Source: Alphaproteobacteria bacterium (GTDB lineage: Bacteria > Pseudomonadota > Alphaproteobacteria > MPNO01 > UBA830). Taken from it: a stretch of DNA of 64,000 nucleotides. The notes beneath the pieces were generated by a model. The model worked only from the letters and a program-made list of their open reading frames with translations. It did no database searches and was not told the DNA's origin. The stretch is taken from the NCBI GenBank assembly GCA_965243135.1, contig OZ251539.1, positions 1,888,001-1,952,000 on the forward strand, written 5' to 3'. The stretch's first letter is position 1; the number at the start of each line of letters is the position of its first letter. Of the stretch, positions 1-64,000 are shown piece by piece. The position numbers and the translations under genes are program-made.

Positions 1-605
1 AGGCCCGCCTGCGAGAACTTGCTCACCCCCGTCAGGAAAACGAAACGGAGATGCCTGTCGCAGTCCTTGACCGCTCCGTACAGGCTGCGCAGGAAGTCGC
101 GGTTGGCCGTCGCCAGCTCCCGGTCGCCGAGCGCGTCCAAGATCGGCTTGTCGTATTCGTCGACCAGAACGACCGCCTGCTGCCCGGTGCGCTCGTGCAG
201 GGCCTCGATCAATTCCCAGAAACGGTTCGACGCCTCGACAGGGCCCGGTTCGAGGCCGGCGCGCCTCTCCGCCGCCGCCAACTGTCTTTCCACGGTTTCC
301 CGAACCCCGTCCGGAACGACGAAATTGCCCCTGCCGAAGCTGAGCCGCACGACCGGACTGCGCGCCGACCAGTCCCAATTGTCGTGCACGGCGAGGCCCC
401 GGAACAGCTCCTCGCTTCCCTCGAACAGCTCCTGCAACGTGTCCACAAGCAGGGTCTTGCCGAACCGGCGCGGACGCGACAGGAAGTAGTACTTGCCCCT
501 CTCGACGAGGCGGCGCACATGGTCCGTCTTGTCGACGTAGTAGCAATCCCTCGTCCGGATTTCCCTGAGAGAGGTCATCCCGATCGGAAGCATGAGTCTT
601 TCCAT
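1..605 (-). CDS. AAA-ATPase-like / PD-(D/E)XK family protein, 5' part (copy 1; runs off the window start)
   Basis: Manual translation from ATG at 605: MERLMLPIGMTSLREIRTRDCYYVDKT...SRPRRFGKT (Walker A)...VVLVDEYDKP (Walker B)...FLTGVSKFS; homologous to the array copies. Confidence 0.9.
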   Translation of the reverse strand, partial: MERLMLPIGMTSLREIRTRDCYYVDKTDHVRRLVERGKYYFLSRPRRFGKTLLVDTLQELFEGSEELFRGLAVHDNWDWSARSPVVRLSFGRGNFVVPDGVRETVERQLAAAERRAGLEPGPVEASNRFWELIEALHERTGQQAVVLVDEYDKPILDALGDRELATANRDFLRSLYGAVKDCDRHLRFVFLTGVSKFSQAG

Positions 606-1302
606 TCGGCAAGAATAGGCCGCCGCGACGGAAACTGTCAATTTATTTCAGACGCGCCGTGCCACGTTCTTGCCGGCTGCCGTCCGCTCGGCGCTCCGCT
701 CTTCGCCTGACAGCCAGTTGTCACACGGATCATTTATAGGCACTCTCTCAAGCTTGAAGCGCAACATGCATGGCGGCCGACTGACCGTCCGCATGCAACG
801 GAGAGGTCAGGCGGTCGATCTCCGTAAGCGTTCGCTACCCGGGATTTCGTCCGGGGACCGAACACGGGATCCTTCGCCCCTTTTGCTGCGACCGACGGAC
901 GAGGGGCTTTGTCGCCGGCAACGGCCCTCCGGCGACGGGACGAGGCGCGCAGGAAGCGGAAACGTCGCGCGGAGGCAGGTCAGCAGGCGACGGTCCGGAA
1001 AACGCAGCACGGTCGGGCGCGGGGCCGAGGCGGCGCGCAACGAGCTGAAACGCCTGAAGTCCGCCTCTTCGGTGAACGGGCTTGAGCGGGAAGCGGGCCG
1101 CCTTCGGCACGATCTTGCGAGGCCGGGGAAGCGACTCGACGAGACCGAACGCGAGAACGCCCGCCTGCGGACGCGCCGCGAGTTCCCGGTCAGGACGCGG
1201 CCTCCGGGAATCCGCCCGTTCGACCGCGGAGAGGCCGCGCCGGCGGCCCCACGAACGAAACGCGCAGGGGGACCGCACCGGTCAACCGCAACAGGAGCAG
1301 AG

Positions 1303-2655
1303 ATGCGACCGCAGATGAAACTCGGCATGTTCTATTGGCCTTGCGGCCACCACATTGCCGCATGGCGCCATCCCGACGCGTTCGCCGATTCCGGCGCCAA
1401 CGTCCAACACCTCGTCGACCTCGCCAAACTTTCGGAACGCGGCCTGTTCGACATGTTCTTCATGGCCGACAGCGTCACCTTCTGGCGCGGCGATCTCGAC
1501 TCCATGATTCGGGATTCCTACGGCGCCTGGATAGAACCGTTCACTCTCATGTGCACCCTGGCTCAGCACACGAGGCATCTCGGCCTCGTCTGCACCGCGA
1601 CGGCGACCTACGACCAGCCTTATTCGCTTGCGCGCCGTTTCGCCTCGCTCGATCTGGCCAGCGGGGGCCGCGCCGGATGGAACCTGGTGACGAGCGGCAA
1701 CAAGTTGGAGGCGGATAGTTTCGGGTTGACCGAACACGTCGAGAAGTCGGCCCGTTACCGGCGGGCGGGAGAGTTCGCTCACGCGGTGCGCGGACTCTGG
1801 AACTCTTGGGACGACGGCGCCTTCCTGCGCGACAAGGACGCCGGGGTCTATTACGACCGCGACAAGATCCGGATTCTGGAATACGAGGGCGAGTTTCTGC
1901 GCTGTCGCGGTCCACTCAACGTGCCGCCGTCGCCGCAGGGCGAACCGGTTCTCGTTCAGGCCGGCGCGTCCGAGGACGGCCGCGAACTGGCCGCCGCCAC
2001 GGCCGAGGTCGTGTTCGGAGCCGCGCAGACCATCGACTACGCGCAAGCGTTTTATTCGGACGTGAAGGGCCGCATGTCGACTTACGGCCGCGACCCGGAC
2101 AGCCTGAAAATCATGCCCGGCCTGTCGGTCAACGTGGGGAGCACCAGATCCGAAGCGGAAGCCAAATTCGAGGAGCTTCAGGATCTCATCGATCCGACGA
2201 CGGGGTTGGCGTTGCTGTCGCAGCGACTGGATTACGATCTCTCCGGCTACGACGTGGACGATCCGTTTCCGGACATTCCGGCGACCGGCGGCAGCCGCGC
2301 CGAAATCCTTATCGGAACCGCCCGCTCCAACGACATGACCATCAAGGATCTGTACCGCCACATCGCCGGCGCGCGGGGCCATTACCAGATCAACGGGACG
2401 CCCGGGGACATCGCCGACATGATGGAGGAATGGGTGACCGAGGCCGCCTGCGACGGCTTCAACATCATGCCTCCTCTCTATCCCAACGGCCTGGAGGACT
2501 TTATCGAGATGGTCGTGCCGGAACTGCAGCGCCGCGGCTTGTACCGGACCCGATACGAAGCGACGACGCTGCGCGGCAATCTCGGCCTGGAGCGTCCGCC
2601 GTGGCCCCCGCCTGCGGACGATGCGAACGCCGCGAGAAACCCGCGGACAGCCTGA
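1303..2655 (+). CDS. LLM-class flavin-dependent monooxygenase (NtaA/SnaA/DszA type)
   Basis: AWRHP, FDMFFMAD, ARRFASLDLASGGRAGWNLVTS, QAGASEDG, DGFNIMP, VVPELQRRGL, TLRGNLGL; AGGAG upstream of ATG 1303 (ORF-track start at 670 is an extension). Confidence 0.92.
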   Translation: MRPQMKLGMFYWPCGHHIAAWRHPDAFADSGANVQHLVDLAKLSERGLFDMFFMADSVTFWRGDLDSMIRDSYGAWIEPFTLMCTLAQHTRHLGLVCTATATYDQPYSLARRFASLDLASGGRAGWNLVTSGNKLEADSFGLTEHVEKSARYRRAGEFAHAVRGLWNSWDDGAFLRDKDAGVYYDRDKIRILEYEGEFLRCRGPLNVPPSPQGEPVLVQAGASEDGRELAAATAEVVFGAAQTIDYAQAFYSDVKGRMSTYGRDPDSLKIMPGLSVNVGSTRSEAEAKFEELQDLIDPTTGLALLSQRLDYDLSGYDVDDPFPDIPATGGSRAEILIGTARSNDMTIKDLYRHIAGARGHYQINGTPGDIADMMEEWVTEAACDGFNIMPPLYPNGLEDFIEMVVPELQRRGLYRTRYEATTLRGNLGLERPPWPPPADDANAARNPRTA

Positions 2656-2951
2656 AGCGGAAGATCAGCGCGCTCCGGCAAGCCGACCGCCTGGCCGCAC
2701 GATGTCGTTTCCGCCACTCGCCCGCCTCGGGCACGCGGCGAGCGGCCGATCCCGCTTCTTCCGCGCCGCGGGCGCCGGGAAGCTCCCGGAACCTTCCGAT
2801 CCCTGGTCCCCGGCGAATGCGCCGACGGCGACCTCCCAATGGTTAGCCGGAAGCTTCTTCAGCCGAACGGTCGATTTTCGGGAACCGTCGCGGACGAAAA
2901 GGCCGGTCGGGAGCGCGCGTAATCAACGGGGTCGCTGGAATCCGGCGGCGC

Positions 2952-4145
2952 TCAGGCCAGGCTGCGCGCTTTTTCGAGCGCGGCGATCATCGACGACTGC
3001 AGAAGGTATTCTCTCGCCCGCACGGGATCGGCCGCCGTTCGCCGAAGTTCGCCGTGCCTGGCGTCGCGCGCCGCGGCGTCGTTTTCCTCCAGCAGCGCTT
3101 TATTTCGCATGGTGGCGTGCTGAACGTATTCGACCGCGATCGGACGGCGTTGCGCATCGTAGCGATCGAACTCGCGTTCGTCCGCCCGGCCGTGCCACAC
3201 GGCCGCCAACTTCTCGCAAAGGTTGACCGCGTCGTGAATGCCGCCGTTCATTCCCATCCCGCCGAGCGGATTGTTGATGTGGGCGGAGTCGCCCGCGAGA
3301 AACACCCGGCCCTTGCGATAGGCTTCGGCGACTCGCTGGTGCACGGCGTAAGCGGTGCGATGACAGGTCTCGTATCCGCTTTCTTTCGGACAGACCTCGC
3401 GCATGCGCGCCTGAACGGTCGTTTCCGAAACCAGCGATTCGGCGGTCTCGCCGGGGCGCGACGGCATCAGCAGCCGCCACATTCCCGGAACTCGCACGAA
3501 GACGAACCAGAACTCCGGATCGGCGACGTATGCGATGGGCGCGAGGTTCTCGAAATGGTTCTCGAACGGGTATTCCGTGCTCGTGCACAGCCACAGCTCG
3601 GGAAAGGTCAGGCCGGGAAACTCGATTCCCTGCCCGATCCGTATCGCGCTCGAGGCGCCGTCGGCCGCGACGAGGTAACGGCCTCTCAGCGTTTCAGGAC
3701 CGTTCGGCCCGTCGACGGCAAGGGATACGCCGTCGTCGTCCTGACTGGCCGCCGCCGCCCGAACGCCGAAACGCAAATCCACGAGATCCCGCTTCCGAAG
3801 CTCGTCGACGACGATCCCGGTAAGCTTGTACTGTTCGCACTGCACCCGGTACGGATGCCGCGTGTCGTTGCGCAGCAGGCCGAGGTCCCATTCCGCGATC
3901 ACCCCTTGCCTCGCGTCGCGGTATTGCCAGACGGGGCAGACGATCCCGGCTTCGAGCAGCCCGCCGGCCACGCCGAGATCGTCGAGCATGTCCAGCGTCG
4001 GAGGATGGAACGTGGACGCGCGCAGGTCCGCCGGCAATTCGGCGCACGCCTCGACCAGGGTGACGGGAATTCCGCTCTGCGAGAGACAAAGCGCGGCGAC
4101 GCAGCCGACGGGCCCGGCTCCTGCGACGAGAACGCGATCAGGCAT
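2952..4145 (-). CDS. FAD-dependent monooxygenase (aromatic hydroxylase family)
   Basis: VLVAGAGPVG Rossmann motif, LVAADGASSAIR, VFLAGDSAHINNPLGGMGMNGGIHDA. Confidence 0.9.
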   Translation of the reverse strand: MPDRVLVAGAGPVGCVAALCLSQSGIPVTLVEACAELPADLRASTFHPPTLDMLDDLGVAGGLLEAGIVCPVWQYRDARQGVIAEWDLGLLRNDTRHPYRVQCEQYKLTGIVVDELRKRDLVDLRFGVRAAAASQDDDGVSLAVDGPNGPETLRGRYLVAADGASSAIRIGQGIEFPGLTFPELWLCTSTEYPFENHFENLAPIAYVADPEFWFVFVRVPGMWRLLMPSRPGETAESLVSETTVQARMREVCPKESGYETCHRTAYAVHQRVAEAYRKGRVFLAGDSAHINNPLGGMGMNGGIHDAVNLCEKLAAVWHGRADEREFDRYDAQRRPIAVEYVQHATMRNKALLEENDAAARDARHGELRRTAADPVRAREYLLQSSMIAALEKARSLA

Positions 4146-4150
4146 GCGAA

Positions 4151-4561
4151 CTACAGTTCGCCTTCCTTCTCCGCCTGATCGAGCGCTTCCCGAGCGCTTC
4201 TGAAGGCGTCCACTCCGGCCGGAACGCCGCAGTAGACCGTCGCATGCGCGAGCGTGTCCCTGATTTCCTCGAGCGTGCAGCCGTTTCTCAGCGCTCCGCG
4301 CGTATGCGTTTTCAACTCCTGCATTTTTCCCAGCGCCGTCAGAATCGCGAGATTCAGCAGGCTTCGGGTCTTGTGGTCCAACGTCTCGTTCGTCCACGCG
4401 CCGCCCCAGCAATGCTCCGTCACCATCGTCTGGATCACGCCGGTGAACGGATCCGTCTCGGCGCGCTCGATCTGGGGATCGACGTATTCGGCGCCGAGCA
4501 CCTTCCTTCTTACCGCAAGTCCCGCTTCGTAAAGGTTCCGATCTACGGGTTCGATCGCCAT
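4151..4561 (-). CDS. Carboxymuconolactone decarboxylase (CMD/PcaC-like) family protein
   Basis: YEAGLAVRRKVLGAEYVD...CWGGAW...TRSLLNLAILTALG...HTRGALRNG...YCGVPAG; AGGAG RBS upstream. Confidence 0.88.
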   Translation of the reverse strand: MAIEPVDRNLYEAGLAVRRKVLGAEYVDPQIERAETDPFTGVIQTMVTEHCWGGAWTNETLDHKTRSLLNLAILTALGKMQELKTHTRGALRNGCTLEEIRDTLAHATVYCGVPAGVDAFRSAREALDQAEKEGEL

Positions 4562-4572
4562 TTCGCTTCTCC

Positions 4573-5241
4573 TTAGGATGTCGGCGCGAAGTCCGCTGCC
4601 GCGGATTCGCCCTTGTGATAGCGCTTTCCGAAGCGCCGGTAACGGACAGTATGCCGCGCTCGCCCGCCGCCGCGCGCGAGTCGGCGGCGCCGTTCCAGCG
4701 CGAACGGCGGCCCCTCCTCCTCGACATAGTGAAGAACCATGTGCGTGAACGGCTCCGGATTGGCGTCGACGATGCGAAGGTAACGAATCATCCGCCAATC
4801 GGCGTCGCGGAACAGCGCCGGCGCGTGTTCGCCTTCGCACCAGTCGACGAAGGAGGCTTCGTTGGAAACCGCGAAGAAGCCGGCGAGAATGTCGCTGGCG
4901 GACAGCGGATCCTCGCACGCCTCGCGGACGCGGAAACCGATTTCCTCCCCGACGTAGCGCGTGAACCCCGCAACGGAGGAAAGCATGTTCCTGGTCGGCG
5001 AGTCCGGCGCGTACTTCCTGCTTCGGTATTCGGGATCGGCAAGCGCCGCCGGCGATTCGAGTTCGTAGACGGCGAGGTACCGGGATTCGTCCTTGTAGCG
5101 TTGTCCGGAAACGAAACCGGGAACGCCGTAGACGTGACTGGGCATATGGTGATCGAAGTACCAGCGGTTGAAGCGGTCCTCGGCGCCGTCCGGCGGCGTC
5201 ATCTGCGAGAACAAAACGGCCGCGCCCTTGAGAGCGAGCAT
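4573..5241 (-). CDS. Hypothetical protein with two EthD-like (dimeric alpha/beta barrel) repeats
   Basis: MLALKGAAVLFSQM...FNRWYFDHHMP...VPGFVSGQRY...YLAVYELES and a second FVDWCEGEHAP motif; start overlaps the upstream stop codon. Confidence 0.7.
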   Translation of the reverse strand: MLALKGAAVLFSQMTPPDGAEDRFNRWYFDHHMPSHVYGVPGFVSGQRYKDESRYLAVYELESPAALADPEYRSRKYAPDSPTRNMLSSVAGFTRYVGEEIGFRVREACEDPLSASDILAGFFAVSNEASFVDWCEGEHAPALFRDADWRMIRYLRIVDANPEPFTHMVLHYVEEEGPPFALERRRRLARGGGRARHTVRYRRFGKRYHKGESAAADFAPTS

Positions 5242-6584
5242 CAGATCCGCCTGCAAGCCGCGTCCAGCGCCCGGACGGTGTCCTCCAGATCCTGGTCGGT
5301 GTGAACGGCCGAAACGAACCGGCGCACGTTGGGCAGGACGTACAGTCCCTCCGCCAACTGGCCCAGGTCGAGCGCGCGGGCGGCCGCCATGTCCGAATGC
5401 ACGACGTCCGCATGGTTCGCCGGCGGGCGGTCCATGAACAGGATCTGCCAGAACGACGCCCGGCCGGCCGCGATCGCCGGGACGCGGTTGCGGTCGAGAA
5501 CCTGCTGGCAGGCCCGGCAGACATCGTCCGCCCGCGCATGAAGATCGGCGTAAAACGACGGTTCTTCGACCTCGTCGAGCGTGGCCAGCGCCGCCGCCGC
5601 GCCGACCGGATTGCCGTGCATCGTGCCGTTGACGTGCGCGTAGTCGGCGTTGCCCCGGTTGCGCGGGTTCATCAAGTCGACGAGCGCCGCCCTGCCGGCG
5701 ACGCATCCGAGCGCGCCGCCGCCGCCGACGATCTTGCCGTAACTCGCGAGATCGGGCATCACCCCGAAGTATTCCTGCGCGCCGCCGAGCGCCAGACGGA
5801 AGCCGGTCACCACTTCGTCGAAGATCAAGAGCACCTCGTTTTCGTCGCAGAGGCGGCGCAGACCCGCCAGGAACCCTTCTCGCGGGAAGACGATCCGTTG
5901 CACGGGCTCGACGATGACGGCGGCCAGATCCTCGCGGTGCTCCCGCAAGATCCGTCCGGCGGCTTCGAGATCGTTGTACGGAGCGACGAGAACGTTGTCG
6001 ATCATGTTCGCCGGCAAGCCGCCGGTTTCCGGCCTGCCTTGCGGATAGTTGGAAACGGCCGGGGCCGTGACGCTGAACTCCGCGTAGTCGTGATTGCCGT
6101 GATAAGCGCCCTCGAACTTGAGGATCTTGCTGCGGCCCGTGGCGGCGCGGGCCGCCCTGAGCGCATAGGCCGTCGCTTCGGAGCCGGTGGTGGTGAAAAC
6201 GATTCGCTCGGCGCACGGAATGAGGCGCTTCAACCTTTCCGCAAGCTGGAGGCATTGCTCGTTGACCATGCCGAAGAAATGAATTCCCCGCCCCGCCTGC
6301 TCCGCGACGGCTTCGACCACGGTCGGAAACGCGTGCCCGAGCACCAGGGCGCCCGCTCCGCCGACGTAATCGATGTACCAGCGCCCGCGGACGTCCTGGA
6401 CCCGCGATCCCTCTCCCTTGCTTATGACGAAACGCACGTCGTCGGGCAACGAATAGCTGCCCAGCCCGCCGCCGGGGAGGCTCTCGTCGGCAATGCCGAA
6501 ATAGGCGTCGTGCGCATCGTCCGATCGCGCGTCGTTCCTCGCGGCTTGATTCATTTCATGAAGTCCCGTGTCCGCCATCCTCAA
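5241..6584 (-). CDS. Class III PLP aminotransferase (glutamate-1-semialdehyde aminomutase-like)
   Basis: YIDYVGGAGALVLGH, TGSEAT, KFEGAYHG, LIFDEVVTGFR, ASYGKIVGGG, GTMHGNP; exact start uncertain. Confidence 0.9.
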   Translation of the reverse strand: MRMADTGLHEMNQAARNDARSDDAHDAYFGIADESLPGGGLGSYSLPDDVRFVISKGEGSRVQDVRGRWYIDYVGGAGALVLGHAFPTVVEAVAEQAGRGIHFFGMVNEQCLQLAERLKRLIPCAERIVFTTTGSEATAYALRAARAATGRSKILKFEGAYHGNHDYAEFSVTAPAVSNYPQGRPETGGLPANMIDNVLVAPYNDLEAAGRILREHREDLAAVIVEPVQRIVFPREGFLAGLRRLCDENEVLLIFDEVVTGFRLALGGAQEYFGVMPDLASYGKIVGGGGALGCVAGRAALVDLMNPRNRGNADYAHVNGTMHGNPVGAAAALATLDEVEEPSFYADLHARADDVCRACQQVLDRNRVPAIAAGRASFWQILFMDRPPANHADVVHSDMAAARALDLGQLAEGLYVLPNVRRFVSAVHTDQDLEDTVRALDAACRRI

Positions 6585-6724
6585 CCCGGATGGCCCGGAG
6601 AGCTAATGCCAGAATATCGAAAAAATGGCGATTCGGCATCCCGGCATTCGTTGGGCCTCCGGCCTGATTTTTCGAACGTAGCCGAACGGTCGTCAAGCGC
6701 AGGGGCGTTCCGTCGCGGAAAAAT

Positions 6725-7339
6725 TCAGGGAAGGTCGGCCAGATGCCGAAGGAACTGCCGCATTTGCTGAACGTTGGCGTCCAGCATCGAGTTGTCCAGC
6801 CACCATTCGGCGTCCGGCCGCAATTTCTTTTGCGGCTTGTAATCCGGATCCCTGGTAACGGAACGAAACGTGGCCGTCCCGCTGTCGGTATCGACGATCA
6901 TGGCCTTCTTCCAATCGTCGTTGGGATCGGAAGCAACCACGAAAAACGGATCGGAGCCCCAGTCTTCGCTCGGCGCGGTCAGTATGCGCAGCCATTCCGC
7001 CTTGTCGGCGGCCGCCGTTTCGCTGGAAACGATGGTCTCGAAATTCGAATAACGGCGCGGGTCGAGATACTCGTCCTTCAATCCGCCTCGTTTCTCCATG
7101 TCGTTCATCATCTTGAGGGCGGTATCCGACGGAATATTCCAGAATTTTCCCTTCGCGAAATAAAATCGACGATTTGAACCTTTTTGGGAATAGCGCGTTC
7201 GCCAACTCAGAACCCACCAAGAATCTTCGACGTCGATCGGCTTCTTGACCTGCAGAGCCAGCTCGACGGGTACGCCGTTGACAGTCTCCGTAACCTCGAA
7301 CTTTTTTCTGTATGTCGTCGTCGAATCGAGCGATTTCAT
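6725..7339 (-). CDS. Hypothetical protein (Trp/Asp/Lys-rich, lower GC than neighbours)
   Basis: MKSLDSTTTYRKKFEVTETVNGVPVEL...; protein-like composition; GGAG upstream of ATG 7339. Confidence 0.65.
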   Translation of the reverse strand: MKSLDSTTTYRKKFEVTETVNGVPVELALQVKKPIDVEDSWWVLSWRTRYSQKGSNRRFYFAKGKFWNIPSDTALKMMNDMEKRGGLKDEYLDPRRYSNFETIVSSETAAADKAEWLRILTAPSEDWGSDPFFVVASDPNDDWKKAMIVDTDSGTATFRSVTRDPDYKPQKKLRPDAEWWLDNSMLDANVQQMRQFLRHLADLP

Positions 7340-7468
7340 GTCTCTTGCTCCGTTTGTCGCCGAAACTGCCGACCGCTGCCGGAGTTCCCGGTTGCGGCGC
7401 CTTCCCTTTCCTTCCCGGGAGCGGGCGATCGCCCTGCGCTCCTGCATGCGCGCGGGCGCGGCGAAAGA

Positions 7469-9511
7469 TCATGCACTGCGATGGCAATCGAGCGAACCGG
7501 ATTCGCGAACCCGTAAATTCCAGTCGGGCGGCACGACCGAGGTGCCCCCTTCCTCCTCCACGATCGCCGGACCTTCGTAGCGCTCCCCGGCCTTCATTCC
7601 GGCACGGCTCAAGACCGGGCACTTCGTCCATCCGTCCCCGAACCAGACCGGCCGGGTTTCGATCAAGAGAGGCGCGCCGTCGTCCGCCGCGAAACCCAGC
7701 CTCGGCTTGTCGATCTTGCCCAACGAAACGAGCCGGACCGTCACCAGTTCGACCTCGTTGTGCCGGTCGGCGCGTCCGAACGTTCGTTCGTGGCGCTCAT
7801 GAAACGCCTCCGCGAGCATGGCCCAATCCGTCGCGGCGGGATCGCAAGGAATCATCAGCGTAAACGATTGGCCGACGTAACGCATGTCCACGGAAAAGGC
7901 ATGTTCGTGGCGGTCCTCCTCGATTCCGTCTTCCTTGAGCAATTCGGCCCCCTCGCGGCGCATCGCCTCCGCCAGCGACCGGAATTCCCCGAGATCGATC
8001 CGCGACAGGGGCCCGCCCCACGGGACGACGAAGTCGCGGCGGAGGTCGGCGAGAAGTTGCCCCAGAGCCGAAAGATGACCCGGAAAACGCGGCACGATCA
8101 CCCGCGGAATCATCAGCTCTTCCGCCACGAGAAAGACGTGCATCGGTCCGGCGCCGCCGAATCCCAGCAATGCGAAGTCGCGCGGGTCGAATCCCCGATG
8201 GACCGAGACCTCGCGCACCGCGCCCGCCATCTTCGACACGGCGATGCGCACGACGCCGTCCGCGAGTTCGACGGGAGATCCTCCGCCGATGGCCGGATTG
8301 CGGGCCAGATTTTCGTAAGCCTCGAGCGCCAGCTCCTTCGACAGCCGCAATCCGCCGGCCAGCGGTCGCTCGGACGAAAGGCGCCCCAGCAGGAGATTCG
8401 CGTCCGAGATCGTCGGCTCGGCGCCGCCCCTCCCGTAGCAGGCCGGGCCGGGAACCGCTCCCGCGCTTCGCGGGCCGGCGTCCAGCGCGCCGTCCGGCTG
8501 TATCCAGGCGATCGAGCCTCCGCCCGCGCCGATCGTGTTTATGTCCGACTGCGGAATCTGCAATGGATAGGCATCGATTTGATTGGCGTGGCTGATCCTC
8601 GGTTCCAACCGGTGAATCAACGCTACGTCGGTGCTGGTCCCGCCCATGTCGAAAGTGATGCAATCGTCGATTCCGGCCATGCGGCAGACTTCCACCGCCC
8701 CGCCGACGCCGCCCACCGGACCGGATAGAAAGGTTCCCGCGGCGAAGCCGGCGGCGCGCTCGAGCGTCATCGCGCCGCCGTTGGACCCCATGATGCTGAC
8801 CGGAGCGGTTACGCCCTGCGCGCCGAGTTCGCTTGCGAGGGCGTCGAGATAATCGACGATCACCGGCGTCAGGTAGGCGTTGAGCACGCAAGTGGAAAAG
8901 CGCTCGAACTCTCCCTTCTCCCGCACGACCTCGGTGGACGCGCATATCGGCAGGTCGCCCGCCAATTTCCTCAGTTCGGCAACCGCCCGGCGTTCGTTCT
9001 CGTCGTTGCGATAGGCGTTGACGAACGCGATGGCGACGGCCGCGACGCCGCCCGCGCGAAGCCGTTCGGCGACGGGCGCGAAGTCGATATCGTCCGCTCC
9101 GGCCAACACCGTTCCGTCGGCGGCGACGCGTTCCGGGACCTCCAGGCGCAGATCGCGATCCACGAGCGGGCGCGGGCGCGCGAACCTTATGTCGAACAGC
9201 CCGCCGATCAGCCGCCGCGTCCTGCCGATTTCGAGAGCGTCGCGAAAGCCTTCCGTCGTAATCAGCCCGGTCTTCGCCCCCTTCCGCTCCAGCAACGCGT
9301 TCGTCGCGATCGTGGTGCCGTGGACGAAGGCGCGGATGTCGCGCCGGTCGACGCCGAGTCGATCGAGAGCGGCGAGCACGCCTTTCCACTGGCTCCCCGG
9401 AATCGACGGAACCTTCTCCGAGGACAACGCCTCGGTTTCGAGGTCGAGACAAAGGAGATCCGTAAAGGTGCCGCCCACGTCGACGCCTATGCGGAAACGT
9501 TCGCTGCTCAT
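7469..9511 (-). CDS. Hydantoinase/oxoprolinase A subunit
   Basis: RIGVDVGGTFTD, HGTTIATNALLERKG, LSGPVGGV, DMGGTSTDV, IGAGGGSIA, GPACYGRGG, FGGAGPMH. Confidence 0.93.
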   Translation of the reverse strand: MSSERFRIGVDVGGTFTDLLCLDLETEALSSEKVPSIPGSQWKGVLAALDRLGVDRRDIRAFVHGTTIATNALLERKGAKTGLITTEGFRDALEIGRTRRLIGGLFDIRFARPRPLVDRDLRLEVPERVAADGTVLAGADDIDFAPVAERLRAGGVAAVAIAFVNAYRNDENERRAVAELRKLAGDLPICASTEVVREKGEFERFSTCVLNAYLTPVIVDYLDALASELGAQGVTAPVSIMGSNGGAMTLERAAGFAAGTFLSGPVGGVGGAVEVCRMAGIDDCITFDMGGTSTDVALIHRLEPRISHANQIDAYPLQIPQSDINTIGAGGGSIAWIQPDGALDAGPRSAGAVPGPACYGRGGAEPTISDANLLLGRLSSERPLAGGLRLSKELALEAYENLARNPAIGGGSPVELADGVVRIAVSKMAGAVREVSVHRGFDPRDFALLGFGGAGPMHVFLVAEELMIPRVIVPRFPGHLSALGQLLADLRRDFVVPWGGPLSRIDLGEFRSLAEAMRREGAELLKEDGIEEDRHEHAFSVDMRYVGQSFTLMIPCDPAATDWAMLAEAFHERHERTFGRADRHNEVELVTVRLVSLGKIDKPRLGFAADDGAPLLIETRPVWFGDGWTKCPVLSRAGMKAGERYEGPAIVEEEGGTSVVPPDWNLRVRESGSLDCHRSA

Positions 9512-9651
9512 CGATTGACTGTGCGCATTCCTTCGCGGCCGCCCCGAGGGGCGAACGGGGCGGAGCTTAACCCATGCGGGCGCCCGCCGCCATGGCCTTG
9601 CCTTGTCCGCCTGCGGGCGGAGCGCTTCTTTCTCGAGCGGCGGTCCGCGTC

Positions 9652-11646
9652 CTACGCAGCGGGAGCGGGCCGCACCGCGCGGATCTCGACCGCGTCGCCC
9701 GGAGACGTTCCGAGCAGGTCGAATGTCTCCGCGCCCGCCGTCGCGGCGCCGCCGCTTCCGAGTCTGGCCCATCCGCGGAGCGGAGTTCCTCGTCCCGTCG
9801 ACAATTCGACCATGTCGCCTTCGCCGACGCCGAGGCGGTCGGCGGCCTCTTTCGGTATCGTGAACCGGCGGCGCGGCCCGTCCTCTTGGTTGGCCGCCTC
9901 GAACGCCAGAAAGGCCCGGCCGTCCGCCAGGCGCGCCCTCGCCTGTTCCGTCGCGCCGTCGTCGACCCGTCCGTCCGCCGCGACCACCCCGTAACGCTTT
10001 TCCGCCTGCGACCGGGTCAGGTACCCTTCCTTCACGTCGGCCATCACCCGGTCGGGGTCGCGCTTCAACGGATCTCCCCAGCCGCCGCCGCCTGCCGTCT
10101 CCTCGCGCACGACATCCCCCTTCCGCAGCGGAAACCCGGAGACCTTGCCGGGGACGTCCGAAGGCTTCACCGCGGCGCCGTCGCGGATCACGATGAACCG
10201 GTTCGCCGCGCCGTTCGCGCCGCCCGCGACGCCGTACGGAGGGATGACGTTCTTTTCGGACAAAACCGACAGCGCCGCCTGTTCGCCGAGAATCCGGATG
10301 TCCCGCCGCAGTCCGAAGCCGCCGCGAAACTCGCCGTCGCCGCAGCTGCCTTCCCGAATCTCGCAGCGGTCGACCCGCAAGGGAAACTGGCTTTCGACCG
10401 TTTCCACGGATTGTATCGAGTTGAAGTCGCCTTCGTTGTAGCTGCGGACCGCGTTCGATCCGTCGACGCCCTGCGACGCGCCGACGCCTCCCGCAGGCCA
10501 TTCGTAATGGATGAAATCGCCGCCGCGCGGGTTCGGTCCCGAGACGATCACGTGGTTCGCGCCGCCCTTGAGGTCGCCGACGGTCATCTCCGGAACGACC
10601 TGGCCCATGGCCGAGGCGACCACCGAATCGATCAGGAACTTGCATTCCGCCATGCCGCCGCAGGGCGCGTCGCCGCGCGCGTTGATGAAGCTTCCCTCTT
10701 CGGAGACGACGGCGATCGGCTCGAAGGAACCCTGGTTGATCGGCGTCTTCGGGTCGAGAAAGGACTTGACGATCGTGCCGACGGCGTTGAGCGCCATGGC
10801 CGGGCCGCAGTTGGTCGGTCCGTTGGTCTGGGCGGACGTTCCCGTGAAATCGGCGACGATTTCGTCTCGCCTGACCGTCAGCTTCAGTTTCACGACGAGG
10901 GGGTCGGGGTTCGTGCCGTCGCTCTCGATGTAACCCTCCGCATGGTAGTCGCCGTCGGGACACTCGGCGATTCGCGCGCGCAGCCTGCGCGCCGAACGCG
11001 CGATGAGTTCCTCGACGCCGCCGAGAAGGCGCTCGCCGAATCTCCGGTAAAGCCGCTGCAGATGCTCCTCCGCCTTGCGTCCGGTGCCGACCATCGCATT
11101 GAAGTCGCCCAACCGTTCCGAACGCCCGCGCATGTTGTCGAACAACAGGTCGAGAAACGGCTGGTTGAGCGTCCCGCGATCGCGGATCCGGGTCGGCGCG
11201 ATGCGAAGCCCCTCCTGGATGATTTCGCTGACCCTTCCGGAAAGGCTGCCCGGGGTCATGCCTCCCACGTCGTTCCAGTGGCAGCGCATGGCGGCGAACA
11301 TGCCGAGCCTTCCGTCGAAGAAAACCGGTTGGAGCATCAGAATGTCGTTGAGGTGGGTGCCGCCGGTATACGGGTCGTTGTGAAGGAACAGATCGCCTTC
11401 GTTTATGTCGCCGCGGAACGCGGCGACGACCTGTTGCGTCGAATAGGGGACGGCGAAGATGTGGATGGGATGATCCGCGAGGCCCTGCGCCACCTGGCGT
11501 CCGTCCGCCGTCATCAATGCGCAGGAAAAGTCGTGCCCTTCGTAGATGATCGGCGCGTACGACGAATGGATGATGTTCGCGCGCATCTCGTTCACGACGG
11601 CGATCAGCGATTCGCGCACGAGTTCCAACTCGACGACATTTCTCAT
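9652..11646 (-). CDS. Hydantoinase B/oxoprolinase subunit with C-terminal extension
   Basis: DFSCAL, NDPYTGGTHLND, HWNDVGG, QEGLRI, DFTGTS, GEFRGGFG, TAGGGGWGDP. Confidence 0.93.
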   Translation of the reverse strand: MRNVVELELVRESLIAVVNEMRANIIHSSYAPIIYEGHDFSCALMTADGRQVAQGLADHPIHIFAVPYSTQQVVAAFRGDINEGDLFLHNDPYTGGTHLNDILMLQPVFFDGRLGMFAAMRCHWNDVGGMTPGSLSGRVSEIIQEGLRIAPTRIRDRGTLNQPFLDLLFDNMRGRSERLGDFNAMVGTGRKAEEHLQRLYRRFGERLLGGVEELIARSARRLRARIAECPDGDYHAEGYIESDGTNPDPLVVKLKLTVRRDEIVADFTGTSAQTNGPTNCGPAMALNAVGTIVKSFLDPKTPINQGSFEPIAVVSEEGSFINARGDAPCGGMAECKFLIDSVVASAMGQVVPEMTVGDLKGGANHVIVSGPNPRGGDFIHYEWPAGGVGASQGVDGSNAVRSYNEGDFNSIQSVETVESQFPLRVDRCEIREGSCGDGEFRGGFGLRRDIRILGEQAALSVLSEKNVIPPYGVAGGANGAANRFIVIRDGAAVKPSDVPGKVSGFPLRKGDVVREETAGGGGWGDPLKRDPDRVMADVKEGYLTRSQAEKRYGVVAADGRVDDGATEQARARLADGRAFLAFEAANQEDGPRRRFTIPKEAADRLGVGEGDMVELSTGRGTPLRGWARLGSGGAATAGAETFDLLGTSPGDAVEIRAVRPAPAA

Positions 11647-12053
11647 CGCATTCTCCGGGGCCGACGCGTCGTTACGACACATGCCCGCATTCGGGCGCCA
11701 ATGCAATCGGCGAGTCCGCGCCGCGAAAGCTTCGAAAGCCGCGGACCGCGACGCCGCCGCCGGGGTCGTTCGCGTTCGGAGACCTGACCGCGACGCTGGA
11801 GCGGAAGTTCCAAACGTCACGGTCTCGGCGACGGTGCCTGGCCGCCCGCAAGCCCGGCGCCGAGGCGGCCGCTGGTCGCTCCGGAACGCGACCGCGGCGA
11901 TCGTCCGACCGTCCTTGCCCTCCCCTTCTGCAACCGGCTGCCCCGGTCCGCGGCGCCGCGGCAGCCGGACAGCGAATCCGCCCACGAACGAGCGGAGCGG
12001 AAGGCCGGGCGGACGGCAGCCGAAAAAAAGTTGCAAAACAAGAATTGCACATC

Positions 12054-12089
12054 TTGACATGTCGCAATATCTCTATTATCTAATTCGGC
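12054..12089 (+). promoter_or_regulatory. Putative sigma70 promoter of the MerR-like gene
   Basis: TTGACA at 12054-12059, then an AT-rich -10-like tract (TATTATCTAAT) just before ATG 12090; imperfect palindrome TTGACATGTC(GC)AA over the -35; no SD. Confidence 0.5.
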
Positions 12090-12710
12090 ATGATGGACGA
12101 TGCGCTCACCCTCGAAGAACTGAGCGACCGGAGCGGGGTCGAACCCCGGACCCTGCGCTCCTGGATCAGCGAAGGACTGCTCTCCCCGCCGTTCAGGCCA
12201 GGGCGCGGCGCGAAGTATCCGGCGTCCAACGCCGATCGCGCGCTGGCCGTGCGGGCTCTGAAGGACATTCACGGCCTGTCGCTGGCCGAGATTGGCCGCC
12301 GCTTCATGGCGGCGGGAGAAGAGCAGATCGGCGCCTGGGCGCTGGAAGCGGGAGTTACCGCCGTGCCGCCGGGGTCGGCCAGGGAGTATCTTCGCAAGGT
12401 TCGGGCCCGCAACGCGCCTTCCGCCGAGGCTGCGTTCGGTGCGCGCGACGAGCCGGGGATGCCGGCCGCGCCTCCCGAGGACCGCGGGGACGGCCTCGTC
12501 GGCGTCGAGCGCCTGATCCTGCGACTGGAAGAGGTTGCCGGCGCTTTCGCGCCGCGCCGATCGCGCGGCACTGCGTGGACCCGGATCGCCATCACCCAAG
12601 ACCTCGAGCTGTCGGTGCGGGGCTATCTCGAACCGCACGAACGGGTCCTGTTCGAACGACTGGCGGACCAGTTCCGCGCCATAATGAACGGAAGGATACG
12701 GAATGACTGA
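12090..12710 (+). CDS. MerR-like helix-turn-helix protein
   Basis: LTLEELSDRSGVEPRTLRSWISEGLLSPP...GAKY...GLSLAEI; C-terminal WTRIAITQDLELSVR domain. Confidence 0.85.
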   Translation: MMDDALTLEELSDRSGVEPRTLRSWISEGLLSPPFRPGRGAKYPASNADRALAVRALKDIHGLSLAEIGRRFMAAGEEQIGAWALEAGVTAVPPGSAREYLRKVRARNAPSAEAAFGARDEPGMPAAPPEDRGDGLVGVERLILRLEEVAGAFAPRRSRGTAWTRIAITQDLELSVRGYLEPHERVLFERLADQFRAIMNGRIRND

Positions 12711-14025
12711 AGTTAACGTCGCGCTCTCCGCCGACTTCGACCGCAAGCTCTTCTGGAAGGGCGGGCGATCGGTCCGTTATCTGGTCGCCCGCGTCGTAGC
12801 CCGTCGCGAAGACGACGGGCCGCGCAAGGAACGGTCGGCGCTCAACGTCGCGTTGGTCATCGACGCCAGCGGCTCGATGCGCGGCGACAAGCTCGAAGCG
12901 GCCAAGACGGCGGCCTTGGGCCTGGCCGAACGGCTCGCGCCGAGAGACCGCCTCACCGTCGTCTCCTTCGCCTCCGACGTCCAGGTTCACCTCGACGCGG
13001 TGCCGGTCACGACCGAGAACGCGATCCGGATCCGGGCCGAGATTTCCGGTCTGGAGACGCGGGGGATGACCTGCCTCTCGGGCGGCTGGTTCGCGGGCGT
13101 GGAATGCGCCGCGCGCGTCGCCGAGGAGGACGCCGGGCTGACCCCGCGCGTCATCGTCCTGAGCGACGGCCACGCGAACGAAGGCATCTGCGCTCCCGCC
13201 GAGCTTTGCGAGCACGCCGGAGAACTGCGCCAACGCGGCGTACTGACCTCGGCGCTGGGAATCGGCGACGGTTACGACGAACAGCTTCTGCGCGGCATCG
13301 CCGAAAACGGCGGCGGCCGCCTGCACGACGCCGAGACGGATACCGAGATCTCCTCCGTTCTTCTGGGCGAACTCGACGACATTCTCCTGACCGCGGTCGA
13401 GGACGCCGAGATCGCCGTGACGGCGCCCGCCTCAGCGCGGGTGGAGTTCGTCGGAACCGCGCGGACCGACGCCTCCCGCGACCGCCTCGCCGTCGCCCTG
13501 GGCCCGCTCCAGAACGAGGTCGAGCGGATCGCCGTGTTCAAGGTGACCTGCCCCGACGGGCGAGAGGGCGATACGCTGACCTTCGAGGTCGCGGCCGGCG
13601 GTCGGACGGCGGAGGGCGGCGCGGCGCTGAGCGCGACCGCAGGCCCGATCACGCTCACCGCGGCGCCCGGCATATCGAACAGCCCGCAGAGCCGCGACGC
13701 CGACCTGACGCACATCGTCGCCCGCATCTGGCACGCCCATATCGTCGCCACGGTCTCGCGGATGAACCGCGAAAGGCCTTACTCGAACGCCCTCCGTTTC
13801 GCGAAGCGCGAACTGAAGTATTTCGAACGTTATGTCGACGGCTTCGAGTTCGGTCACGAGATGATCCGCGAACTGCAGATGCTGGTCCACCATGCAAGGA
13901 AGCCGATGTCGTCCCGGATGCGCAAGGAGATCACGATTCAGACTGACCTTGAAGCGCAAGCCCGCGTCGACCGGCGCGGCCCGTCCAAGCCTCGCTGGAG
14001 CGAGCGGATGGCCCGCGGAGAGTAA
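12703..14025 (+). CDS. von Willebrand factor A (vWA) domain protein
   Basis: LNVALVIDASGSM (MIDAS DxSxS), GMTCLSGG, VIVLSDGHANEG, LGIGDGYDEQLL; overlaps the MerR gene by 8 bp. Confidence 0.9.
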   Translation: MTEVNVALSADFDRKLFWKGGRSVRYLVARVVARREDDGPRKERSALNVALVIDASGSMRGDKLEAAKTAALGLAERLAPRDRLTVVSFASDVQVHLDAVPVTTENAIRIRAEISGLETRGMTCLSGGWFAGVECAARVAEEDAGLTPRVIVLSDGHANEGICAPAELCEHAGELRQRGVLTSALGIGDGYDEQLLRGIAENGGGRLHDAETDTEISSVLLGELDDILLTAVEDAEIAVTAPASARVEFVGTARTDASRDRLAVALGPLQNEVERIAVFKVTCPDGREGDTLTFEVAAGGRTAEGGAALSATAGPITLTAAPGISNSPQSRDADLTHIVARIWHAHIVATVSRMNRERPYSNALRFAKRELKYFERYVDGFEFGHEMIRELQMLVHHARKPMSSRMRKEITIQTDLEAQARVDRRGPSKPRWSERMARGE

Positions 14026-14404
14026 CCTGCCTGCAGCCGGAATCGCGAACGCCGGTCCATGCCCTTCGACGGGCCCGAGGCGTGACGAGGGAATCGCCCG
14101 TTTCTTCATCCTTCGCTTCGAGGCGCTCCGGCAGGGGCGAGGGGCTCGCCCCTGCCTCGAAGGACTCACGGCTACGGGCTTGAAAGGCAGCGCCGGCAAT
14201 TCCGGAGCCGTCGCCCCGACTCGACGCGCGAGGATCGCTTCTTCGGACTTCTCCAGTCCCTGCAGCCGTTCCGTCCGCCGCCCTTTGGAAGCGTTCCGAA
14301 ACCGGACAGGGTACGTGGACCGGTCATGCCGTCCGTCGATGACGGGTTGGTTTCGCTTCGTTCGACCTTTACATTCCGGTCGAGCATCACATCGCGAGCG
14401 CGTC

Positions 14405-16024
14405 ATGCGAACATCCTCGTCGCACGTGGACACCTTCGTACTCGACAACATGACCGGCCCCGAACTGTGGCCGGAAATGGATTATTCCGTTCTGCCGGAA
14501 CTCGCCGCCTACCCCGCCCGCTTCAACGCGGCCTCCGAACTGATCGACGGACAGGCGGACGACAGGCCGGCGATCCTGTTCGGCGACGAAACGTGGACAT
14601 ATGCCAGCCTGGCGGATCGCGCCAATCGAATCGCCGAGGTTCTCGTCGAGGACTGCGGACTCGTTCCGGGCGAACGCGTCCTGTTGCGCTCGGGCAACCA
14701 TCCGATGCTGGTCGCCTCGTGGCTCGGAACCCTCAAGGCCGGCGGCATAGCCGTCGCCACGATGCCCGTGCTCCGGGAACGGGAACTCGTCTACATGATC
14801 GGCAAGGCCAAAATCCGCGTCGCCATTTCCAGCGCCGATCTCGCGGACGAACTGGAGAAAGCCTCGAAGTCCGGCCTCGACCGCATCCTCCGGTTCGGAA
14901 ACGGACTGGAAGCCGCCATGGGAAACAAGACCGGCCGCTTCGACGCCGTCGATACGGCGGCCGACGACCCGGCGATCATCGGGTTCACTTCGGGGTCGAC
15001 CGGAACGCCGAAAGCGACGGTCCATTTTCACAGGGACATTCTCGCCGCCGCCGATTGCTTCGCCGGCCGCGTAGTGAAAATACGTCCGGGCGACATCGTG
15101 TGCGGCAGCCCGCAAATCGCCTTTCTTTACGGTCTCTGCGCCTTCATCCCCGACGCCTTTCGGTTCGGCGCGACCGCGGCGCTGCTCGAACGCGGAACGC
15201 CGAACGCCGTCCTGCAGGCCATCGAGAAACACAGGGCGACGATCTGCTTCTCGACGCCCTCCGGTTACAGGATGATGCTCGACGCCGCGCGCGACCGCGA
15301 TCTGTCGTCCTTGCGGGAATGCGTCGCCGGCGGCGAGCCCCTGCCCCCGGCGACCTTTCACGAGTGGAAGGAAATCACGGGCGTCGAACTCATCAACGGG
15401 CTCGGAATTTCCGAACTGCTGCACATCTTCATTTCGGCGAGCGGCGGCGACATCAGGCCGGGCGCCGTCGGCAAGGCCGTCCCCGGATTCCAGGTCCGAA
15501 TCGTGGACGAGAACATGAACGATGCGCCGCCCGGCGCGGTCGGCCAGATGATCGCGAAGGGTCCGAACGGCTGCCGTTACCTCGGCGATCCGGACCGTCA
15601 GGCGTCGTACGTCCGCGACGGTTGGAACATGTCCGGCGACCTTTGCCGCATGGACGCCGACGGCTACGTTCATTACGAGGCGCGCACCGATGACATGATT
15701 CTCACGGGCGGATACAATGTTTCCGGACTGGAAGTGGAAGCGGTGCTGCTCGAACATCCCAAGGTTCGCGAGGCCGCGGTCGTCGGCTCGCCCGACGCCG
15801 AACGCGGCGAAATCGTCAAGGCGTTCGTCGTGCCTTCCGAGGCGCCGGCGGCCTGCGACGAAACGGTTTCGGAACTGCAGGACTTCGTTAAATCCCAGAT
15901 ATCCGCCTTCAAGTATCCGCGCGCGGTCGAGTTCGTCGACGAATTGCCGCTGACCGCGACGGGCAAGATCCGGCGCGGCGCCCTCCGTCAGCTCGAACGG
16001 GACCGGGCCGCCGACGATTCCTGA
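14405..16024 (+). CDS. Aromatic acid-CoA ligase (2-aminobenzoate/benzoate-CoA ligase-like)
   Basis: SSHVDTFVLDN...PELWP N-terminus, FTSGSTGTPKATVHFHRD AMP-binding motif, GLGISELLHIFIS, KYPRAVEFVDELPLTATGK. Confidence 0.87.
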   Translation: MRTSSSHVDTFVLDNMTGPELWPEMDYSVLPELAAYPARFNAASELIDGQADDRPAILFGDETWTYASLADRANRIAEVLVEDCGLVPGERVLLRSGNHPMLVASWLGTLKAGGIAVATMPVLRERELVYMIGKAKIRVAISSADLADELEKASKSGLDRILRFGNGLEAAMGNKTGRFDAVDTAADDPAIIGFTSGSTGTPKATVHFHRDILAAADCFAGRVVKIRPGDIVCGSPQIAFLYGLCAFIPDAFRFGATAALLERGTPNAVLQAIEKHRATICFSTPSGYRMMLDAARDRDLSSLRECVAGGEPLPPATFHEWKEITGVELINGLGISELLHIFISASGGDIRPGAVGKAVPGFQVRIVDENMNDAPPGAVGQMIAKGPNGCRYLGDPDRQASYVRDGWNMSGDLCRMDADGYVHYEARTDDMILTGGYNVSGLEVEAVLLEHPKVREAAVVGSPDAERGEIVKAFVVPSEAPAACDETVSELQDFVKSQISAFKYPRAVEFVDELPLTATGKIRRGALRQLERDRAADDS

Positions 16025-16043
16025 TCACCACGGAGAAACGCAC

Positions 16044-16640
16044 ATGTCGGAACTCAACGTCCGCGACAAGAACACCCTCGATTTCCTGTTGTCGCGCCGA
16101 TCCATTCTCGCCCGCATGATGGAAGGCCCGGGCCCGGACGACGCGGATCTGCGCCGGATTCTCCGGACCGGCCTGCGGGTTCCCGACCACGGCCGGCTTG
16201 CGCCGTGGCGGTTCATCGTCATACGGGGCGAAGCGCGGGAAAAACTCGGCGGCGTGCTCGCGGAAACTTTCGAAAGGAAGAACCCCGACGCGATCGACGA
16301 ACAGATCGAAATCGAACGCGAACGCCTGACTCGCGCTCCGGTCGTCGTCGCCGTGGTGTCGAAGGTCGTCAAGGAGCACAAGATTCCCGAGTGGGAGCAG
16401 ATCCTTTCGTCCGGGGCGGCGTGCCAGACCATGTTGATCGCGGCGCTCTCGATGGGATACGCCGCGCAATGGATCACCGAATGGTACGCCTACGATCCGG
16501 ACGTGAAGGCGGCGCTCGGCGTCGGCGCCGAAGACCGGATCGCCGGTTTCCTCTATCTCGGGAACGAAGCGGCCGAACCGACCGAACGGATGCGCCCGGA
16601 ATACGACGACATCGTTTCGGAGTGGACGCCGCCGAACTGA
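16044..16640 (+). CDS. Nitroreductase (YdjA-like)
   Basis: LLSRRS, RVPDHGRLAPWRFIVI, IPEWEQILSSGAAC, GYAAQWITEW, IAGFLYLG. Confidence 0.9.
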   Translation: MSELNVRDKNTLDFLLSRRSILARMMEGPGPDDADLRRILRTGLRVPDHGRLAPWRFIVIRGEAREKLGGVLAETFERKNPDAIDEQIEIERERLTRAPVVVAVVSKVVKEHKIPEWEQILSSGAACQTMLIAALSMGYAAQWITEWYAYDPDVKAALGVGAEDRIAGFLYLGNEAAEPTERMRPEYDDIVSEWTPPN

Positions 16641-16650
16641 ACGCGCCGGT

Positions 16651-17634
16651 TCAGACGGTCAATACGACCTTGCCGCGAACCCGCCGCTCGCTCAGCACCG
16701 CGCAAGCCTTCGCCACCTCTTCCATGGGGTAGGACGCCTGCACCGGCATGCGCAACTTGCGCGCCGCCAGCATGCCGAAAAGTTCGGCTTGCACCCGGCG
16801 CACCCGCGCCGGATCTCGATCTCGGTAGGCCGCCCAGTTGACGCCGGTAACCGCGATATTCTTCAGAAGCAGATAGTTCGCGCGAAGCGACGGAATGGTG
16901 CCGCCGGCGAAGCCGACCACCACGAGGCGGCCGCCGAAATCGACGGCCCGGATGGCGCCGTCGAACGTTTCGCCGCCGATCATTTCCACGACGACGTCGA
17001 CGCCGCCTCCGACGACCTGCTTCACCTGGCCGCGAATCGATTCCCTGGGATCGCCGAGCGAGAGGTCGATCACGTGATCGGCGCCGTTGGCGCGCACGAG
17101 ATCTTCCTTGGACATCGTCGTAAGGCCGGCGATCGTTTCGCAACCGAGCGCCTTCGCGACCTGAAGCGCCGCCAGGCCGACGCTGCCAGACGCCCCGGTG
17201 ACCAGCACGCGGTCCCCTTCGGCGGCGGCGGCGCGCTCGACCAAAGCGAAATGCGCCGTCTGGCCGGCGATGCCGATCGCCGCCGCTTCCTCGAAGCCTA
17301 TAGCCGCAGGCACCGGGTACGCTTGGGATGCCGGGACGAGGATTTCCTCCGCGTAGGCCCCCCACTCCACCTGAACCATCACGCGGTCGCCCGGCGCGAA
17401 CTCGGTCACGCCCTCGCCGATTTCCGCGACGAGCCCGGCCGCCTCCTTGCCGGGCGTGAAAGGCAGCGGCGGCCGAACCTGGTACTTGCCTTCCAGCGTC
17501 AGAAGATCCGGAAAGTTGACGGCGGCGGCGCGCGTCCGCACAACAATCTCTCCCGGCCCCGGCGATGGAGACGGCAAACTCTCGACGACCAAGCGTTCCG
17601 GCGGGCCAAGTTCCCTTGCGACGACTGCGCGCAT
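16651..17634 (-). CDS. NADPH:quinone oxidoreductase family protein (MDR)
   Basis: VNFPDLL..GKYQVRPPLPFTPGKE, VLVTGASGSVG, GRLVVVGFAGG, GKVVL. Confidence 0.92.
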   Translation of the reverse strand: MRAVVARELGPPERLVVESLPSPSPGPGEIVVRTRAAAVNFPDLLTLEGKYQVRPPLPFTPGKEAAGLVAEIGEGVTEFAPGDRVMVQVEWGAYAEEILVPASQAYPVPAAIGFEEAAAIGIAGQTAHFALVERAAAAEGDRVLVTGASGSVGLAALQVAKALGCETIAGLTTMSKEDLVRANGADHVIDLSLGDPRESIRGQVKQVVGGGVDVVVEMIGGETFDGAIRAVDFGGRLVVVGFAGGTIPSLRANYLLLKNIAVTGVNWAAYRDRDPARVRRVQAELFGMLAARKLRMPVQASYPMEEVAKACAVLSERRVRGKVVLTV

Positions 17635-17889
17635 TTCATCCTTCCTCCTGTCCGAGGCGACAAGGTAGCGGCGCGGCCGGGAATCTCAACCGGCACCGTT
17701 TTCAGGGCGCTGAAGATTGCCGATCGGCGTGTTAATAAAGAGCTTTTCTCGGAGAAAAGATCCGTCGTGGTCATGTGGCCGGTCTCCAGCCGCGGCCGGG
17801 CGGCCCGTCAAGCCGCGCGACGAACCGGCGGAATCGGCTGCCGTCGCGGGCGGCGTTCTTTCGCGGAGGCGGCCGTGACGGGAAGCCGT

Positions 17890-19419
17890 TCAGGCGGGCT
17901 CGCAATCGAAGCCGACGACGTTGCGCTCCTCGCGGCTGAACTCCACCCCGATCAGGTGGACCGAACGTCCGAGACGACGGTACTTGTCCGCATAGCCCTT
18001 CTCCCGCAACTGCGCGAGCGCGGTCCCCTCCCGCCCGCGCTCCACCACCTTGAACTCGAACAGGTAGACGCCGCCGCCGGCGCGGATCGCCATGTCGGCG
18101 CGCCCCCGGCTGCCGCTGTCCTCGGCCACCGGCTCGAAGCCCTCCATCAGGAAGCAGCTGTGGATGACGCTCGCGTAGTGGGCCTCGTACACCGGGCTGT
18201 TCATGTACCACTGGTGCGGGATGGCGGCGAAGACGCCGCGGAACAGGGTCCCGATGCGTTCGAAGTCGTTCGCCTCCAGCAGTTCGCCCAGCCGCAGGCG
18301 CCCCGTCTTTTTGCGGGCCTCGACCGGGAGCAGTTCTTCCAGCAAGGCCTCGCCCAGGCTCTGGCGCACCTCGAGGTTCGGGTAGTCCAGCCTGTAGCGC
18401 CCGTCCTCCTCGCCGACGATGGTGAGGTAGCCGGTCTGGAACAGAAGCGCCTCGACCGAGATATTGTCCACGTCGAAGGTCGAGAGCAGGCTCTCGCTGC
18501 CGATCATGCCGTCCAGGTCGGGAGTGGGCAGGTCGCGGCGCGCCAGCGTCTCGACCAGGAAGGTCGGCGTGCCGCTATGGAACCAGTAGTTGCCGAACTT
18601 GCGTTTGTCAAACAGCAGCAGGAGGCCGAACGGGTTGTAGACCCTCTCCGGTCCGAGCCAGTTGTAGCCGTTGTACCAGCGGCGGACCTCGTCCCGGTCC
18701 AGGCCCTCGAGTTCCGGGGCGAAGACCGCGTCCAGTTCCGCGTCCGTGCAACCGCAGATGGCGCCGTAGCGCTCGTCCAGCGTGATGTCGTTCAGGTTGT
18801 TCAGGCCCGAGAACAGGCCCGCCTTCGAGAATTTGCTCACTCCCGTCAGGAAAACGAAACGGAGATGCCTGTCGCAGGCCTTGATCACCCCGTACAGGCT
18901 GCGCAGGAAGTCGCGGTTGGCCCGCGCCAGTTCCCGGTCGCCGAGCGCGTCCAGGATCGGCTTGTCGTATTCGTCCACCAGAACCACCGCCCGCTGCCCG
19001 GTGCGTTCGTGCAGGTCCGCGATCAGTTCCCGGAAGCGGACCGAAACTCTGGCGCCGCCCGGCTCGATGCCGGCCCGCCTCTCCGCCGCCTTCAGTTGCG
19101 ATTCCGTTTCTTCCCGAACTCCGTCCGGGTCGCCGAAATCGCCCCCGCCGAAATCCAGCCGCACGACAGGATAACGTATCGACCAGTCCCACCTGCCGTG
19201 CACGGCGAGGCCCCGGAACAGCTCCTCGCTTCCCTCGAACAACTCCTGCAGCGTGTCCACCAGCAGGCTCTTGCCGAACCGGCGCGGACGCGACAGGAAA
19301 TAGTACTTGCCCCTTTCGACGAGGCGGCGCACATGGTCCGTCTTGTCGACGTAGTAGCAGTCCATCCCCCGGATCTCCCGGAGGGAGGAAAAGCCGATCG
19401 GAAGCATGCGTTGCGTCAT
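17890..19419 (-). CDS. AAA-ATPase-like + PD-(D/E)XK nuclease protein (copy 2, open frame)
   Basis: MTQRMLPIG...SRPRRFGKS...VDEYDKP...YNGY...YNPF...QTGYLTI...EAHY...GRADM...FEFK...ALAQLREKGY; 2-codon deletion (SPVYEAHY). Confidence 0.92.
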   Translation of the reverse strand: MTQRMLPIGFSSLREIRGMDCYYVDKTDHVRRLVERGKYYFLSRPRRFGKSLLVDTLQELFEGSEELFRGLAVHGRWDWSIRYPVVRLDFGGGDFGDPDGVREETESQLKAAERRAGIEPGGARVSVRFRELIADLHERTGQRAVVLVDEYDKPILDALGDRELARANRDFLRSLYGVIKACDRHLRFVFLTGVSKFSKAGLFSGLNNLNDITLDERYGAICGCTDAELDAVFAPELEGLDRDEVRRWYNGYNWLGPERVYNPFGLLLLFDKRKFGNYWFHSGTPTFLVETLARRDLPTPDLDGMIGSESLLSTFDVDNISVEALLFQTGYLTIVGEEDGRYRLDYPNLEVRQSLGEALLEELLPVEARKKTGRLRLGELLEANDFERIGTLFRGVFAAIPHQWYMNSPVYEAHYASVIHSCFLMEGFEPVAEDSGSRGRADMAIRAGGGVYLFEFKVVERGREGTALAQLREKGYADKYRRLGRSVHLIGVEFSREERNVVGFDCEPA

Positions 19420-19499
19420 TCGAAGAGGGTAGGCCGCCGCGCCGGAGCCGTCAAGAAGTCGGCGGCGGCAGGCCTGTCTGCGTCCCCTGGCGCGGCAAG

Positions 19500-19935
19500 C
19501 AGCCGGCAGTTTCCGCGGCGGCCCGGGCGGTACGGCGGGTTTTCCGGCGGCGGCCTGAAACGGAGGACGACCAACAAGGAGAGCGCCGCCGCGCCCAGAC
19601 AAGAAGTCCGCCGCGACGCCCGGAAGCGACACGACCGGAAGCTGTCGCCGCGCCCGAAACGGCGAGGTCGACCGCCAGTCCGCGCCTGCGAACGAAGTAG
19701 CGGGAAACCGCGGCCGTGACCAGCGGGCGGTCGGCGGGGGGTAGGCGTCGAGGCGCGCCGGCTTCACCCACCTGCTGCCCTTCCGTTCACGCGGCCTCCC
19801 CATTTCCGGCAGACGTAAACTCGTCGACGTCGAGTTCCTCCCGAAGCTCCCGGGGCCCGGCGTCCCTCCGCCGCCGGCCGCCGGGGAATTCCCCCGCTCC
19901 GCCCTCCGGCCGCCGCGACGGCGAAAACGACCGGC
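19500..19935 (-). pseudogene. Fused, microdeleted mutT-like (Nudix) and MFS remnants
   Basis: RRPEGGAGEFPGG...RELREELDVDE and WVKPARLDAYP (Nudix) followed by PLVTAAVSRYF (MFS). Confidence 0.7.
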
Positions 19936-20118
19936 TCTCCCGCCCTGCGGCGCGGAACCCGGAGACGCGCCCGGCCCGCGAAACCTGCAGGGAGACGCCG
20001 CCGGCCCCGAGGCGGCCTCCTCGGCCGGGCGGCCCGTCAAGCCGCGCGACGAACCGGCGGAACCGGCTGCCGTCGCGCGCGGCGTTCTGTCGCGGAGGCG
20101 GCCGTGACGGGAAGCCGT

Positions 20119-21654
20119 TCAGGCGGGCTCGCAATCGAAGCCGACGACGTTGCGCTCCTCGCGGCTGAACTCCACCCCGATCAGGTGGACCGAACGTCCG
20201 AGACGACGGTACTTGTCCGCATAGCCCTTCTCCCGCAACTGCGCGAGCGCGGTCCCCTCCCGCCCGCGCTCCACCACCTTGAACTCGAACAGGTAGACGC
20301 CGCCGCCGGCGCGGATCGCCATGTCGGCGCGCCCCCGGCTGCCGCTGTCCTCGGCCACCGGCTCGAAGCCCTCCATCAGGAAGCAGCTGTGGATGACGCT
20401 CGCGTAGTGGGCCTCGTACTTCGCGACCGGGCTGTTCATGTACCACTGGTGCGGGATGGCGGCGAAGACGCCGCGGAACAGGGTCCCGATGCGTTCGAAG
20501 TCGTTCGCCTCCAGCAGTTCGCCCAGCCGCAGGCGCCCCGTCTTCTTGCGGGCCTCGACCGGGAGCAGTTCTTCCAGCAAGGCCTCGCCCAGGCTCTGGC
20601 GCACCTCGAGGTTCGGGTAGTCCAGCCTGTAGCGCCCGTCCTCCTCGCCGACGATGGTGAGGTAGCCGGTCTGGAACAGAAGCGCCTCGACCGAGATATT
20701 GTCCACGTCGAAGGTCGAGAGCAGGCTCTCGCTGCCGATCATGCCGTCCAGGTCGGGAGTGGGCAGGTCGCGGCGCGCCAGCGTCTCGACCAGGAAGGTC
20801 GGCGTGCCGCTATGGAACCAGTAGTTGCCGAACTTGCGTTTGTCGAACAGCAGCAGGAGGCCGAACGGGTTGTAGACCCTCTCCGGTCCGAGCCAGTTGT
20901 AGCCGTTGTACCAGCGGCGGACCTCGTCCCGGTCCAGGCCCTCGAGTTCCGTGGCGAAGACCGCGTCCAGTTCCGCGTCCGTGCAACCGCAGATGGCGCC
21001 GTAGCGCTCGTCCAGCGTGATGTCGTTCAGGTTGTTCAGGCCCGAGAACAGGCCCGCCTTCGAGAATTTGCTCACTCCCGTCAGGAAAACGAAACGGAGA
21101 TGCTCGTCGCAGTCCTTGATAACCCCGTACAGGCTGCGCAGGAAGTCCCGGTTGGCCCGCGCCAGCTCCCGGTCGCCGAGCGCGTCCAGGATCGGCTTGT
21201 CGTATTCGTCCACCAGAACCACCGCCCGCTGCCCGGTGCGTTCGTGCAGGTCCGCGATCAGTTCCCGGAAGCGGACCGAAACTCTGGCGCCGCCCGGCTC
21301 GATGCCGGCCCGCCTCTCCGCCGCCTTCAGTTGCGATTCCGTTTCTTCCCGAACTCCGTCCGGGTCGCCGAAATCGCCCCCGCCGAAGCTGATCCGCACG
21401 ACCGGATGGCGTATCGACCAGTCCCACTTGCCGTGCACGGCGAGGCCCCGGAACAGCTCCTCGCTTCCCTCGAACAGCCTCTGCAGCGTGTCCACCAGCA
21501 GGGTCTTGCCGAACCGGCGCGGACGCGACAGGAAATAGTAATCGCCCTCTTCGACGAGGCGGCGCACATGGTCCGTCTTGTCGACGTAGTAGCAGTTCCT
21601 CGTCCGGATTTTCCGGAGGGAGGTCATGCCGATCGGAAGCATGCGTTTCGCCAT
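20119..21654 (-). CDS. AAA-ATPase-like + PD-(D/E)XK nuclease protein (copy 3, intact, 511 aa)
   Basis: Same motifs; start MAKRMLPIGMTSLRKIRTRNC. Confidence 0.93.
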   Translation of the reverse strand: MAKRMLPIGMTSLRKIRTRNCYYVDKTDHVRRLVEEGDYYFLSRPRRFGKTLLVDTLQRLFEGSEELFRGLAVHGKWDWSIRHPVVRISFGGGDFGDPDGVREETESQLKAAERRAGIEPGGARVSVRFRELIADLHERTGQRAVVLVDEYDKPILDALGDRELARANRDFLRSLYGVIKDCDEHLRFVFLTGVSKFSKAGLFSGLNNLNDITLDERYGAICGCTDAELDAVFATELEGLDRDEVRRWYNGYNWLGPERVYNPFGLLLLFDKRKFGNYWFHSGTPTFLVETLARRDLPTPDLDGMIGSESLLSTFDVDNISVEALLFQTGYLTIVGEEDGRYRLDYPNLEVRQSLGEALLEELLPVEARKKTGRLRLGELLEANDFERIGTLFRGVFAAIPHQWYMNSPVAKYEAHYASVIHSCFLMEGFEPVAEDSGSRGRADMAIRAGGGVYLFEFKVVERGREGTALAQLREKGYADKYRRLGRSVHLIGVEFSREERNVVGFDCEPA

Positions 21655-21689
21655 CGGAAGAGAGTAGGCCGCCGCGCCGGAGCCGTCAA
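21655..21689 (-). promoter_or_regulatory. Conserved sigma70-type promoter directly upstream of the ATPase-nuclease start codon (representative copy)
   Basis: Minus strand TTGACG-N17-TACTCT-N6-ATG; the same arrangement precedes every copy with a visible 5' end. Confidence 0.7.
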
Positions 21690-21739
21690 GAAATCGGCGG
21701 CGGCAGGCGCGTCCCCTGGCGCGGCAAGCAGCCGGCAGT

Positions 21740-22250
21740 TTCCGCTGCGGCGGCGGGCGTCGGCGGGTTTTCCGGCGGCGGCCTGAAACGGAGGACGACC
21801 AACAGGGAGAGCGCCGCCGCGCCCAGACAAGAAGTCCGCCAGCCGGCGACGCCCGGAAGCGACACGACCGGAAGCTGTCGCCGCGCCCGAAACGGCGAGG
21901 TCGACCGCCAGTCCGCGCCTGCGAACGAAGTAGCGGGAAACCGCGGCCGTGACCAGCGGCAGCGAGACGGCCGCCCGCCCGCCCACAAGTCCGAACGGAA
22001 GGTAGGCGGTTCCGCGGCGAAGGCGGTGCCGCCGGCAGCGAGGGCGCCCGCGGCGAACGGCGCCCCGCAGCGGTCCCTGCCCGCCACCGGAGACCCGACG
22101 GCCACCCAAGGAGGCGGCGGCCTGCGCTCCCGTCCACCCGAGTTCCGACTGCCAAGACGGGAGAACCATGCTCACGGACGACCGCGCGCCGAAAGTGAAG
22201 GCCAGCGCGGCGAAGCAGACGACGGCCGGCGCGCGTCTCGTCGGTCACCG
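21740..22250 (-). pseudogene. MFS transporter remnant
   Basis: SMVLPSWQSELGWTGAQ...AAVSLPLVTAAVSRYF, a deleted version of 31182-32303. Confidence 0.8.
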
Positions 22251-22439
22251 GAGTCGCGCTCCTGCGCCGCGTCGCCCGGCGAAACGCCGGAAATCCGCCC
22301 CGGCGCCGGCCGCGAAACGGCGCGCCGCCGAAAAGGGACGGCCGCAACTCCGGAAGAGCCGCGTCACCGCGCAGCATGGCGACCAGCACTTTGTTGGTTG
22401 CCTCAACCACGCCTGACGGCGTAGCCTCCGACCTTCAGG

Positions 22440-22670
22440 ATCGCGTAGCGCATGCGACGCCGGTCCTTCCGTTCACGCGGCCTCCCCATTTCCGGCAGAC
22501 GTAAAGCGGCCAGATGAAAATCGTCGGTGAGACGCGAAGGTGAACGGCGAAAGGCAGATCTCGTCGATGTCGAGTTCCTCCCGAAGCTCCCGGGCCCGGC
22601 GTCCCTCCGCCGCCGGCCGCCGGGGAATTCCCCCGCTCCGCCCTCCGGCCGCCGCGACGGCGAAAACGAC
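22440..22670 (-). pseudogene. mutT: mutT (8-oxo-dGTP diphosphatase) remnant
   Basis: Frameshifted pieces ELREELDIDEICLSPFTFASH and PLYVCRKWGG typical of alphaproteobacterial MutT. Confidence 0.7.
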
Positions 22671-22790
22671 CGGCTCTCCAGCCCTGCGGCGCGGAACCCG
22701 GAGACGCGCCCGGCCCGCGAAGCCTGCAGGGAGACGCCGCCGGCCCCGAAGCGGCGTTCTTTCGCGGAGGCGGCCGTGACGGGAAGCCGT

Positions 22791-24297
22791 TCAGGCGGGC
22801 TCGCAGCCGACGACGTTGCGCTCCTCGCGGCTGAACTCCACCAGGTGGACCGAACGTCCGAGACGGCGGTACTTGTCCGCGTAGCCCTTCTCCCGCAGTT
22901 GCGCGAGCGCGCCCCCCTCCCGTCCGCGCTCCACCACCTTGAACTCGAACAGGTAGACGCGCCCGCCGACGCGGATCGCCATGTCGGCGCGCCCCCGGCT
23001 GCCGCTGTCCTCGGCCACCGGCTCGAAGCCCTCCATCAGGAAGCAGCTGTGGATGACGCTCGCGTAGTGGGCCTCGTACACCGGGCTGTTCATGTACCAC
23101 TGGTGCGGGGCGAAGACGCCGCGGAACAGGGTTCCGATGCGTTCGAAGTCGTTCGCCTCCAGCAGTTCGCCCAGCCGCAGGCGCCCCGTTTTCTTGCGCG
23201 CCTCGACCGGGAGCAGTTCTCCCAGCAAGGCCTCGCCCAGGCTCTGGCGCACCTCGAGGTTCGGGTAGTCCAGCCGGTAGTGCCTGTCCTCCTCGCCGGC
23301 GATGGTGAGGTAGCCGGTCTGGAACAGAAGCGCCTCGACCGAGATATTGTCCACGTCGAAGGTCGAGAGCAGGCTCTCGCTGCCGATCATGCCGTCCAGG
23401 TCGGGAGTGGGCAGGTCGCGGCGCGCCAGCGTCTCGACCAGGAAGGTCGGCGTGCCGCTATGGAACCAGTAGTTGCCGAACTTGCGTTTGTCGAACAGCA
23501 GCAGGAGGCCGAACGGGTTGTAGACCCTCTCCGGTCCGAGCCAGTTGTAGCCGTTGTACCAGCGCCGGATTTCGTCCCGGTCCAGGCCCTCGAGTTCCGG
23601 GGCGAAGACCGCGTCCAGTTCCGCGTCCGTGCAGCCGCAGATGGCGCCGTAGCGCTCGTCCAGCGTGATGTCGTTCAGGTTGTTCAGGCCCGAGAACAGG
23701 CCCGCCTTCGAGAATTTGCTCACTCCCGTCAGGAAAACGAAACGGAGATGCTCGTCGCAGTCCTTGATAACCCCGTACAGGCTGCGCAGGAAGTCGCGGT
23801 TGGCCCGCGCCAGCTCCCGGTCGCCGAGCGCGTCCAGGATCGGCTTGTCGTATTCGTCCACCAGAACCACCGCCCGCTGCCCGGTGCGTTCGTGCAGGTC
23901 CGCGATCAGTTCCCGGAAGCGGACCGAAACTCTGGCGCCGCCCGGCGCCGGCCCGCCTCTCCGCCGCCCTCAGTTGCGATTCCGTTTCTTCCCGAACTCC
24001 GTCCGGGTCGCCGAAATCGCCCCCGCCGAAGCTGATCCGCACGACCGGATGGCGTATCGACCAGTCCCACCTGCCGTGCACGGCGAGGCCCCGGAACAAC
24101 TCCTCGCTTCCCTCGAACAGCTTCTGCAGCGTGTCCACCAGGAGGGTCTTGCCGAACCGGCGCGGACGCGACAGGAAATAGTACTTGCCCCTCTCGACGA
24201 GGCGGCGCACATGGTCCGTCTTGTCGACGTAGTAGCAGTTCATCCCCCGGATCTCCCGGAGGGAGGAAAAGCCGATCGGAAGCATGCGTTGCGTCAT
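22791..24297 (-). pseudogene. ATPase-nuclease copy 4, frameshifted
   Basis: 5-nt deletion (tcgat) near 23945 splits the frame; also several 6-nt deletions near the 3' end. Confidence 0.88.
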
Positions 24298-25021
24298 TCG
24301 AAGAGGGTAGGCCGCCGCGCCGGAGCCGTCAAGAAGTCGGCGGCGGCAGGCCTGTCCGCGTCCCCTGGCGCGGCAAGCAGCCGGCAGTTTCCGCTGCGGC
24401 ACGGCGGGGAAAAACGCGGGGACGAGCGAACCTGTCGCTCCGCGGAAATCCTGCCCCGCTGAGACGAGCGCGTTCGACGCGCGGCCTGGAGGCAGCGGGC
24501 GGAAGCGAACGCCGACGGCTGGCGCCGCCAGCAAAGGCGACGCGCGTCGACAACGATCTCGGCACCGGATTCGCGAACCTCGACGGCAAGGTCGACGCCC
24601 TCGCCGCGGAAACCAGGGCCGACGCAACGCGACGGCAAGCGCCCTCGCCAGGGAAAGCCGCGCGCCTCGAAACCACGACGATTGCCGCGGCAGGCCTCGC
24701 CGCCATACTTGCAGTTGGTCCGCCGCACCCGCGCGCGCGACGACATGCGAGTCCCGGCGGCTACATGCACAGGCATGGCAGCGCCGCACCCGCGCGCGCG
24801 ACGACATGCGCCGCAAGCGGCGAAACGCCTGAACGTCAGGCAACGGTTCCGTCGAACGAGAGCGTCGTCCGGTCGAGCGAGCGGACTTCCGCCGCCGAAA
24901 ACCATGGGCTCGTTCGAAACCGTCAACCGAAGCGGCTCGCGAAACCGGAAACGGTGACGGCAGGCGTTGGCCTCCGTTTTTGAACTCCTGACCTCTCCGC
25001 AACATCAAAACGGTCGGTCAG

Positions 25022-25193
25022 CAGCAATTCCCGCTAAGGCGGCCGCATGTCCGGAAGGTGCGCCGAGAAGGCGAAATCACCAAGGGACAAGCCGCCGCGA
25101 CAAATCCCTCAGGCAAATCGCACTACCCGGAAAAATCTACGAAAAATTTTTCTGAAACCCCATATTTTCCAAGGGCCATAGCGGGAATTGCCG
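25022..25193. mobile_element. 172-bp MITE with 15-bp terminal inverted repeats and 9-bp target duplication
   Basis: CAGCAATTCCCGCTA...TAGCGGGAATTGCCG flanked by GTCGGTCAG at 25013-25021 and 25194-25202. Confidence 0.85.
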
Positions 25194-25560
25194 GTCGGTC
25201 AGCCACCATGCGCGTTGCGCTTCAAACTTGAAGGGGCGCTCCTCGACGTCGAGTTCCTCCCTGAGCTCCCGGGCCCGGCGTCTCTCCACCGCCGGCCATC
25301 GGGGAATTCCTTGCCCTGCGGCCGCAGCCACGACGAGAACGACCGGCTCTCCAGCCCTGCGGCGCGGAACCCGGAGACGCGCCCGACCCGCGAAGCCTGC
25401 CGGCGCGCGAGCGCCTGCAGGGAGACGCCGCCGGCCCCGAGGCGGCCTCCTCGGCCGGGCGGCCCGTCAAGCCGTGCGACGAACCGGCGGAACCGGCTGC
25501 CGCCGCGGGCCGAACCCGCGTCGGCGTTCTTTCGCGGAGGCGGTCGTGACGGGAAGCCGT

Positions 25561-26059
25561 TCAGGCGGGCTCGCAGCCGACGACGTTGCGCTCCTCGCGG
25601 CTGAACTCCACCAGGTGGACCGAACGTCCGAGACGGCGGTACTTGTCCGCGTAGCCCTTCTCCCGCAGTTGCGCGAGCGCGCCCCCCTTCCGTCCGCGCT
25701 CCACCACCTTGAACTCGAACAGGTAGACGCGCCCGCCGGCGCGGACCGCCATGTCGGCGCGCCCCCGGCTGCCGCTGTCCTCGGCCACCGGCTCAAGGCC
25801 CTCCAAGCAGCTGGACGCTCGCGTAGTGGGCCTCGTACACCGGGCTGTTCATGTACCACTGGTGCGCGGCGAAGACGCCGCGGAAACAGGGTGCGTTCGA
25901 AGTCGTTCGCCGCCAGCAGTTCGCCCAGCCGCAGGCACCCCGTCTTCTTGCGAGCCTCGACCGGGAGCAGTTCTTCCAGCAAGGCCTCGCCCAGGCTCCG
26001 GCGCACCTCGAGGTTCGGGTAGTCCAGCCTGTAGCGTCCGTCCTCCTCGCCGGGGATGG
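25561..26059 (-). pseudogene. ATPase-nuclease copy 5, decayed 3' fragment downstream of a group II intron
   Basis: EEDGRYRLDYPNLEV...GRADMAVRAGGRVYLFEFK with multiple frameshifting deletions. Confidence 0.85.
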
Positions 26060-26734
26060 GTAGAGTCGAGGACTGGCGCGTTAGCTTTAGGGTCCGGGTT
26101 CCGTCGCTTTCGCTCCGGGCCTCAGTCCGGCTCCCGTGGCCATGTTTCCAGTCCCCGCTCTCCGAACCGGACGTGCGGATTTCCCGCGCCTCCAGCCCTC
26201 GCCCACGGATGAATTGGTAGCGTTCCCAGAACGGCCGGTCTTCCGGACCCGGGAGTTGCACCGTCTCCCATTTCCGTCTGTTTTCCGCTGTCCAACCCGT
26301 CGCCGAGCCTGTTTACGCCTCGGCAACCCCAGCCTCTCGACCGGGTTCCTTCGCTTGTAACGCTTCCGGGATCTCTGACATGTAGTCGGTTGTTAGGCAT
26401 AGCCCCTTCTCCCTTGCGGCCCCTTTCCTCCGCCGGCGTTACCCGGCTTCTCCGGTACTACGGGCCTCTCCGCCACCCGCCGGCCTGCCCCTCGCGAGGT
26501 TCCGGTTGACTCGTGCGCGTCACCGACAGGGTTTCCCGTGTTGCTGCTTCCTTCATTTTCCATGCGTGCCGACCCCCGGCGGAAACGGTCGGTGCTCTTG
26601 TCGTTCTCTTCCCGACCGTCGGCGGCTTTCCCCTAACCTCAGGAGGGTCAGCTCCCGCATTGACCGTTTCGAGGCCTGGTTCACTGCTCGTTTCGGCCCG
26701 CATGTTCGCTGAGCGGCTTTCGCCGCCCTTTCCC
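26060..26734 (-). mobile_element. ORF-less group II intron, 5'-truncated
   Basis: 3' end CTCGACTCTAC, domain V-like GGGAAATCCGCACGTCCGGTTCGGAGAGCGGGG; homologous to 46092-46958; 5' side fused to an argJ fragment. Confidence 0.8.
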
Positions 26735-27520
26735 GCGGAATTGCCGCAAGCGCGGATCCGAGGCGTCGACGACCGGGTCGTGCCCGGCCGCGCCGGTCGC
26801 GAACAGCAGAACCGCGTCGCTGGTCGAGGTGTCTCCGTCGACGGTGATCGAATTGAAGGACTTGTCGGCGCTCCGGGACAGAAGCCGCCGGAGCGCGGCG
26901 GCGCCGACCGCCGCGTCCGTGAAGACGAAGGCCAGCATCGTCGCCATGTCGGGCGCGATCATGCCGGATCCCTTGGCGATGCCGCAGACGACGACTTCGG
27001 CGTCTCCGACGCGCGTCTTTCTCCACGACCCCTTCGGAAAGGTGTCGGTGGTCATGATGGCCTCCGCGGCCTCTTTCCAGCCATGCGGGGCCAGGGAGTT
27101 CCGCAGGCTTTCCAGCGAGTTCCGGATGCGCTCGTCGGGAAGGGTCTCGCCGATCACGCCGGTCGAGGCGACGAACACGTGGGATCCGGAGCACGACAGC
27201 ACGTCCGCCGCTTTCTCGACGGTGCGTTCGACCGACTTGCGGCCCTCGAGTCCGGTGAAGGCGTTGGCGTTTTCGGCGTTCACGATCAGCGCCCGGGCCT
27301 CGCCGGCTTCGAGCGCCTGCCGGCACCAGTCGACCGGCGCGGCCGCCGTCCGGGATTTGGTCAACACGCCGGCCGCCCTGGTTCCGGGCGCGAGCGACGC
27401 GAGAAACACGTCCAGCCGTCCGGCGTAACGCAAGCCGCAACAGGCGGCCGCGAGCGAAACGCCCGGGACGGGAGGCATGTCCGGAAAGCCGCCGGGGGCG
27501 AGCGGCGAGATCTTCTTCAT
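26735..27520 (-). pseudogene. argJ: ArgJ (glutamate N-acetyltransferase), 3'-truncated
   Basis: SPLAP...AAPVDWCR...NANAFTG...ASTGVIGE...AIMTTDTFPK...GIAKGSGMIAPDMATML...SFNSITVDGDTSTSD. Confidence 0.9.
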
Positions 27521-27683
27521 GCGCCTGTCGATTCTCTCGAGCGGCCCGTAACGGCCGTATCGTTTATGCGCACCGAAACGAGGCTACTGCAACCTCCGCA
27601 AAAACAAGTCATTCCGTCCGGGCCGTCGCGGCGGGCCGGCTTCGCGGGGGCTACCGCAACCTCCGCAAAAACAAGTCATTCAG

Positions 27684-27855
27684 CAGCAATTCCCGCCAAG
27701 GCGGCCGCATGTCCGGAAGGCGCGCCGAGAAGGCGAAATCACCAAGGGACAAGCCGCCGCGACAAATCCCTCAGGCAAATCGCACCACCCGGAAAAATCT
27801 ACGAAAAATTTTTCTGAAATCCCATATTTTCCAAGGGCCATAGTGGGAATTGCCG
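27684..27855. mobile_element. 172-bp MITE copy
   Basis: Near-identical to 25022-25193; left flank GTCATTCAG instead of GTCGGTCAG. Confidence 0.8.
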
Positions 27856-28211
27856 GTCGGTCAGCCACCATGCGCGTTGCGCTTCAAACTTGAAGGGGCG
27901 CTCCTCGGCGTCGAGTTCCTCCCTGAGCTCCCGGGCCCGGCGTCTCTCCGCCGCCGGCCGTCGGGGAATTCCTTGCCCTGCGGCCGCCGCGACGACGAGA
28001 ACGACCGGCTCTCCAGCCCTGCGGCGCGGAACCCGGAGACGCGCCCGACCCGCGAAGCCTGCCGGCGCGCGAGCGCCTGCAGGGAACCGTCGTCGGCCGC
28101 GGCGGCCTCCTCGGCCGGGCGGCCCGTCAAGCCGCGCGACGAACCGGCTCCCGCCGCAGGCCGAACCGCGGGCGGCGTTCTTTCGCGGAGGCGGCCGTGA
28201 CGGGAAACCGT

Positions 28212-29750
28212 TCAGGCGGGCTCGCAATCGAACCCGACGACGTTGCGCTCCTCGCGGCTGAACTCCACCCCGATCAGGTGGACCGAACGCCCGAGACGGC
28301 GGTACTTGTCCGCATAGCCCTTCTCCCGCAACTGCGCGAGCGCGATCCCCTCCCGCCCGCGCTCCACCACCTTGAACTCGAACAGGTAGACGCGCCCGCC
28401 GGCGCGGACCGCCATGTCGGCGCGCCCCCGGCTGCCGCTGTCCTCGGCCACCGGCTCGAGGCCCTCCATCAGGAAGCAGCTGTGGATGACGCTCGCGTAG
28501 TGGGCCTCGTACTTCGCGACGGGGTTGTTCATGTACCACTGGTGCGGGATGGCGGCGAAGACGCCGCGGAACAGGGTCTCGACGCGCTTGAAGTCGTTCG
28601 CCGCCAGCAATTCGCCCAGCCGCAGGTTCTCCGTCTCCTCGCGGGCCTCGTCCGGGAGCAGTTCTTCCAGCAAGGCCTCGCCCAGGCTCTGGCGCACCTC
28701 GAGGTTCGGGTAGCCCAGCCGGTAGCGCCCGCCCTCTTCGCCGACGATGGTGAGGTAGCCGGTCTGGAACAGAAGCGCCTCGACCGAGATCCTGTCCACG
28801 TCGAAGGTCGAGAGCAGGCTCTCGCTGCCGATCATGCCGTCCAGGCGGGGAGTGGGCAGGTTGCGGCGCGCCAGCGTCTCGACCAGAAAGGTCGGCGTGC
28901 CGCTCTCGAACCAGTACGGGCGGAACTCGCGCCGTTGAAACAGCAGCAGGAGGCCGAACGGGTTGTAGACCCTCTCCGGCCCGCGCCAGTTGTAGCCATT
29001 GTACCAGCGGCGGATCTCGTCCCGGTCCAGGCCCTCGAGTTCCGGGGCGAAGACCGCGTCCAGCTCCGCATCCGTGCAGCCGCAAATATCCGAGAACTCC
29101 GGCGCCAGCGTGATGTCGTTCAGGTTGTTCAGGCCCGAGAACAGGCCCGCCTTCGAGAATTTGCTCACTCCCGTCAGGAAAACGAAACGGAGATGCCTGT
29201 CGCACTCCTTGATAACCCCGTACAGGCTGCGCAGGAAGTCCCGGTTGGCCCGCGCCAGCTCCCGGTCGCCGAGCGCGTCCAGAATCGGCTTGTCGTATTC
29301 GTCCACCAGAACCACCGCCCGCTGCCCGGTGCGTTCGTGCAGGTCCGCGATCAGTTCCCGGAAGCGGACCGAAACTCTGGCGCCGCCCGGCTCGATGCCG
29401 GCCCGCCTCTCCGCCGCCTTCAGTTGCGATTCCGTTTCTTCCCGAACTCCGTCCGGGTCGCCGAAATCGCCCCCGCCGAAGCCGATCCGCACGACCGGAT
29501 GGCGCGTCGACCAGTCCCACCTGCCGTGCACGGCGAGGCCCCGGAACAGCTCCTCGCTTCCTTCGAACAGCTCCTGCAGCGTGTCCACCAGCAGGGTCTT
29601 GCCGAACCGGCGCGGACGCGACAGGAAATAATATTGACCGCCCTCGACAAGGCGGCGGACATGGTCCGTCTTGTCGACGTAGTAGCAGTCCATCTCTCCC
29701 CGGATTTTCCGGAGGGAGGTCAAGCCGATCGGAAGCATGCGTTTCGCCAT
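28212..29750 (-). CDS. AAA-ATPase-like + PD-(D/E)XK nuclease protein (copy 6, intact, 512 aa)
   Basis: Start MAKRMLPIGLTSLRKIRGEMDC; all motifs present. Confidence 0.93.
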   Translation of the reverse strand: MAKRMLPIGLTSLRKIRGEMDCYYVDKTDHVRRLVEGGQYYFLSRPRRFGKTLLVDTLQELFEGSEELFRGLAVHGRWDWSTRHPVVRIGFGGGDFGDPDGVREETESQLKAAERRAGIEPGGARVSVRFRELIADLHERTGQRAVVLVDEYDKPILDALGDRELARANRDFLRSLYGVIKECDRHLRFVFLTGVSKFSKAGLFSGLNNLNDITLAPEFSDICGCTDAELDAVFAPELEGLDRDEIRRWYNGYNWRGPERVYNPFGLLLLFQRREFRPYWFESGTPTFLVETLARRNLPTPRLDGMIGSESLLSTFDVDRISVEALLFQTGYLTIVGEEGGRYRLGYPNLEVRQSLGEALLEELLPDEAREETENLRLGELLAANDFKRVETLFRGVFAAIPHQWYMNNPVAKYEAHYASVIHSCFLMEGLEPVAEDSGSRGRADMAVRAGGRVYLFEFKVVERGREGIALAQLREKGYADKYRRLGRSVHLIGVEFSREERNVVGFDCEPA

Positions 29751-29804
29751 CGGAAGAGAGTAGGCCGCCGCGCCGGAGCCGTCAAGAAGTCGGCGGCGGG
29801 GGCG

Positions 29805-29851
29805 AGCAGGCCATGAGCGTTTGGTACCGGACATATCGTCTGTTACTGACA
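29805..29851. mobile_element. IS-terminus-like sequence upstream of the copy 6 promoter (also ending at 42353 and 54598)
   Basis: GCAGGCCATGAGCGTTTGGTACCGGACATATCGTCTGTTACTGACA identical in three places; identity ends exactly at ...TGACA. Confidence 0.6.
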
Positions 29852-30921
29852 AACGCACCTTCCGGCGCTGGCGCGACGAGGCGGAGGGCGCGGAAGGGTT
29901 GTACGACCGCCGCCTGGGCCGGGTCTCGGCGCGCCGGGCCGACGTGGACGAGGCGGCGCAGGTTCCGGAGTTGTTCGACACCCGGTACCGGGACTTCAAC
30001 GCCAGGCACTTTCACGAGAAGCTGGTCGCCTGCCATGGCGTCCAGCGCAGCTACGTCCGGCTGACCTTGCAGGCCCATGGCCGCGTGCGAGCCGCTCCGC
30101 GGCGCCCACCGGCGCAAGCGCCCGCGGCGGGCGCCGCACCAGGACGGCTCGCGCCACGAGTGGGTGTCGGGTCGGCAGTGGGCGTCACCATGGACGACGC
30201 CACCAGCGAGGTCTACTCGGCCTTCTTCGTCGCCGAGGAAGGCACTTTTTCCAAGCGCTTCGCGAGGCGGCCGGCGAGCGCGGGCTGTTCCGCTCGCTCT
30301 ACCGCGGCAGCCACTACTTTCACACGCCCGAGGCCGGCGGCAAGGTGGACAAGGACAACCCGACCCAGGTCGGGCGCGCCCTTCGCCGACTCGGCGCACG
30401 TCGCCGCCTGCTCGCCCGAGGCCCGCGGGCGCTCGGAGGTTCGGCACCCTGCAGAAGCGCCTGCCCCAGGAACTCAGGCTCGCCTCCGACATGGCCGAGG
30501 CCAACCGCTTCCTCAAGGAGGTCTACCTGCCGGACCGCAACCGGCGCTTCGCCACCCCGCCCGAGGGGGTCGGCCTTCGTGCCCTTCGCCGGCACCCTGG
30601 ACGACCTGCGTCCACGAGGACCGTCTCGAACGACACGCGGTACAATGGACGCACCCTGCAGGCCGACCGTCACCACTACGTCAAGGCCAGGGTCCACGAG
30701 TACCCCGACCACGCCCTTGCCGTCTTCCACGGCCCCGGACGCCTCGCTCTCTACCGGGCCGACGGGTCTCCGACCGCAACCCGGCAGGCCGCGTGACCCG
30801 CTTCGACGCGCCGGAAGCCCGAAGTGGACAGCCGCTTCGCGCCTGACCACTTCCCCACAGGCCCAACCACCACAACGGAAGCGGTCAATTTGGTACATAC
30901 CAGTTCAAAATGTTCTTGACA
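29852..30921 (+). mobile_element. Decayed ISNCY/IS481-like (IS1202-group-like) transposase remnant with right end
   Basis: RTFRRWRD..EGAEGLYDRRLGR, RYRDFNARHFHEKL, HQDGSRHEW, TMDDATSEVYSAFFV, TLQKRLPQELRLA..EANRFL, HYVKARVHEYPD; ends ...TGTTCTTGACA. Confidence 0.8.
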
Positions 30922-31181
30922 CTCGCTCCACCGGGGGCACACGGCGGATCTTTTCTCCGAGTAAAAGCTCGTTTGGCGCGGCAAGCAGCCGGCAGTTTCC
31001 GCAGCGGTACGGGCGGCAGGCGGGGAAAGCGCGGTGACGAGCGAACCTGTCGCTCCGCGGAAATCCTGCCCCGCTGCAGGGGGCGAGCACGTTCGACACG
31101 TTCAACGCGCAGCCTGGAGGCCACGGCGGGCGCGAGCGCCGCCGCCGAGCGGCGCAAGGCTGGCGGCCGCGCGGCGGCGAC

Positions 31182-32303
31182 TCACGCCGCCGCTACGGCG
31201 CGCCTTTCCGGAACCAGCAGGGCAAAGACCCCGGCGAGCGCGGCAAGCGCGACCGCGATCCACCAAAGTCCGTCGTATCTCGCGGTCAGATCGAAGATCC
31301 ATCCGCCGAGCAAGACCCCTGTCGCCGCGCCCAGGGAATGGCCGCCGAACAGCAGCCCGAGCGTGAGGCCCATAACTCGCAAGCCGATATGCGTCGCGAC
31401 GATGTTGGCGATCACCGGGAAGGTGGCGAAGTTGAGAACGCCGAAGAGGGCCGCGAAGAGAAACAGGACGGAGATGTCGGCCGCGACGAACAGCAGCACG
31501 ACGAAGGCCAGGGCGCGGCCGAAGAACATGCTCGCCAGCAGTCGCGGGCGATGGACATGGTCCGCCATCCACGAAAACAGGACGACGCCGGCGAGATTGC
31601 CGATCCCGTGAGCCCCGTAGGCGGCGGAGCCCTCGACGAGGGTGAAGCCGCAGGTCAGGGCGTAGGGAATGAAGTACACGTCGATTATCCCGGCCGTCGT
31701 GAAGCCGCACAGCGCGAAGGCGGCGAGCAGCAGCAGAAAGGTCCGTTCCCGAAACAGGGACTTCAGGCGGTCGGACAGGGAACCGTCGCCTGCCGCCGCG
31801 GCGGCGGGCGGCGGCGGGTTTTCCGGCGACGGCCTGAAACGAAGGAGAACCAGCAGGGAGAGCGCCGCCATCGCGGCGCCCAGGATCAGATAAGAAGTCC
31901 GCCAGCCGAGCGACGCGATCATGACGCCCAGAAGCGACAGGACAGGAAGCTGTCCTCCGGACGCGCCCGAAACGGCGAGGCCGATCGCCAGTCCGCGCCC
32001 GCGAACGAAGTAGCGGGAAACCGCGGCCGTGACCAGCGGCAGCGAGACGGCCGCCCAGCCGGCTCCGCCCACGAGTCCGAACAGAAGGTAGTAGTGAAGC
32101 GGTTCCGCGGCGAAGGCGGTGCCGCCGATGCCGGCAGCGAGGGCGATCAGTCCCGCGGCGAATATCGGCTGCGCCCCGTAGCGGTCCCTGCCCGCCACCG
32201 GCGACCCGACGGCCATCATGACCAGAACCAGGGAGGCGCCCGCCGACGATTGCGCTCCCGTCCACCCGAGTTCCGACTGCCAGAACGGGAGAACCATGCT
32301 CAC
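31182..32303 (-). pseudogene. MFS transporter, most complete copy; 5' end frameshifted
   Basis: 373-aa hydrophobic open frame (DRYGAQ, RGRGLAIGLAVSGASGGQL, LCGFTT, GHSLGAATG); upstream TM1 is out of frame. Confidence 0.75.
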
Positions 32304-32918
32304 GGACGACCGCGCGCCGAAAGTGAAGGCCAGCGCGACGAAGCAGACGACGGCCGGCGCGCGTCTCGTCGGTCACCGGAGTCGCGCTCCTGCGCCGCGT
32401 CGCCCGGCGAAACGCCGGAAATCCGCCCCGGCGCCGGCCGCGAAGCGGCGCGCCGCCGAAAAGGGACGGCCGCAACTCCGGAAGAGCCGCGTCACCGCGC
32501 AGCATGGCGACCAGCACTTTGTTGGCTGCCTCAACCACGCCTGACGGCGTAGCCTCCGACCTTCAGGATCGCGTAGCGCATGCGACGCCGGTCCTTCCGT
32601 TCACGCGGCCTCCCCATTTCCGGCAGACGTAAAGCGGCCAGATGAAAATCGTCGGTGAGACGCGAAGGTGAACGGCGAAAGGCAGATCTCGTCGACGTCG
32701 AGTTCCTCCCGAAGCTCCCGGGCCCGGCGTCCCTCCGCCGCCGGCCGCCGGGGAATTCCCCCGCTCCGCCCTCCGGCCGCCGCGACGGCGAAAACGACCG
32801 GCTCTCCAGCCCTGCGGCGCGGAACCCGGAGACGCGCCCGGCCCGCGAAGCCTGCAGGGAGACGCCGCCGGCCCCGAAGCGGCGTTCTTTCGCGGAGGCG
32901 GCCGTGACGGGAAGCCGT

Positions 32919-34425
32919 TCAGGCGGGCTCGCAGCCGACGACGTTGCGCTCCTCGCGGCTGAACTCCACCAGGTGGACCGAACGTCCGAGACGGCGGTAC
33001 TTGTCCGCGTAGCCCTTCTCCCGCAACTGCGCGAGCGCGACCCCCTCCCGTCCGCGCTCCACCACCTTGAACTCGAACAGGTAGACGCGCCCGCCGGCGC
33101 GGATCGCCATGTCGGCGCGCCCCCGGCTGCCGCTGTCCTCGGCCACCGGCTCGAAGCCCTCCATCAGGAAGCAGCTGTGGATGACGCTCGCGTAGTGGGC
33201 CTCGTACACCGGGCTGTTCATGTACCACTGGTGCGGGGCGAAGACGCCGCGGAACAGGGTCCCGATGCGTTCGAAGTCGTTCGCCTCCAGCAGTTCGCCC
33301 AGCCGCAGGCGCCCCGTCTTCTTGCGGGCCTCGACCGGGAGCAGTTCTCCCAGCAAGGCCTCGCCCAGGCTCTGGCGCACCTCGAGGTTCGGGTAGTCCA
33401 GCCGGTAGTGCCTGTCCTCCTCGCCGACGATGGTGAGGTAGCCGGTCTGGAACAGAAGCGCCTCGACCGAGATATTGTCCACGTCGAAGGTCGAGAGCAG
33501 GCTCTCGCTGCCGATCATGCCGTCCAGGTCGGGAGTGGGCAGGTCGCGGCGCGCCAGCGTCTCGACCAGGAAGGTCGGCGTGCCGCTATGGAACCAGTAG
33601 TTGCCGAACTTGCGTTTGTCGAACAGCAGCAGGAGGCCGAACGGGTTGTAGACCCTCTCCGGTCCGAGCCAGTTGTAGCCGTTGTACCAGCGCCGGATTT
33701 CGTCCCGGTCCAGGCCCTCGAGTTCCGGGGAGAAGACCGCGTCCAGTTCCGCGTCCGTGCAACCGCAGATGGCGCCGTAGCGCTCGTCCAGCGTGATGTC
33801 GTTCAGGTTGTTCAGGCCCGAGAACAGGCCCGCCTTCGAGAATTTGCTCACTCCCGTCAGGAAAACGAAACGGAGATGCTCGTCGCAGTCCTTGATAACC
33901 CCGTACAGGCTGCGCAGGAAGTCGCGGTTGGCCCGCGCCAGCTCCCGGTCGCCGAGCGCGTCCAGGATCGGCTTGTCGTATTCGTCCACCAGAACCACCG
34001 CCCGCTGCCCGGTGCGTTCGTGCAGGTCCGCGATCAGTTCCCGGAAGCGGACCGAAACTCTGGCGCCGCCCGGCGCCGGCCCGCCTCTCCGCCGCCCTCA
34101 GTTGCGATTCCGTTTCTTCCCGAACTCCGTCCGGGTCGCCGAAATCGCCCCCGCCGAAGCTGATCCGCACGACCGGATGGCGTATCGACCAGTCCCACCT
34201 GCCGTGCACGGCGAGGCCCCGGAACAACTCCTCGCTTCCCTCGAACAGCTTCTGCAGCGTGTCCACCAGGAGGGTCTTGCCGAACCGGCGCGGACGCGAC
34301 AGGAAATAGTACTTGCCCCTCTCGACGAGGCGGCGCACATGGTCCGTCTTGTCGACGTAGTAGCAGTTCATCCTCCGGATCTCCCGGAGGGAGGAAAAGC
34401 CGATCGGAAGCATGCGTTGCGTCAT
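32919..34425 (-). pseudogene. ATPase-nuclease copy 7, frameshifted (duplicate of copy 4)
   Basis: Same 5-nt deletion near 34073 and the same 6-nt deletions. Confidence 0.88.
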
Positions 34426-35149
34426 TCGAAGAGGGTAGGCCGCCGCGCCGGAGCCGTCAAGAAGTCGGCGGCGGCAGGCCTGTCCGCGTCCCCTGGCGCG
34501 GCAAGCAGCCGGCAGTTTCCGCTGCGGCACGGCGGGGAAAAGCGCGGGGACGAGCGAACCTGTCGCTCCGCGGAAATCCTGCCCCGCTGAGACGAGCGCG
34601 TTCGACGCGCGGCCTGGAGGCAGCGGGCGGAAGCGAACGCCGACGGCTGGCGCCGCCAGCAAAGGCGACGCGCGTCGACAACGATCTCGGCACCGGATTC
34701 GCGAACCTCGACGGCAAGGTCGACGCCCTCGCCGCGGAAACCAGGGCCGACGCAACGCGACGGCAAGCGCCCTCGCCAGGGAAAGCCGCGCGCCTCGAAA
34801 CCACGACGATTGCCGCGGCAGGCCTCGCCGCCATACTTGCAGTTGGTCCGCCGCACCCGCGCGCGCGACGACATGCGAGTCCCGGCGGCTACATGCACAG
34901 GCATGGCAGCGCCGCACCCGCGCGCGCGACGACATGCGCCGCAAGCGGCGAAACGCCTGAACGTCAGGCAACGGTTCCGTCGAACGAGAGCGTCGTCCGG
35001 TCGAGCGAGCGGACTTCCGCCGCCGAAAACCATGGGCTCGTTCGAAACCGTCAACCGAAGCGGCTCGCGAAACCGGAAACGGTGACGGCAGGCGTTGGCC
35101 TCCGTTTTTGAACTCCTGACCTCTCCGCAACATCAAAACGGTCGGTCAG

Positions 35150-35321
35150 CAGCAATTCCCGCTAAGGCGGCCGCATGTCCGGAAGGTGCGCCGAGAAGGC
35201 GAAATCACCAAGGGACAAGCCGCCGCGACAAATCCCTCAGGCAAATCGCACTACCCGGAAAAATCTACGAAAAATTTTTCTGAAACCCCATATTTTCCAA
35301 GGGCCATAGCGGGAATTGCCG
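35150..35321. mobile_element. 172-bp MITE copy with 9-bp target duplication
   Basis: Duplicate of 25022-25193. Confidence 0.85.
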
Positions 35322-35688
35322 GTCGGTCAGCCACCATGCGCGTTGCGCTTCAAACTTGAAGGGGCGCTCCTCGACGTCGAGTTCCTCCCTGAGCTCCCGG
35401 GCCCGGCGTCTCTCCACCGCCGGCCATCGGGGAATTCCTTGCCCTGCGGCCGCAGCCACGACGAGAACGACCGGCTCTCCAGCCCTGCGGCGCGGAACCC
35501 GGAGACGCGCCCGACCCGCGAAGCCTGCCGGCGCGCGAGCGCCTGCAGGGAGACGCCGCCGGCCCCGAGGCGGCCTCCTCGGCCGGGCGGCCCGTCAAGC
35601 CGTGCGACGAACCGGCGGAACCGGCTGCCGCCGCGGGCCGAACCCGCGTCGGCGTTCTTTCGCGGAGGCGGTCGTGACGGGAAGCCGT

Positions 35689-36187
35689 TCAGGCGGGCTC
35701 GCAGCCGACGACGTTGCGCTCCTCGCGGCTGAACTCCACCAGGTGGACCGAACGTCCGAGACGGCGGTACTTGTCCGCGTAGCCCTTCTCCCGCAGCTGC
35801 GCGAGCGCGCCCCCCTCCCGTCCGCGCTCCACCACCTTGAACTCGAACAGGTAGACGCGCCCGCCGGCGCGGACCGCCATGTCGGCGCGCCCCCGGCTGC
35901 CGCTGTCCTCGGCCACCGGCTCAAGGCCCTCCAAGCAGCTGGACGCTCGCGTAGTGGGCCTCGTACACCGGGCTGTTCATGTACCACTGGTGCGCGGCGA
36001 AGACGCCGCGGAAACAGGGTGCGTTCGAAGTCGTTCGCCGCCAGCAGTTCGCCCAGCCGCAGGCACCCCGTCTTCTTGCGAGCCTCGACCGGGAGCAGTT
36101 CTTCCAGCAAGGCCTCGCCCAGGCTCCGGCGCACCTCGAGGTTCGGGTAGCCCAGCCTGTAGCGTCCGTCCTCCTCGCCGGGGATGG
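35689..36187 (-). pseudogene. ATPase-nuclease copy 8, decayed 3' fragment
   Basis: Duplicate of 25561-26059. Confidence 0.85.
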
Positions 36188-36980
36188 GTAGAGTCGAGGA
36201 CTGGCGCGTTAGCTTTAGGGTCCGGGTTCCGTCGCTTTCGCTCCGGGCCTCAGTCCGGCTCCCGTGGCCATGTTTCCAGTCCCCGCTCTCCGAACCGGAC
36301 GTGCGGATTTCCCGCGCCTCCAGCCCTCGCCCACGGATGAATTGGTAGCGTTCCCAGAACGGCCGGTCTTCCGGACCCGGGAGTTGCACCGTCTCCCATT
36401 TCCGTCTGTTTTCCGCTGTCCAACCCGTCGCCGAGCCTGTTTACGCCTCGGCAACCCCAGCCTCTCGACCGGGTTCCTTCGCTTGTAACGCTTCCGGGAT
36501 CTCTGACATGTAGTCGGTTGTTAGGCATAGCCCCTTCTCCCTTGCGGCCCCTTTCCTCGCGCCCCTTTCCTCCGCCGGCGTTACCCGGCTTCTCCGGTAC
36601 TACGGGCCTCTCCGCCACCCGCCGGCCTGCCCCTCGCGGGGTTCCGGTTGACTCGTGCGCGTCACCGACAGGGCTTCCCGTGTTGCTGCTTCCTTCATTT
36701 TCCATGCGTGCCGACCCCCGGCGGAAACGGTCGGTGCTCTTGTCGTTCTCTTCCCGACCGTCGGCGGCTTTCCCCTAGGAGGGTCAGCTTCCGCGTTAAC
36801 CGTTTCGAGGCCTGGTTCACTCGCGTTTCGGCCCGCATGTTCGCTGAGCGGCCTTCGCCGCCCTTTTTGCCAGAGTGCTTCAGCCTACGCTCCGTAAACC
36901 GCCCTGGCCGCTACCAACCGGAACGACAGTTGTTGGGCGGGATTCACACCACCAGAAGAAAGCGCCTTTTCACGGTGCAC
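36188..36980 (-). mobile_element. ORF-less group II intron, decayed, with non-cognate 5' flank
   Basis: 5' GTGCACCGTGAAAAGGCGC at 36980, 3' CTCGACTCTAC at 36188; EBS1 loop deleted. Confidence 0.8.
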
Positions 36981-37618
36981 CAAAACATCGGTCTATAGAT
37001 TGTATTTTCCGACATTATGTCACGTCATCGCGCGCTTGAACAGCAAAAGGAGCAAGCAAGAAGCGACCGGTCCCGACCTTTCAGGCATGACCTGACCCGG
37101 CTGCTCGCCGAGGTTCGGCTTCGCGCGCGGCCGGCAAGGCTGTCGCCGAGCTGCGGCGGCCCGCGCTCTGCGCGTAGGCGCGGTCGGGCCACGCCGGTTC
37201 GCTGCGCAGGACAAACGGCGGACGTCGACCCGGCACCGGGGAAGAGGGGGATTTTTCGCTGCGGCGGGGGCGTTCGCCTCCGCCGCCCCGGCGCCTTGAC
37301 TCACCGGCCAACCCATCCCCATACTGCCTTGACGCTGCCGACCGTCGGCGTTGCGTTTCGGAGTTGATTGGGGCTTCCGAAAGAAACCAAGGCGCACGAA
37401 AACCGCGGCAGCCGACTCCCGCCAACGCGCGCGAAATAGCGGCGCTGGGCCATCCGAGCGAACGCGGCTGACGGCGGGACTGAACGCGCGCGCGGGAGCG
37501 CTGGCCTGCAAGGCCGTCGCGGACGCGCCGAACTGCGCCTTCACCCAGGACGCCATCGGCGTCTGACGTCGCAATGCCGCATGCCTTGCAGGCGATCGCC
37601 GAAAACGGAGAACGGGAA

Positions 37619-38086
37619 ATGCTGACTCTTCGCAAATCGAACCAAATCGTCGACGCGATTCTTGCCAAAGCCCGAGAGATGGACCTCCGGCCCCTGTGCG
37701 TCGTGGTCACGGATATCGGCGCAAAGATCAAATCGGCGCAGCGCGAAGACGGGTGTTCCCAGGCGCGGATCGAAATGGCGCTGGGCAAGGCGGTGGCCGC
37801 GCTGGCGCTCGGACGCTCTTCGGCCCTGGTTCGAGAGCGCCGCGAGCGAAGGCCGGAATTCGTCGCGCAGGTCCAGCAGTTCGTGGGCGAGCAGAAGATG
37901 TTCATGGAAGGAGGAGGCGAACTTATTCGCGACGTGGCGGGCAATATTCTCGGCGCAGTCTCCGTGACCGGCGCGACGCAGGCCGACGACGAGGAACTGG
38001 CTCTCCACGGCATTCGCTTCGCCGGCTTCAGGACCGACCGCGACCTCGCCCATCTTGGATCGATAGTTCGAACCACCGACCCCTGA
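37619..38086 (+). CDS. GlcG/HbpS-like heme-binding protein
   Basis: MLTLRKSNQIVDAILAKAREMDLRPLCVVVTD..QREDG..MALGKA..GGGELIRD..ILGAVSVTG..DDEELALHGI. Confidence 0.82.
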   Translation: MLTLRKSNQIVDAILAKAREMDLRPLCVVVTDIGAKIKSAQREDGCSQARIEMALGKAVAALALGRSSALVRERRERRPEFVAQVQQFVGEQKMFMEGGGELIRDVAGNILGAVSVTGATQADDEELALHGIRFAGFRTDRDLAHLGSIVRTTDP

Positions 38087-38168
38087 CACCGCGCGCTTCG
38101 CCGGCGCGAGCCGCTGTCCGAACGGGCGGCCCTTCCGCCGCCGTCTCCGGCGGCCTTACGGAGCCCCC

Positions 38169-39389
38169 ATGATTCGAACCGTAACGAAGAATCCGTATTT
38201 CGCGCTGTTTTGCGCCATCGGCATCGTCTTCCTCGCCTACGGAAGCCGTCAGAGCTTCGGCATCTACCTGCGCCCGATCACGACGGAAATGGGGTGGGGA
38301 CGGGAAAGCCTGTCGCTGGTGTTCGGAACCCAGGCGCTGATATACGGCCTGTCCGCCCCGTTCGTCGGTGCGGTGGCCGACAAGTGGGGTTCCGTCCGGG
38401 TATTGACGGCGGCGGGCGCCATGTATTCGCTGGGAATCCTGTTGATGTCCCAGTCGGTCACGCCCACGGGCATGCTGTTGAGCGCGGGGCTGCTGGGCGG
38501 AATGGGATCGGCCGGTTGCGCGCTTTCCCTGGTGCTGGCCGTCGCGAGCCGGGTGGCGCCGGAGAACAAGCGCAGCCTGTGGCTCGGCATCATCACCTCC
38601 GGAGGAACCGGCGGCCAGCTCGTTCTGGTGCCAGCCGGCCAACTCGTGATGAACGAGCACGGCTGGGTCGTCGCGCTGATCGCGCTCGGACTGTTCGTGC
38701 TGACGATCGTGCCGCTCGGACTGCTGATGCGACTGTCGGCCGGCGAAGCGATGACCGGAAGGAAGGGCGGCCAAGGACTGATCGAGGCGCTGCGCGAAGC
38801 GAGCGGCCACCGGGGGTTCTGGCTTCTCGTGCTGGGCTTCTTCACCTGCGGGTTTCAGGTGCAGTACATCAACAACCATCTGCCGGCGTACCTGCAAGAC
38901 ATGAACCTCGACCCCATCGTCGGCGCGACCGCGATTTCCGTGATCGGCCTGTTCAACATGATCGGCACGTGGATTTCGGGATGGCTCGGCGACCGCTATC
39001 GCAAGAAATACCTGCTTGCGATGCTTTATTTCGGGCGGTCGCTGATATTCCTGATCTTCATTCTGGCGCCGATTTCGGAATGGTCGGTTTACCTCTTCGC
39101 GGCCGGCGTCGGCCTGCTCTGGCTCGCGACCGTTCCGCTGACCTCGGGCATCGTATTCGGCATGTTCGGGCCCCGATACATGGCAACGCTTTACGGCATC
39201 GTGTTCCTCAGTCACCAGATCGGCAGTTTCACCAGCGTCTGGTTGGGCGGCAGAATTTGGGACATGACGGGATCCTACGAGCTCGCGTGGTGGATCGTGA
39301 TCGTCGGCGGCGCCCTCGCCTCCCTGCTCCACTGGCCGATCGACGACCGCCCGGTTTCGGAAGTGCTCGCGGACCGTCGGGCGGCGTAG
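38169..39389 (+). CDS. MFS transporter (intact)
   Basis: RQSFGIYLRPI, GAVADKWG, GFFTCGFQV, GLLWLATVPLTSG, FLSHQIGSF; ~12 hydrophobic segments. Confidence 0.92.
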   Translation: MIRTVTKNPYFALFCAIGIVFLAYGSRQSFGIYLRPITTEMGWGRESLSLVFGTQALIYGLSAPFVGAVADKWGSVRVLTAAGAMYSLGILLMSQSVTPTGMLLSAGLLGGMGSAGCALSLVLAVASRVAPENKRSLWLGIITSGGTGGQLVLVPAGQLVMNEHGWVVALIALGLFVLTIVPLGLLMRLSAGEAMTGRKGGQGLIEALREASGHRGFWLLVLGFFTCGFQVQYINNHLPAYLQDMNLDPIVGATAISVIGLFNMIGTWISGWLGDRYRKKYLLAMLYFGRSLIFLIFILAPISEWSVYLFAAGVGLLWLATVPLTSGIVFGMFGPRYMATLYGIVFLSHQIGSFTSVWLGGRIWDMTGSYELAWWIVIVGGALASLLHWPIDDRPVSEVLADRRAA

Positions 39390-39465
39390 GCCCCGGAAGC
39401 CGGCCGACCCGGGGAAAGACCGGGCGCGCTCCGCTCAAAGGCCCGGGAGCCCAAGGCTGGGAGAA

Positions 39466-39990
39466 TCAGCGCAAGAGTTTCCACCACGGAACCGCCAGCA
39501 CGCCGGGCGCGAGCCATTCCAGCGACTCGCCGGAATGAAGCAACAATCCAGTCCGAACGGCGGCGCCGTATTCCTCGCGAAACGCCCGGAGATGGCGCGC
39601 GTCGCCCAGACGCGGGCGAGCGATCACCTTGACCTCGACGAGGCTGTCGTCGGTCTCGACCACGAAGTCCACTTCTTCCCCGACAGTTGTTGTCCAACGA
39701 AGAATTTCCGCTCTTTTCAACCGCGAATCGCGCCACGCGAGCAGATCGTGAAGCACGAGATTCTCGAGATGCGCGACGCCGGGCTCGTTCCGGCCGGATA
39801 GATGCAGCGCCAACCCGGTCAGTAAAGCTTTGGCGACTTGATCAAGCGCTTCGCGCGATTCACGGAGTGGCAGGCAGCCGCACCAGGAGATAAGAGGCTT
39901 TCAACAGATACCGACGCACCGTGGGCTGCGGCACGTCGCGCTCCAGCTCGGTCTGGTTGACGATTTGGCCCTTCGCAAGGACGCCGCCCT
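39466..39990 (-). pseudogene. AAA_14/DUF4143-type ATPase-nuclease 3' remnant
   Basis: GQIVNQTELERD..PTVRRYL..SYLLVRLP, then LENLVLHDLLAW...EEVDFVVE...VEVK...PWWKLL; frameshifted. Confidence 0.7.
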
Positions 39991-40094
39991 CATCAGACGG
40001 CGAAAATCCGGGAGCGCCGCGCGAGCCCGAACAGAAGGCAGGCGGTTCCGCGGCGAAGGCGGCGCCGTCGGCAGCGAGGGCGCCCACGGCGACT

Positions 40095-40500
40095 CACGCC
40101 GCCGCCGCGGCGCGCCTTTCCGGCACCAGCAGGGCAAAGACCCCGGCGATCGCGGCAAGCGCGACCCACCACGGTCCGTCGTATCTCGCGGTCAGATCGA
40201 AGATCCCCGAGCAGGACCCCTGCCGCCGCGCCCAGGGAATGGCCGCCGAACAGCAGCCCGAGCGTGAGGCCCCGCAAGCCGCGTCGCGACGATGTTGGCG
40301 ATCACCGGGAAGGTGGCGAAGTTGAGAACGCCGAAGCGGGCCGCGAAGAGAAACAGGACGGAGGCCGCGACGAACGGCAGCGCGACGAAGGCCAGGGCGC
40401 GGCCGAAGAACATGCTCGCCAGCAGTCGCGGGCGATGGTCCGCCGAAAACAGGACGACGCCGGCCCGTGAACCCCGTAGGCGGCGAAGCCCTCGACGAGG
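40095..40500 (-). pseudogene. MFS transporter 3' remnant
   Basis: MFFGRALAFV...GVLNFATFPVIANIVAT, GHSLGAA, IFDLTARYDG. Confidence 0.8.
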
Positions 40501-40716
40501 GCCGCCGCGACGACGAGAACGGCCGGCTCTCCCGCCCTGCAGCGCGGCGCGGAACCCGAAGCGCCGCCCGGATCGAGAACACCGGGCGGAGCGCGAGCGC
40601 CTGCAGGGAGACGCCGCCGGACGCGGCCTCCTCGGCCGGGCGGCCCGTCAAGCCGCGCGACGAACCGGCGTCGCGGGCGGCGTTCTTTCGCGGAGGCGGC
40701 CGTGACGGGAAGCCGT

Positions 40717-42252
40717 TCAGGCGGTCTCGCAGTCGAACCCGACGACGTTGCGCTCCTCGCGGCTGAACTCCACCCCGATCAGGTGCACCGAACGACCGAG
40801 ACGGCGGTACTTGTCCGCGTAGCCCTTCTCCCGCAATTGCGCGAGCGCGACCCCCTCCCGCCCGCGCTCCACCACCTTGAACTCGAACAGGTAGACGCGC
40901 CCGCCGGCGCGGATCGCCATGTCGGCGCGCCCCCGGCTGCCGCTGTCCTCGGCCACCGGCTCGAGGCCCTCCATCAGGAAGCAGCTGTGGATGACGCTCG
41001 CGTAGTGGGCCTCGTACTTCGCGACGGGACTGTTCATGTACCACTGGTGCGGGATGGCGGCGAAAATGCCGCGGAACAGGGTTTCGAGACACTTGAAGTC
41101 GTTCGCCTCCAGCAATTCGCCCAGCCGCAGGTTCTCCGTCTCCTCGCGGGCCTCGTCCGGGAGCAGTTCTTCCAGCAAGGCCTCGCCCAGGCTCTGGCGC
41201 ACCTCGAGGTTCGGGTAGCCCAGCCGGTAGCGCCCGCCCTCTTCGCCGACGATGGTGAGATAGCCGGTCTGGAACAGAAGCGCCTCGACCGAGATCCTGT
41301 CCACGTCGAAGGCCGAGAGCAGGCTCTCGCTGCCGATCATGCCGTCCAGGCGGGGAGTGGGCAGGTTGCGGCGCGCCAGCGTCTCGACCAGAAAGGTCGG
41401 CGTGCCGCTATGGAACCAGTAGTTGCCGAACTTGCGTTTGTCGAACAGCAGCAGAAGGCCGAACGGGTTGTAGACCCTCTCCGGTCCGAGCCAGTTGTAG
41501 CCGTTGTACCAGCGGCGGACCTTCTCCCGGTCCAGGCCCTCGAGTTCCGGGGCGAAGACCGCGTCCAGTTCCGCGTCCGTGCAGCCGCAGATGGTGCCGT
41601 AGCGCTCGTCCAGCGTGATGTCGTTCAGGTTGTTCAGGCCCGAGAACAGGCCCGCCTTCGAGAATTTGCTCACCCCCGTCAGGAAAACGAAACGGAGCTG
41701 CTCGTCGCACTCCTTGATCATCGCGTAGAAGCCGCGCAGGAAATCGCGGTTGGCCAGCGCCAGCTCCCGGTCGCCGAGCGCGTCCAGGATCGGCTTGTCG
41801 TACTCGTCCACCAGAACGACCGTTCGCTGCCCGGTGCGTTCGTGCAGCGTCCTTATCAGGCGCCGGAAACGGACTGCCGCCCCGGCGGGCCCCGGTTCGA
41901 GGCCGGCCAGCCGCTCCGTTTCCTCCAACTGGTCTTCCACGTTTTCCCGAACGAGGTCCGGGGAGTCGAAATTGCCGCCGCCGAAGCTGATCCGCACGAC
42001 AGGATGGCGCGTCGACCAGTCCCACTTGCCGTGCACGGCGAGGCCCCGGAACAGCTCCTCGCTTCCCTCGAACAGCTTCTGCAGCGTGTCCACCAGCAGG
42101 GTCTTGCCGAAACGCCGCGGACGCGACAGGAAATAGTAATCGCCCTCTTCGACGAGGCGGCGCACATGGTCCGTCTTGTCGACGTAGTAGCAGTTCCTCG
42201 TCCGGATTTTCCGGAGGGAGGTCATGCCGATCGGAAGCACGCGTTTCGCCAT
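40717..42252 (-). CDS. AAA-ATPase-like + PD-(D/E)XK nuclease protein (copy 9, intact)
   Basis: Start MAKRVLPIGMTSLRKIRTRNC; variable block GGGNFDSPDLVRENVEDQLEET. Confidence 0.93.
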   Translation of the reverse strand: MAKRVLPIGMTSLRKIRTRNCYYVDKTDHVRRLVEEGDYYFLSRPRRFGKTLLVDTLQKLFEGSEELFRGLAVHGKWDWSTRHPVVRISFGGGNFDSPDLVRENVEDQLEETERLAGLEPGPAGAAVRFRRLIRTLHERTGQRTVVLVDEYDKPILDALGDRELALANRDFLRGFYAMIKECDEQLRFVFLTGVSKFSKAGLFSGLNNLNDITLDERYGTICGCTDAELDAVFAPELEGLDREKVRRWYNGYNWLGPERVYNPFGLLLLFDKRKFGNYWFHSGTPTFLVETLARRNLPTPRLDGMIGSESLLSAFDVDRISVEALLFQTGYLTIVGEEGGRYRLGYPNLEVRQSLGEALLEELLPDEAREETENLRLGELLEANDFKCLETLFRGIFAAIPHQWYMNSPVAKYEAHYASVIHSCFLMEGLEPVAEDSGSRGRADMAIRAGGRVYLFEFKVVERGREGVALAQLREKGYADKYRRLGRSVHLIGVEFSREERNVVGFDCETA

Positions 42253-42369
42253 CGGAAGAGAGTAGGCCGCCCCGTCGAAGCCGTCAAGAAGTCGGCGGCG
42301 GGGGTGAGCAGGCCATGAGCGTTTGGTACCGGACATATCGTCTGTTACTGACAGGTCTGCTCGAAGCCG

Positions 42370-42398
42370 TTGACACCGGGCGGCGGTGTCCCTAACCT
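42370..42398 (+). promoter_or_regulatory. Putative sigma70 promoter of the TIR operon
   Basis: TTGACA-N17-TAACCT; GGAGG RBS before ATG 42446. Confidence 0.6.
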
Positions 42399-42445
42399 TA
42401 TGCTTGAATTCTCTGGGGATGGCCCGAACGACGGAGGTGCCGAAC

Positions 42446-42829
42446 ATGGCCCAAAAGCGCGTGTTCATCAGCTTCGACTTTGACCACGACAAAAGCCTTC
42501 GCGGCGATCTGGTCGCCCAATCGGAACGCCCCGACTCGCCGTTCTCGATCATCGATTGCTCGGTCAGGGCACCTTACGACGAGAAGTGGCGGCAAAAAGT
42601 CCGAAGCATCATCCACAACGTCGACCTTACCATCGTCATCTGCGGAGCCCATACCGACATGGCCAAGGGGGTGGCCGCCGAGATCACCATCACCCGGAAG
42701 GAAGGCAAGCCCTACTTTCTGTTGCGGGGTCATGCCAACTGCACCAAGCCGGCGCAGGCGCTCGCGTCGGATGAGATTCACGCCTGGAACTGGCCGAACC
42801 TTCAAAAACTGATTTACTCCCTGGGATGA
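42446..42829 (+). CDS. Stand-alone TIR-like domain protein (MTH538/DUF1863, ThsB-like)
   Basis: KRVFISFDFDHD...DCSV...W...IVICGAHT..AKGVAAEI..KPYFLL; Glu at the position expected for the TIR catalytic residue. Confidence 0.8.
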   Translation: MAQKRVFISFDFDHDKSLRGDLVAQSERPDSPFSIIDCSVRAPYDEKWRQKVRSIIHNVDLTIVICGAHTDMAKGVAAEITITRKEGKPYFLLRGHANCTKPAQALASDEIHAWNWPNLQKLIYSLG

Positions 42830-42832
42830 CGT

Positions 42833-43339
42833 ATGGCCGACCGGCCCGGCGAAGGTGTCGTTCGGCGTTCGAGGGACGCCTACGGCGAGACCTTCACCGC
42901 CGACCTCCTCGAACAATACAAGCTCTATGTACAGTCGGCCGAGCGCGCCCGCCGCCTCGCCTCGAGCCGTTTGCTCCTCGCCCTTAACGCCGGACTCGCT
43001 GCCCTGTACGGCATCCAGCCCGAGGGATTCGGCCAGAGTTGGTGGGCGGTGGCCGTTCCGATCTTGGGTATCGCGGTCTCCTTGCTCTGGTCCCGGATCA
43101 TCCGGTCATACAAGGAGCTGAACCACATCAAGTTCGAGCTAATCCACGAGATCGAACGGCACTTTCCGGCGGCACCGTACACATGCGAATGGCGGCTGGC
43201 GAAGCAGGGCCGGGGCCGGTCGTATCGCGCTGTGACCCACATCGAGCGATGGCTCCCGCGGACATTCATTGCCCTGCACGTCATCTCGGGAATCGCACTG
43301 GTCGCAGGGGCGGATCTACCGGCACTCTCAGGACGATAG
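42833..43339 (+). CDS. Small membrane protein with 2-3 TM segments (SLATT/RipA-like effector type)
   Basis: LLEQYKLYVQSAE..RR...LALN, TM, W..IIRSYKELN..KFELIHEIE..FP..PY..EW...THIERWLP..F; 3 bp after the TIR stop. Confidence 0.7.
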   Translation: MADRPGEGVVRRSRDAYGETFTADLLEQYKLYVQSAERARRLASSRLLLALNAGLAALYGIQPEGFGQSWWAVAVPILGIAVSLLWSRIIRSYKELNHIKFELIHEIERHFPAAPYTCEWRLAKQGRGRSYRAVTHIERWLPRTFIALHVISGIALVAGADLPALSGR

Positions 43340-43944
43340 CCGCGGGCCCGGGGAGGTCCGCCGGAACCGCACCCGGCTTCCCCACTTCGGAACCAACCAC
43401 GCGGACGGTGCTCCTGCCGCCGGGCTTCGGCTATGACGTGATGTCGAGGCGCTCACCCCAAGGATCGCGCAGATACTCGGGGGCACCTGTCCACAATTGC
43501 ACCACAGCGCAGGGAACGGCGGCGGTACGGCAGGGTAGCGATATCCTACTCGCGTGTGTCCACCTGCACCCTGACGAGGACATCGGGCTTGAGCTCCTCG
43601 CTTTGAAGGCGTCGACAGCACGCTTGGCGAGGGGGTGCGGTCCGAATTTCCTTGACTGGACGCCCGAACCCGGAACGGTTATGTCGGCGAGCGCCGCAAG
43701 GACAGGAGAACTATACCCAAAGTTACACGGGCCGATATACTGCGGATGAGTGCTTCAACATACCCGCGCTTTTTCATTCCCAGGGAGTGGCTGGCGTTTG
43801 GTGGACCAGAAGCTGACAAAGCGCACTACGCGCGCCTACCGGTCGGGCGACGCGCGAGCGGCAAGCGTTGCCGCCGGGCAGCGCGAGCGGCAAGCGTTGC
43901 CGCCGGGCAGCGCAACCGCAAGGCTGGCCGACGCGCGGCGGCGA

Positions 43945-44990
43945 CTCACGCCGACGCCGCGGCGCGCCTTTCCAGCACCAGCAGGGCAAAGACCCCGGCG
44001 AGCGCGGCAACCACCACAGTCCGTCTCGCGGTCGAAGATCCCCCAGCAAGACCCCTGTCGCCGCGCCTAGGGAATGGCCGCCGAACAGCAGCCCGAGGCC
44101 CCGCAAGCCGCGTCGCGACGATGTTGGCGATCACCGGGAAGGCGGCAAAGTTGAGAACGCCGAAGAGGGCCGCGAAGAGAAACAGGACGGAGGCCGCGAC
44201 GAACAGCAGCACGACGAAGGCCAGAGCGCGGCCAAAGAACATGCTCGCCAGCAGTCGCGGACGATGGACATGGTCCGCCGAAAACAGGACGACGCCGGCC
44301 CGTGAACCCCGTAAGCGGCGGAGCCCTCGACGAGGGTGAAGCCGCAGGTCAGGGCGTAGGGAATGAAATACGCGTCGATTATCCCGGCCGTCGTGAAGCC
44401 GCACAGCGCGAAGGCGGCGAGCAGCAGCAGAAAAGTCCGTTCCCGGAACAGGGACTTCAGGCGGTCGGACAGGGAACCGTCGTCGGCCGCAGCGGCGGCA
44501 GGCGTCGGCAGGTTTTCCGGCGGCGGCCTGAAACAAAGGACGACCAGCAGGGAGAGCACCGCCGCGCCCAGGTAAGAAGTCCGCCAGCCGAGCGACGCGA
44601 CGCCCAGAAGCGACAGGACCGGAAGCTGTCGCCGCGCCCGAAACGGCGAGGCCGATCGCCAGTCCGCGCCCGCGAACGAAGTAGCGGGAAACCGCGGCCG
44701 TGACCAGCGGCAGCGAGACGGCCGCCCGCCCGCCCACGAGCCCGAACGGAAGGTAGGCGGTTCCGCGCGAAGGCGGTGCCGCCGGCAGCGAGCTGCGCTC
44801 CGTAGCGGTCCCTGCACAGCCACACCATCGGCGACCCGACGCCACCCAGGGCGGCGCCCGCCTGCGCTCCCGTCCACCCGAGTTCCGACTGCCAAGACGG
44901 GAGAACCATGCTCACGGACGACCGCGCGCCGAAAGTGAAGGCCAGCGCGGCGAAGCAGACGACGGCCGGCGCGCGTCTCGCCGGTCACCG
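43945..44990 (-). pseudogene. MFS transporter remnant (full span, many microdeletions)
   Basis: Pieces of the 31182-32303 protein in alternating frames. Confidence 0.8.
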
Positions 44991-45084
44991 GAGTCGCGCT
45001 CCTGCGCCGCGCCGCCCGGCGCGCCGCCGAAAACGGACGGCCGCAACTCCGGAAGAGCCGCGTCGGCAACCAGCGGCCGGTCGA

Positions 45085-45375
45085 CGGGCGGCGTAGGCGT
45101 CGAGGCGCACCGGCTTCACCCACGCGACCTGCTGTCCTTCCGTTCACGCGCCCTCCCCATTTCCGGCAGACGTAAAGCGGCCAGGTGAAAATCGTCGGTG
45201 AGACGCGAAGGTGAACGGCGAAAGGCAGCTCTCGTCGACGTCGAGTTCCTCCCGAAGCTCCCGGGCCCGGCGTCTCCCCGCCGCCGGCCGCCGGGGAATT
45301 CCCCCGCCCTGCCCTGCGGCCGCCGCGCGACGCGCCCGTCGACGAGAGCCGCCGTGACGACGAGAACGACCGCTT
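45085..45375 (-). pseudogene. mutT: mutT remnant (most complete)
   Basis: VVLVVTAALVDGRV, EFPG, GETP, RELREELDVDESCLSPFTFASH, PLYVCRKWGG, WVKPVRLDAY in shifting frames. Confidence 0.75.
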
Positions 45376-45569
45376 CTCCCGCCCCGCGGTGCGGAACCCG
45401 GAGCGCCGCCCGGCCCGCGAAGCCTGCAGGGAGACGCCGCCGGCCCCGAGGCGGCCTCCTCGGCCGGGCGGCCCGTCAAGCCGCGCGACGAACCGGCGGA
45501 ACCGGCTGCCGCCGCAGGCCGAACCGCGGGCGGCGTTCTTTCGCGGAGGCGGCCGTGACGGGAAGCCGT

Positions 45570-47949
45570 TCAGGCGGGCTCGCAGCCGACGACGTTGCGC
45601 TCCTCGCGGCTGAACTCCACCCCGACCAGGTGGACCGAACGTCCGAAATGGCGGTACTTGTCCGCGTAGCCCTTCTCCCGCAACTGCGCGAGCGCGATCC
45701 CCTCCCGTCCGCGCTCCACCACCTTGAACTCGAACAGGTAGACGCGCCCGCCGGAGCGGATCGCCATGTCGGCGCGCCCCCGGCTGCCGCTGTCCTCGGC
45801 CACCGGCTCGAGGCCCTCCATCAGGAAGCAGCTGTGGATGACGCTCGCGTAGTGGGCCTCGTACACCGGGCTGTTCATGTACCACTGGTGCGGGATGGCG
45901 GCGAAGACGCCGCGGAACAGGGTCTCGACGCGCTTGAAGTCGTTCGCCGCCAGCACCCAGCCGCAGGTTCTCCGTCTCCTCGCGGGCCTCGTCCGGGAGC
46001 AGTTCTTCCAGCAAGGCCTCGCCCAGGCTCTGGCGCACCTCGAGGTTCGGGTAGTCCAGCCGGTAGCGCCCGTCCTCCTCGCCGGCGATGGGTAGAGTCG
46101 AGGACTGGCGCGTTAGCTTTAGGGTCCGGTGGATGTTCCGTCGCTTTCGCTCCGGGCCTCAGTCCGGCTCCCGTGGCCACGTTTCCAGTCCCCGCTCTCC
46201 GAACCGGACGTGCGGATTTCCCGCGCCTCCAGCAGGATCATGCGTCTCGCCCACGGATGGATTGTCAGCGTTCCCAAAAAACGGCCGGTTTTCCGGACCC
46301 GGGAGTTGCACCGTCTCCCATATTTTCCGCCTGTTCTCGCTTTCCAACCCGTCGCCGAGCCTGTTTACGCCTCGACGACCCCGGCCTCTCGACCGGGTTC
46401 CTTCGCTTCTGCATGTGACGCTTCCGGGATCTCTGGCATGTAGTCGGTTGTTAGGCATAGCCAATCTCCGAGCCCTTCTCCCTTGCGGCGCCCTTCCTCG
46501 CCTGAGGCCCCTTTCCTCCGCCGGCGTTACCCGGCTTCTCCGGTACTACGGGCCTCTCCGCCACCCTGCCGGCCCGGCCTGCCCCTCGCGGGGTTCCGGT
46601 TGACTCGTGCGCGTCACCGACAGGGCTTCCCGTGTTGCTGCTTCCTTCATCTTCCATGCGTGCCGACATCACTACCCCGGCGGAAACGGTCGGTGCTTTT
46701 GTCGTTCTCTTCCCGACCGTCGGCGGCTTTCCCCTAACCTCAGGAGGGTCAGCTTCCGCATTGACCGTTTCGAGGCCTGCTCAATGTTCACTACTCGTTT
46801 CGGCCCGCGTGTTCGCTGAGCGGCCTTCGCCGCCCTTTCCCAGAGTGCTTCAGCCTACATCGTTACCTCCGTAAACCGCCCTGGCCGCTACCAACCGGAA
46901 CGACAGTTGTTGGGTGGGATTCGCACCCACCAGAAGAAAGCGCCTTTCCACGGCGCACTGAGGTAGCCGGTCTGGAACAGAAGCGCCTGGACCGACATCC
47001 TGTCCACGTCGAAGGTCGAGAGCAGGCTCTCGCTGCCGATCATGCCGTCCAGGCGGGGAGTGGGCAGGTTGCGGCGCGCCAGCGTCTCGATCAGGAAGGT
47101 CGGCGTGCCGCTCTCGAACCAGTAGTTGCCGAACTTGCGTTTGTCGAACAGCAGCAGGAGGCCGAACGGGTTGTAGACCCTCTCCGGTCCGAGCCAGTTG
47201 TAGCCGTTGTACCAGCGCCGGATCTCGTCCCGGTCCAGGCCCTCGAGTTCCGGGGCGAAGACCGCGTCCAGTTCCGCGTCCGTGCAGCCGCAGATGGCGC
47301 CGTAACGCTCGTCCAGCGTGATGTCGTTCAGGTTGTTCAGGCCCGAGAACAGGCCCGTTAACTTGCTCACCCCCGTCAGGAAAACGAAACGGAGATGCCT
47401 GTCGCAGTCCTTGATCATCGCGTAGAAGCCGCGCAGGAAGCTGCGGTTGGCCAACGCCAGTTCCCGGTCGCCGAGCGCGTCCAGGATCGGCTTGTCGTAT
47501 TCGTCCACCAGAACGACCGCCCGCCGCCCGGTGCGCTCGTGCAGCGTCCTTATCAGGCGCCGGAAACGGACCGCCGCCCCGGCGGGATCCGGTTCGAGGC
47601 CGGCCAGCCGCTCCGTTTCCTCCAACTGGTCTTCCACGTTTTCCCGAACGAGGTCCGGGGAGTCGAAATTGCCCCCGCCGAAGCTGATCCGCACGACAGG
47701 ATGGCGCGCCGACCAGTCCCACTTGCCGTGCACGGCGAGGCCCCGGAACAGCTCCTCGCTCCCCTCGAACAACTCCTGCAGCGTGTCCACCAGCAGGGTC
47801 TTGCCGAACCGGCGCGGACGCGACAGGAAATAGTACTTGCCCCTCTCGACGAGGCGGCGCGCATGCTCCGTCTTGTCGACGTAGTAGCAGTCCATCCCCC
47901 GGATCTCCCGGAGGGAGGAAAAGCCGATCGGAAGCATGCGTTTCGTCAT
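45570..47949 (-). pseudogene. ATPase-nuclease copy 10, interrupted by a group II intron and frameshifted
   Basis: Exon 1 47949-46959 (…FQTGYL), exon 2 46091-45570; extra 5-nt deletion near 45955. Confidence 0.9.
46092..46958 (-). mobile_element. ORF-less group II intron (867 nt), precise insertion
   Basis: 5' GTGCG, 3' ...CTCGACTCTAC; removal restores GGCTACCTCA|CCATCGCC exactly; EBS1-like TGAGGT (46742-46737) is complementary to the exon end ACCTCA; domain V 3' strand intact. Confidence 0.9.
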
Positions 47950-48269
47950 TCGAAGAGAGTAGGCCGCCGCGCCGGAACCGTCAAGAAGTCGGCGGCGGCA
48001 TGCCTGTCCGGGTCCCCTGGCGCGGCAAGCAGCCGGCAGTTTCCGCGGCGGCACGGGCCGCCGACGGGGAAAAGCGCGGAGGCGCAGCTACGCTTCAGGC
48101 GCTTACCGGTCGGGCGACGCGCGGCAGCGACTCACGCCGCTGCCGCGGCGCGCCTCTCCGGCGCCAGCAGGGCAAAGACCCCGGCGAGCGCGGCAACCAC
48201 CAAAGTCCGTCTCGCGGTCGAAGATCCCCGAGCAAGACCCCTGTCGCCGCGCCCAGGGAATGGCCGCCG

Positions 48270-49285
48270 CCGACGCCGAGGTCGACCTCAAGGTCGATCT
48301 CCTCGCCCTTCATGTGGGCGGCGACCGGCGCTTCGTCGTAACCCGGAACCGCCCTCCCCTTGTCGGCCACCGGAACGCCGCCGATGCTGATGCGCAAACG
48401 GTCGCGATCGGCTTCCTCTCCCGCCTTGCCCACCGCCATGACGATCCGCCCCCAATTGGCGTCTTCTCCGGTGATCGCCGTCTTCATCAGCAGGGAGTTG
48501 GCGATCGAGAAGGCGACGTTGCGCGCCGCCCGGGGCGACGCCGCGCCGGTCACGGTGACGGCGACGAACTTGGTCGCGCCTTCGCCGTCGCGAACGATCT
48601 GGTGCGCGAGATCGAGGAGGATTTCGTCGAGGGCCGAGCGGAATCGCCGCAAGCGCGGATCCGAGGCGTCGACGACCGGGTCGTGCCCGGCCGCGCCGGT
48701 CGCGAACAGCAGAACCGCGTCGTTGGTCGAGGTGTCTCCGTCGACGGTGATCGAATTGAAGGACTTGTCGGCGCTCCGGGACAGAAGCCGCCGGAGCGCG
48801 GCGGCGCCGACCGCCGCGTCCGTGAAGACGAAGGCCAGCATCGTCGCCATGTCGGGCGCGATCATGCCGGATCCCTTGGCGATGCCGCAGACGACGACTT
48901 CGGCGTCTCCGACGCGGGTCTTTCTCCACGACCCCTTCGGAAAGGTGTCGGTGGTCATGATGGCCTCCGCGGCCTCTTTCCAGCCATGCGGGGCCAGGGA
49001 GTTCCGCAGGCTTTCCAGCGAGTCCCGGATGCGCTTGTCGGGAAGGGTCTCGCCGATCACGCCGGTCGAGGCGACGAGCACGTGGGATCCGGAGCACGAC
49101 AGCGCGGCCGCCGTCCGGGATTTGGTCAACACGCCGGCCGCCCTGGTTCCGGGCGCGAGCGACGCGAGAAACACGTCCAGCCGTCCGGCGTAACGCAGGC
49201 CGCAACAGGCGGCCGCGAGCGAAACGCCCGGGACGGGAGGCATGTCCGGAAAGCCGCCGGGGGCGAGCGGCGAGAGCTTCTTCAT
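48270..49285 (-). pseudogene. argJ: ArgJ with internal deletion and 3' end replaced by an MFS remnant
   Basis: TKSRTAAA|LSCSGSH deletion; IVRDGEGATKFV, IANSLLMKTAITGEDANWGRI present; then GGHSLGAATG (MFS). Confidence 0.9.
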
Positions 49286-49453
49286 GCGCCTGTCGACTCT
49301 CTCAAGCGGCCCGTAACGGCCGTATCGTTTATGCCCACCGAAACGAGGCTACTGCAACCTCTGCAAAAACAAGTCATTCAATACCGTCCGGGTCGTCGCG
49401 GCGGGCCGGCTTCGCGGGGGCTACTGCAACCTCCGCAAAAACCAGTCATTCAG

Positions 49454-49625
49454 CAGCAATTCCCGCTAAGGCGGCCGCACGTCCGGAAGGTGCGCCGAGA
49501 AGGCGAAATCACCAAGGGACAAGCCGCCGCGACAAATCCCTCAGGCAAATCGCACCACCCGGAAAAATCTACGACAAATTTTTCTGAAACCCCATATTTT
49601 CCAAGGGCCATAGCGGGAATTGCCG
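49454..49625. mobile_element. 172-bp MITE copy
   Basis: Same TIRs; same context as 27684-27855; a right-end-only copy ends at 55294. Confidence 0.8.
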
Positions 49626-49990
49626 GTCGGTCAGCCACCATGCGCGTTGCGCTTCAAACTTGAAGGGGCGCTCCTCGGCGTCGAGTTCCTCCCTGAGCTC
49701 CCGGGCCCGGCGTCTCTCCGCCGCCGGCCGTCGGGGAATTCCTTGCCCTGCGGCCGCCGCCACGACGAGAACGACCGGCTCTCCAGCCCTGCGGCGCGGA
49801 ACCCGGAGACGCGCCCGACCCGCGAAGCCTGCCGGCGCGCGAGCGCCTGCAGGGAACCGTCGTCGGCCGCGGCGGCCTCCTCGGCCGGGCGGCCCGTCGA
49901 GCCGCGCGACGAACCGGCGGAACCGGCCGCCGTCGCGGGCCGAACCGCGGGCGGCGTTCTTTCGCGGAGGCGGCCGTGACGGGAAGCCGT

Positions 49991-51529
49991 TCAGGCGGGC
50001 TCGCAATCGAACCCGACGACGTTGCGCTCCTCGCGGCTGAACTCCACCCCGACCAGGTGGACCGAACGCCCGAGACGGCGGTACTTGTCCGCATAGCCCT
50101 TCTCCCGCAACTGCGCGAGCGCGGTCCCCTCCCGCCCGCGCTCCACCACCTTGAACTCGAACAGGTAGACGCGCCCGCCGGCGCGGATCGCCATGTCGGC
50201 GCGCCCCCGGCTGCCGCTGTCCTCGGCCACCGGCTCGAGGCCCTCCATCAGGAAGCAGCTGTGGATGACGCTCGCGTAGTGGGCCTCGTACTTCGCGACG
50301 GGGCTGTTCATGTACCACTGGTGCGGGATGGCGGCGAAGACGCCGCGGAACAGGGTCTCGACGCGCTTGAAGTCGTTCGCCGCCAGCAATTCGCCCAGCC
50401 GCAGGTTCTCCGTCTCCTCGCGGGCCTCGTCCGGGAGCAGTTCTTCCAGCAAGGCCTCGCCCAGGCTCTGGCGCACCTCGAGGTTCGGGTAGTCCAGCCG
50501 GTAGCGCCCGTCCTCCTCGCCGGCGATGGTGAGGTAGCCGGTCTGGAACAGAAGCGCCTGGACCGACATCCTGTCCACGTCGAAGGTCGAGAGCAGGCTC
50601 TCGCTGCCGATCATGCCGTCCAGGCGGGGAGTGGGCAGGTTGCGGCGCGCCAGCGTCTCGATCAGGAAGGTCGGCGTGCCGCTCTCGAACCAGTAGTTGC
50701 CGAACCTGCGCTCGGCGAACAGCAGCAGGAGGCCGAACGGGTTGTAGAGCCTCTCCGGCCCGCGCCAGTTGTAGCCGTTGTACCAGCGGCGGATCTCGTC
50801 CCGGTCCAGGCCCTCGAGTTCCGGGGCGAAGACCGCGTCCAGCTCCGCGTCCGTGCAACCGCAGATGTCCGAGAACTCCGGCGCCAGCGTGATGTCGCGC
50901 AGGTTGTTCAGACCCGAGAACAGGCCCGCCTTCGAGAATTTGCTCACTCCCGTCAGGAAAACGAAACGGAGATGCCTGTCGCAGTCCTTGATAACCCCGT
51001 ACAGGCTGCGCAGGAAGTCCCGGTTGGCCCGCGCCAGTTCCCGGTCGCCGAGCGCGTCCAGGATCGGCTTGTCGTATTCGTCCACCAGCACGACCGCCTG
51101 CTGCCCGGTGCGTTCGTGCAGGTCCGCGATCAGTTCCCGGAAGCGGACCGAAACTCTGGCGCCGCCCGGCTCGATGCCGGCCCGCCTCTCCGCCGCCTTC
51201 AGTTGCGATTCCGTTTCTTCCCGAACTCCGTCCGGGTCGCCGAAATCGCCCCCGCCGAAGCTGATCCGCACGACCGGATGGCGCGTCGACCAGTCCCACT
51301 TGCCGTGCACGGCGAGGCCCCGGAACAGCTCCTCGCTTCCTTCGAACAGCTCCTGCAGCGTGTCCACCAGCAGGGTCTTGCCGAACCGGCGCGGACGCGA
51401 CAGGAAATAATATTGACCACCCTCGACAAGGCGGCGGACATGGTCCGTCTTGTCGACGTAGTAGCAGTCCATCTCTCCCCGGATTTTCCGGAGGGAGGTC
51501 AAGCCGATCGGAAGCATGCGTTTCGCCAT
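49991..51529 (-). CDS. AAA-ATPase-like + PD-(D/E)XK nuclease protein (copy 11, intact)
   Basis: All motifs present; start MAKRMLPIGLTSLRKIRGEMDC. Confidence 0.93.
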   Translation of the reverse strand: MAKRMLPIGLTSLRKIRGEMDCYYVDKTDHVRRLVEGGQYYFLSRPRRFGKTLLVDTLQELFEGSEELFRGLAVHGKWDWSTRHPVVRISFGGGDFGDPDGVREETESQLKAAERRAGIEPGGARVSVRFRELIADLHERTGQQAVVLVDEYDKPILDALGDRELARANRDFLRSLYGVIKDCDRHLRFVFLTGVSKFSKAGLFSGLNNLRDITLAPEFSDICGCTDAELDAVFAPELEGLDRDEIRRWYNGYNWRGPERLYNPFGLLLLFAERRFGNYWFESGTPTFLIETLARRNLPTPRLDGMIGSESLLSTFDVDRMSVQALLFQTGYLTIAGEEDGRYRLDYPNLEVRQSLGEALLEELLPDEAREETENLRLGELLAANDFKRVETLFRGVFAAIPHQWYMNSPVAKYEAHYASVIHSCFLMEGLEPVAEDSGSRGRADMAIRAGGRVYLFEFKVVERGREGTALAQLREKGYADKYRRLGRSVHLVGVEFSREERNVVGFDCEPA

Positions 51530-51699
51530 CGGAAGAGAGTAGGCCGCCGCGCCGGAGCCGTCAAGAAGTCGGCGGCGGCCAGCCTGTCCGGGTCCCCTGG
51601 CGCGGCAACCCGTTCGTCGCCGACAGCGCCCCGCAGAAGCGGCAGCGCTCCGCCCGCCGCAAGCGAAAGGCGTCGCCCGACCTGGAAGTCGCCTGCGGA

Positions 51700-52219
51700 G
51701 GGCCTTCCTAAAGACCCGTGGCGTCGACGCTGACGCTGCCGTCATCGCCGACCGTCCCGCGCCTCTCGTAGTCGGCGCCGGTCGAGCCCGCCTCGCCAGC
51801 CCGAACGGCGACGGCGTCGACGCCGCCGACCGCGCCCAATCTTTCCAGCGCATCGTCGACGCCCTGCTTCGTGAGGCGCCCATCGTCGGCGAGATCGGGA
51901 TCCTGGAGCACGGTCACTTGGGTCGCGGCGCCGTCGCCCCTGATCGCGAAGGGCGCCCCGTCGGCGTTCAAACGGCCCTTCGGACCGACGATGACGCTGC
52001 CGCCGCCGGTCAGCTTCACGGCCGCGCCCCCTCGGAATTGCCGCCGGTCACCTCGCCGTTGATGATGATCACCGACCGGACCGAAGAACCTCGGTTCGGG
52101 CATGAAGTTTCCCCGTTCACGGGGGAATCGCATTCGTTGTCCGCGTTCGCGCCCACCGGCGCCAGGGCAAGAAAGAAAGGCATCGCTGCGAAAACCGCGG
52201 CGCGTTTCAGAAATCGCAT
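51700..52219 (-). pseudogene. Remnant of a secreted, possibly autotransporter-like protein
   Basis: Signal peptide MRFLKRAAVFAAMPFFLALAPVGANA, then Gly-rich beta-strand pieces (VIIINGEVTGG; VKLTGGGSVIVGPKGRLNADG) in different frames. Confidence 0.45.
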
Positions 52220-52961
52220 GGGAACCCCGAAACCCCGGTTGCGGAGACGAACCGGCAATCTATAGACCACGTTGGCGGACAACGCTCAAGACCAAACCAA
52301 TCCTCCGCGCCGTTCTTCGAGTCTCCTCCTGTCGGCGCCAAAGCGTGCGGTCGGCAATCTCCGTCGCGAGGGCAGCCGGCATGCCGTCGGTCCCGTCAGG
52401 CGGCCGCCCCGGCCTCCGTCCACGAAGGAGCCGGATCGCGACGGCACCTTTCCGCCGGGCGAAGCCGCTTGGCGCGTCGAACCGCGCCGCACCGGGCCCG
52501 ACGAACGAACCGACGGCCAAGAAACGCTCGATCCTGCCGCTGCGAAACCGTCGGGCCGCTCCGGTCCCCGGGCGAGCGGAGCGGCCGCCCCGCCCGCCGC
52601 CGAGACCGCGTCCGACGCTACGGAGTCCGAAACCTGGGAGGCGCGCCGACGCGGTTTCAGAAGCGCACGGCGAAGCCGATCCCGCCGTTGAACTCGCCGT
52701 TGCCGCTGTCGCGCGACGCGCCCGTCGACGAGGGCCGCCGCGACGGCGAGAACGACCGGCTCTCCCGCCCTGCAGCGCGAAACCCGGAGACGCGCCCGGC
52801 CCGCGAAGCCTGTCGGCGAGCGAGCGCCTGCAGGGAGACGCCGCCGGGCGCGGCCTCCTCGGCCGGGCGGCCCGTCAAGCCGCGCGACGAACCGGCGGAA
52901 CCGGCTGCCGCCGCAGGCCGAGCGGCGTTCTTTCGCGGAGGCGGCTGTGACGGGAAGCCGT

Positions 52962-54497
52962 TCAGGCGGGCTCGCAATCGAAGCCGACGACGTTGCGCTC
53001 CTCGCGGCTGAACTCCACCCCGATCAGGTGGACCGAACGTCCGAGACGGCGGTACTTGTCCGCATAGCCCTTCTCCCGCAGTTGCGCGAGCGCGACCCCC
53101 TCCCGTCCGCGCTCCACCACCTTGAACTCGAACAGGTAGACGCGGTCGCCGGCGCGGATCGCCATGTCGGCGCGCCCCCGGCTGCCGCTGTCCTCGGCGA
53201 CCGGCTCGAGGCCCTCCATCAGGAAGCAGCTGTGGATGACGCTCGCGTAGTGGGCCTCGTACTTCGCGACCGGGCTGCTCGCGTACCACTGGTGCGGGAT
53301 GGCGGCGAAAATGCCGCGGAACAGGGTTTCGAGACGCTTGAAGTCGTTCGCCGCCAGCAATTCGCCCAGCCGCAGGTTCTCCGTCTCCTCGCGGGCCTCG
53401 GCCGGGAGCAGTTCTTCCAGCAGGGCCTCGCCCAGGCTTTGGCGCACCTCGAGGTTCGGGTAGTCCAGCCTGTAGCGCCTGCCCTCTTCGCCGACGATGG
53501 TGAGGTAGCCGGTCTGGAACAGAAGCGCCTCGACCGAAACCCTGTCCACGTCGAAGGTCGAGAGCAGGCTCTCGCTGCCGATCATGCCGTCCAGGCGGGG
53601 AGTGGGAAGGTTGCGGCGCGCCAGCGTCTCGACCAGGAAGGTCGGCGTGCCGCTCTCGAACCAGTACGGGCGGAACTCGCGCCGCCGAAACAGCAGCAGC
53701 AGGCCGAACGGATTGTAGACCCTCTCCGGCCCGCGCCAGTTGTAGCCGTTGTACCAGCGCCGGATCTCGTCCCGGTCCAGGCCATCGAGTTCCGGGGCGA
53801 AGACCGCGTCCAGCTCCGCGTCCGTGCAGCCGCAGATATCCGAGAATTCCGGCTCCAGCGTGACGTCGATCAGGTTGTTCAGGCCCGAGAACAGGCCCGC
53901 CTTCGAGAATTTGCTCACCCCCGTCAGGAAAACGAAACGGAGCTGCTCGTCGCACTCCTTGATCATCGCGTAGAAGCCGCGCAGGAAGTCGCGGTTGGCG
54001 AGCGCCAGTTCCCGGTCGCCGAGCGCGTCCAGGATCGGCTTGTCGTATTCGTCCACCAGAACGACCGCCCGCTGCCCGGCGCGCTCGTGCAGCGTCCTTA
54101 TCAGACGCCGGAAACGGACCGCCGCCCCGGCGGGGCCCGGTTCGAGGCCGGCCAGCCGCTCCGTTTCCTCCAACTGGTCTTCCACGTTTTCCCGAACGAG
54201 GTCCGGGGAGTCGAAATTGCCCCCGCCGAAGCTGATCCGCACGACAGGATGGCGTGTCGACCAGTCCCACTTGTCGTGCACGGCGAGGCCCCGGAACAGC
54301 TCCTCGCTTCCCTCGAACAGCTTCTGCAGCGTGTCCACCAGCAGGGTCTTGCCGAAACGCCGCGGACGCGACAGGAAATAGTACTTGCCCCCTTCGACGA
54401 GGCGGCGCACATGGTCCGTCTTGTCGACGTAGTAGCAGTTCATCCCCCGGATCTCCCGGAGGGATGAAAAGCCGATCGGAAGCATGCGTTTCGCCAT
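52962..54497 (-). CDS. AAA-ATPase-like + PD-(D/E)XK nuclease protein (copy 12, intact)
   Basis: All motifs present. Confidence 0.93.
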   Translation of the reverse strand: MAKRMLPIGFSSLREIRGMNCYYVDKTDHVRRLVEGGKYYFLSRPRRFGKTLLVDTLQKLFEGSEELFRGLAVHDKWDWSTRHPVVRISFGGGNFDSPDLVRENVEDQLEETERLAGLEPGPAGAAVRFRRLIRTLHERAGQRAVVLVDEYDKPILDALGDRELALANRDFLRGFYAMIKECDEQLRFVFLTGVSKFSKAGLFSGLNNLIDVTLEPEFSDICGCTDAELDAVFAPELDGLDRDEIRRWYNGYNWRGPERVYNPFGLLLLFRRREFRPYWFESGTPTFLVETLARRNLPTPRLDGMIGSESLLSTFDVDRVSVEALLFQTGYLTIVGEEGRRYRLDYPNLEVRQSLGEALLEELLPAEAREETENLRLGELLAANDFKRLETLFRGIFAAIPHQWYASSPVAKYEAHYASVIHSCFLMEGLEPVAEDSGSRGRADMAIRAGDRVYLFEFKVVERGREGVALAQLREKGYADKYRRLGRSVHLIGVEFSREERNVVGFDCEPA

Positions 54498-54598
54498 CGG
54501 AAGAGAGTAGGCCGCCGCGCCGGAGCCGTCAAGAAGTCGGCGGCGGGGGTGAGCAGGCCATGAGCGTTTGGTACCGGACATATCGTCTGTTACTGACA

Positions 54599-54963
54599 GC
54601 CCTGAAGGCAACCCCAGATGCCGAGGACCTCAAGAACCGGACGGCCGTCTTCAGCGCGCCGCCGCCATCGTCATCGGCTGGCGGATTCGGACCCGTCTCG
54701 GACGGGAACTGCCCGACTTGCCGCCCGAGATCCTGTTCTCGGACGTCGAACTCCGGGTGCTGGCGCTGTTCGCCAAATCTTGCGGCGCCGCCGAAAAACC
54801 TCGGAGACGCCGTCTTCCTGGTCGCCCGCCTCGGAGGGTATTTCAAGCGCAAGCGGGACCCGCCAGGCGCGGAAGTGATGTGGAACGGCTACGCCCAACC
54901 CGCCGCCAAGGCGCATTTCCGGGAACTTGAGGACGATAGTTCAGCAAAATGGGGCACAGGCAG
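54599..54963 (+). mobile_element. IS4-family (IS50/Tn5-like) transposase 3' remnant
   Basis: RLQRAAAIVIGWRI..LGRELPDLPPEILFSDVELRVL, LGDAVFLVARLGGYFKRKRDPPGAEVMWNGY. Confidence 0.8.
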
Positions 54964-55648
54964 CGCTCGGCTTCGCACGCGCGCCGACAAGGCTGTCGCC
55001 GGGCTGCAGCAGCCTGTGCGCCGGCCCGGCCACGCAGGTTCGCGGCGCGGGACAGGACAAACAGCGGTCGTCGGCCCGGCCACGGGGCAGAGGGGGATTT
55101 TTTCGCTGCGGCGGGGCGTTCGCCGCAGGGAGGGCGTAGCCCGACCGGAGGCGAACGCCCCGCCGCCCCGGCACCTCGACTCACCGGCCAACCCATCCCC
55201 ATACTGCCTTGGCGACAGGGATTGCCGACCGCCGGTATTGCGCTTCGGAGTTGATAGCGGGCCTATTTTCCAAGGGCCATAGCGGGAATTGCCGGTCGGT
55301 CAGCCACCATGCGCGTTGCGCTTCAAACTTGAAGGGGCGCTCCTCGGCGTCGAGTTCCTCCCTGAGCTCCCGGGCCCGGCGTCTCTCCGCCGCCGGCCGT
55401 CGGGGAATTCCTTGCCCTGCGGCCGCCGCGACGACGAGAACGACCGGCTCTCCAGCCCTGCGGCGCGGAACCCGGAGACGCGCCCGACCCGCGAAGCCTG
55501 CCGGCGCGCGAGCGCCTGCAAGGAGACGCCGTCGGCCACGGCCTCCTCGCCGGGCGGCCCGTCAAGCCGCGCGACGAACCGGCGGAACCGGCTGCCGCCG
55601 CAGGCCGAGCGGCGTTCTTTCGCGGAGGCGGCCGTGACGGGAAGCCGT

Positions 55649-57184
55649 TCAGGCGGCCTCGCAATCGAACCCGACGACGTTGCGCTCCGCCCGGCTGAAC
55701 TCCACCCCGATCAGGTGGACCGAACGCCCGAGACGGCGGTACTTGTCCGCATATCCCTTCTCCCGCAGTTGCGCGAGCGCGACCCCCTCCCGTCCGCGCT
55801 CCACCACCTTGAACTCGAACAGGTAGACGCGGTCGCCGGCGCGGATCGCCATGTCGGCGCGCCCCCGGCTGCCGCTGTCCTCCGCGACCGGCTCGAGGCC
55901 CTCCATCAGGAAGCAGCTGTGGATGACGCTCGCGTAGTGGGCCTCGTACTTCGCGACCGGGCTGCTCGCGTACCACTGGTGCGGGATGGCGGCGAAAATG
56001 CCGCGGAACAGGGTTTCGAGACGCTTGAAGTCGTTAGCCGCCAGCAATTCGCCCAGCCGCAGGTTCTCCGTCTCCTCGCGGGCCTCGGCCGGGAGCAGTT
56101 CTTCCAGCAGGGCCTCGCCCAGGCTTTGGCGCACCTCGAGGTTCGGGTAGTCCAGCCGGTAGCGCCTGCCCTCTTCGCCGACGATGGTGAGGTAGCCGGT
56201 CTGGAACAGAAGCGCCTCGACCGAAACCCTGTCCACGTCGAAGGTCGAGAGCAGGCTCTCGCTGCCGATCATGCCGTCCAGGCGGGGAGTGGGCAGGTTG
56301 CGGCGCGCCAGCGTCTCGACCAGGAAGGTCGGCGTGCCGCTCTCGAACCAGTACGGGCGGAACTCGCGCCGCCGAAACAGCAGCAGCAGGCCGAACGGAT
56401 TGTAGACCCTCTCCGGCCCGCGCCAGTTGTAGCCGTTGTACCAGCGGCGGACCTCGTCCCGGTCCAGGCCCTCGAGTTCCGGGGCGAAGACCGCGTCCAG
56501 TTCCGCGTCCGTGCAACCGCAGATGTCCGAGAACTCCGGCTCCAGCGTGACGTCGATCAGGTTGTTCAGGCCCGAGAACAGGCCCGCCTTCGAGAATTTG
56601 CTCACCCCCGTCAGGAAAACGAAACGGAGATGCCTGTCGCAGGCCTTGATCACCCCGTACAGGCTGCGCAGGAAGTCGCGGTTGGCCCGCGCCAGTTCCC
56701 GGTCGCCGAGCGCGTCCAGGATCGGCTTGTCGTACTCGTCCACCAGAACCACCGCCCGCTGCCCGGTGCGCTCGTGCAGGTCCGCGATCAGTTCCCGGAA
56801 GCGGACCGAAACTCTGGCGCTCCCCAGCTCGATGCCGGCCCGCCTCTCCGCCGCCTTCAGTTGCGATTCCGTTTCTTCCCGAACTCCGTCCGGGTCGCCG
56901 AAATCGCCCCCGCCGAAATCCAGCCGCACGACAGGATGACGTATCGACCAGTCCCACCTGCCGTGCACGGCGAGGCCCCGGAACAGCTCCTCGCTTCCCT
57001 CGAACAACTCCTGCAGCGTGTCCACCAGCAGGCTCTTGCCGAACCGGCGCGGACGCGACAGGAAATAGTACTTGCCTCTCTCGACGAGGCGGCGCGCATG
57101 GTCCGTCTTGTCGACGTAGTAGCAGTCCATCCCCCGGATCTCCCGGAGGGAAGAAAAGCCGATCGGAAGCATGCGTTTCGTCAT
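55649..57184 (-). CDS. AAA-ATPase-like + PD-(D/E)XK nuclease protein (copy 13, intact)
   Basis: Start MTKRMLPIGFSS at 57184 behind the conserved promoter. Confidence 0.92.
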   Translation of the reverse strand: MTKRMLPIGFSSLREIRGMDCYYVDKTDHARRLVERGKYYFLSRPRRFGKSLLVDTLQELFEGSEELFRGLAVHGRWDWSIRHPVVRLDFGGGDFGDPDGVREETESQLKAAERRAGIELGSARVSVRFRELIADLHERTGQRAVVLVDEYDKPILDALGDRELARANRDFLRSLYGVIKACDRHLRFVFLTGVSKFSKAGLFSGLNNLIDVTLEPEFSDICGCTDAELDAVFAPELEGLDRDEVRRWYNGYNWRGPERVYNPFGLLLLFRRREFRPYWFESGTPTFLVETLARRNLPTPRLDGMIGSESLLSTFDVDRVSVEALLFQTGYLTIVGEEGRRYRLDYPNLEVRQSLGEALLEELLPAEAREETENLRLGELLAANDFKRLETLFRGIFAAIPHQWYASSPVAKYEAHYASVIHSCFLMEGLEPVAEDSGSRGRADMAIRAGDRVYLFEFKVVERGREGVALAQLREKGYADKYRRLGRSVHLIGVEFSRAERNVVGFDCEAA

Positions 57185-57452
57185 CCGAAGAGAGTAGGCC
57201 GCCGCGCCGGAGCCGTCAAGAAGTCGGCGGCGGCAGGCCTGTCTGCGTCCCCTGGCGCGGCAAGTAGCCGGCAGTTTCCGCGGCGGCCCGGGCGGGCGGC
57301 GGGGAAAAGCGCGGAGGCGAGCGAACCTGTCGCTCCGCGGAAGCTCCGCTGAGGCGAGCGCGTTCGACGCGCTCAACGCACGGCCTGGAGGCCGCGGGCG
57401 GAAGCGAGCGCTGCCGCCGGGCAGCGCAAGGTTGGCGGACTTGCGGCGGCGA

Positions 57453-58325
57453 CTCAAGCCGCCGCCACGGCGCGCCTTTCCGGCACCAGCAGGGCAAAAA
57501 CTCCGGCGACCGCGGCAAGCGCGACCCACCACAGTCCGTCTCGCGGTCGAAGATCCCCCAGCAAGACCCCGGTCGCCGCGTCCAGGGAATGGCCGCCGAA
57601 CAGCAGCCCGAGCGTGAGGCCCGCAAGCCGCGTCGCGACGATGTTGGCGATCACCGGGAAGGTGGCGAAGTTGAGAACCCCGAAGAGGGCCGCGAAGAGG
57701 AACAGGACGACGCCGGCGAGATTGCCCGTGAACCCCGTAGGCACCCTCGACGAGGGTGAAGCCCCAGGTCAGGGCGTAGGGAATGAAGTACACGTCGATT
57801 ATCCCGGCCGTCGTGAAGCCGCACAGCGCGAAGGCGGCGAGCAGCAGCGGAAAGGTCCGTTCCCGGAACAGGGATTTCAGGCGGTCGGGCAGGGAACCGT
57901 CGTCGGCCGCGGCGGCAGGCGTCGGCGGGTTGCGGCGGCCTGAAATGAAGGAGGACCAGCAGGGAGAGCGCCGCCGCGCCCAGGCAGGAAGTCCGCCAGC
58001 CGAGCGACGCGACGCCCGGAAGCGACAGGACCGGAAGCTGTCGCCGCGCCGGAAACGGCGACGCCAGTCCGCGCCTGCGCGCGAAGTAGCGGGAAACCGC
58101 GGCCGTGACCAGCGGCAGCGAAACGGCCGCCCGCCCGCCCACGAGCCCGAACGGAAGGTAGGCGGTTCCGCGGCGAAGACGGTGCCGCCGGCAGCGAGGG
58201 CGCCCGCCTGCGCTCCCGTCCACCTGCCGGGAGAACCATGCTCACGGACGACCGCGCGCCGAAAGTAAAGGCCAGCGCGACGAAGCAGGTTGCGACGACG
58301 GCCGGCGCGCGTCTCGCCGGTCACC
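57453..58325 (-). pseudogene. MFS transporter remnant
   Basis: FALCGFTTAGIIDVYFIPYALT, GVLNFATFPVIANIV in broken frames. Confidence 0.8.
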
Positions 58326-58545
58326 GGAGTCGCGCGCCGAGCCGCCCGGCGCGGAACCCGGAGACGCGCCCGAGCCGCGAAGCCTGCCGGCGCGCGAGCG
58401 CCTGCAGGGAACCGTCGTCGGCCGCGGCGGCCTCCTCGGCCGGGCGGCCCGTCCAGCCGCGCGACGAACCGGCGGAACCGGCTGCCGTCGCGGGCCGAAC
58501 CGCGGGCTGCGTTCTTTCGCGGAGGCGGCCGTGACGGGAAGCCGT

Positions 58546-60081
58546 TCAGGCGGGCTCGCAATCGAAGCCGACGACGTTGCGCTCCTCGCGGCTGAACTCC
58601 ACCCCGATCAGGTGGACCGAACGCCCGAGACGGCGGTACTTGTCCGCATAGCCCTTCTCCCGCAGCTGCGCGAGCGCGGTCCCCTCCCGTCCGCGCTCCA
58701 CCACCTTGAACTCGAACAGGTAGACGCCGCCGCCGGCGCGGATCGCCATGTCGGCGCGCCCCCGGCTGCCGCTGTCCTCGGCCACCGGCTCGAAGCCCTC
58801 CATCAGGAAGCAGCTGTGGATGACGCTCGCGTAGTGGGCCTCGTACTTCGCGACGGGGCTGTTCATGTACCACTGGTGCGGGATGGCGGCGAAGACGCCG
58901 CGGAACAGGGTCTCGACGCGCTTGAAGTCGTTCGCCGCCAGCAATTCGCCCAGCCGCAGGTTCTCCGTCTCCTCGCGGGCCTCGTCCGGGAGCAGTTCTT
59001 CCAGCAAGGCCTCGCCCAGGCTCCGGCGCACCTCGAGGTTCGGGTAGTCCAGCCGGTAGCGCCCGTCCTCCTCGCCGGCGATGGTGAGGTAGCCGGTCTG
59101 GAACAGAAGCGCCTGGACCGACATCCTGTCCACGTCGAAGGTCGAGAGCAGGCTCTCGCTGCCGATCATGCCGTCCAGGCGGGGAGTGGGCAGGTTGCGG
59201 CGCGCCAGCGTCTCGATCAGGAAGGTCGGCGTGCCGCTCTCGAACCAGTAGTTGCCGAACCTGCGCTCGGCGAACAGCAGCAGGAGGCCGAACGGGTTGT
59301 AGAGCTTCTCCGGCCCGCGCCAGTTGTAGCCGTTGTACCAGCGGCGGATCTCGTCCCGGTCCAGGCCCTCGAGTTCCGGGGCGAAGACCGCGTCCAGCTC
59401 CGCGTCCGTGCAGCCGCAGATGTCCGAGAACTCCGGCGCCAGCGTGATGTCGCGCAGGTTGTTCAGGCCCGAGAACAGGCCCGCCTTCGAGAATTTGCTC
59501 ACTCCCGTCAGGAAAACGAAACGGAGATGCCTGTCGCACTCCTTGATCACCCCGTACAGGCTGCGCAGGAAGTCCCGGTTGGCCCGCGCCAGCTCCCGGT
59601 CGCCGAGCGCGTCCAGGATCGGCTTGTCGTATTCGTCCACCAGAACCACCGCCCGCTGCCCGGTGCGTTCGTGCAGGTCCGCGATCAGTTCCCGGAAGCG
59701 GACCGAAACTCTGGCGCCGCCCGGCTCGATGCCGGCCCGCCTCTCCGTCGCCTTCAGTTGCGATTCCGTTTCTTCCCGAACTCCGTCCGGGTCGCCGAAA
59801 TCGCCCCCGCCGAAGCCGATCCGCACGACCGGATAGCGCGTCGACCAGTCCCACTTGCCGTGCACGGCGAGGCCCCGGAACAACTCCTCGCTTCCCTCGA
59901 ACAACTCCTGCAGCGTGTCCACCAGCAGGGTCTTGCCGAACCGGCGCGGACGCGACAGGAAATAGTACTTGCCTCTCTCGACGAGGCGGCGCGCATGGTC
60001 CGTCTTGTCGACGTAGTAGCAGTCCATCCCCCGGATCTCCCGGAGGGAAGAAAAGCCGATCGGAAGCATGCGTTTCGCCAT
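58546..60081 (-). CDS. AAA-ATPase-like + PD-(D/E)XK nuclease protein (copy 14, intact)
   Basis: All motifs present. Confidence 0.93.
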   Translation of the reverse strand: MAKRMLPIGFSSLREIRGMDCYYVDKTDHARRLVERGKYYFLSRPRRFGKTLLVDTLQELFEGSEELFRGLAVHGKWDWSTRYPVVRIGFGGGDFGDPDGVREETESQLKATERRAGIEPGGARVSVRFRELIADLHERTGQRAVVLVDEYDKPILDALGDRELARANRDFLRSLYGVIKECDRHLRFVFLTGVSKFSKAGLFSGLNNLRDITLAPEFSDICGCTDAELDAVFAPELEGLDRDEIRRWYNGYNWRGPEKLYNPFGLLLLFAERRFGNYWFESGTPTFLIETLARRNLPTPRLDGMIGSESLLSTFDVDRMSVQALLFQTGYLTIAGEEDGRYRLDYPNLEVRRSLGEALLEELLPDEAREETENLRLGELLAANDFKRVETLFRGVFAAIPHQWYMNSPVAKYEAHYASVIHSCFLMEGFEPVAEDSGSRGRADMAIRAGGGVYLFEFKVVERGREGTALAQLREKGYADKYRRLGRSVHLIGVEFSREERNVVGFDCEPA

Positions 60082-60349
60082 CGGAAGAGAGTAGGCCGCC
60101 GCGCCGGAGCCGTCAAGAAGTCGGCGGCGGCAGGCCTGTCCGCGTCCCCTGGCGCGGCAAGCAGCCGACAGTTTCCGCCGCGGCCCGGGCGGGCGGCGGG
60201 GAAAAGCGCGGAGGCGAGCGAACCTGTCGCTCCGCGGAAGCTCCGCTGAGGCGAGCGCGTTCGACGCGCTCAACGCACGGCCTGGAGGCCGCGGGCGGAA
60301 GCGAGCGCTGCCGCCGGGCAGCGCAAGGTTGGCGGACTTGCTGCGGCGA

Positions 60350-61265
60350 CTCAAGCCGCCGCCACGGCGCGCCTTTCCGGCACCAGCAGGGCAAAAACTC
60401 CGGCGACCGCGGCAAGCGCGACCCACCACAGTCCGTCTCGCGGTCGAAGATCCCCCAGCAAGACCCCGGTCGCCGCGCCCAGGGAATGGCCGCCGAACAG
60501 CAGCCCGAGGCCCCGCAAGCCGCGTCGCGACGATGTTGGCGATCACCGGGAAGGTGGCGAAGTTGAGAACCCCGAAGAGGGCCGCGGAGAGGAACAGGAC
60601 GACGCCGGCGAGATTGCCCGTGAACCCCGTAGGCACCCTCGACGAGGGTGAAGCCCCAGGTCAGGGCGTAGGGAATGAAGTACACGTCGATTATCCCGGC
60701 CGTCGTGAAGCCGCACAGCGCGAAGGCGGCGAGCAGCAGCGGAAAGGTCCGTTCCCGGAACAGGGATTTCAGGCGGTCGGGCAGGGAACCGTCGTCGGCC
60801 GCGGCGGCAGGCGTCGGCGGGTTGCGGCGGCCTGAAATGAAGGAGGACCAGCAGGGAGAGCGCCGCCGCGCCCAGGCAGGAAGTCCGCCAGCCGAGCGAC
60901 GCGACGCCCGGAAGCGACAGGACCGGAAGCTGTCGCCGCGCCGGAAACGGCGACGCCAGTCCGCGCCTGCGCGCGAAGTAGCGGGAAACCGCGGCCGTGA
61001 CCAGCGGCAGCGAAACGGCCGCCCGCCCGCCCACGAGCCCGAACGGAAGGTAGGCGGTTCCGCGGCGAAGGCGGTGCCGCCGGCAGCGAGGGCGCCCGCG
61101 GCGAGCTGCGCTCCGTAGCGGTCCCTGCCCGCCGCCGGCGACCCGACGGCCACCCAGGGAGGCGCCCGCCTGCCTCCCGTCCACCTGCCGGGAGAACCAT
61201 GCTCACGGACGACCGCGCGCCGAAAGTAAAGGCCAGCGCGACGAAGCAGGTTGCGACGACGGCCG
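60350..61265 (-). pseudogene. MFS transporter remnant (near-duplicate of 57453-58325)
   Basis: VVATCFVALAFTFGARSSVSMVLP and downstream pieces. Confidence 0.8.
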
Positions 61266-61421
61266 GCGCGCGAGCGCCTGCAGGGAACCGTCGTCGGCCG
61301 CGGCGGCCTCCTCGGCCGGGCGGCCCGTCCAGCCGCGCGACGAACCGGCGGAACCGGCTGCCGTCGCGGGCCGAACCGCGGGCTGCGTTCTTTCGCGGAG
61401 GCGGCCGTGACGGGAAGCCGT

Positions 61422-62957
61422 TCAGGCGGGCTCGCAATCGAAGCCGACGACGTTGCGCTCCTCGCGGCTGAACTCCACCCCGATCAGGTGGACCGAACGC
61501 CCGAGACGGCGGTACTTGTCCGCATAGCCCTTCTCCCGCAGCTGCGCGAGCGCGGTCCCCTCCCGTCCGCGCTCCACCACCTTGAACTCGAACAGGTAGA
61601 CGCCGCCGCCGGCGCGGATCGCCATGTCGGCGCGCCCCCGGCTGCCGCTGTCCTCGGCCACCGGCTCGAAGCCCTCCATCAGGAAGCAGCTGTGGATGAC
61701 GCTCGCGTAGTGGGCCTCGTACTTCGCGACGGGGCTGTTCATGTACCACTGGTGCGGGATGGCGGCGAAGACGCCGCGGAACAGGGTCTCGACGCGCTTG
61801 AAGTCGTTCGCCGCCAGCAATTCGCCCAGCCGCAGGTTCTCCGTCTCCTCGCGGGCCTCGGCCGGAAGCAGTTCTTCCAGCAAGGCCTCGCCCAGGCTCT
61901 GGCGCACCTCGAGGTTCGGGTAGTCCAGCCGGTAGCGCCCGTCCTCCTCGCCGGCGATGGTGAGGTAGCCGGTCTGGAACAGAAGCGCCTGGACCGACAT
62001 CCTGTCCACGTCGAAGGTCGAGAGCAGGCTCTCGCTGCCGATCATGCCGTCCAGGCGGGGAGTGGGCAGGTTGCGGCGCGCCAGCGTCTCGATCAGGAAG
62101 GTCGGCGTGCCGCTCTCGAACCAGTAGTTGCCGAACCTGCGCTCGGCGAACAGCAGCAGGAGGCCGAACGGGTTGTAGAGCCTCTCCGGCCCGCGCCAGT
62201 TGTAGCCGTTGTACCAGCGCCGGATCTCGTCCCGGTCCAGGCCCTCGAGTTCCGGGGCGAAGACCGCGTCCAGTTCCGCGTCCGTGCAGCCGCAGATGTC
62301 CGAGAACTCCGGCACAAGCGTGATGTCGCGCAGGTTGTTCAGGCCCGAGAACAGGCCCGCCTTCGAGAATTTGCTCACCCCCGTCAGAAAAACGAAACGG
62401 AGCTGCTCGTCGCAGTCCTTGATCACCCCGTACAGGTCGCGCAGGAAGCCGCGGTTGGCCAGCGCCAGTTCCCGGTCGCCGAGCGCGTCCAGGATCGGCT
62501 TGTCGTATTCGTCCACCAGCACGACCGCCCGCTGCCCGGTGCGCTCGTGCAGTTCGGAGATCAGATGGTGAAGGCGGTCGGAGGCGTCCGGGTAGCCGCA
62601 TTGGACGCCGGCGCGCTTTTCGGCGGCGTCGAGCTGCATCATCGCGTTCCTGTGCAGCCGGTCGGGGACGACGAAATTGCGCCCGCCGAAGCTGAGTCGC
62701 ACGACCGGATGGCGCATCGACCAGTCCCACCTGCCGTGCACGGCGAGGCCCCGGAACAGCTCCTCGCTTCCCTCGAACAGCTTCTGCAGCGTGTCCACGA
62801 GGAGGGTCTTGCCGAACCGGCGCGGACGCGACAGGAAATAGTACTTGCCCCCTTCGACGAGGCGGCGCACATGGTCCGTCTTGTCGACGTAGTAGCAGTT
62901 CATCCCCCGGATCTCCCGGAGGGAGGAAAAGCCGATCGGAAGCATGCGTTTCGTCAT
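61422..62957 (-). CDS. AAA-ATPase-like + PD-(D/E)XK nuclease protein (copy 15, intact, unique variable block)
   Basis: All motifs; block GGRNFVVPDRLHRNAMMQLDAAEKRAGVQCGYPDASDRLHHLISEL. Confidence 0.93.
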   Translation of the reverse strand: MTKRMLPIGFSSLREIRGMNCYYVDKTDHVRRLVEGGKYYFLSRPRRFGKTLLVDTLQKLFEGSEELFRGLAVHGRWDWSMRHPVVRLSFGGRNFVVPDRLHRNAMMQLDAAEKRAGVQCGYPDASDRLHHLISELHERTGQRAVVLVDEYDKPILDALGDRELALANRGFLRDLYGVIKDCDEQLRFVFLTGVSKFSKAGLFSGLNNLRDITLVPEFSDICGCTDAELDAVFAPELEGLDRDEIRRWYNGYNWRGPERLYNPFGLLLLFAERRFGNYWFESGTPTFLIETLARRNLPTPRLDGMIGSESLLSTFDVDRMSVQALLFQTGYLTIAGEEDGRYRLDYPNLEVRQSLGEALLEELLPAEAREETENLRLGELLAANDFKRVETLFRGVFAAIPHQWYMNSPVAKYEAHYASVIHSCFLMEGFEPVAEDSGSRGRADMAIRAGGGVYLFEFKVVERGREGTALAQLREKGYADKYRRLGRSVHLIGVEFSREERNVVGFDCEPA

Positions 62958-63165
62958 TCGAAGAGAGTAGGCCGCCGCGCCGGAGCCGTCAAGAAGTCGG
63001 CGGCGGCAGGCCTGTCCGGGTCCCCTGGCGCGGCAAGCAGTCGGCAGTTTCCGCGGCGGCACGGGCGGCCCGTCAAGCCGCGCGACGAACCGGCGGAACC
63101 AGCTGCCGCCGCAGGCCGAACCCGCGTGGCGTTCTTTTGCGGAGGCGGCCGTGACGGGAAGCCGT

Positions 63166-64000
63166 TCAGGCGGCCTCGCAGTCGAAGCCGACGACGTTGC
63201 GCTCCTCGCGGCTGAACTCCACCCCGATCAGGTGGACCGAACGCCCGAGGTGGCGGTACTTGTCCGCATAGCCCTTCTCCCGCAACTGCGCGAGCGCGGT
63301 CCCCTCCCGTCCGCGCTCCACCACCTTGAACTCGAACAGGTAGACGCGCCCGCCGGCGCGGACCGCCATGTCGGCCCGCCCCCGGCTGCCGCTGTCCTCG
63401 GCCACCGGCTCGACGCCCTCCATCAGGAAGCAGCTGTGGATGACGCTCGCGTAGTGGGCCTCGTACTTCGCGACGGGGCTGTTCATGTACCATTGGTGCG
63501 GGGCGAAGACGCCGCGGAACAGGGTCTCGATGCGCTCGAAATCGTTCGCCTCCAGCAGTTCGCCCAGCCGCAGGCGCCCCGTCTTCTTGCGCGCCTCGAC
63601 CGGGAGCAGTTCTCCCAGCAAGGCCTCGCCCAGGCTCCGGCGCACCTCGAGGTTCGGGTAGTCCAGCCGGTAGTGCCCGTCCTCCTCGCCGGCGATGGTG
63701 AGGTAGCCGGTCTGGAACAGAAGCGCCTCGACCGAGATACTGTCCACGTCGAAGGTCGAGAGCAGGCTCTCGCTGCCGATCATGCCGTCCAGGTCGGGAG
63801 TGGGCAGGTCGCGGCGCGTCAGCGTCTCGACCAGGAAGGTCGGCGTGCCGCTCTGGAACCAGTACGGGCGGAACTCGCGCCGTTGAAACAGCAGCAGGAG
63901 GCCGAACGGGTTGTAGACCCTCTCCGGCCCGCGCCAGTTGTAGCCGTTGTACCAGCGGCGGATCTCGTCCCGGTCCAGGCCCTCGAGTTCCGGGGCGAAG
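63166..64000 (-). CDS. AAA-ATPase-like + PD-(D/E)XK nuclease protein (copy 16, 3' part; 5' end outside the window)
   Basis: YNGY, YNPF, QTGYLTI, GRADM, FEFK; one 2-codon deletion. Confidence 0.88.
   Translation of the reverse strand, partial: FAPELEGLDRDEIRRWYNGYNWRGPERVYNPFGLLLLFQRREFRPYWFQSGTPTFLVETLTRRDLPTPDLDGMIGSESLLSTFDVDSISVEALLFQTGYLTIAGEEDGHYRLDYPNLEVRRSLGEALLGELLPVEARKKTGRLRLGELLEANDFERIETLFRGVFAPHQWYMNSPVAKYEAHYASVIHSCFLMEGVEPVAEDSGSRGRADMAVRAGGRVYLFEFKVVERGREGTALAQLREKGYADKYRHLGRSVHLIGVEFSREERNVVGFDCEAA

Follow-up and report, generated by a model that had tools for sequence, protein, structure and literature searches.

Mosaic structure among the copies of a highly expanded gene family, encoding a predicted ATPase-nuclease, in a bacterial genome

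The window, i.e., the whole 64-kb stretch of DNA analysed here, carries 16 copies of a gene for a 511-aa protein, all of them on the minus strand, which form the largest cluster of the family in the genome and account for 32% of the window's DNA. The cluster extends beyond the range covered by the earlier note (17890..62957), with copy 1 at 3-605 and copy 16 at 63166-64000. In the list below, FSS, MTS and LTS stand for N-terminal alleles and A and B for the alleles of a variable block; copy 12 served as the reference in every search and in structure modelling.

3..605, minus strand: copy 1, N-terminal part, truncated by the left end of the window, intact in the genome
17890..19419, minus strand: copy 2, intact, FSS + A
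20119..21654, minus strand: copy 3, intact, MTS + A (motifs at 21621/21375)
21742..26731, no strand: segmental duplication, first copy (partner 31793-36866)
22791..24297, minus strand: copy 4, frameshift near aa 117-120 (two HSPs in different frames)
25561..26084, minus strand: copy 5, of which just the region 3' of the intron site remains (aa ~325-511), spread over several frames
26085..26734, minus strand: group II intron remnant (3' part), adjoining copy 5
28212..29750, minus strand: copy 6, intact, LTS + A, QRREFRPY
31793..36866, no strand: segmental duplication, second copy (partner 21742-26731)
32919..34425, minus strand: copy 7, frameshifted, duplicate of copy 4
35689..36212, minus strand: copy 8, fragment, duplicate of copy 5
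36213..36980, minus strand: group II intron copy adjoining copy 8 (Rfam RF02003 at 36821-36955, 65.8 bits)
40717..42252, minus strand: copy 9, intact, MTS + B (motifs at 42219/41973)
45570..46091, minus strand: copy 10 exon 2, in frame with exon 1, frameshift after about aa 378
46092..46958, minus strand: ORF-less group II intron, 867 nt, splitting copy 10 and in sense orientation with it
46959..47949, minus strand: copy 10 exon 1, FSS + B
49991..51529, minus strand: copy 11, intact, LTS + A
52962..54497, minus strand: copy 12, intact, FSS + B
54504..54532, minus strand: promoter-like element of copy 12 (TTGACG 54532-54527, TACTCT 54509-54504)
55649..57184, minus strand: copy 13, intact, FSS + A, 3' half near-identical to copy 12
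58546..60081, minus strand: copy 14, intact, FSS + A
61422..62957, minus strand: copy 15, intact, third allele at the A/B block
63166..64000, minus strand: copy 16, C-terminal part, truncated by the right end of the window, intact in the genome

Copy 1 shares about 65% aa identity with copy 12 and falls into a more distant subfamily. The segmental duplication (~5 kb), which contains copies 4/7 and 5/8, is 97.1% identical over 5081 columns, with parts at 99.9%; the spacers in the window are repeated as well and carry fragments of ArgJ and MFS genes. Both this duplication and the group II intron that divides copy 10 had escaped the earlier note. The intron matches RF02003 with 75.1 bits (gathering 49; 46793-46932, minus strand), its ends (5' GTGCG ... 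3' CTAC) fit the group II pattern GUGYG / AY, and the exons join in frame (junction LLFQTGYL-T-IAGEEDGRY). No ORF is present in its 867 nt, so it comes without a reverse transcriptase (RT)/maturase. Longer copies of the intron (~1.9 kb) elsewhere in the genome have RT/maturase-like frames, all broken, and the RVT_1 profile gave only six partial matches in the genome, most of them at intron copies and none in the window, with no intact RT.

In the whole genome (6.1 Mb), 97 full-length uninterrupted copies were found among 242 tblastn HSPs, and the family covers 217,213 bp (3.56%). The intact copies are 60-100% identical at the amino acid and 89-97.5% at the nucleotide level. The repeated unit consists of a promoter-like element, the 1.53-kb ORF and a common 3' flank of at least about 40 nt. 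Counted from the A of ATG, 85 of the 97 copies have TTGAnn at -35..-30 together with TAnnnT at -12..-7, an element that we regard as a putative promoter on the basis of its conservation and spacing only, since a sigma-70 scan of positions 49900-63100 called no promoter-like sites. As the 97 copies are full-length and 85 of them carry their own -35/-10-like element, they are not silent cassettes. Single copies occupy at least 32 solitary sites, one of which lies between rpoN and hpf, where genome G003 has no copy. At this one insertion site, inspected by eye, neither target-site duplications nor terminal repeats were seen. A motif common to both sides of the insertion was discarded as it recurs in intergenic regions throughout the genome, with 67 matches, of which only 11 lie upstream of an intact copy.

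Beyond this genome, MAGs of many phyla contain copies at 53-64% aa identity, with several copies per genome in MAGs from sponge metagenomes, and further copies are present on 66 of 72,556 plasmids and, at 76-85% identity, in ENA metagenome contigs. In a protein tree, 95 copies from the genome under study formed one clade (support 1.0) that leaves out 78 copies from the genomes of other species and the copies of G004, a separately assembled, one-contig genome of the same genus. A phage-borne family was considered and rejected, since among 50,697 phage records only 28, all metagenomic and unannotated, matched, and they did so too weakly (30-40% identity). Searching titles and abstract starts, we found no literature on the family in sponge-associated bacteria.

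Two Pfam domains were recognized in copy 12: PF09820 (AAA-ATPase_like; residues 7-203, 203 bits vs. a cut-off of 26.1) and PF08011 (PDDEXK_9 nuclease; residues 412-504, 58.6 bits vs. 25.5). A second copy gave the same two-domain result, i.e., the 'DUF1703' architecture with an N-terminal ATPase and a C-terminal nuclease, a family type that was defined in 2007. The Walker A/B residues (K50 in 97/97, D149 in 97/97, and E150 in 95/97 copies) are also invariant across 117 diverse homologues, and the PD-(D/E)XK residues are kept almost as strictly (D444 in 91/97, E457 in 97/97, and K459 in 95/97 copies). While pN/pS is 0.47 overall, the nuclease core and Walker A/B have values of only 0.01-0.15 and the variable blocks reach 0.7-1.8. 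Selection thus retains the catalytic residues of both ATPase and nuclease in nearly all copies, and discrete alleles persist in a few patches, chiefly at residues ~94-140.

The AF2 model of copy 12, built on the alignment of 117 sequences, reached a pLDDT of 93.5 (a shallow alignment of 38 close relatives gave a poor 57). In this predicted structure, residues 4-357 resemble archaeal AAA+ ATPases (2fna and 2qen; Z 15.5/15.3), plant NLRs (Z 13.0/12.7), ORC2 (11.0), CED-4 (10.9) and Avs3 (10.9), and because archaeal AAA+ proteins and ORC2 are among the matches, the fold alone cannot separate STAND from the ORC/Cdc6-like clade. Residues 346-508 match the nuclease domains of CinB/CidB (Z 9.6/9.1). 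Sequence and model together predict that a P-loop ATPase carrying a winged-helix module is joined to a PD-(D/E)XK nuclease, with residues ~94-140 as a putative helix-loop-helix insert that separates strand 2 from the Walker B strand. The nuclease domain ends the protein at residue 511, with no C-terminal repeat sensor (LRR, TPR, WD40), no further Pfam domains and no repeats in the model. Searches of NCBIfam and PDB sequences gave no match, and neither did any PADLOC-DB 2.0 family, the RdrA model included, at E ≤ 0.01 for copy 12.

The variation among the copies is arranged in blocks. All peptides quoted in the earlier note lie on the minus strand at the positions it gave, and its examples of reassortment are borne out: MTS occurs with A (copy 3) and with B (copy 9), and FSS occurs with A (copies 2, 13, and 14) and with B (copies 10 and 12), so that all four combinations exist. 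Copies 12 and 13 have LIDVTLEPEFSD, RRREFRPY, YASSP and GDRV in common, yet differ at A/B, and copy 16 joins QRREFRPY (as in copy 6) to DLPTPDL/VEARKK (as in copies 2 and 3). The 'LIDVTLEPEFSD' block has four major alleles. A and B differ at 44 sites that involve all four bases (in the A allele G 16, A 15, C 8, and T 5), and blocks co-vary at synonymous and non-synonymous sites alike, with many linked synonymous differences.

Recombination was tested with PHI, one of the checks named in the earlier note, using 10 copies (the nine that are intact within the window, and copy 16 with its missing part taken from the genome) aligned over 1521 gap-free columns with 200 informative sites. PHI was 0.239 vs. 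0.577 ± 0.009 after site permutation (z = -37), and none of 2000 permutations was as low as the observed value. A display of the informative sites shows the blocks reassorting among copies, and incompatibility affects 56% of the pairs of informative sites, with an Rmin of 43. In 20 simulations without recombination on the copies' own tree, PHI z ranged from -1.28 to +2.05. Genome-wide, z was -34.5 for 50 copies and -53.3 for 45 copies, linkage disequilibrium decayed from an r2 of 0.28 for sites < 10 nt apart to one of 0.02 for sites more than 400 nt apart, and the four-gamete fraction climbed with distance from 0.40 to 0.92. G004, whose copies are only ~57% identical to those of the genome under study, gave z = -52.8 with 18 copies. 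The PHI values, the tree-only simulations and the decay of linkage strongly support the earlier attribution of the mosaics to recombination or gene conversion.

Along every copy the nearest paralog changes, and distant copies as well as copies of the other subfamily come within 0-2 differences per 120 nt. The mosaic stretches measure tens to hundreds of nt and diverge by about 1% or less from the matching paralogs, which are neighbours as well as copies megabases away. Describing each copy as a mosaic path lowered the mismatches per copy from 98.9 to 36.3, vs. 116-125 to 92-98 in the simulations; only this gain in fit differs, as the number of segments per copy (6-8) is uninformative given that tree-only simulations yield the same count (8). 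Recent events are visible in copies 14 and 15, identical over their last 436 nt, and in copies 2 and 3, identical over their last 297 nt. Breakpoints had been placed at conserved motifs in the earlier note, a claim that did not hold: at 733 inferred switch points, the donor-donor identity runs averaged 17 nt vs. 24 nt for uniformly placed junctions, and switch density per 30 nt, spread along the gene, was not correlated with diversity (r = -0.02). Nor is the term 'repertoire' warranted, as it implies function.

For the copies as phased in the assembly, the mosaics probably arose by ectopic homologous recombination, i.e., gene conversion among paralogs together with segmental duplication that builds the arrays. 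The general machinery of the host would repeatedly carry out such recombination, non-reciprocal conversion would shuffle segments among paralogs, and unequal crossing-over along with multi-kb segmental duplication would build tandem arrays and drag fragments of flanking genes along. A dedicated diversifying enzyme would not be needed, and none was seen. Some observations count against this explanation: switch points are not enriched in long conserved runs, and similarity depends little on proximity (91.6% at < 5 kb vs. 90.4% beyond 1 Mb; Mantel r = -0.17), an effect smaller than simple models of ectopic conversion predict.

Alternatively, the shared blocks could stem from exchange with other cells, if copies taken up from other strains or species had entered the genome by homologous recombination, as might be expected from the presence of the family in MAGs of many phyla, on plasmids and in metagenome contigs, and from the copy between rpoN and hpf at a site that is empty in G003. 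This is unlikely, however, with 95 in-genome copies in a single clade apart from other species and G004, and with donors at about 1% mismatch or less available in the same genome for every segment of the window copies.

Programmed diversification by a diversity-generating retroelement, by one expression site with silent donors, or by a site-specific shuffling recombinase would account for discrete block alleles such as the four at the 'LIDVTLEPEFSD' block, and a retroelement RNA, the group II intron, does sit inside copies of the family. We nevertheless consider it very unlikely. The differences between A and B involve all four bases and are therefore not adenine-specific, which speaks against a diversity-generating retroelement, as do the few and partial RVT_1 matches, absent from the window; the 97 complete copies, mostly with their own promoter-like element, argue against cassettes, and the spread of switch points along the gene against site-specific shuffling. 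No recombinase was found among the 30 ORFs scanned in the window. The earlier statement that no recombinase or RT is visible there is accurate for these ORFs but overlooked the ORF-less group II intron copies, which do not explain the mosaics.

It is also highly improbable that the mosaics are artefacts, in which assembly or polishing mixed reads of near-identical paralogs or co-existing strains into chimeric copies. About 100 copies at 89-97.5% nucleotide identity are admittedly a hard assembly case, and the public runs containing this DNA (at least 20 in seven studies, all as Logan contigs and none of those listed an RNA run; four were compared) include metagenome runs. Within the repeats, the assembled pieces listed for the four runs measure 63-254 nt, none spans a 1.5-kb copy and they are too short to phase blocks, but 92-97% of the compared pieces agree at ≥ 99% (four runs, four studies). 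Mixing at random with paralogs that bear indels would frequently disrupt reading frames, whereas 97 copies retain ~511 codons and their catalytic residues. The co-variation of blocks at both classes of sites, the same signal in the independent one-contig genome G004, and the recombination published for this family in another phylum (PMC6387759) also argue against artefacts. Selection for a small number of favoured motifs, acting through parallel substitutions without any recombination, fits the pN/pS near or above 1 in the variable blocks but can practically be dismissed, as convergence predicts neither distance-clustered incompatibility nor decay of linkage, the blocks hold many linked synonymous differences, and simulations with rate heterogeneity yielded no PHI signal.

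Ectopic recombination among paralogs has parallels in several known systems. NLR/STAND receptor genes of plants and animals, to which the antiviral STAND proteins (Avs) of bacteria may be added, lie in tandem arrays where duplication, unequal crossing-over and gene conversion give rise to mosaic alleles. The ATPase-helical-winged-helix module of the present protein matches plant NLRs, CED-4 and Avs3, and a nuclease effector is fused to it; in contrast, the protein has only 511 aa and no repeat-type sensor, and its likeness to ORC/Cdc6 and archaeal ATPases is as good or better. Antigenic variation at pilE/pilS, vlsE and msp2 proceeds by segmental gene conversion from promoterless partial donors into one expressed locus and concerns surface antigens. 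The combinatorial mosaics produced through segmental conversion among paralogous cassettes are alike, whereas the copies described here are complete, have their own promoter-like element (85/97) and encode a predicted cytoplasmic enzyme. Concerted evolution of tuf, rRNA operons and PE/PPE genes takes place via RecA-dependent gene conversion and likewise involves general recombination between dispersed repeats and copies that cluster by genome, but the present family is not homogenised, its discrete alleles reassort, and its copy number is far higher. A table in PMC10952713 assigns PF09820 to RdrA (RADAR), PARIS and Old-tin, which places a known anti-phage ATPase in the same Pfam family; here, however, there is no RdrB-like partner, the effector is a fused nuclease, and the RdrA model of PADLOC is not matched by copy 12.

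The closest precedent is Cardinium hertigii cCpun, for which Siozios et al. 2019 (PMC6387759) describe a lineage-specific DUF1703 expansion with the same two domains (PF09820 + PF08011) and paralogs that recombine according to RDP4, PHI and neighbour-net. The same paper reports large expansions scattered across prokaryotes, with at least 10 copies in 9.8% of species. The 25 Cardinium paralogs given there have a mean aa identity of 39%, whereas the 97 intact copies here are 60-100% identical and near linkage equilibrium beyond 400 nt. Furthermore, the Cardinium proteins are predicted in that paper to be secreted, while here the first residues already belong to the ATPase domain and leave no room for a signal peptide, since position 1 of the PF09820 profile aligns to residue 7.

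Regarding function, the protein may be an NTP-switched nuclease that acts in genetic conflict, either in defence or as a selfish element. A more specific reading, which we find doubtful, is that of an NLR-like innate-immune repertoire of ~100 expressed paralogs, in which the insert at residues ~94-140 and a few other patches would be the recognition surface, conversion would be selected for new allele combinations, and host-associated bacteria of many phyla (from sponge metagenomes) would have arrived at the same state in parallel. Conversion might then even be stimulated by breaks that the encoded nuclease makes.

Expansion of DUF1703 genes and recombination between their paralogs were already known from Cardinium, and the present genome is an extreme case; what is new is the predicted ORC/STAND-like fold, the hypervariable helical insert, the spread over phyla of MAGs and the group II intron inside copies. 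With 97 intact copies and 3.6% of the DNA, this is among the largest expansions of a single enzyme-coding gene that we were able to document in a bacterial genome, and its copies act like a freely recombining population of alleles within one chromosome. If the assembled phases hold, the family would be a natural system in which to measure how often ectopic gene conversion takes place in bacteria and how long its tracts are. The combination of an ORC/STAND-like ATPase switch with a PD-(D/E)XK nuclease, and of variation confined to a few surface-type patches, would make a role in defence or in self/non-self recognition testable, and the parallel multiplication of the family in unrelated phyla suggests a strong common selective pressure.

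A tblastn search with one full copy against the window (G+C content 68%; positions 1,888,001-1,952,000 of the source genome, one contig of 6.1 Mb) returned 24 HSPs. All of them are minus-strand, and together they represent 16 copies of one gene, numbered from left to right and occupying 32% of the window. The copies, and the pieces of ordinary genes between them, are the following:

Copies 2, 3, 6, 9, 11, 12, 13, 14 and 15, minus strand: intact and wholly inside the window (n = 9)
Copies 1 and 16, minus strand: truncated by the window ends, intact in the genome
Copies 4 and 7, minus strand: frameshift near residue 117-120
Copies 5 and 8, minus strand: 3' fragments
Copy 10, minus strand: interrupted by an insert
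26681-27520, minus strand: partial ArgJ gene, profile positions 3-230
48095-49285, minus strand: partial ArgJ gene, profile positions 81-356
31182-32303 (minus strand), 38169-39389 (plus strand) and 44131-46038 (minus strand): MFS transporter pieces

It looks as if array growth had broken and duplicated these flanking ArgJ and MFS genes. Just upstream of copy 9, a gene for a ThsB-like TIR-domain protein (PF08937, E 6e-7; 42386-42829, plus strand) adjoins one for an 8xMP octameric membrane protein (PF24838, E 2e-29; 42833-43339, plus strand), and the two may form a small defence-type pair. Left of the array, the genes at positions 1-17700 are those of an unremarkable metabolic region (luciferase-like monooxygenase, FAD-binding monooxygenase, class-III aminotransferase, hydantoinase A and B, MerR regulator, VWA protein, AMP-binding enzyme, nitroreductase, and zinc alcohol dehydrogenase).

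The earlier note had described the copies as mosaics of a few block alleles, and all the peptides that it quoted were found in the copies and combinations stated. The N-terminal allele MTS was accompanied by allele A of the variable block in copy 3 and by allele B in copy 9, while the FSS allele occurred with A in copies 2, 13, and 14 and with B in copies 10 and 12; a C-terminal half was common to copies 12 and 13, and copy 16 combined QRREFRPY with DLPTPDL/VEARKK. A codon alignment of 10 copies (the nine intact window copies and copy 16 completed from the genome) contained 1521 gap-free columns with 292 variable and 200 informative sites, and the blocks were directly visible when the informative sites were printed. 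PHI was 0.239, compared with 0.577 ± 0.009 after permutation of the site order (z = -37; none of 2000 permutations was as low), 56% of the informative site pairs were incompatible, and the Hudson-Kaplan minimum was 43 recombination events. In a control set of 20 alignments, simulated with gamma rate variation and no recombination along the tree of the copies themselves, PHI z ranged from -1.28 to +2.05. The mosaic structure is thereby confirmed, and PHI, the minimum number of events and the simulations strongly support its core interpretation, namely recombination or gene conversion.

Genome-wide, 242 HSPs were obtained by tblastn, 97 of them full-length and uninterrupted, and the merged family span amounted to 217,213 bp (3.56% of the genome). 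Protein identity to copy 12 was 81-100% in 50 of the 97 copies, 60-74% in 45 and 44% in two, and the intact copies were distributed over 53 clusters, 32 of them single copies and the largest being that of the window. PHI z was -34.5 in the 50-copy group and -53.3 in the 45-copy group. Within the former, linkage disequilibrium decayed from an r2 of 0.28 at < 10 nt to 0.02 beyond 400 nt, and the fraction of site pairs with all four gametes, a test proposed in the earlier note, rose with distance from 0.40 to 0.92. The nearest paralog switched repeatedly along every window copy (120-nt sliding windows), often with only 0-2 differences per 120 nt to copies megabases away or of the other subfamily. 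A copying model represented each window copy as 5-9 segments (62 in total, median 171 nt) with a mismatch of about 1% or less, and the mosaic path reduced the mismatches per copy from 98.9 to 36.3, compared with 116-125 to 92-98 in three simulations; the number of segments per copy did not differ from tree-only simulations, and it is the gain in fit that does. Physical proximity had little effect on similarity (mean identity 91.6% at < 5 kb vs. 90.4% beyond 1 Mb; Mantel r = -0.17, p = 0.0005). Some of the exchanges are recent: the final 436 nt of copies 14 and 15 show no difference, nor do the final 297 nt of copies 2 and 3. Each variable block has a few major alleles genome-wide; at the LIDVTLEPEFSD block, for example, four of them account for 62 of the 97 copies. 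A protein tree grouped 95 copies of the source genome in one clade (support 1.0), outside which fell the 78 copies from genomes of other species and the copies of G004, a genome of the same genus. The tree indicates expansion within the lineage, concerted evolution, or both, and with recombining sequences it is only a rough guide.

The spacers between the copies were also repeated and mosaic, and three multi-kb duplications included copies together with their flanks, a signature of unequal crossing-over or segmental duplication:

21742-26731 and 31793-36866 (about 5 kb), holding copies 4/5 and 7/8: 97.1% identity overall, 99.92% over a 1266-nt stretch
27337-29799 and 49102-51578 (2.5 kb), linking copies 6 and 11: 97.0% identity
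49792-51608 and 58347-60160 (1.8 kb), linking copies 11 and 14: 97.5% identity

The simplest reading, which fits all observations, is general homologous recombination acting on about 100 repeats of 1.5 kb, whereby short tracts would be exchanged non-reciprocally and unequal crossovers would duplicate segments. The proposal that exchange takes place at conserved motifs was not supported, as the donor-donor identity at switches averaged 17 nt (median 12) vs. 24 nt expected for uniform junctions, in a test that is crude because later mutation blurs old events. Alleles may in addition have been imported from other cells, given that relatives were present on 66 of 72,556 plasmids and in metagenome-assembled genomes (MAGs) of many phyla, but the source genome itself contains donors for the window copies. 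The evidence against an assembly artefact is indirect: the 97 copies keep complete frames and catalytic residues, synonymous and non-synonymous differences move together in blocks, and the separate one-contig genome G004 has 18 intact copies, about 57% identical to those of the source genome, with a PHI z of -52.8. Paralog recombination in the same family has moreover been reported for Cardinium cCpun with RDP4 and PHI (PMC6387759). In four of 20 public sequencing runs, all of them available as short contigs, 92-97% of the pieces agreed at 99% or more (1419 of 1462 in X1, 477 of 508 in X4, 384 of 412 in X6, and 457 of 497 in X9), the pieces listed being ≤ 254 nt long and none of them phasing a copy. 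A dedicated diversifier is unlikely to have made the mosaics, as RVT_1 matches were absent from the window (in agreement with the earlier remark that no reverse transcriptase is visible there) and numbered only six in the genome, all partial, all four bases take part in the 44 differences between the A and B alleles, silent cassettes are absent (85 of the 97 copies have their own promoter-like element), and the switch points are scattered along the gene.

The insert in copy 10 is a group II intron, remnants of which abut two other copies:

46092-46958, minus strand: ORF-less group II intron, 867 nt, inside copy 10 in sense orientation, at the codon after LLFQTGYL
26085-26734 and 36213-36980, minus strand: intron remnants abutting copies 5 and 8

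The intron starts with GTGCG, ends with CTAC and matches Rfam RF02003 with 75.1 bits, and its exons join in frame (LLFQTGYL-T-IAGEEDGRY), although copy 10 is dead anyway owing to a frameshift after about residue 378. At least five other family copies, whose exon sequences differ, carry the same intron at the same codon; it occurs outside the family too and has longer versions of about 1.9 kb with broken RT/maturase frames (genome positions ~1.990, 4.048, and 4.811 Mb). It homes into the family or rides along by conversion, and it is no explanation for the mosaics.

The unit common to all copies is short, consisting of the ORF, about 45 nt upstream and at least 40 nt downstream. Most copies carry TTGACG at -35 to -30 and TAC(T/C)CT at -12 to -7 from the A of the ATG (e.g., 54504-54532, minus strand), and the looser pair TTGAnn and TAnnnT at these positions defines the 85 copies with a promoter-like element. 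A ribosome-binding word of the GGAG, GAGG or AGGA type at -15 to -4 was found in none of the 97 copies, and a simple sigma-70 scan of 49900-63100 called no promoter. We infer that each copy has its own putative promoter and a leaderless mRNA, which would account for the Met19 starts (493 aa) in many public gene calls. Solitary copies were mostly situated among housekeeping genes, with defence- or mobile-type flanks in about 9 of 107 ORFs at 33 solitary loci (DruA, Eco57I-type methylase, rve, Transposase_31, AAA_14/DUF4143, AAA_22 (twice), HTH_32, and Xre-type antitoxin). In the source genome, a frameshifted copy separates the sigma-54 gene from hpf (L122, G000:C1:3647345-3655875), and the interval between the same matched points measures 2075 nt there vs. 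229 nt in the same-genus genome G003 (L140), so that the cassette was gained or lost as one unit; neither terminal repeats nor a target duplication could be seen at this site. The intergenic repeat ...GACAAAAAATGGCGCAGCGCAAACGCCTC... is widespread in the genome, e.g., upstream of copy 1 and many copies of the more distant subfamily II; its 13-nt core had 67 matches genome-wide, of which just 11 precede an intact family copy. The repeat probably belongs to the REP-like or terminator-like elements of the genome.

In the 511-residue protein, a match to Pfam AAA-ATPase_like (PF09820, 203 bits) precedes one to PDDEXK_9 (PF08011, 58.6 bits). The protein was modelled with AlphaFold2 from a 117-sequence alignment of diverse homologues (pLDDT 93.5, pTM 0.91). 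In structure comparisons with which Foldseek concurs, residues 4-357 resembled two archaeal AAA+ ATPases (2fna, Z 15.5, and 2qen, Z 15.3; 276-280 residues aligned), plant NLR nucleotide-binding modules (Z 13.0 and 12.7), ORC2 (11.0), CED-4 (10.9), Avs3 (10.9), BrxC (10.6), and TnsC (10.2), while residues 346-508 resembled the PD-(D/E)XK nuclease domains of CinB (Z 9.6) and CidB (Z 9.1). The structural matches thus predict a nucleotide switch of ORC/STAND-like type that includes a winged-helix module and is fused to a nuclease; no repeat-type sensor was present in the 511-aa predicted model. Catalytic residues were kept in nearly all of the 97 copies (K50 97, D149 97, E150 95, D444 91, E457 97, K459 95). 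Overall pN/pS was 0.47 in the 50-copy group; the Walker A and B motifs and the nuclease core had values of 0.01-0.15, the variable blocks 0.7-1.8. The most variable stretch comprised the A/B block and the part following it (residues ~94-140), which the model folds into two helices (98-115 and 125-140) flanked by strand 85-89 and the Walker B strand (144-149); in Orc1/Cdc6, a helical insert at what is probably the same position, the 'initiator-specific motif', makes contact with DNA. With low confidence, we favour a conflict-related, ATP-switched nuclease.

Among 31 genomes (the source genome and 30 relatives), PF09820 was detected in five: the source genome (71 scored matches of 198 candidates), G004 (23), G002 (9, all fragments), G003 (1), and G030, from the same order (9). 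A pattern scan, biased to close relatives by the peptide words of the query on which it was built, yielded 456 relatives (one genome per species), and the best 79 loci (L025-L103) were 53-64% identical. The record titles of these 79 referred to MAGs of at least 10 named phyla or classes (Gammaproteobacteria, Pseudomonadales, Binatia, Latescibacterota, Vicinamibacterales, Gemmatimonadota, Poribacteria, Acidimicrobiales, Alphaproteobacteria, Spirochaetia, and others), many with several loci per genome, which may reflect horizontal spread and parallel expansion in one habitat type. A near-identical sequence in a run labelled sponge metagenome makes a host-associated habitat of the source bacterium likely. 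The family as a whole had 17,345 cluster representatives at E ≤ 0.001.

Mosaics that arise by gene conversion in multigene families are textbook knowledge. The family, its patchy large expansions and the recombination among its paralogs are already in print (PMC6387759). We found no match in the literature for the scale and near-equilibrium shuffling of the copies, the modelled ORC/STAND-like fold, the assignment of the variable block to a predicted helical insert, the putative leaderless cassette with its own promoter, the intron homing site in the family, or the presence of the family in MAGs of multiple phyla. The mosaic family is real, was rightly read at its core as a product of recombination, and represents an extreme case of an already known phenomenon.
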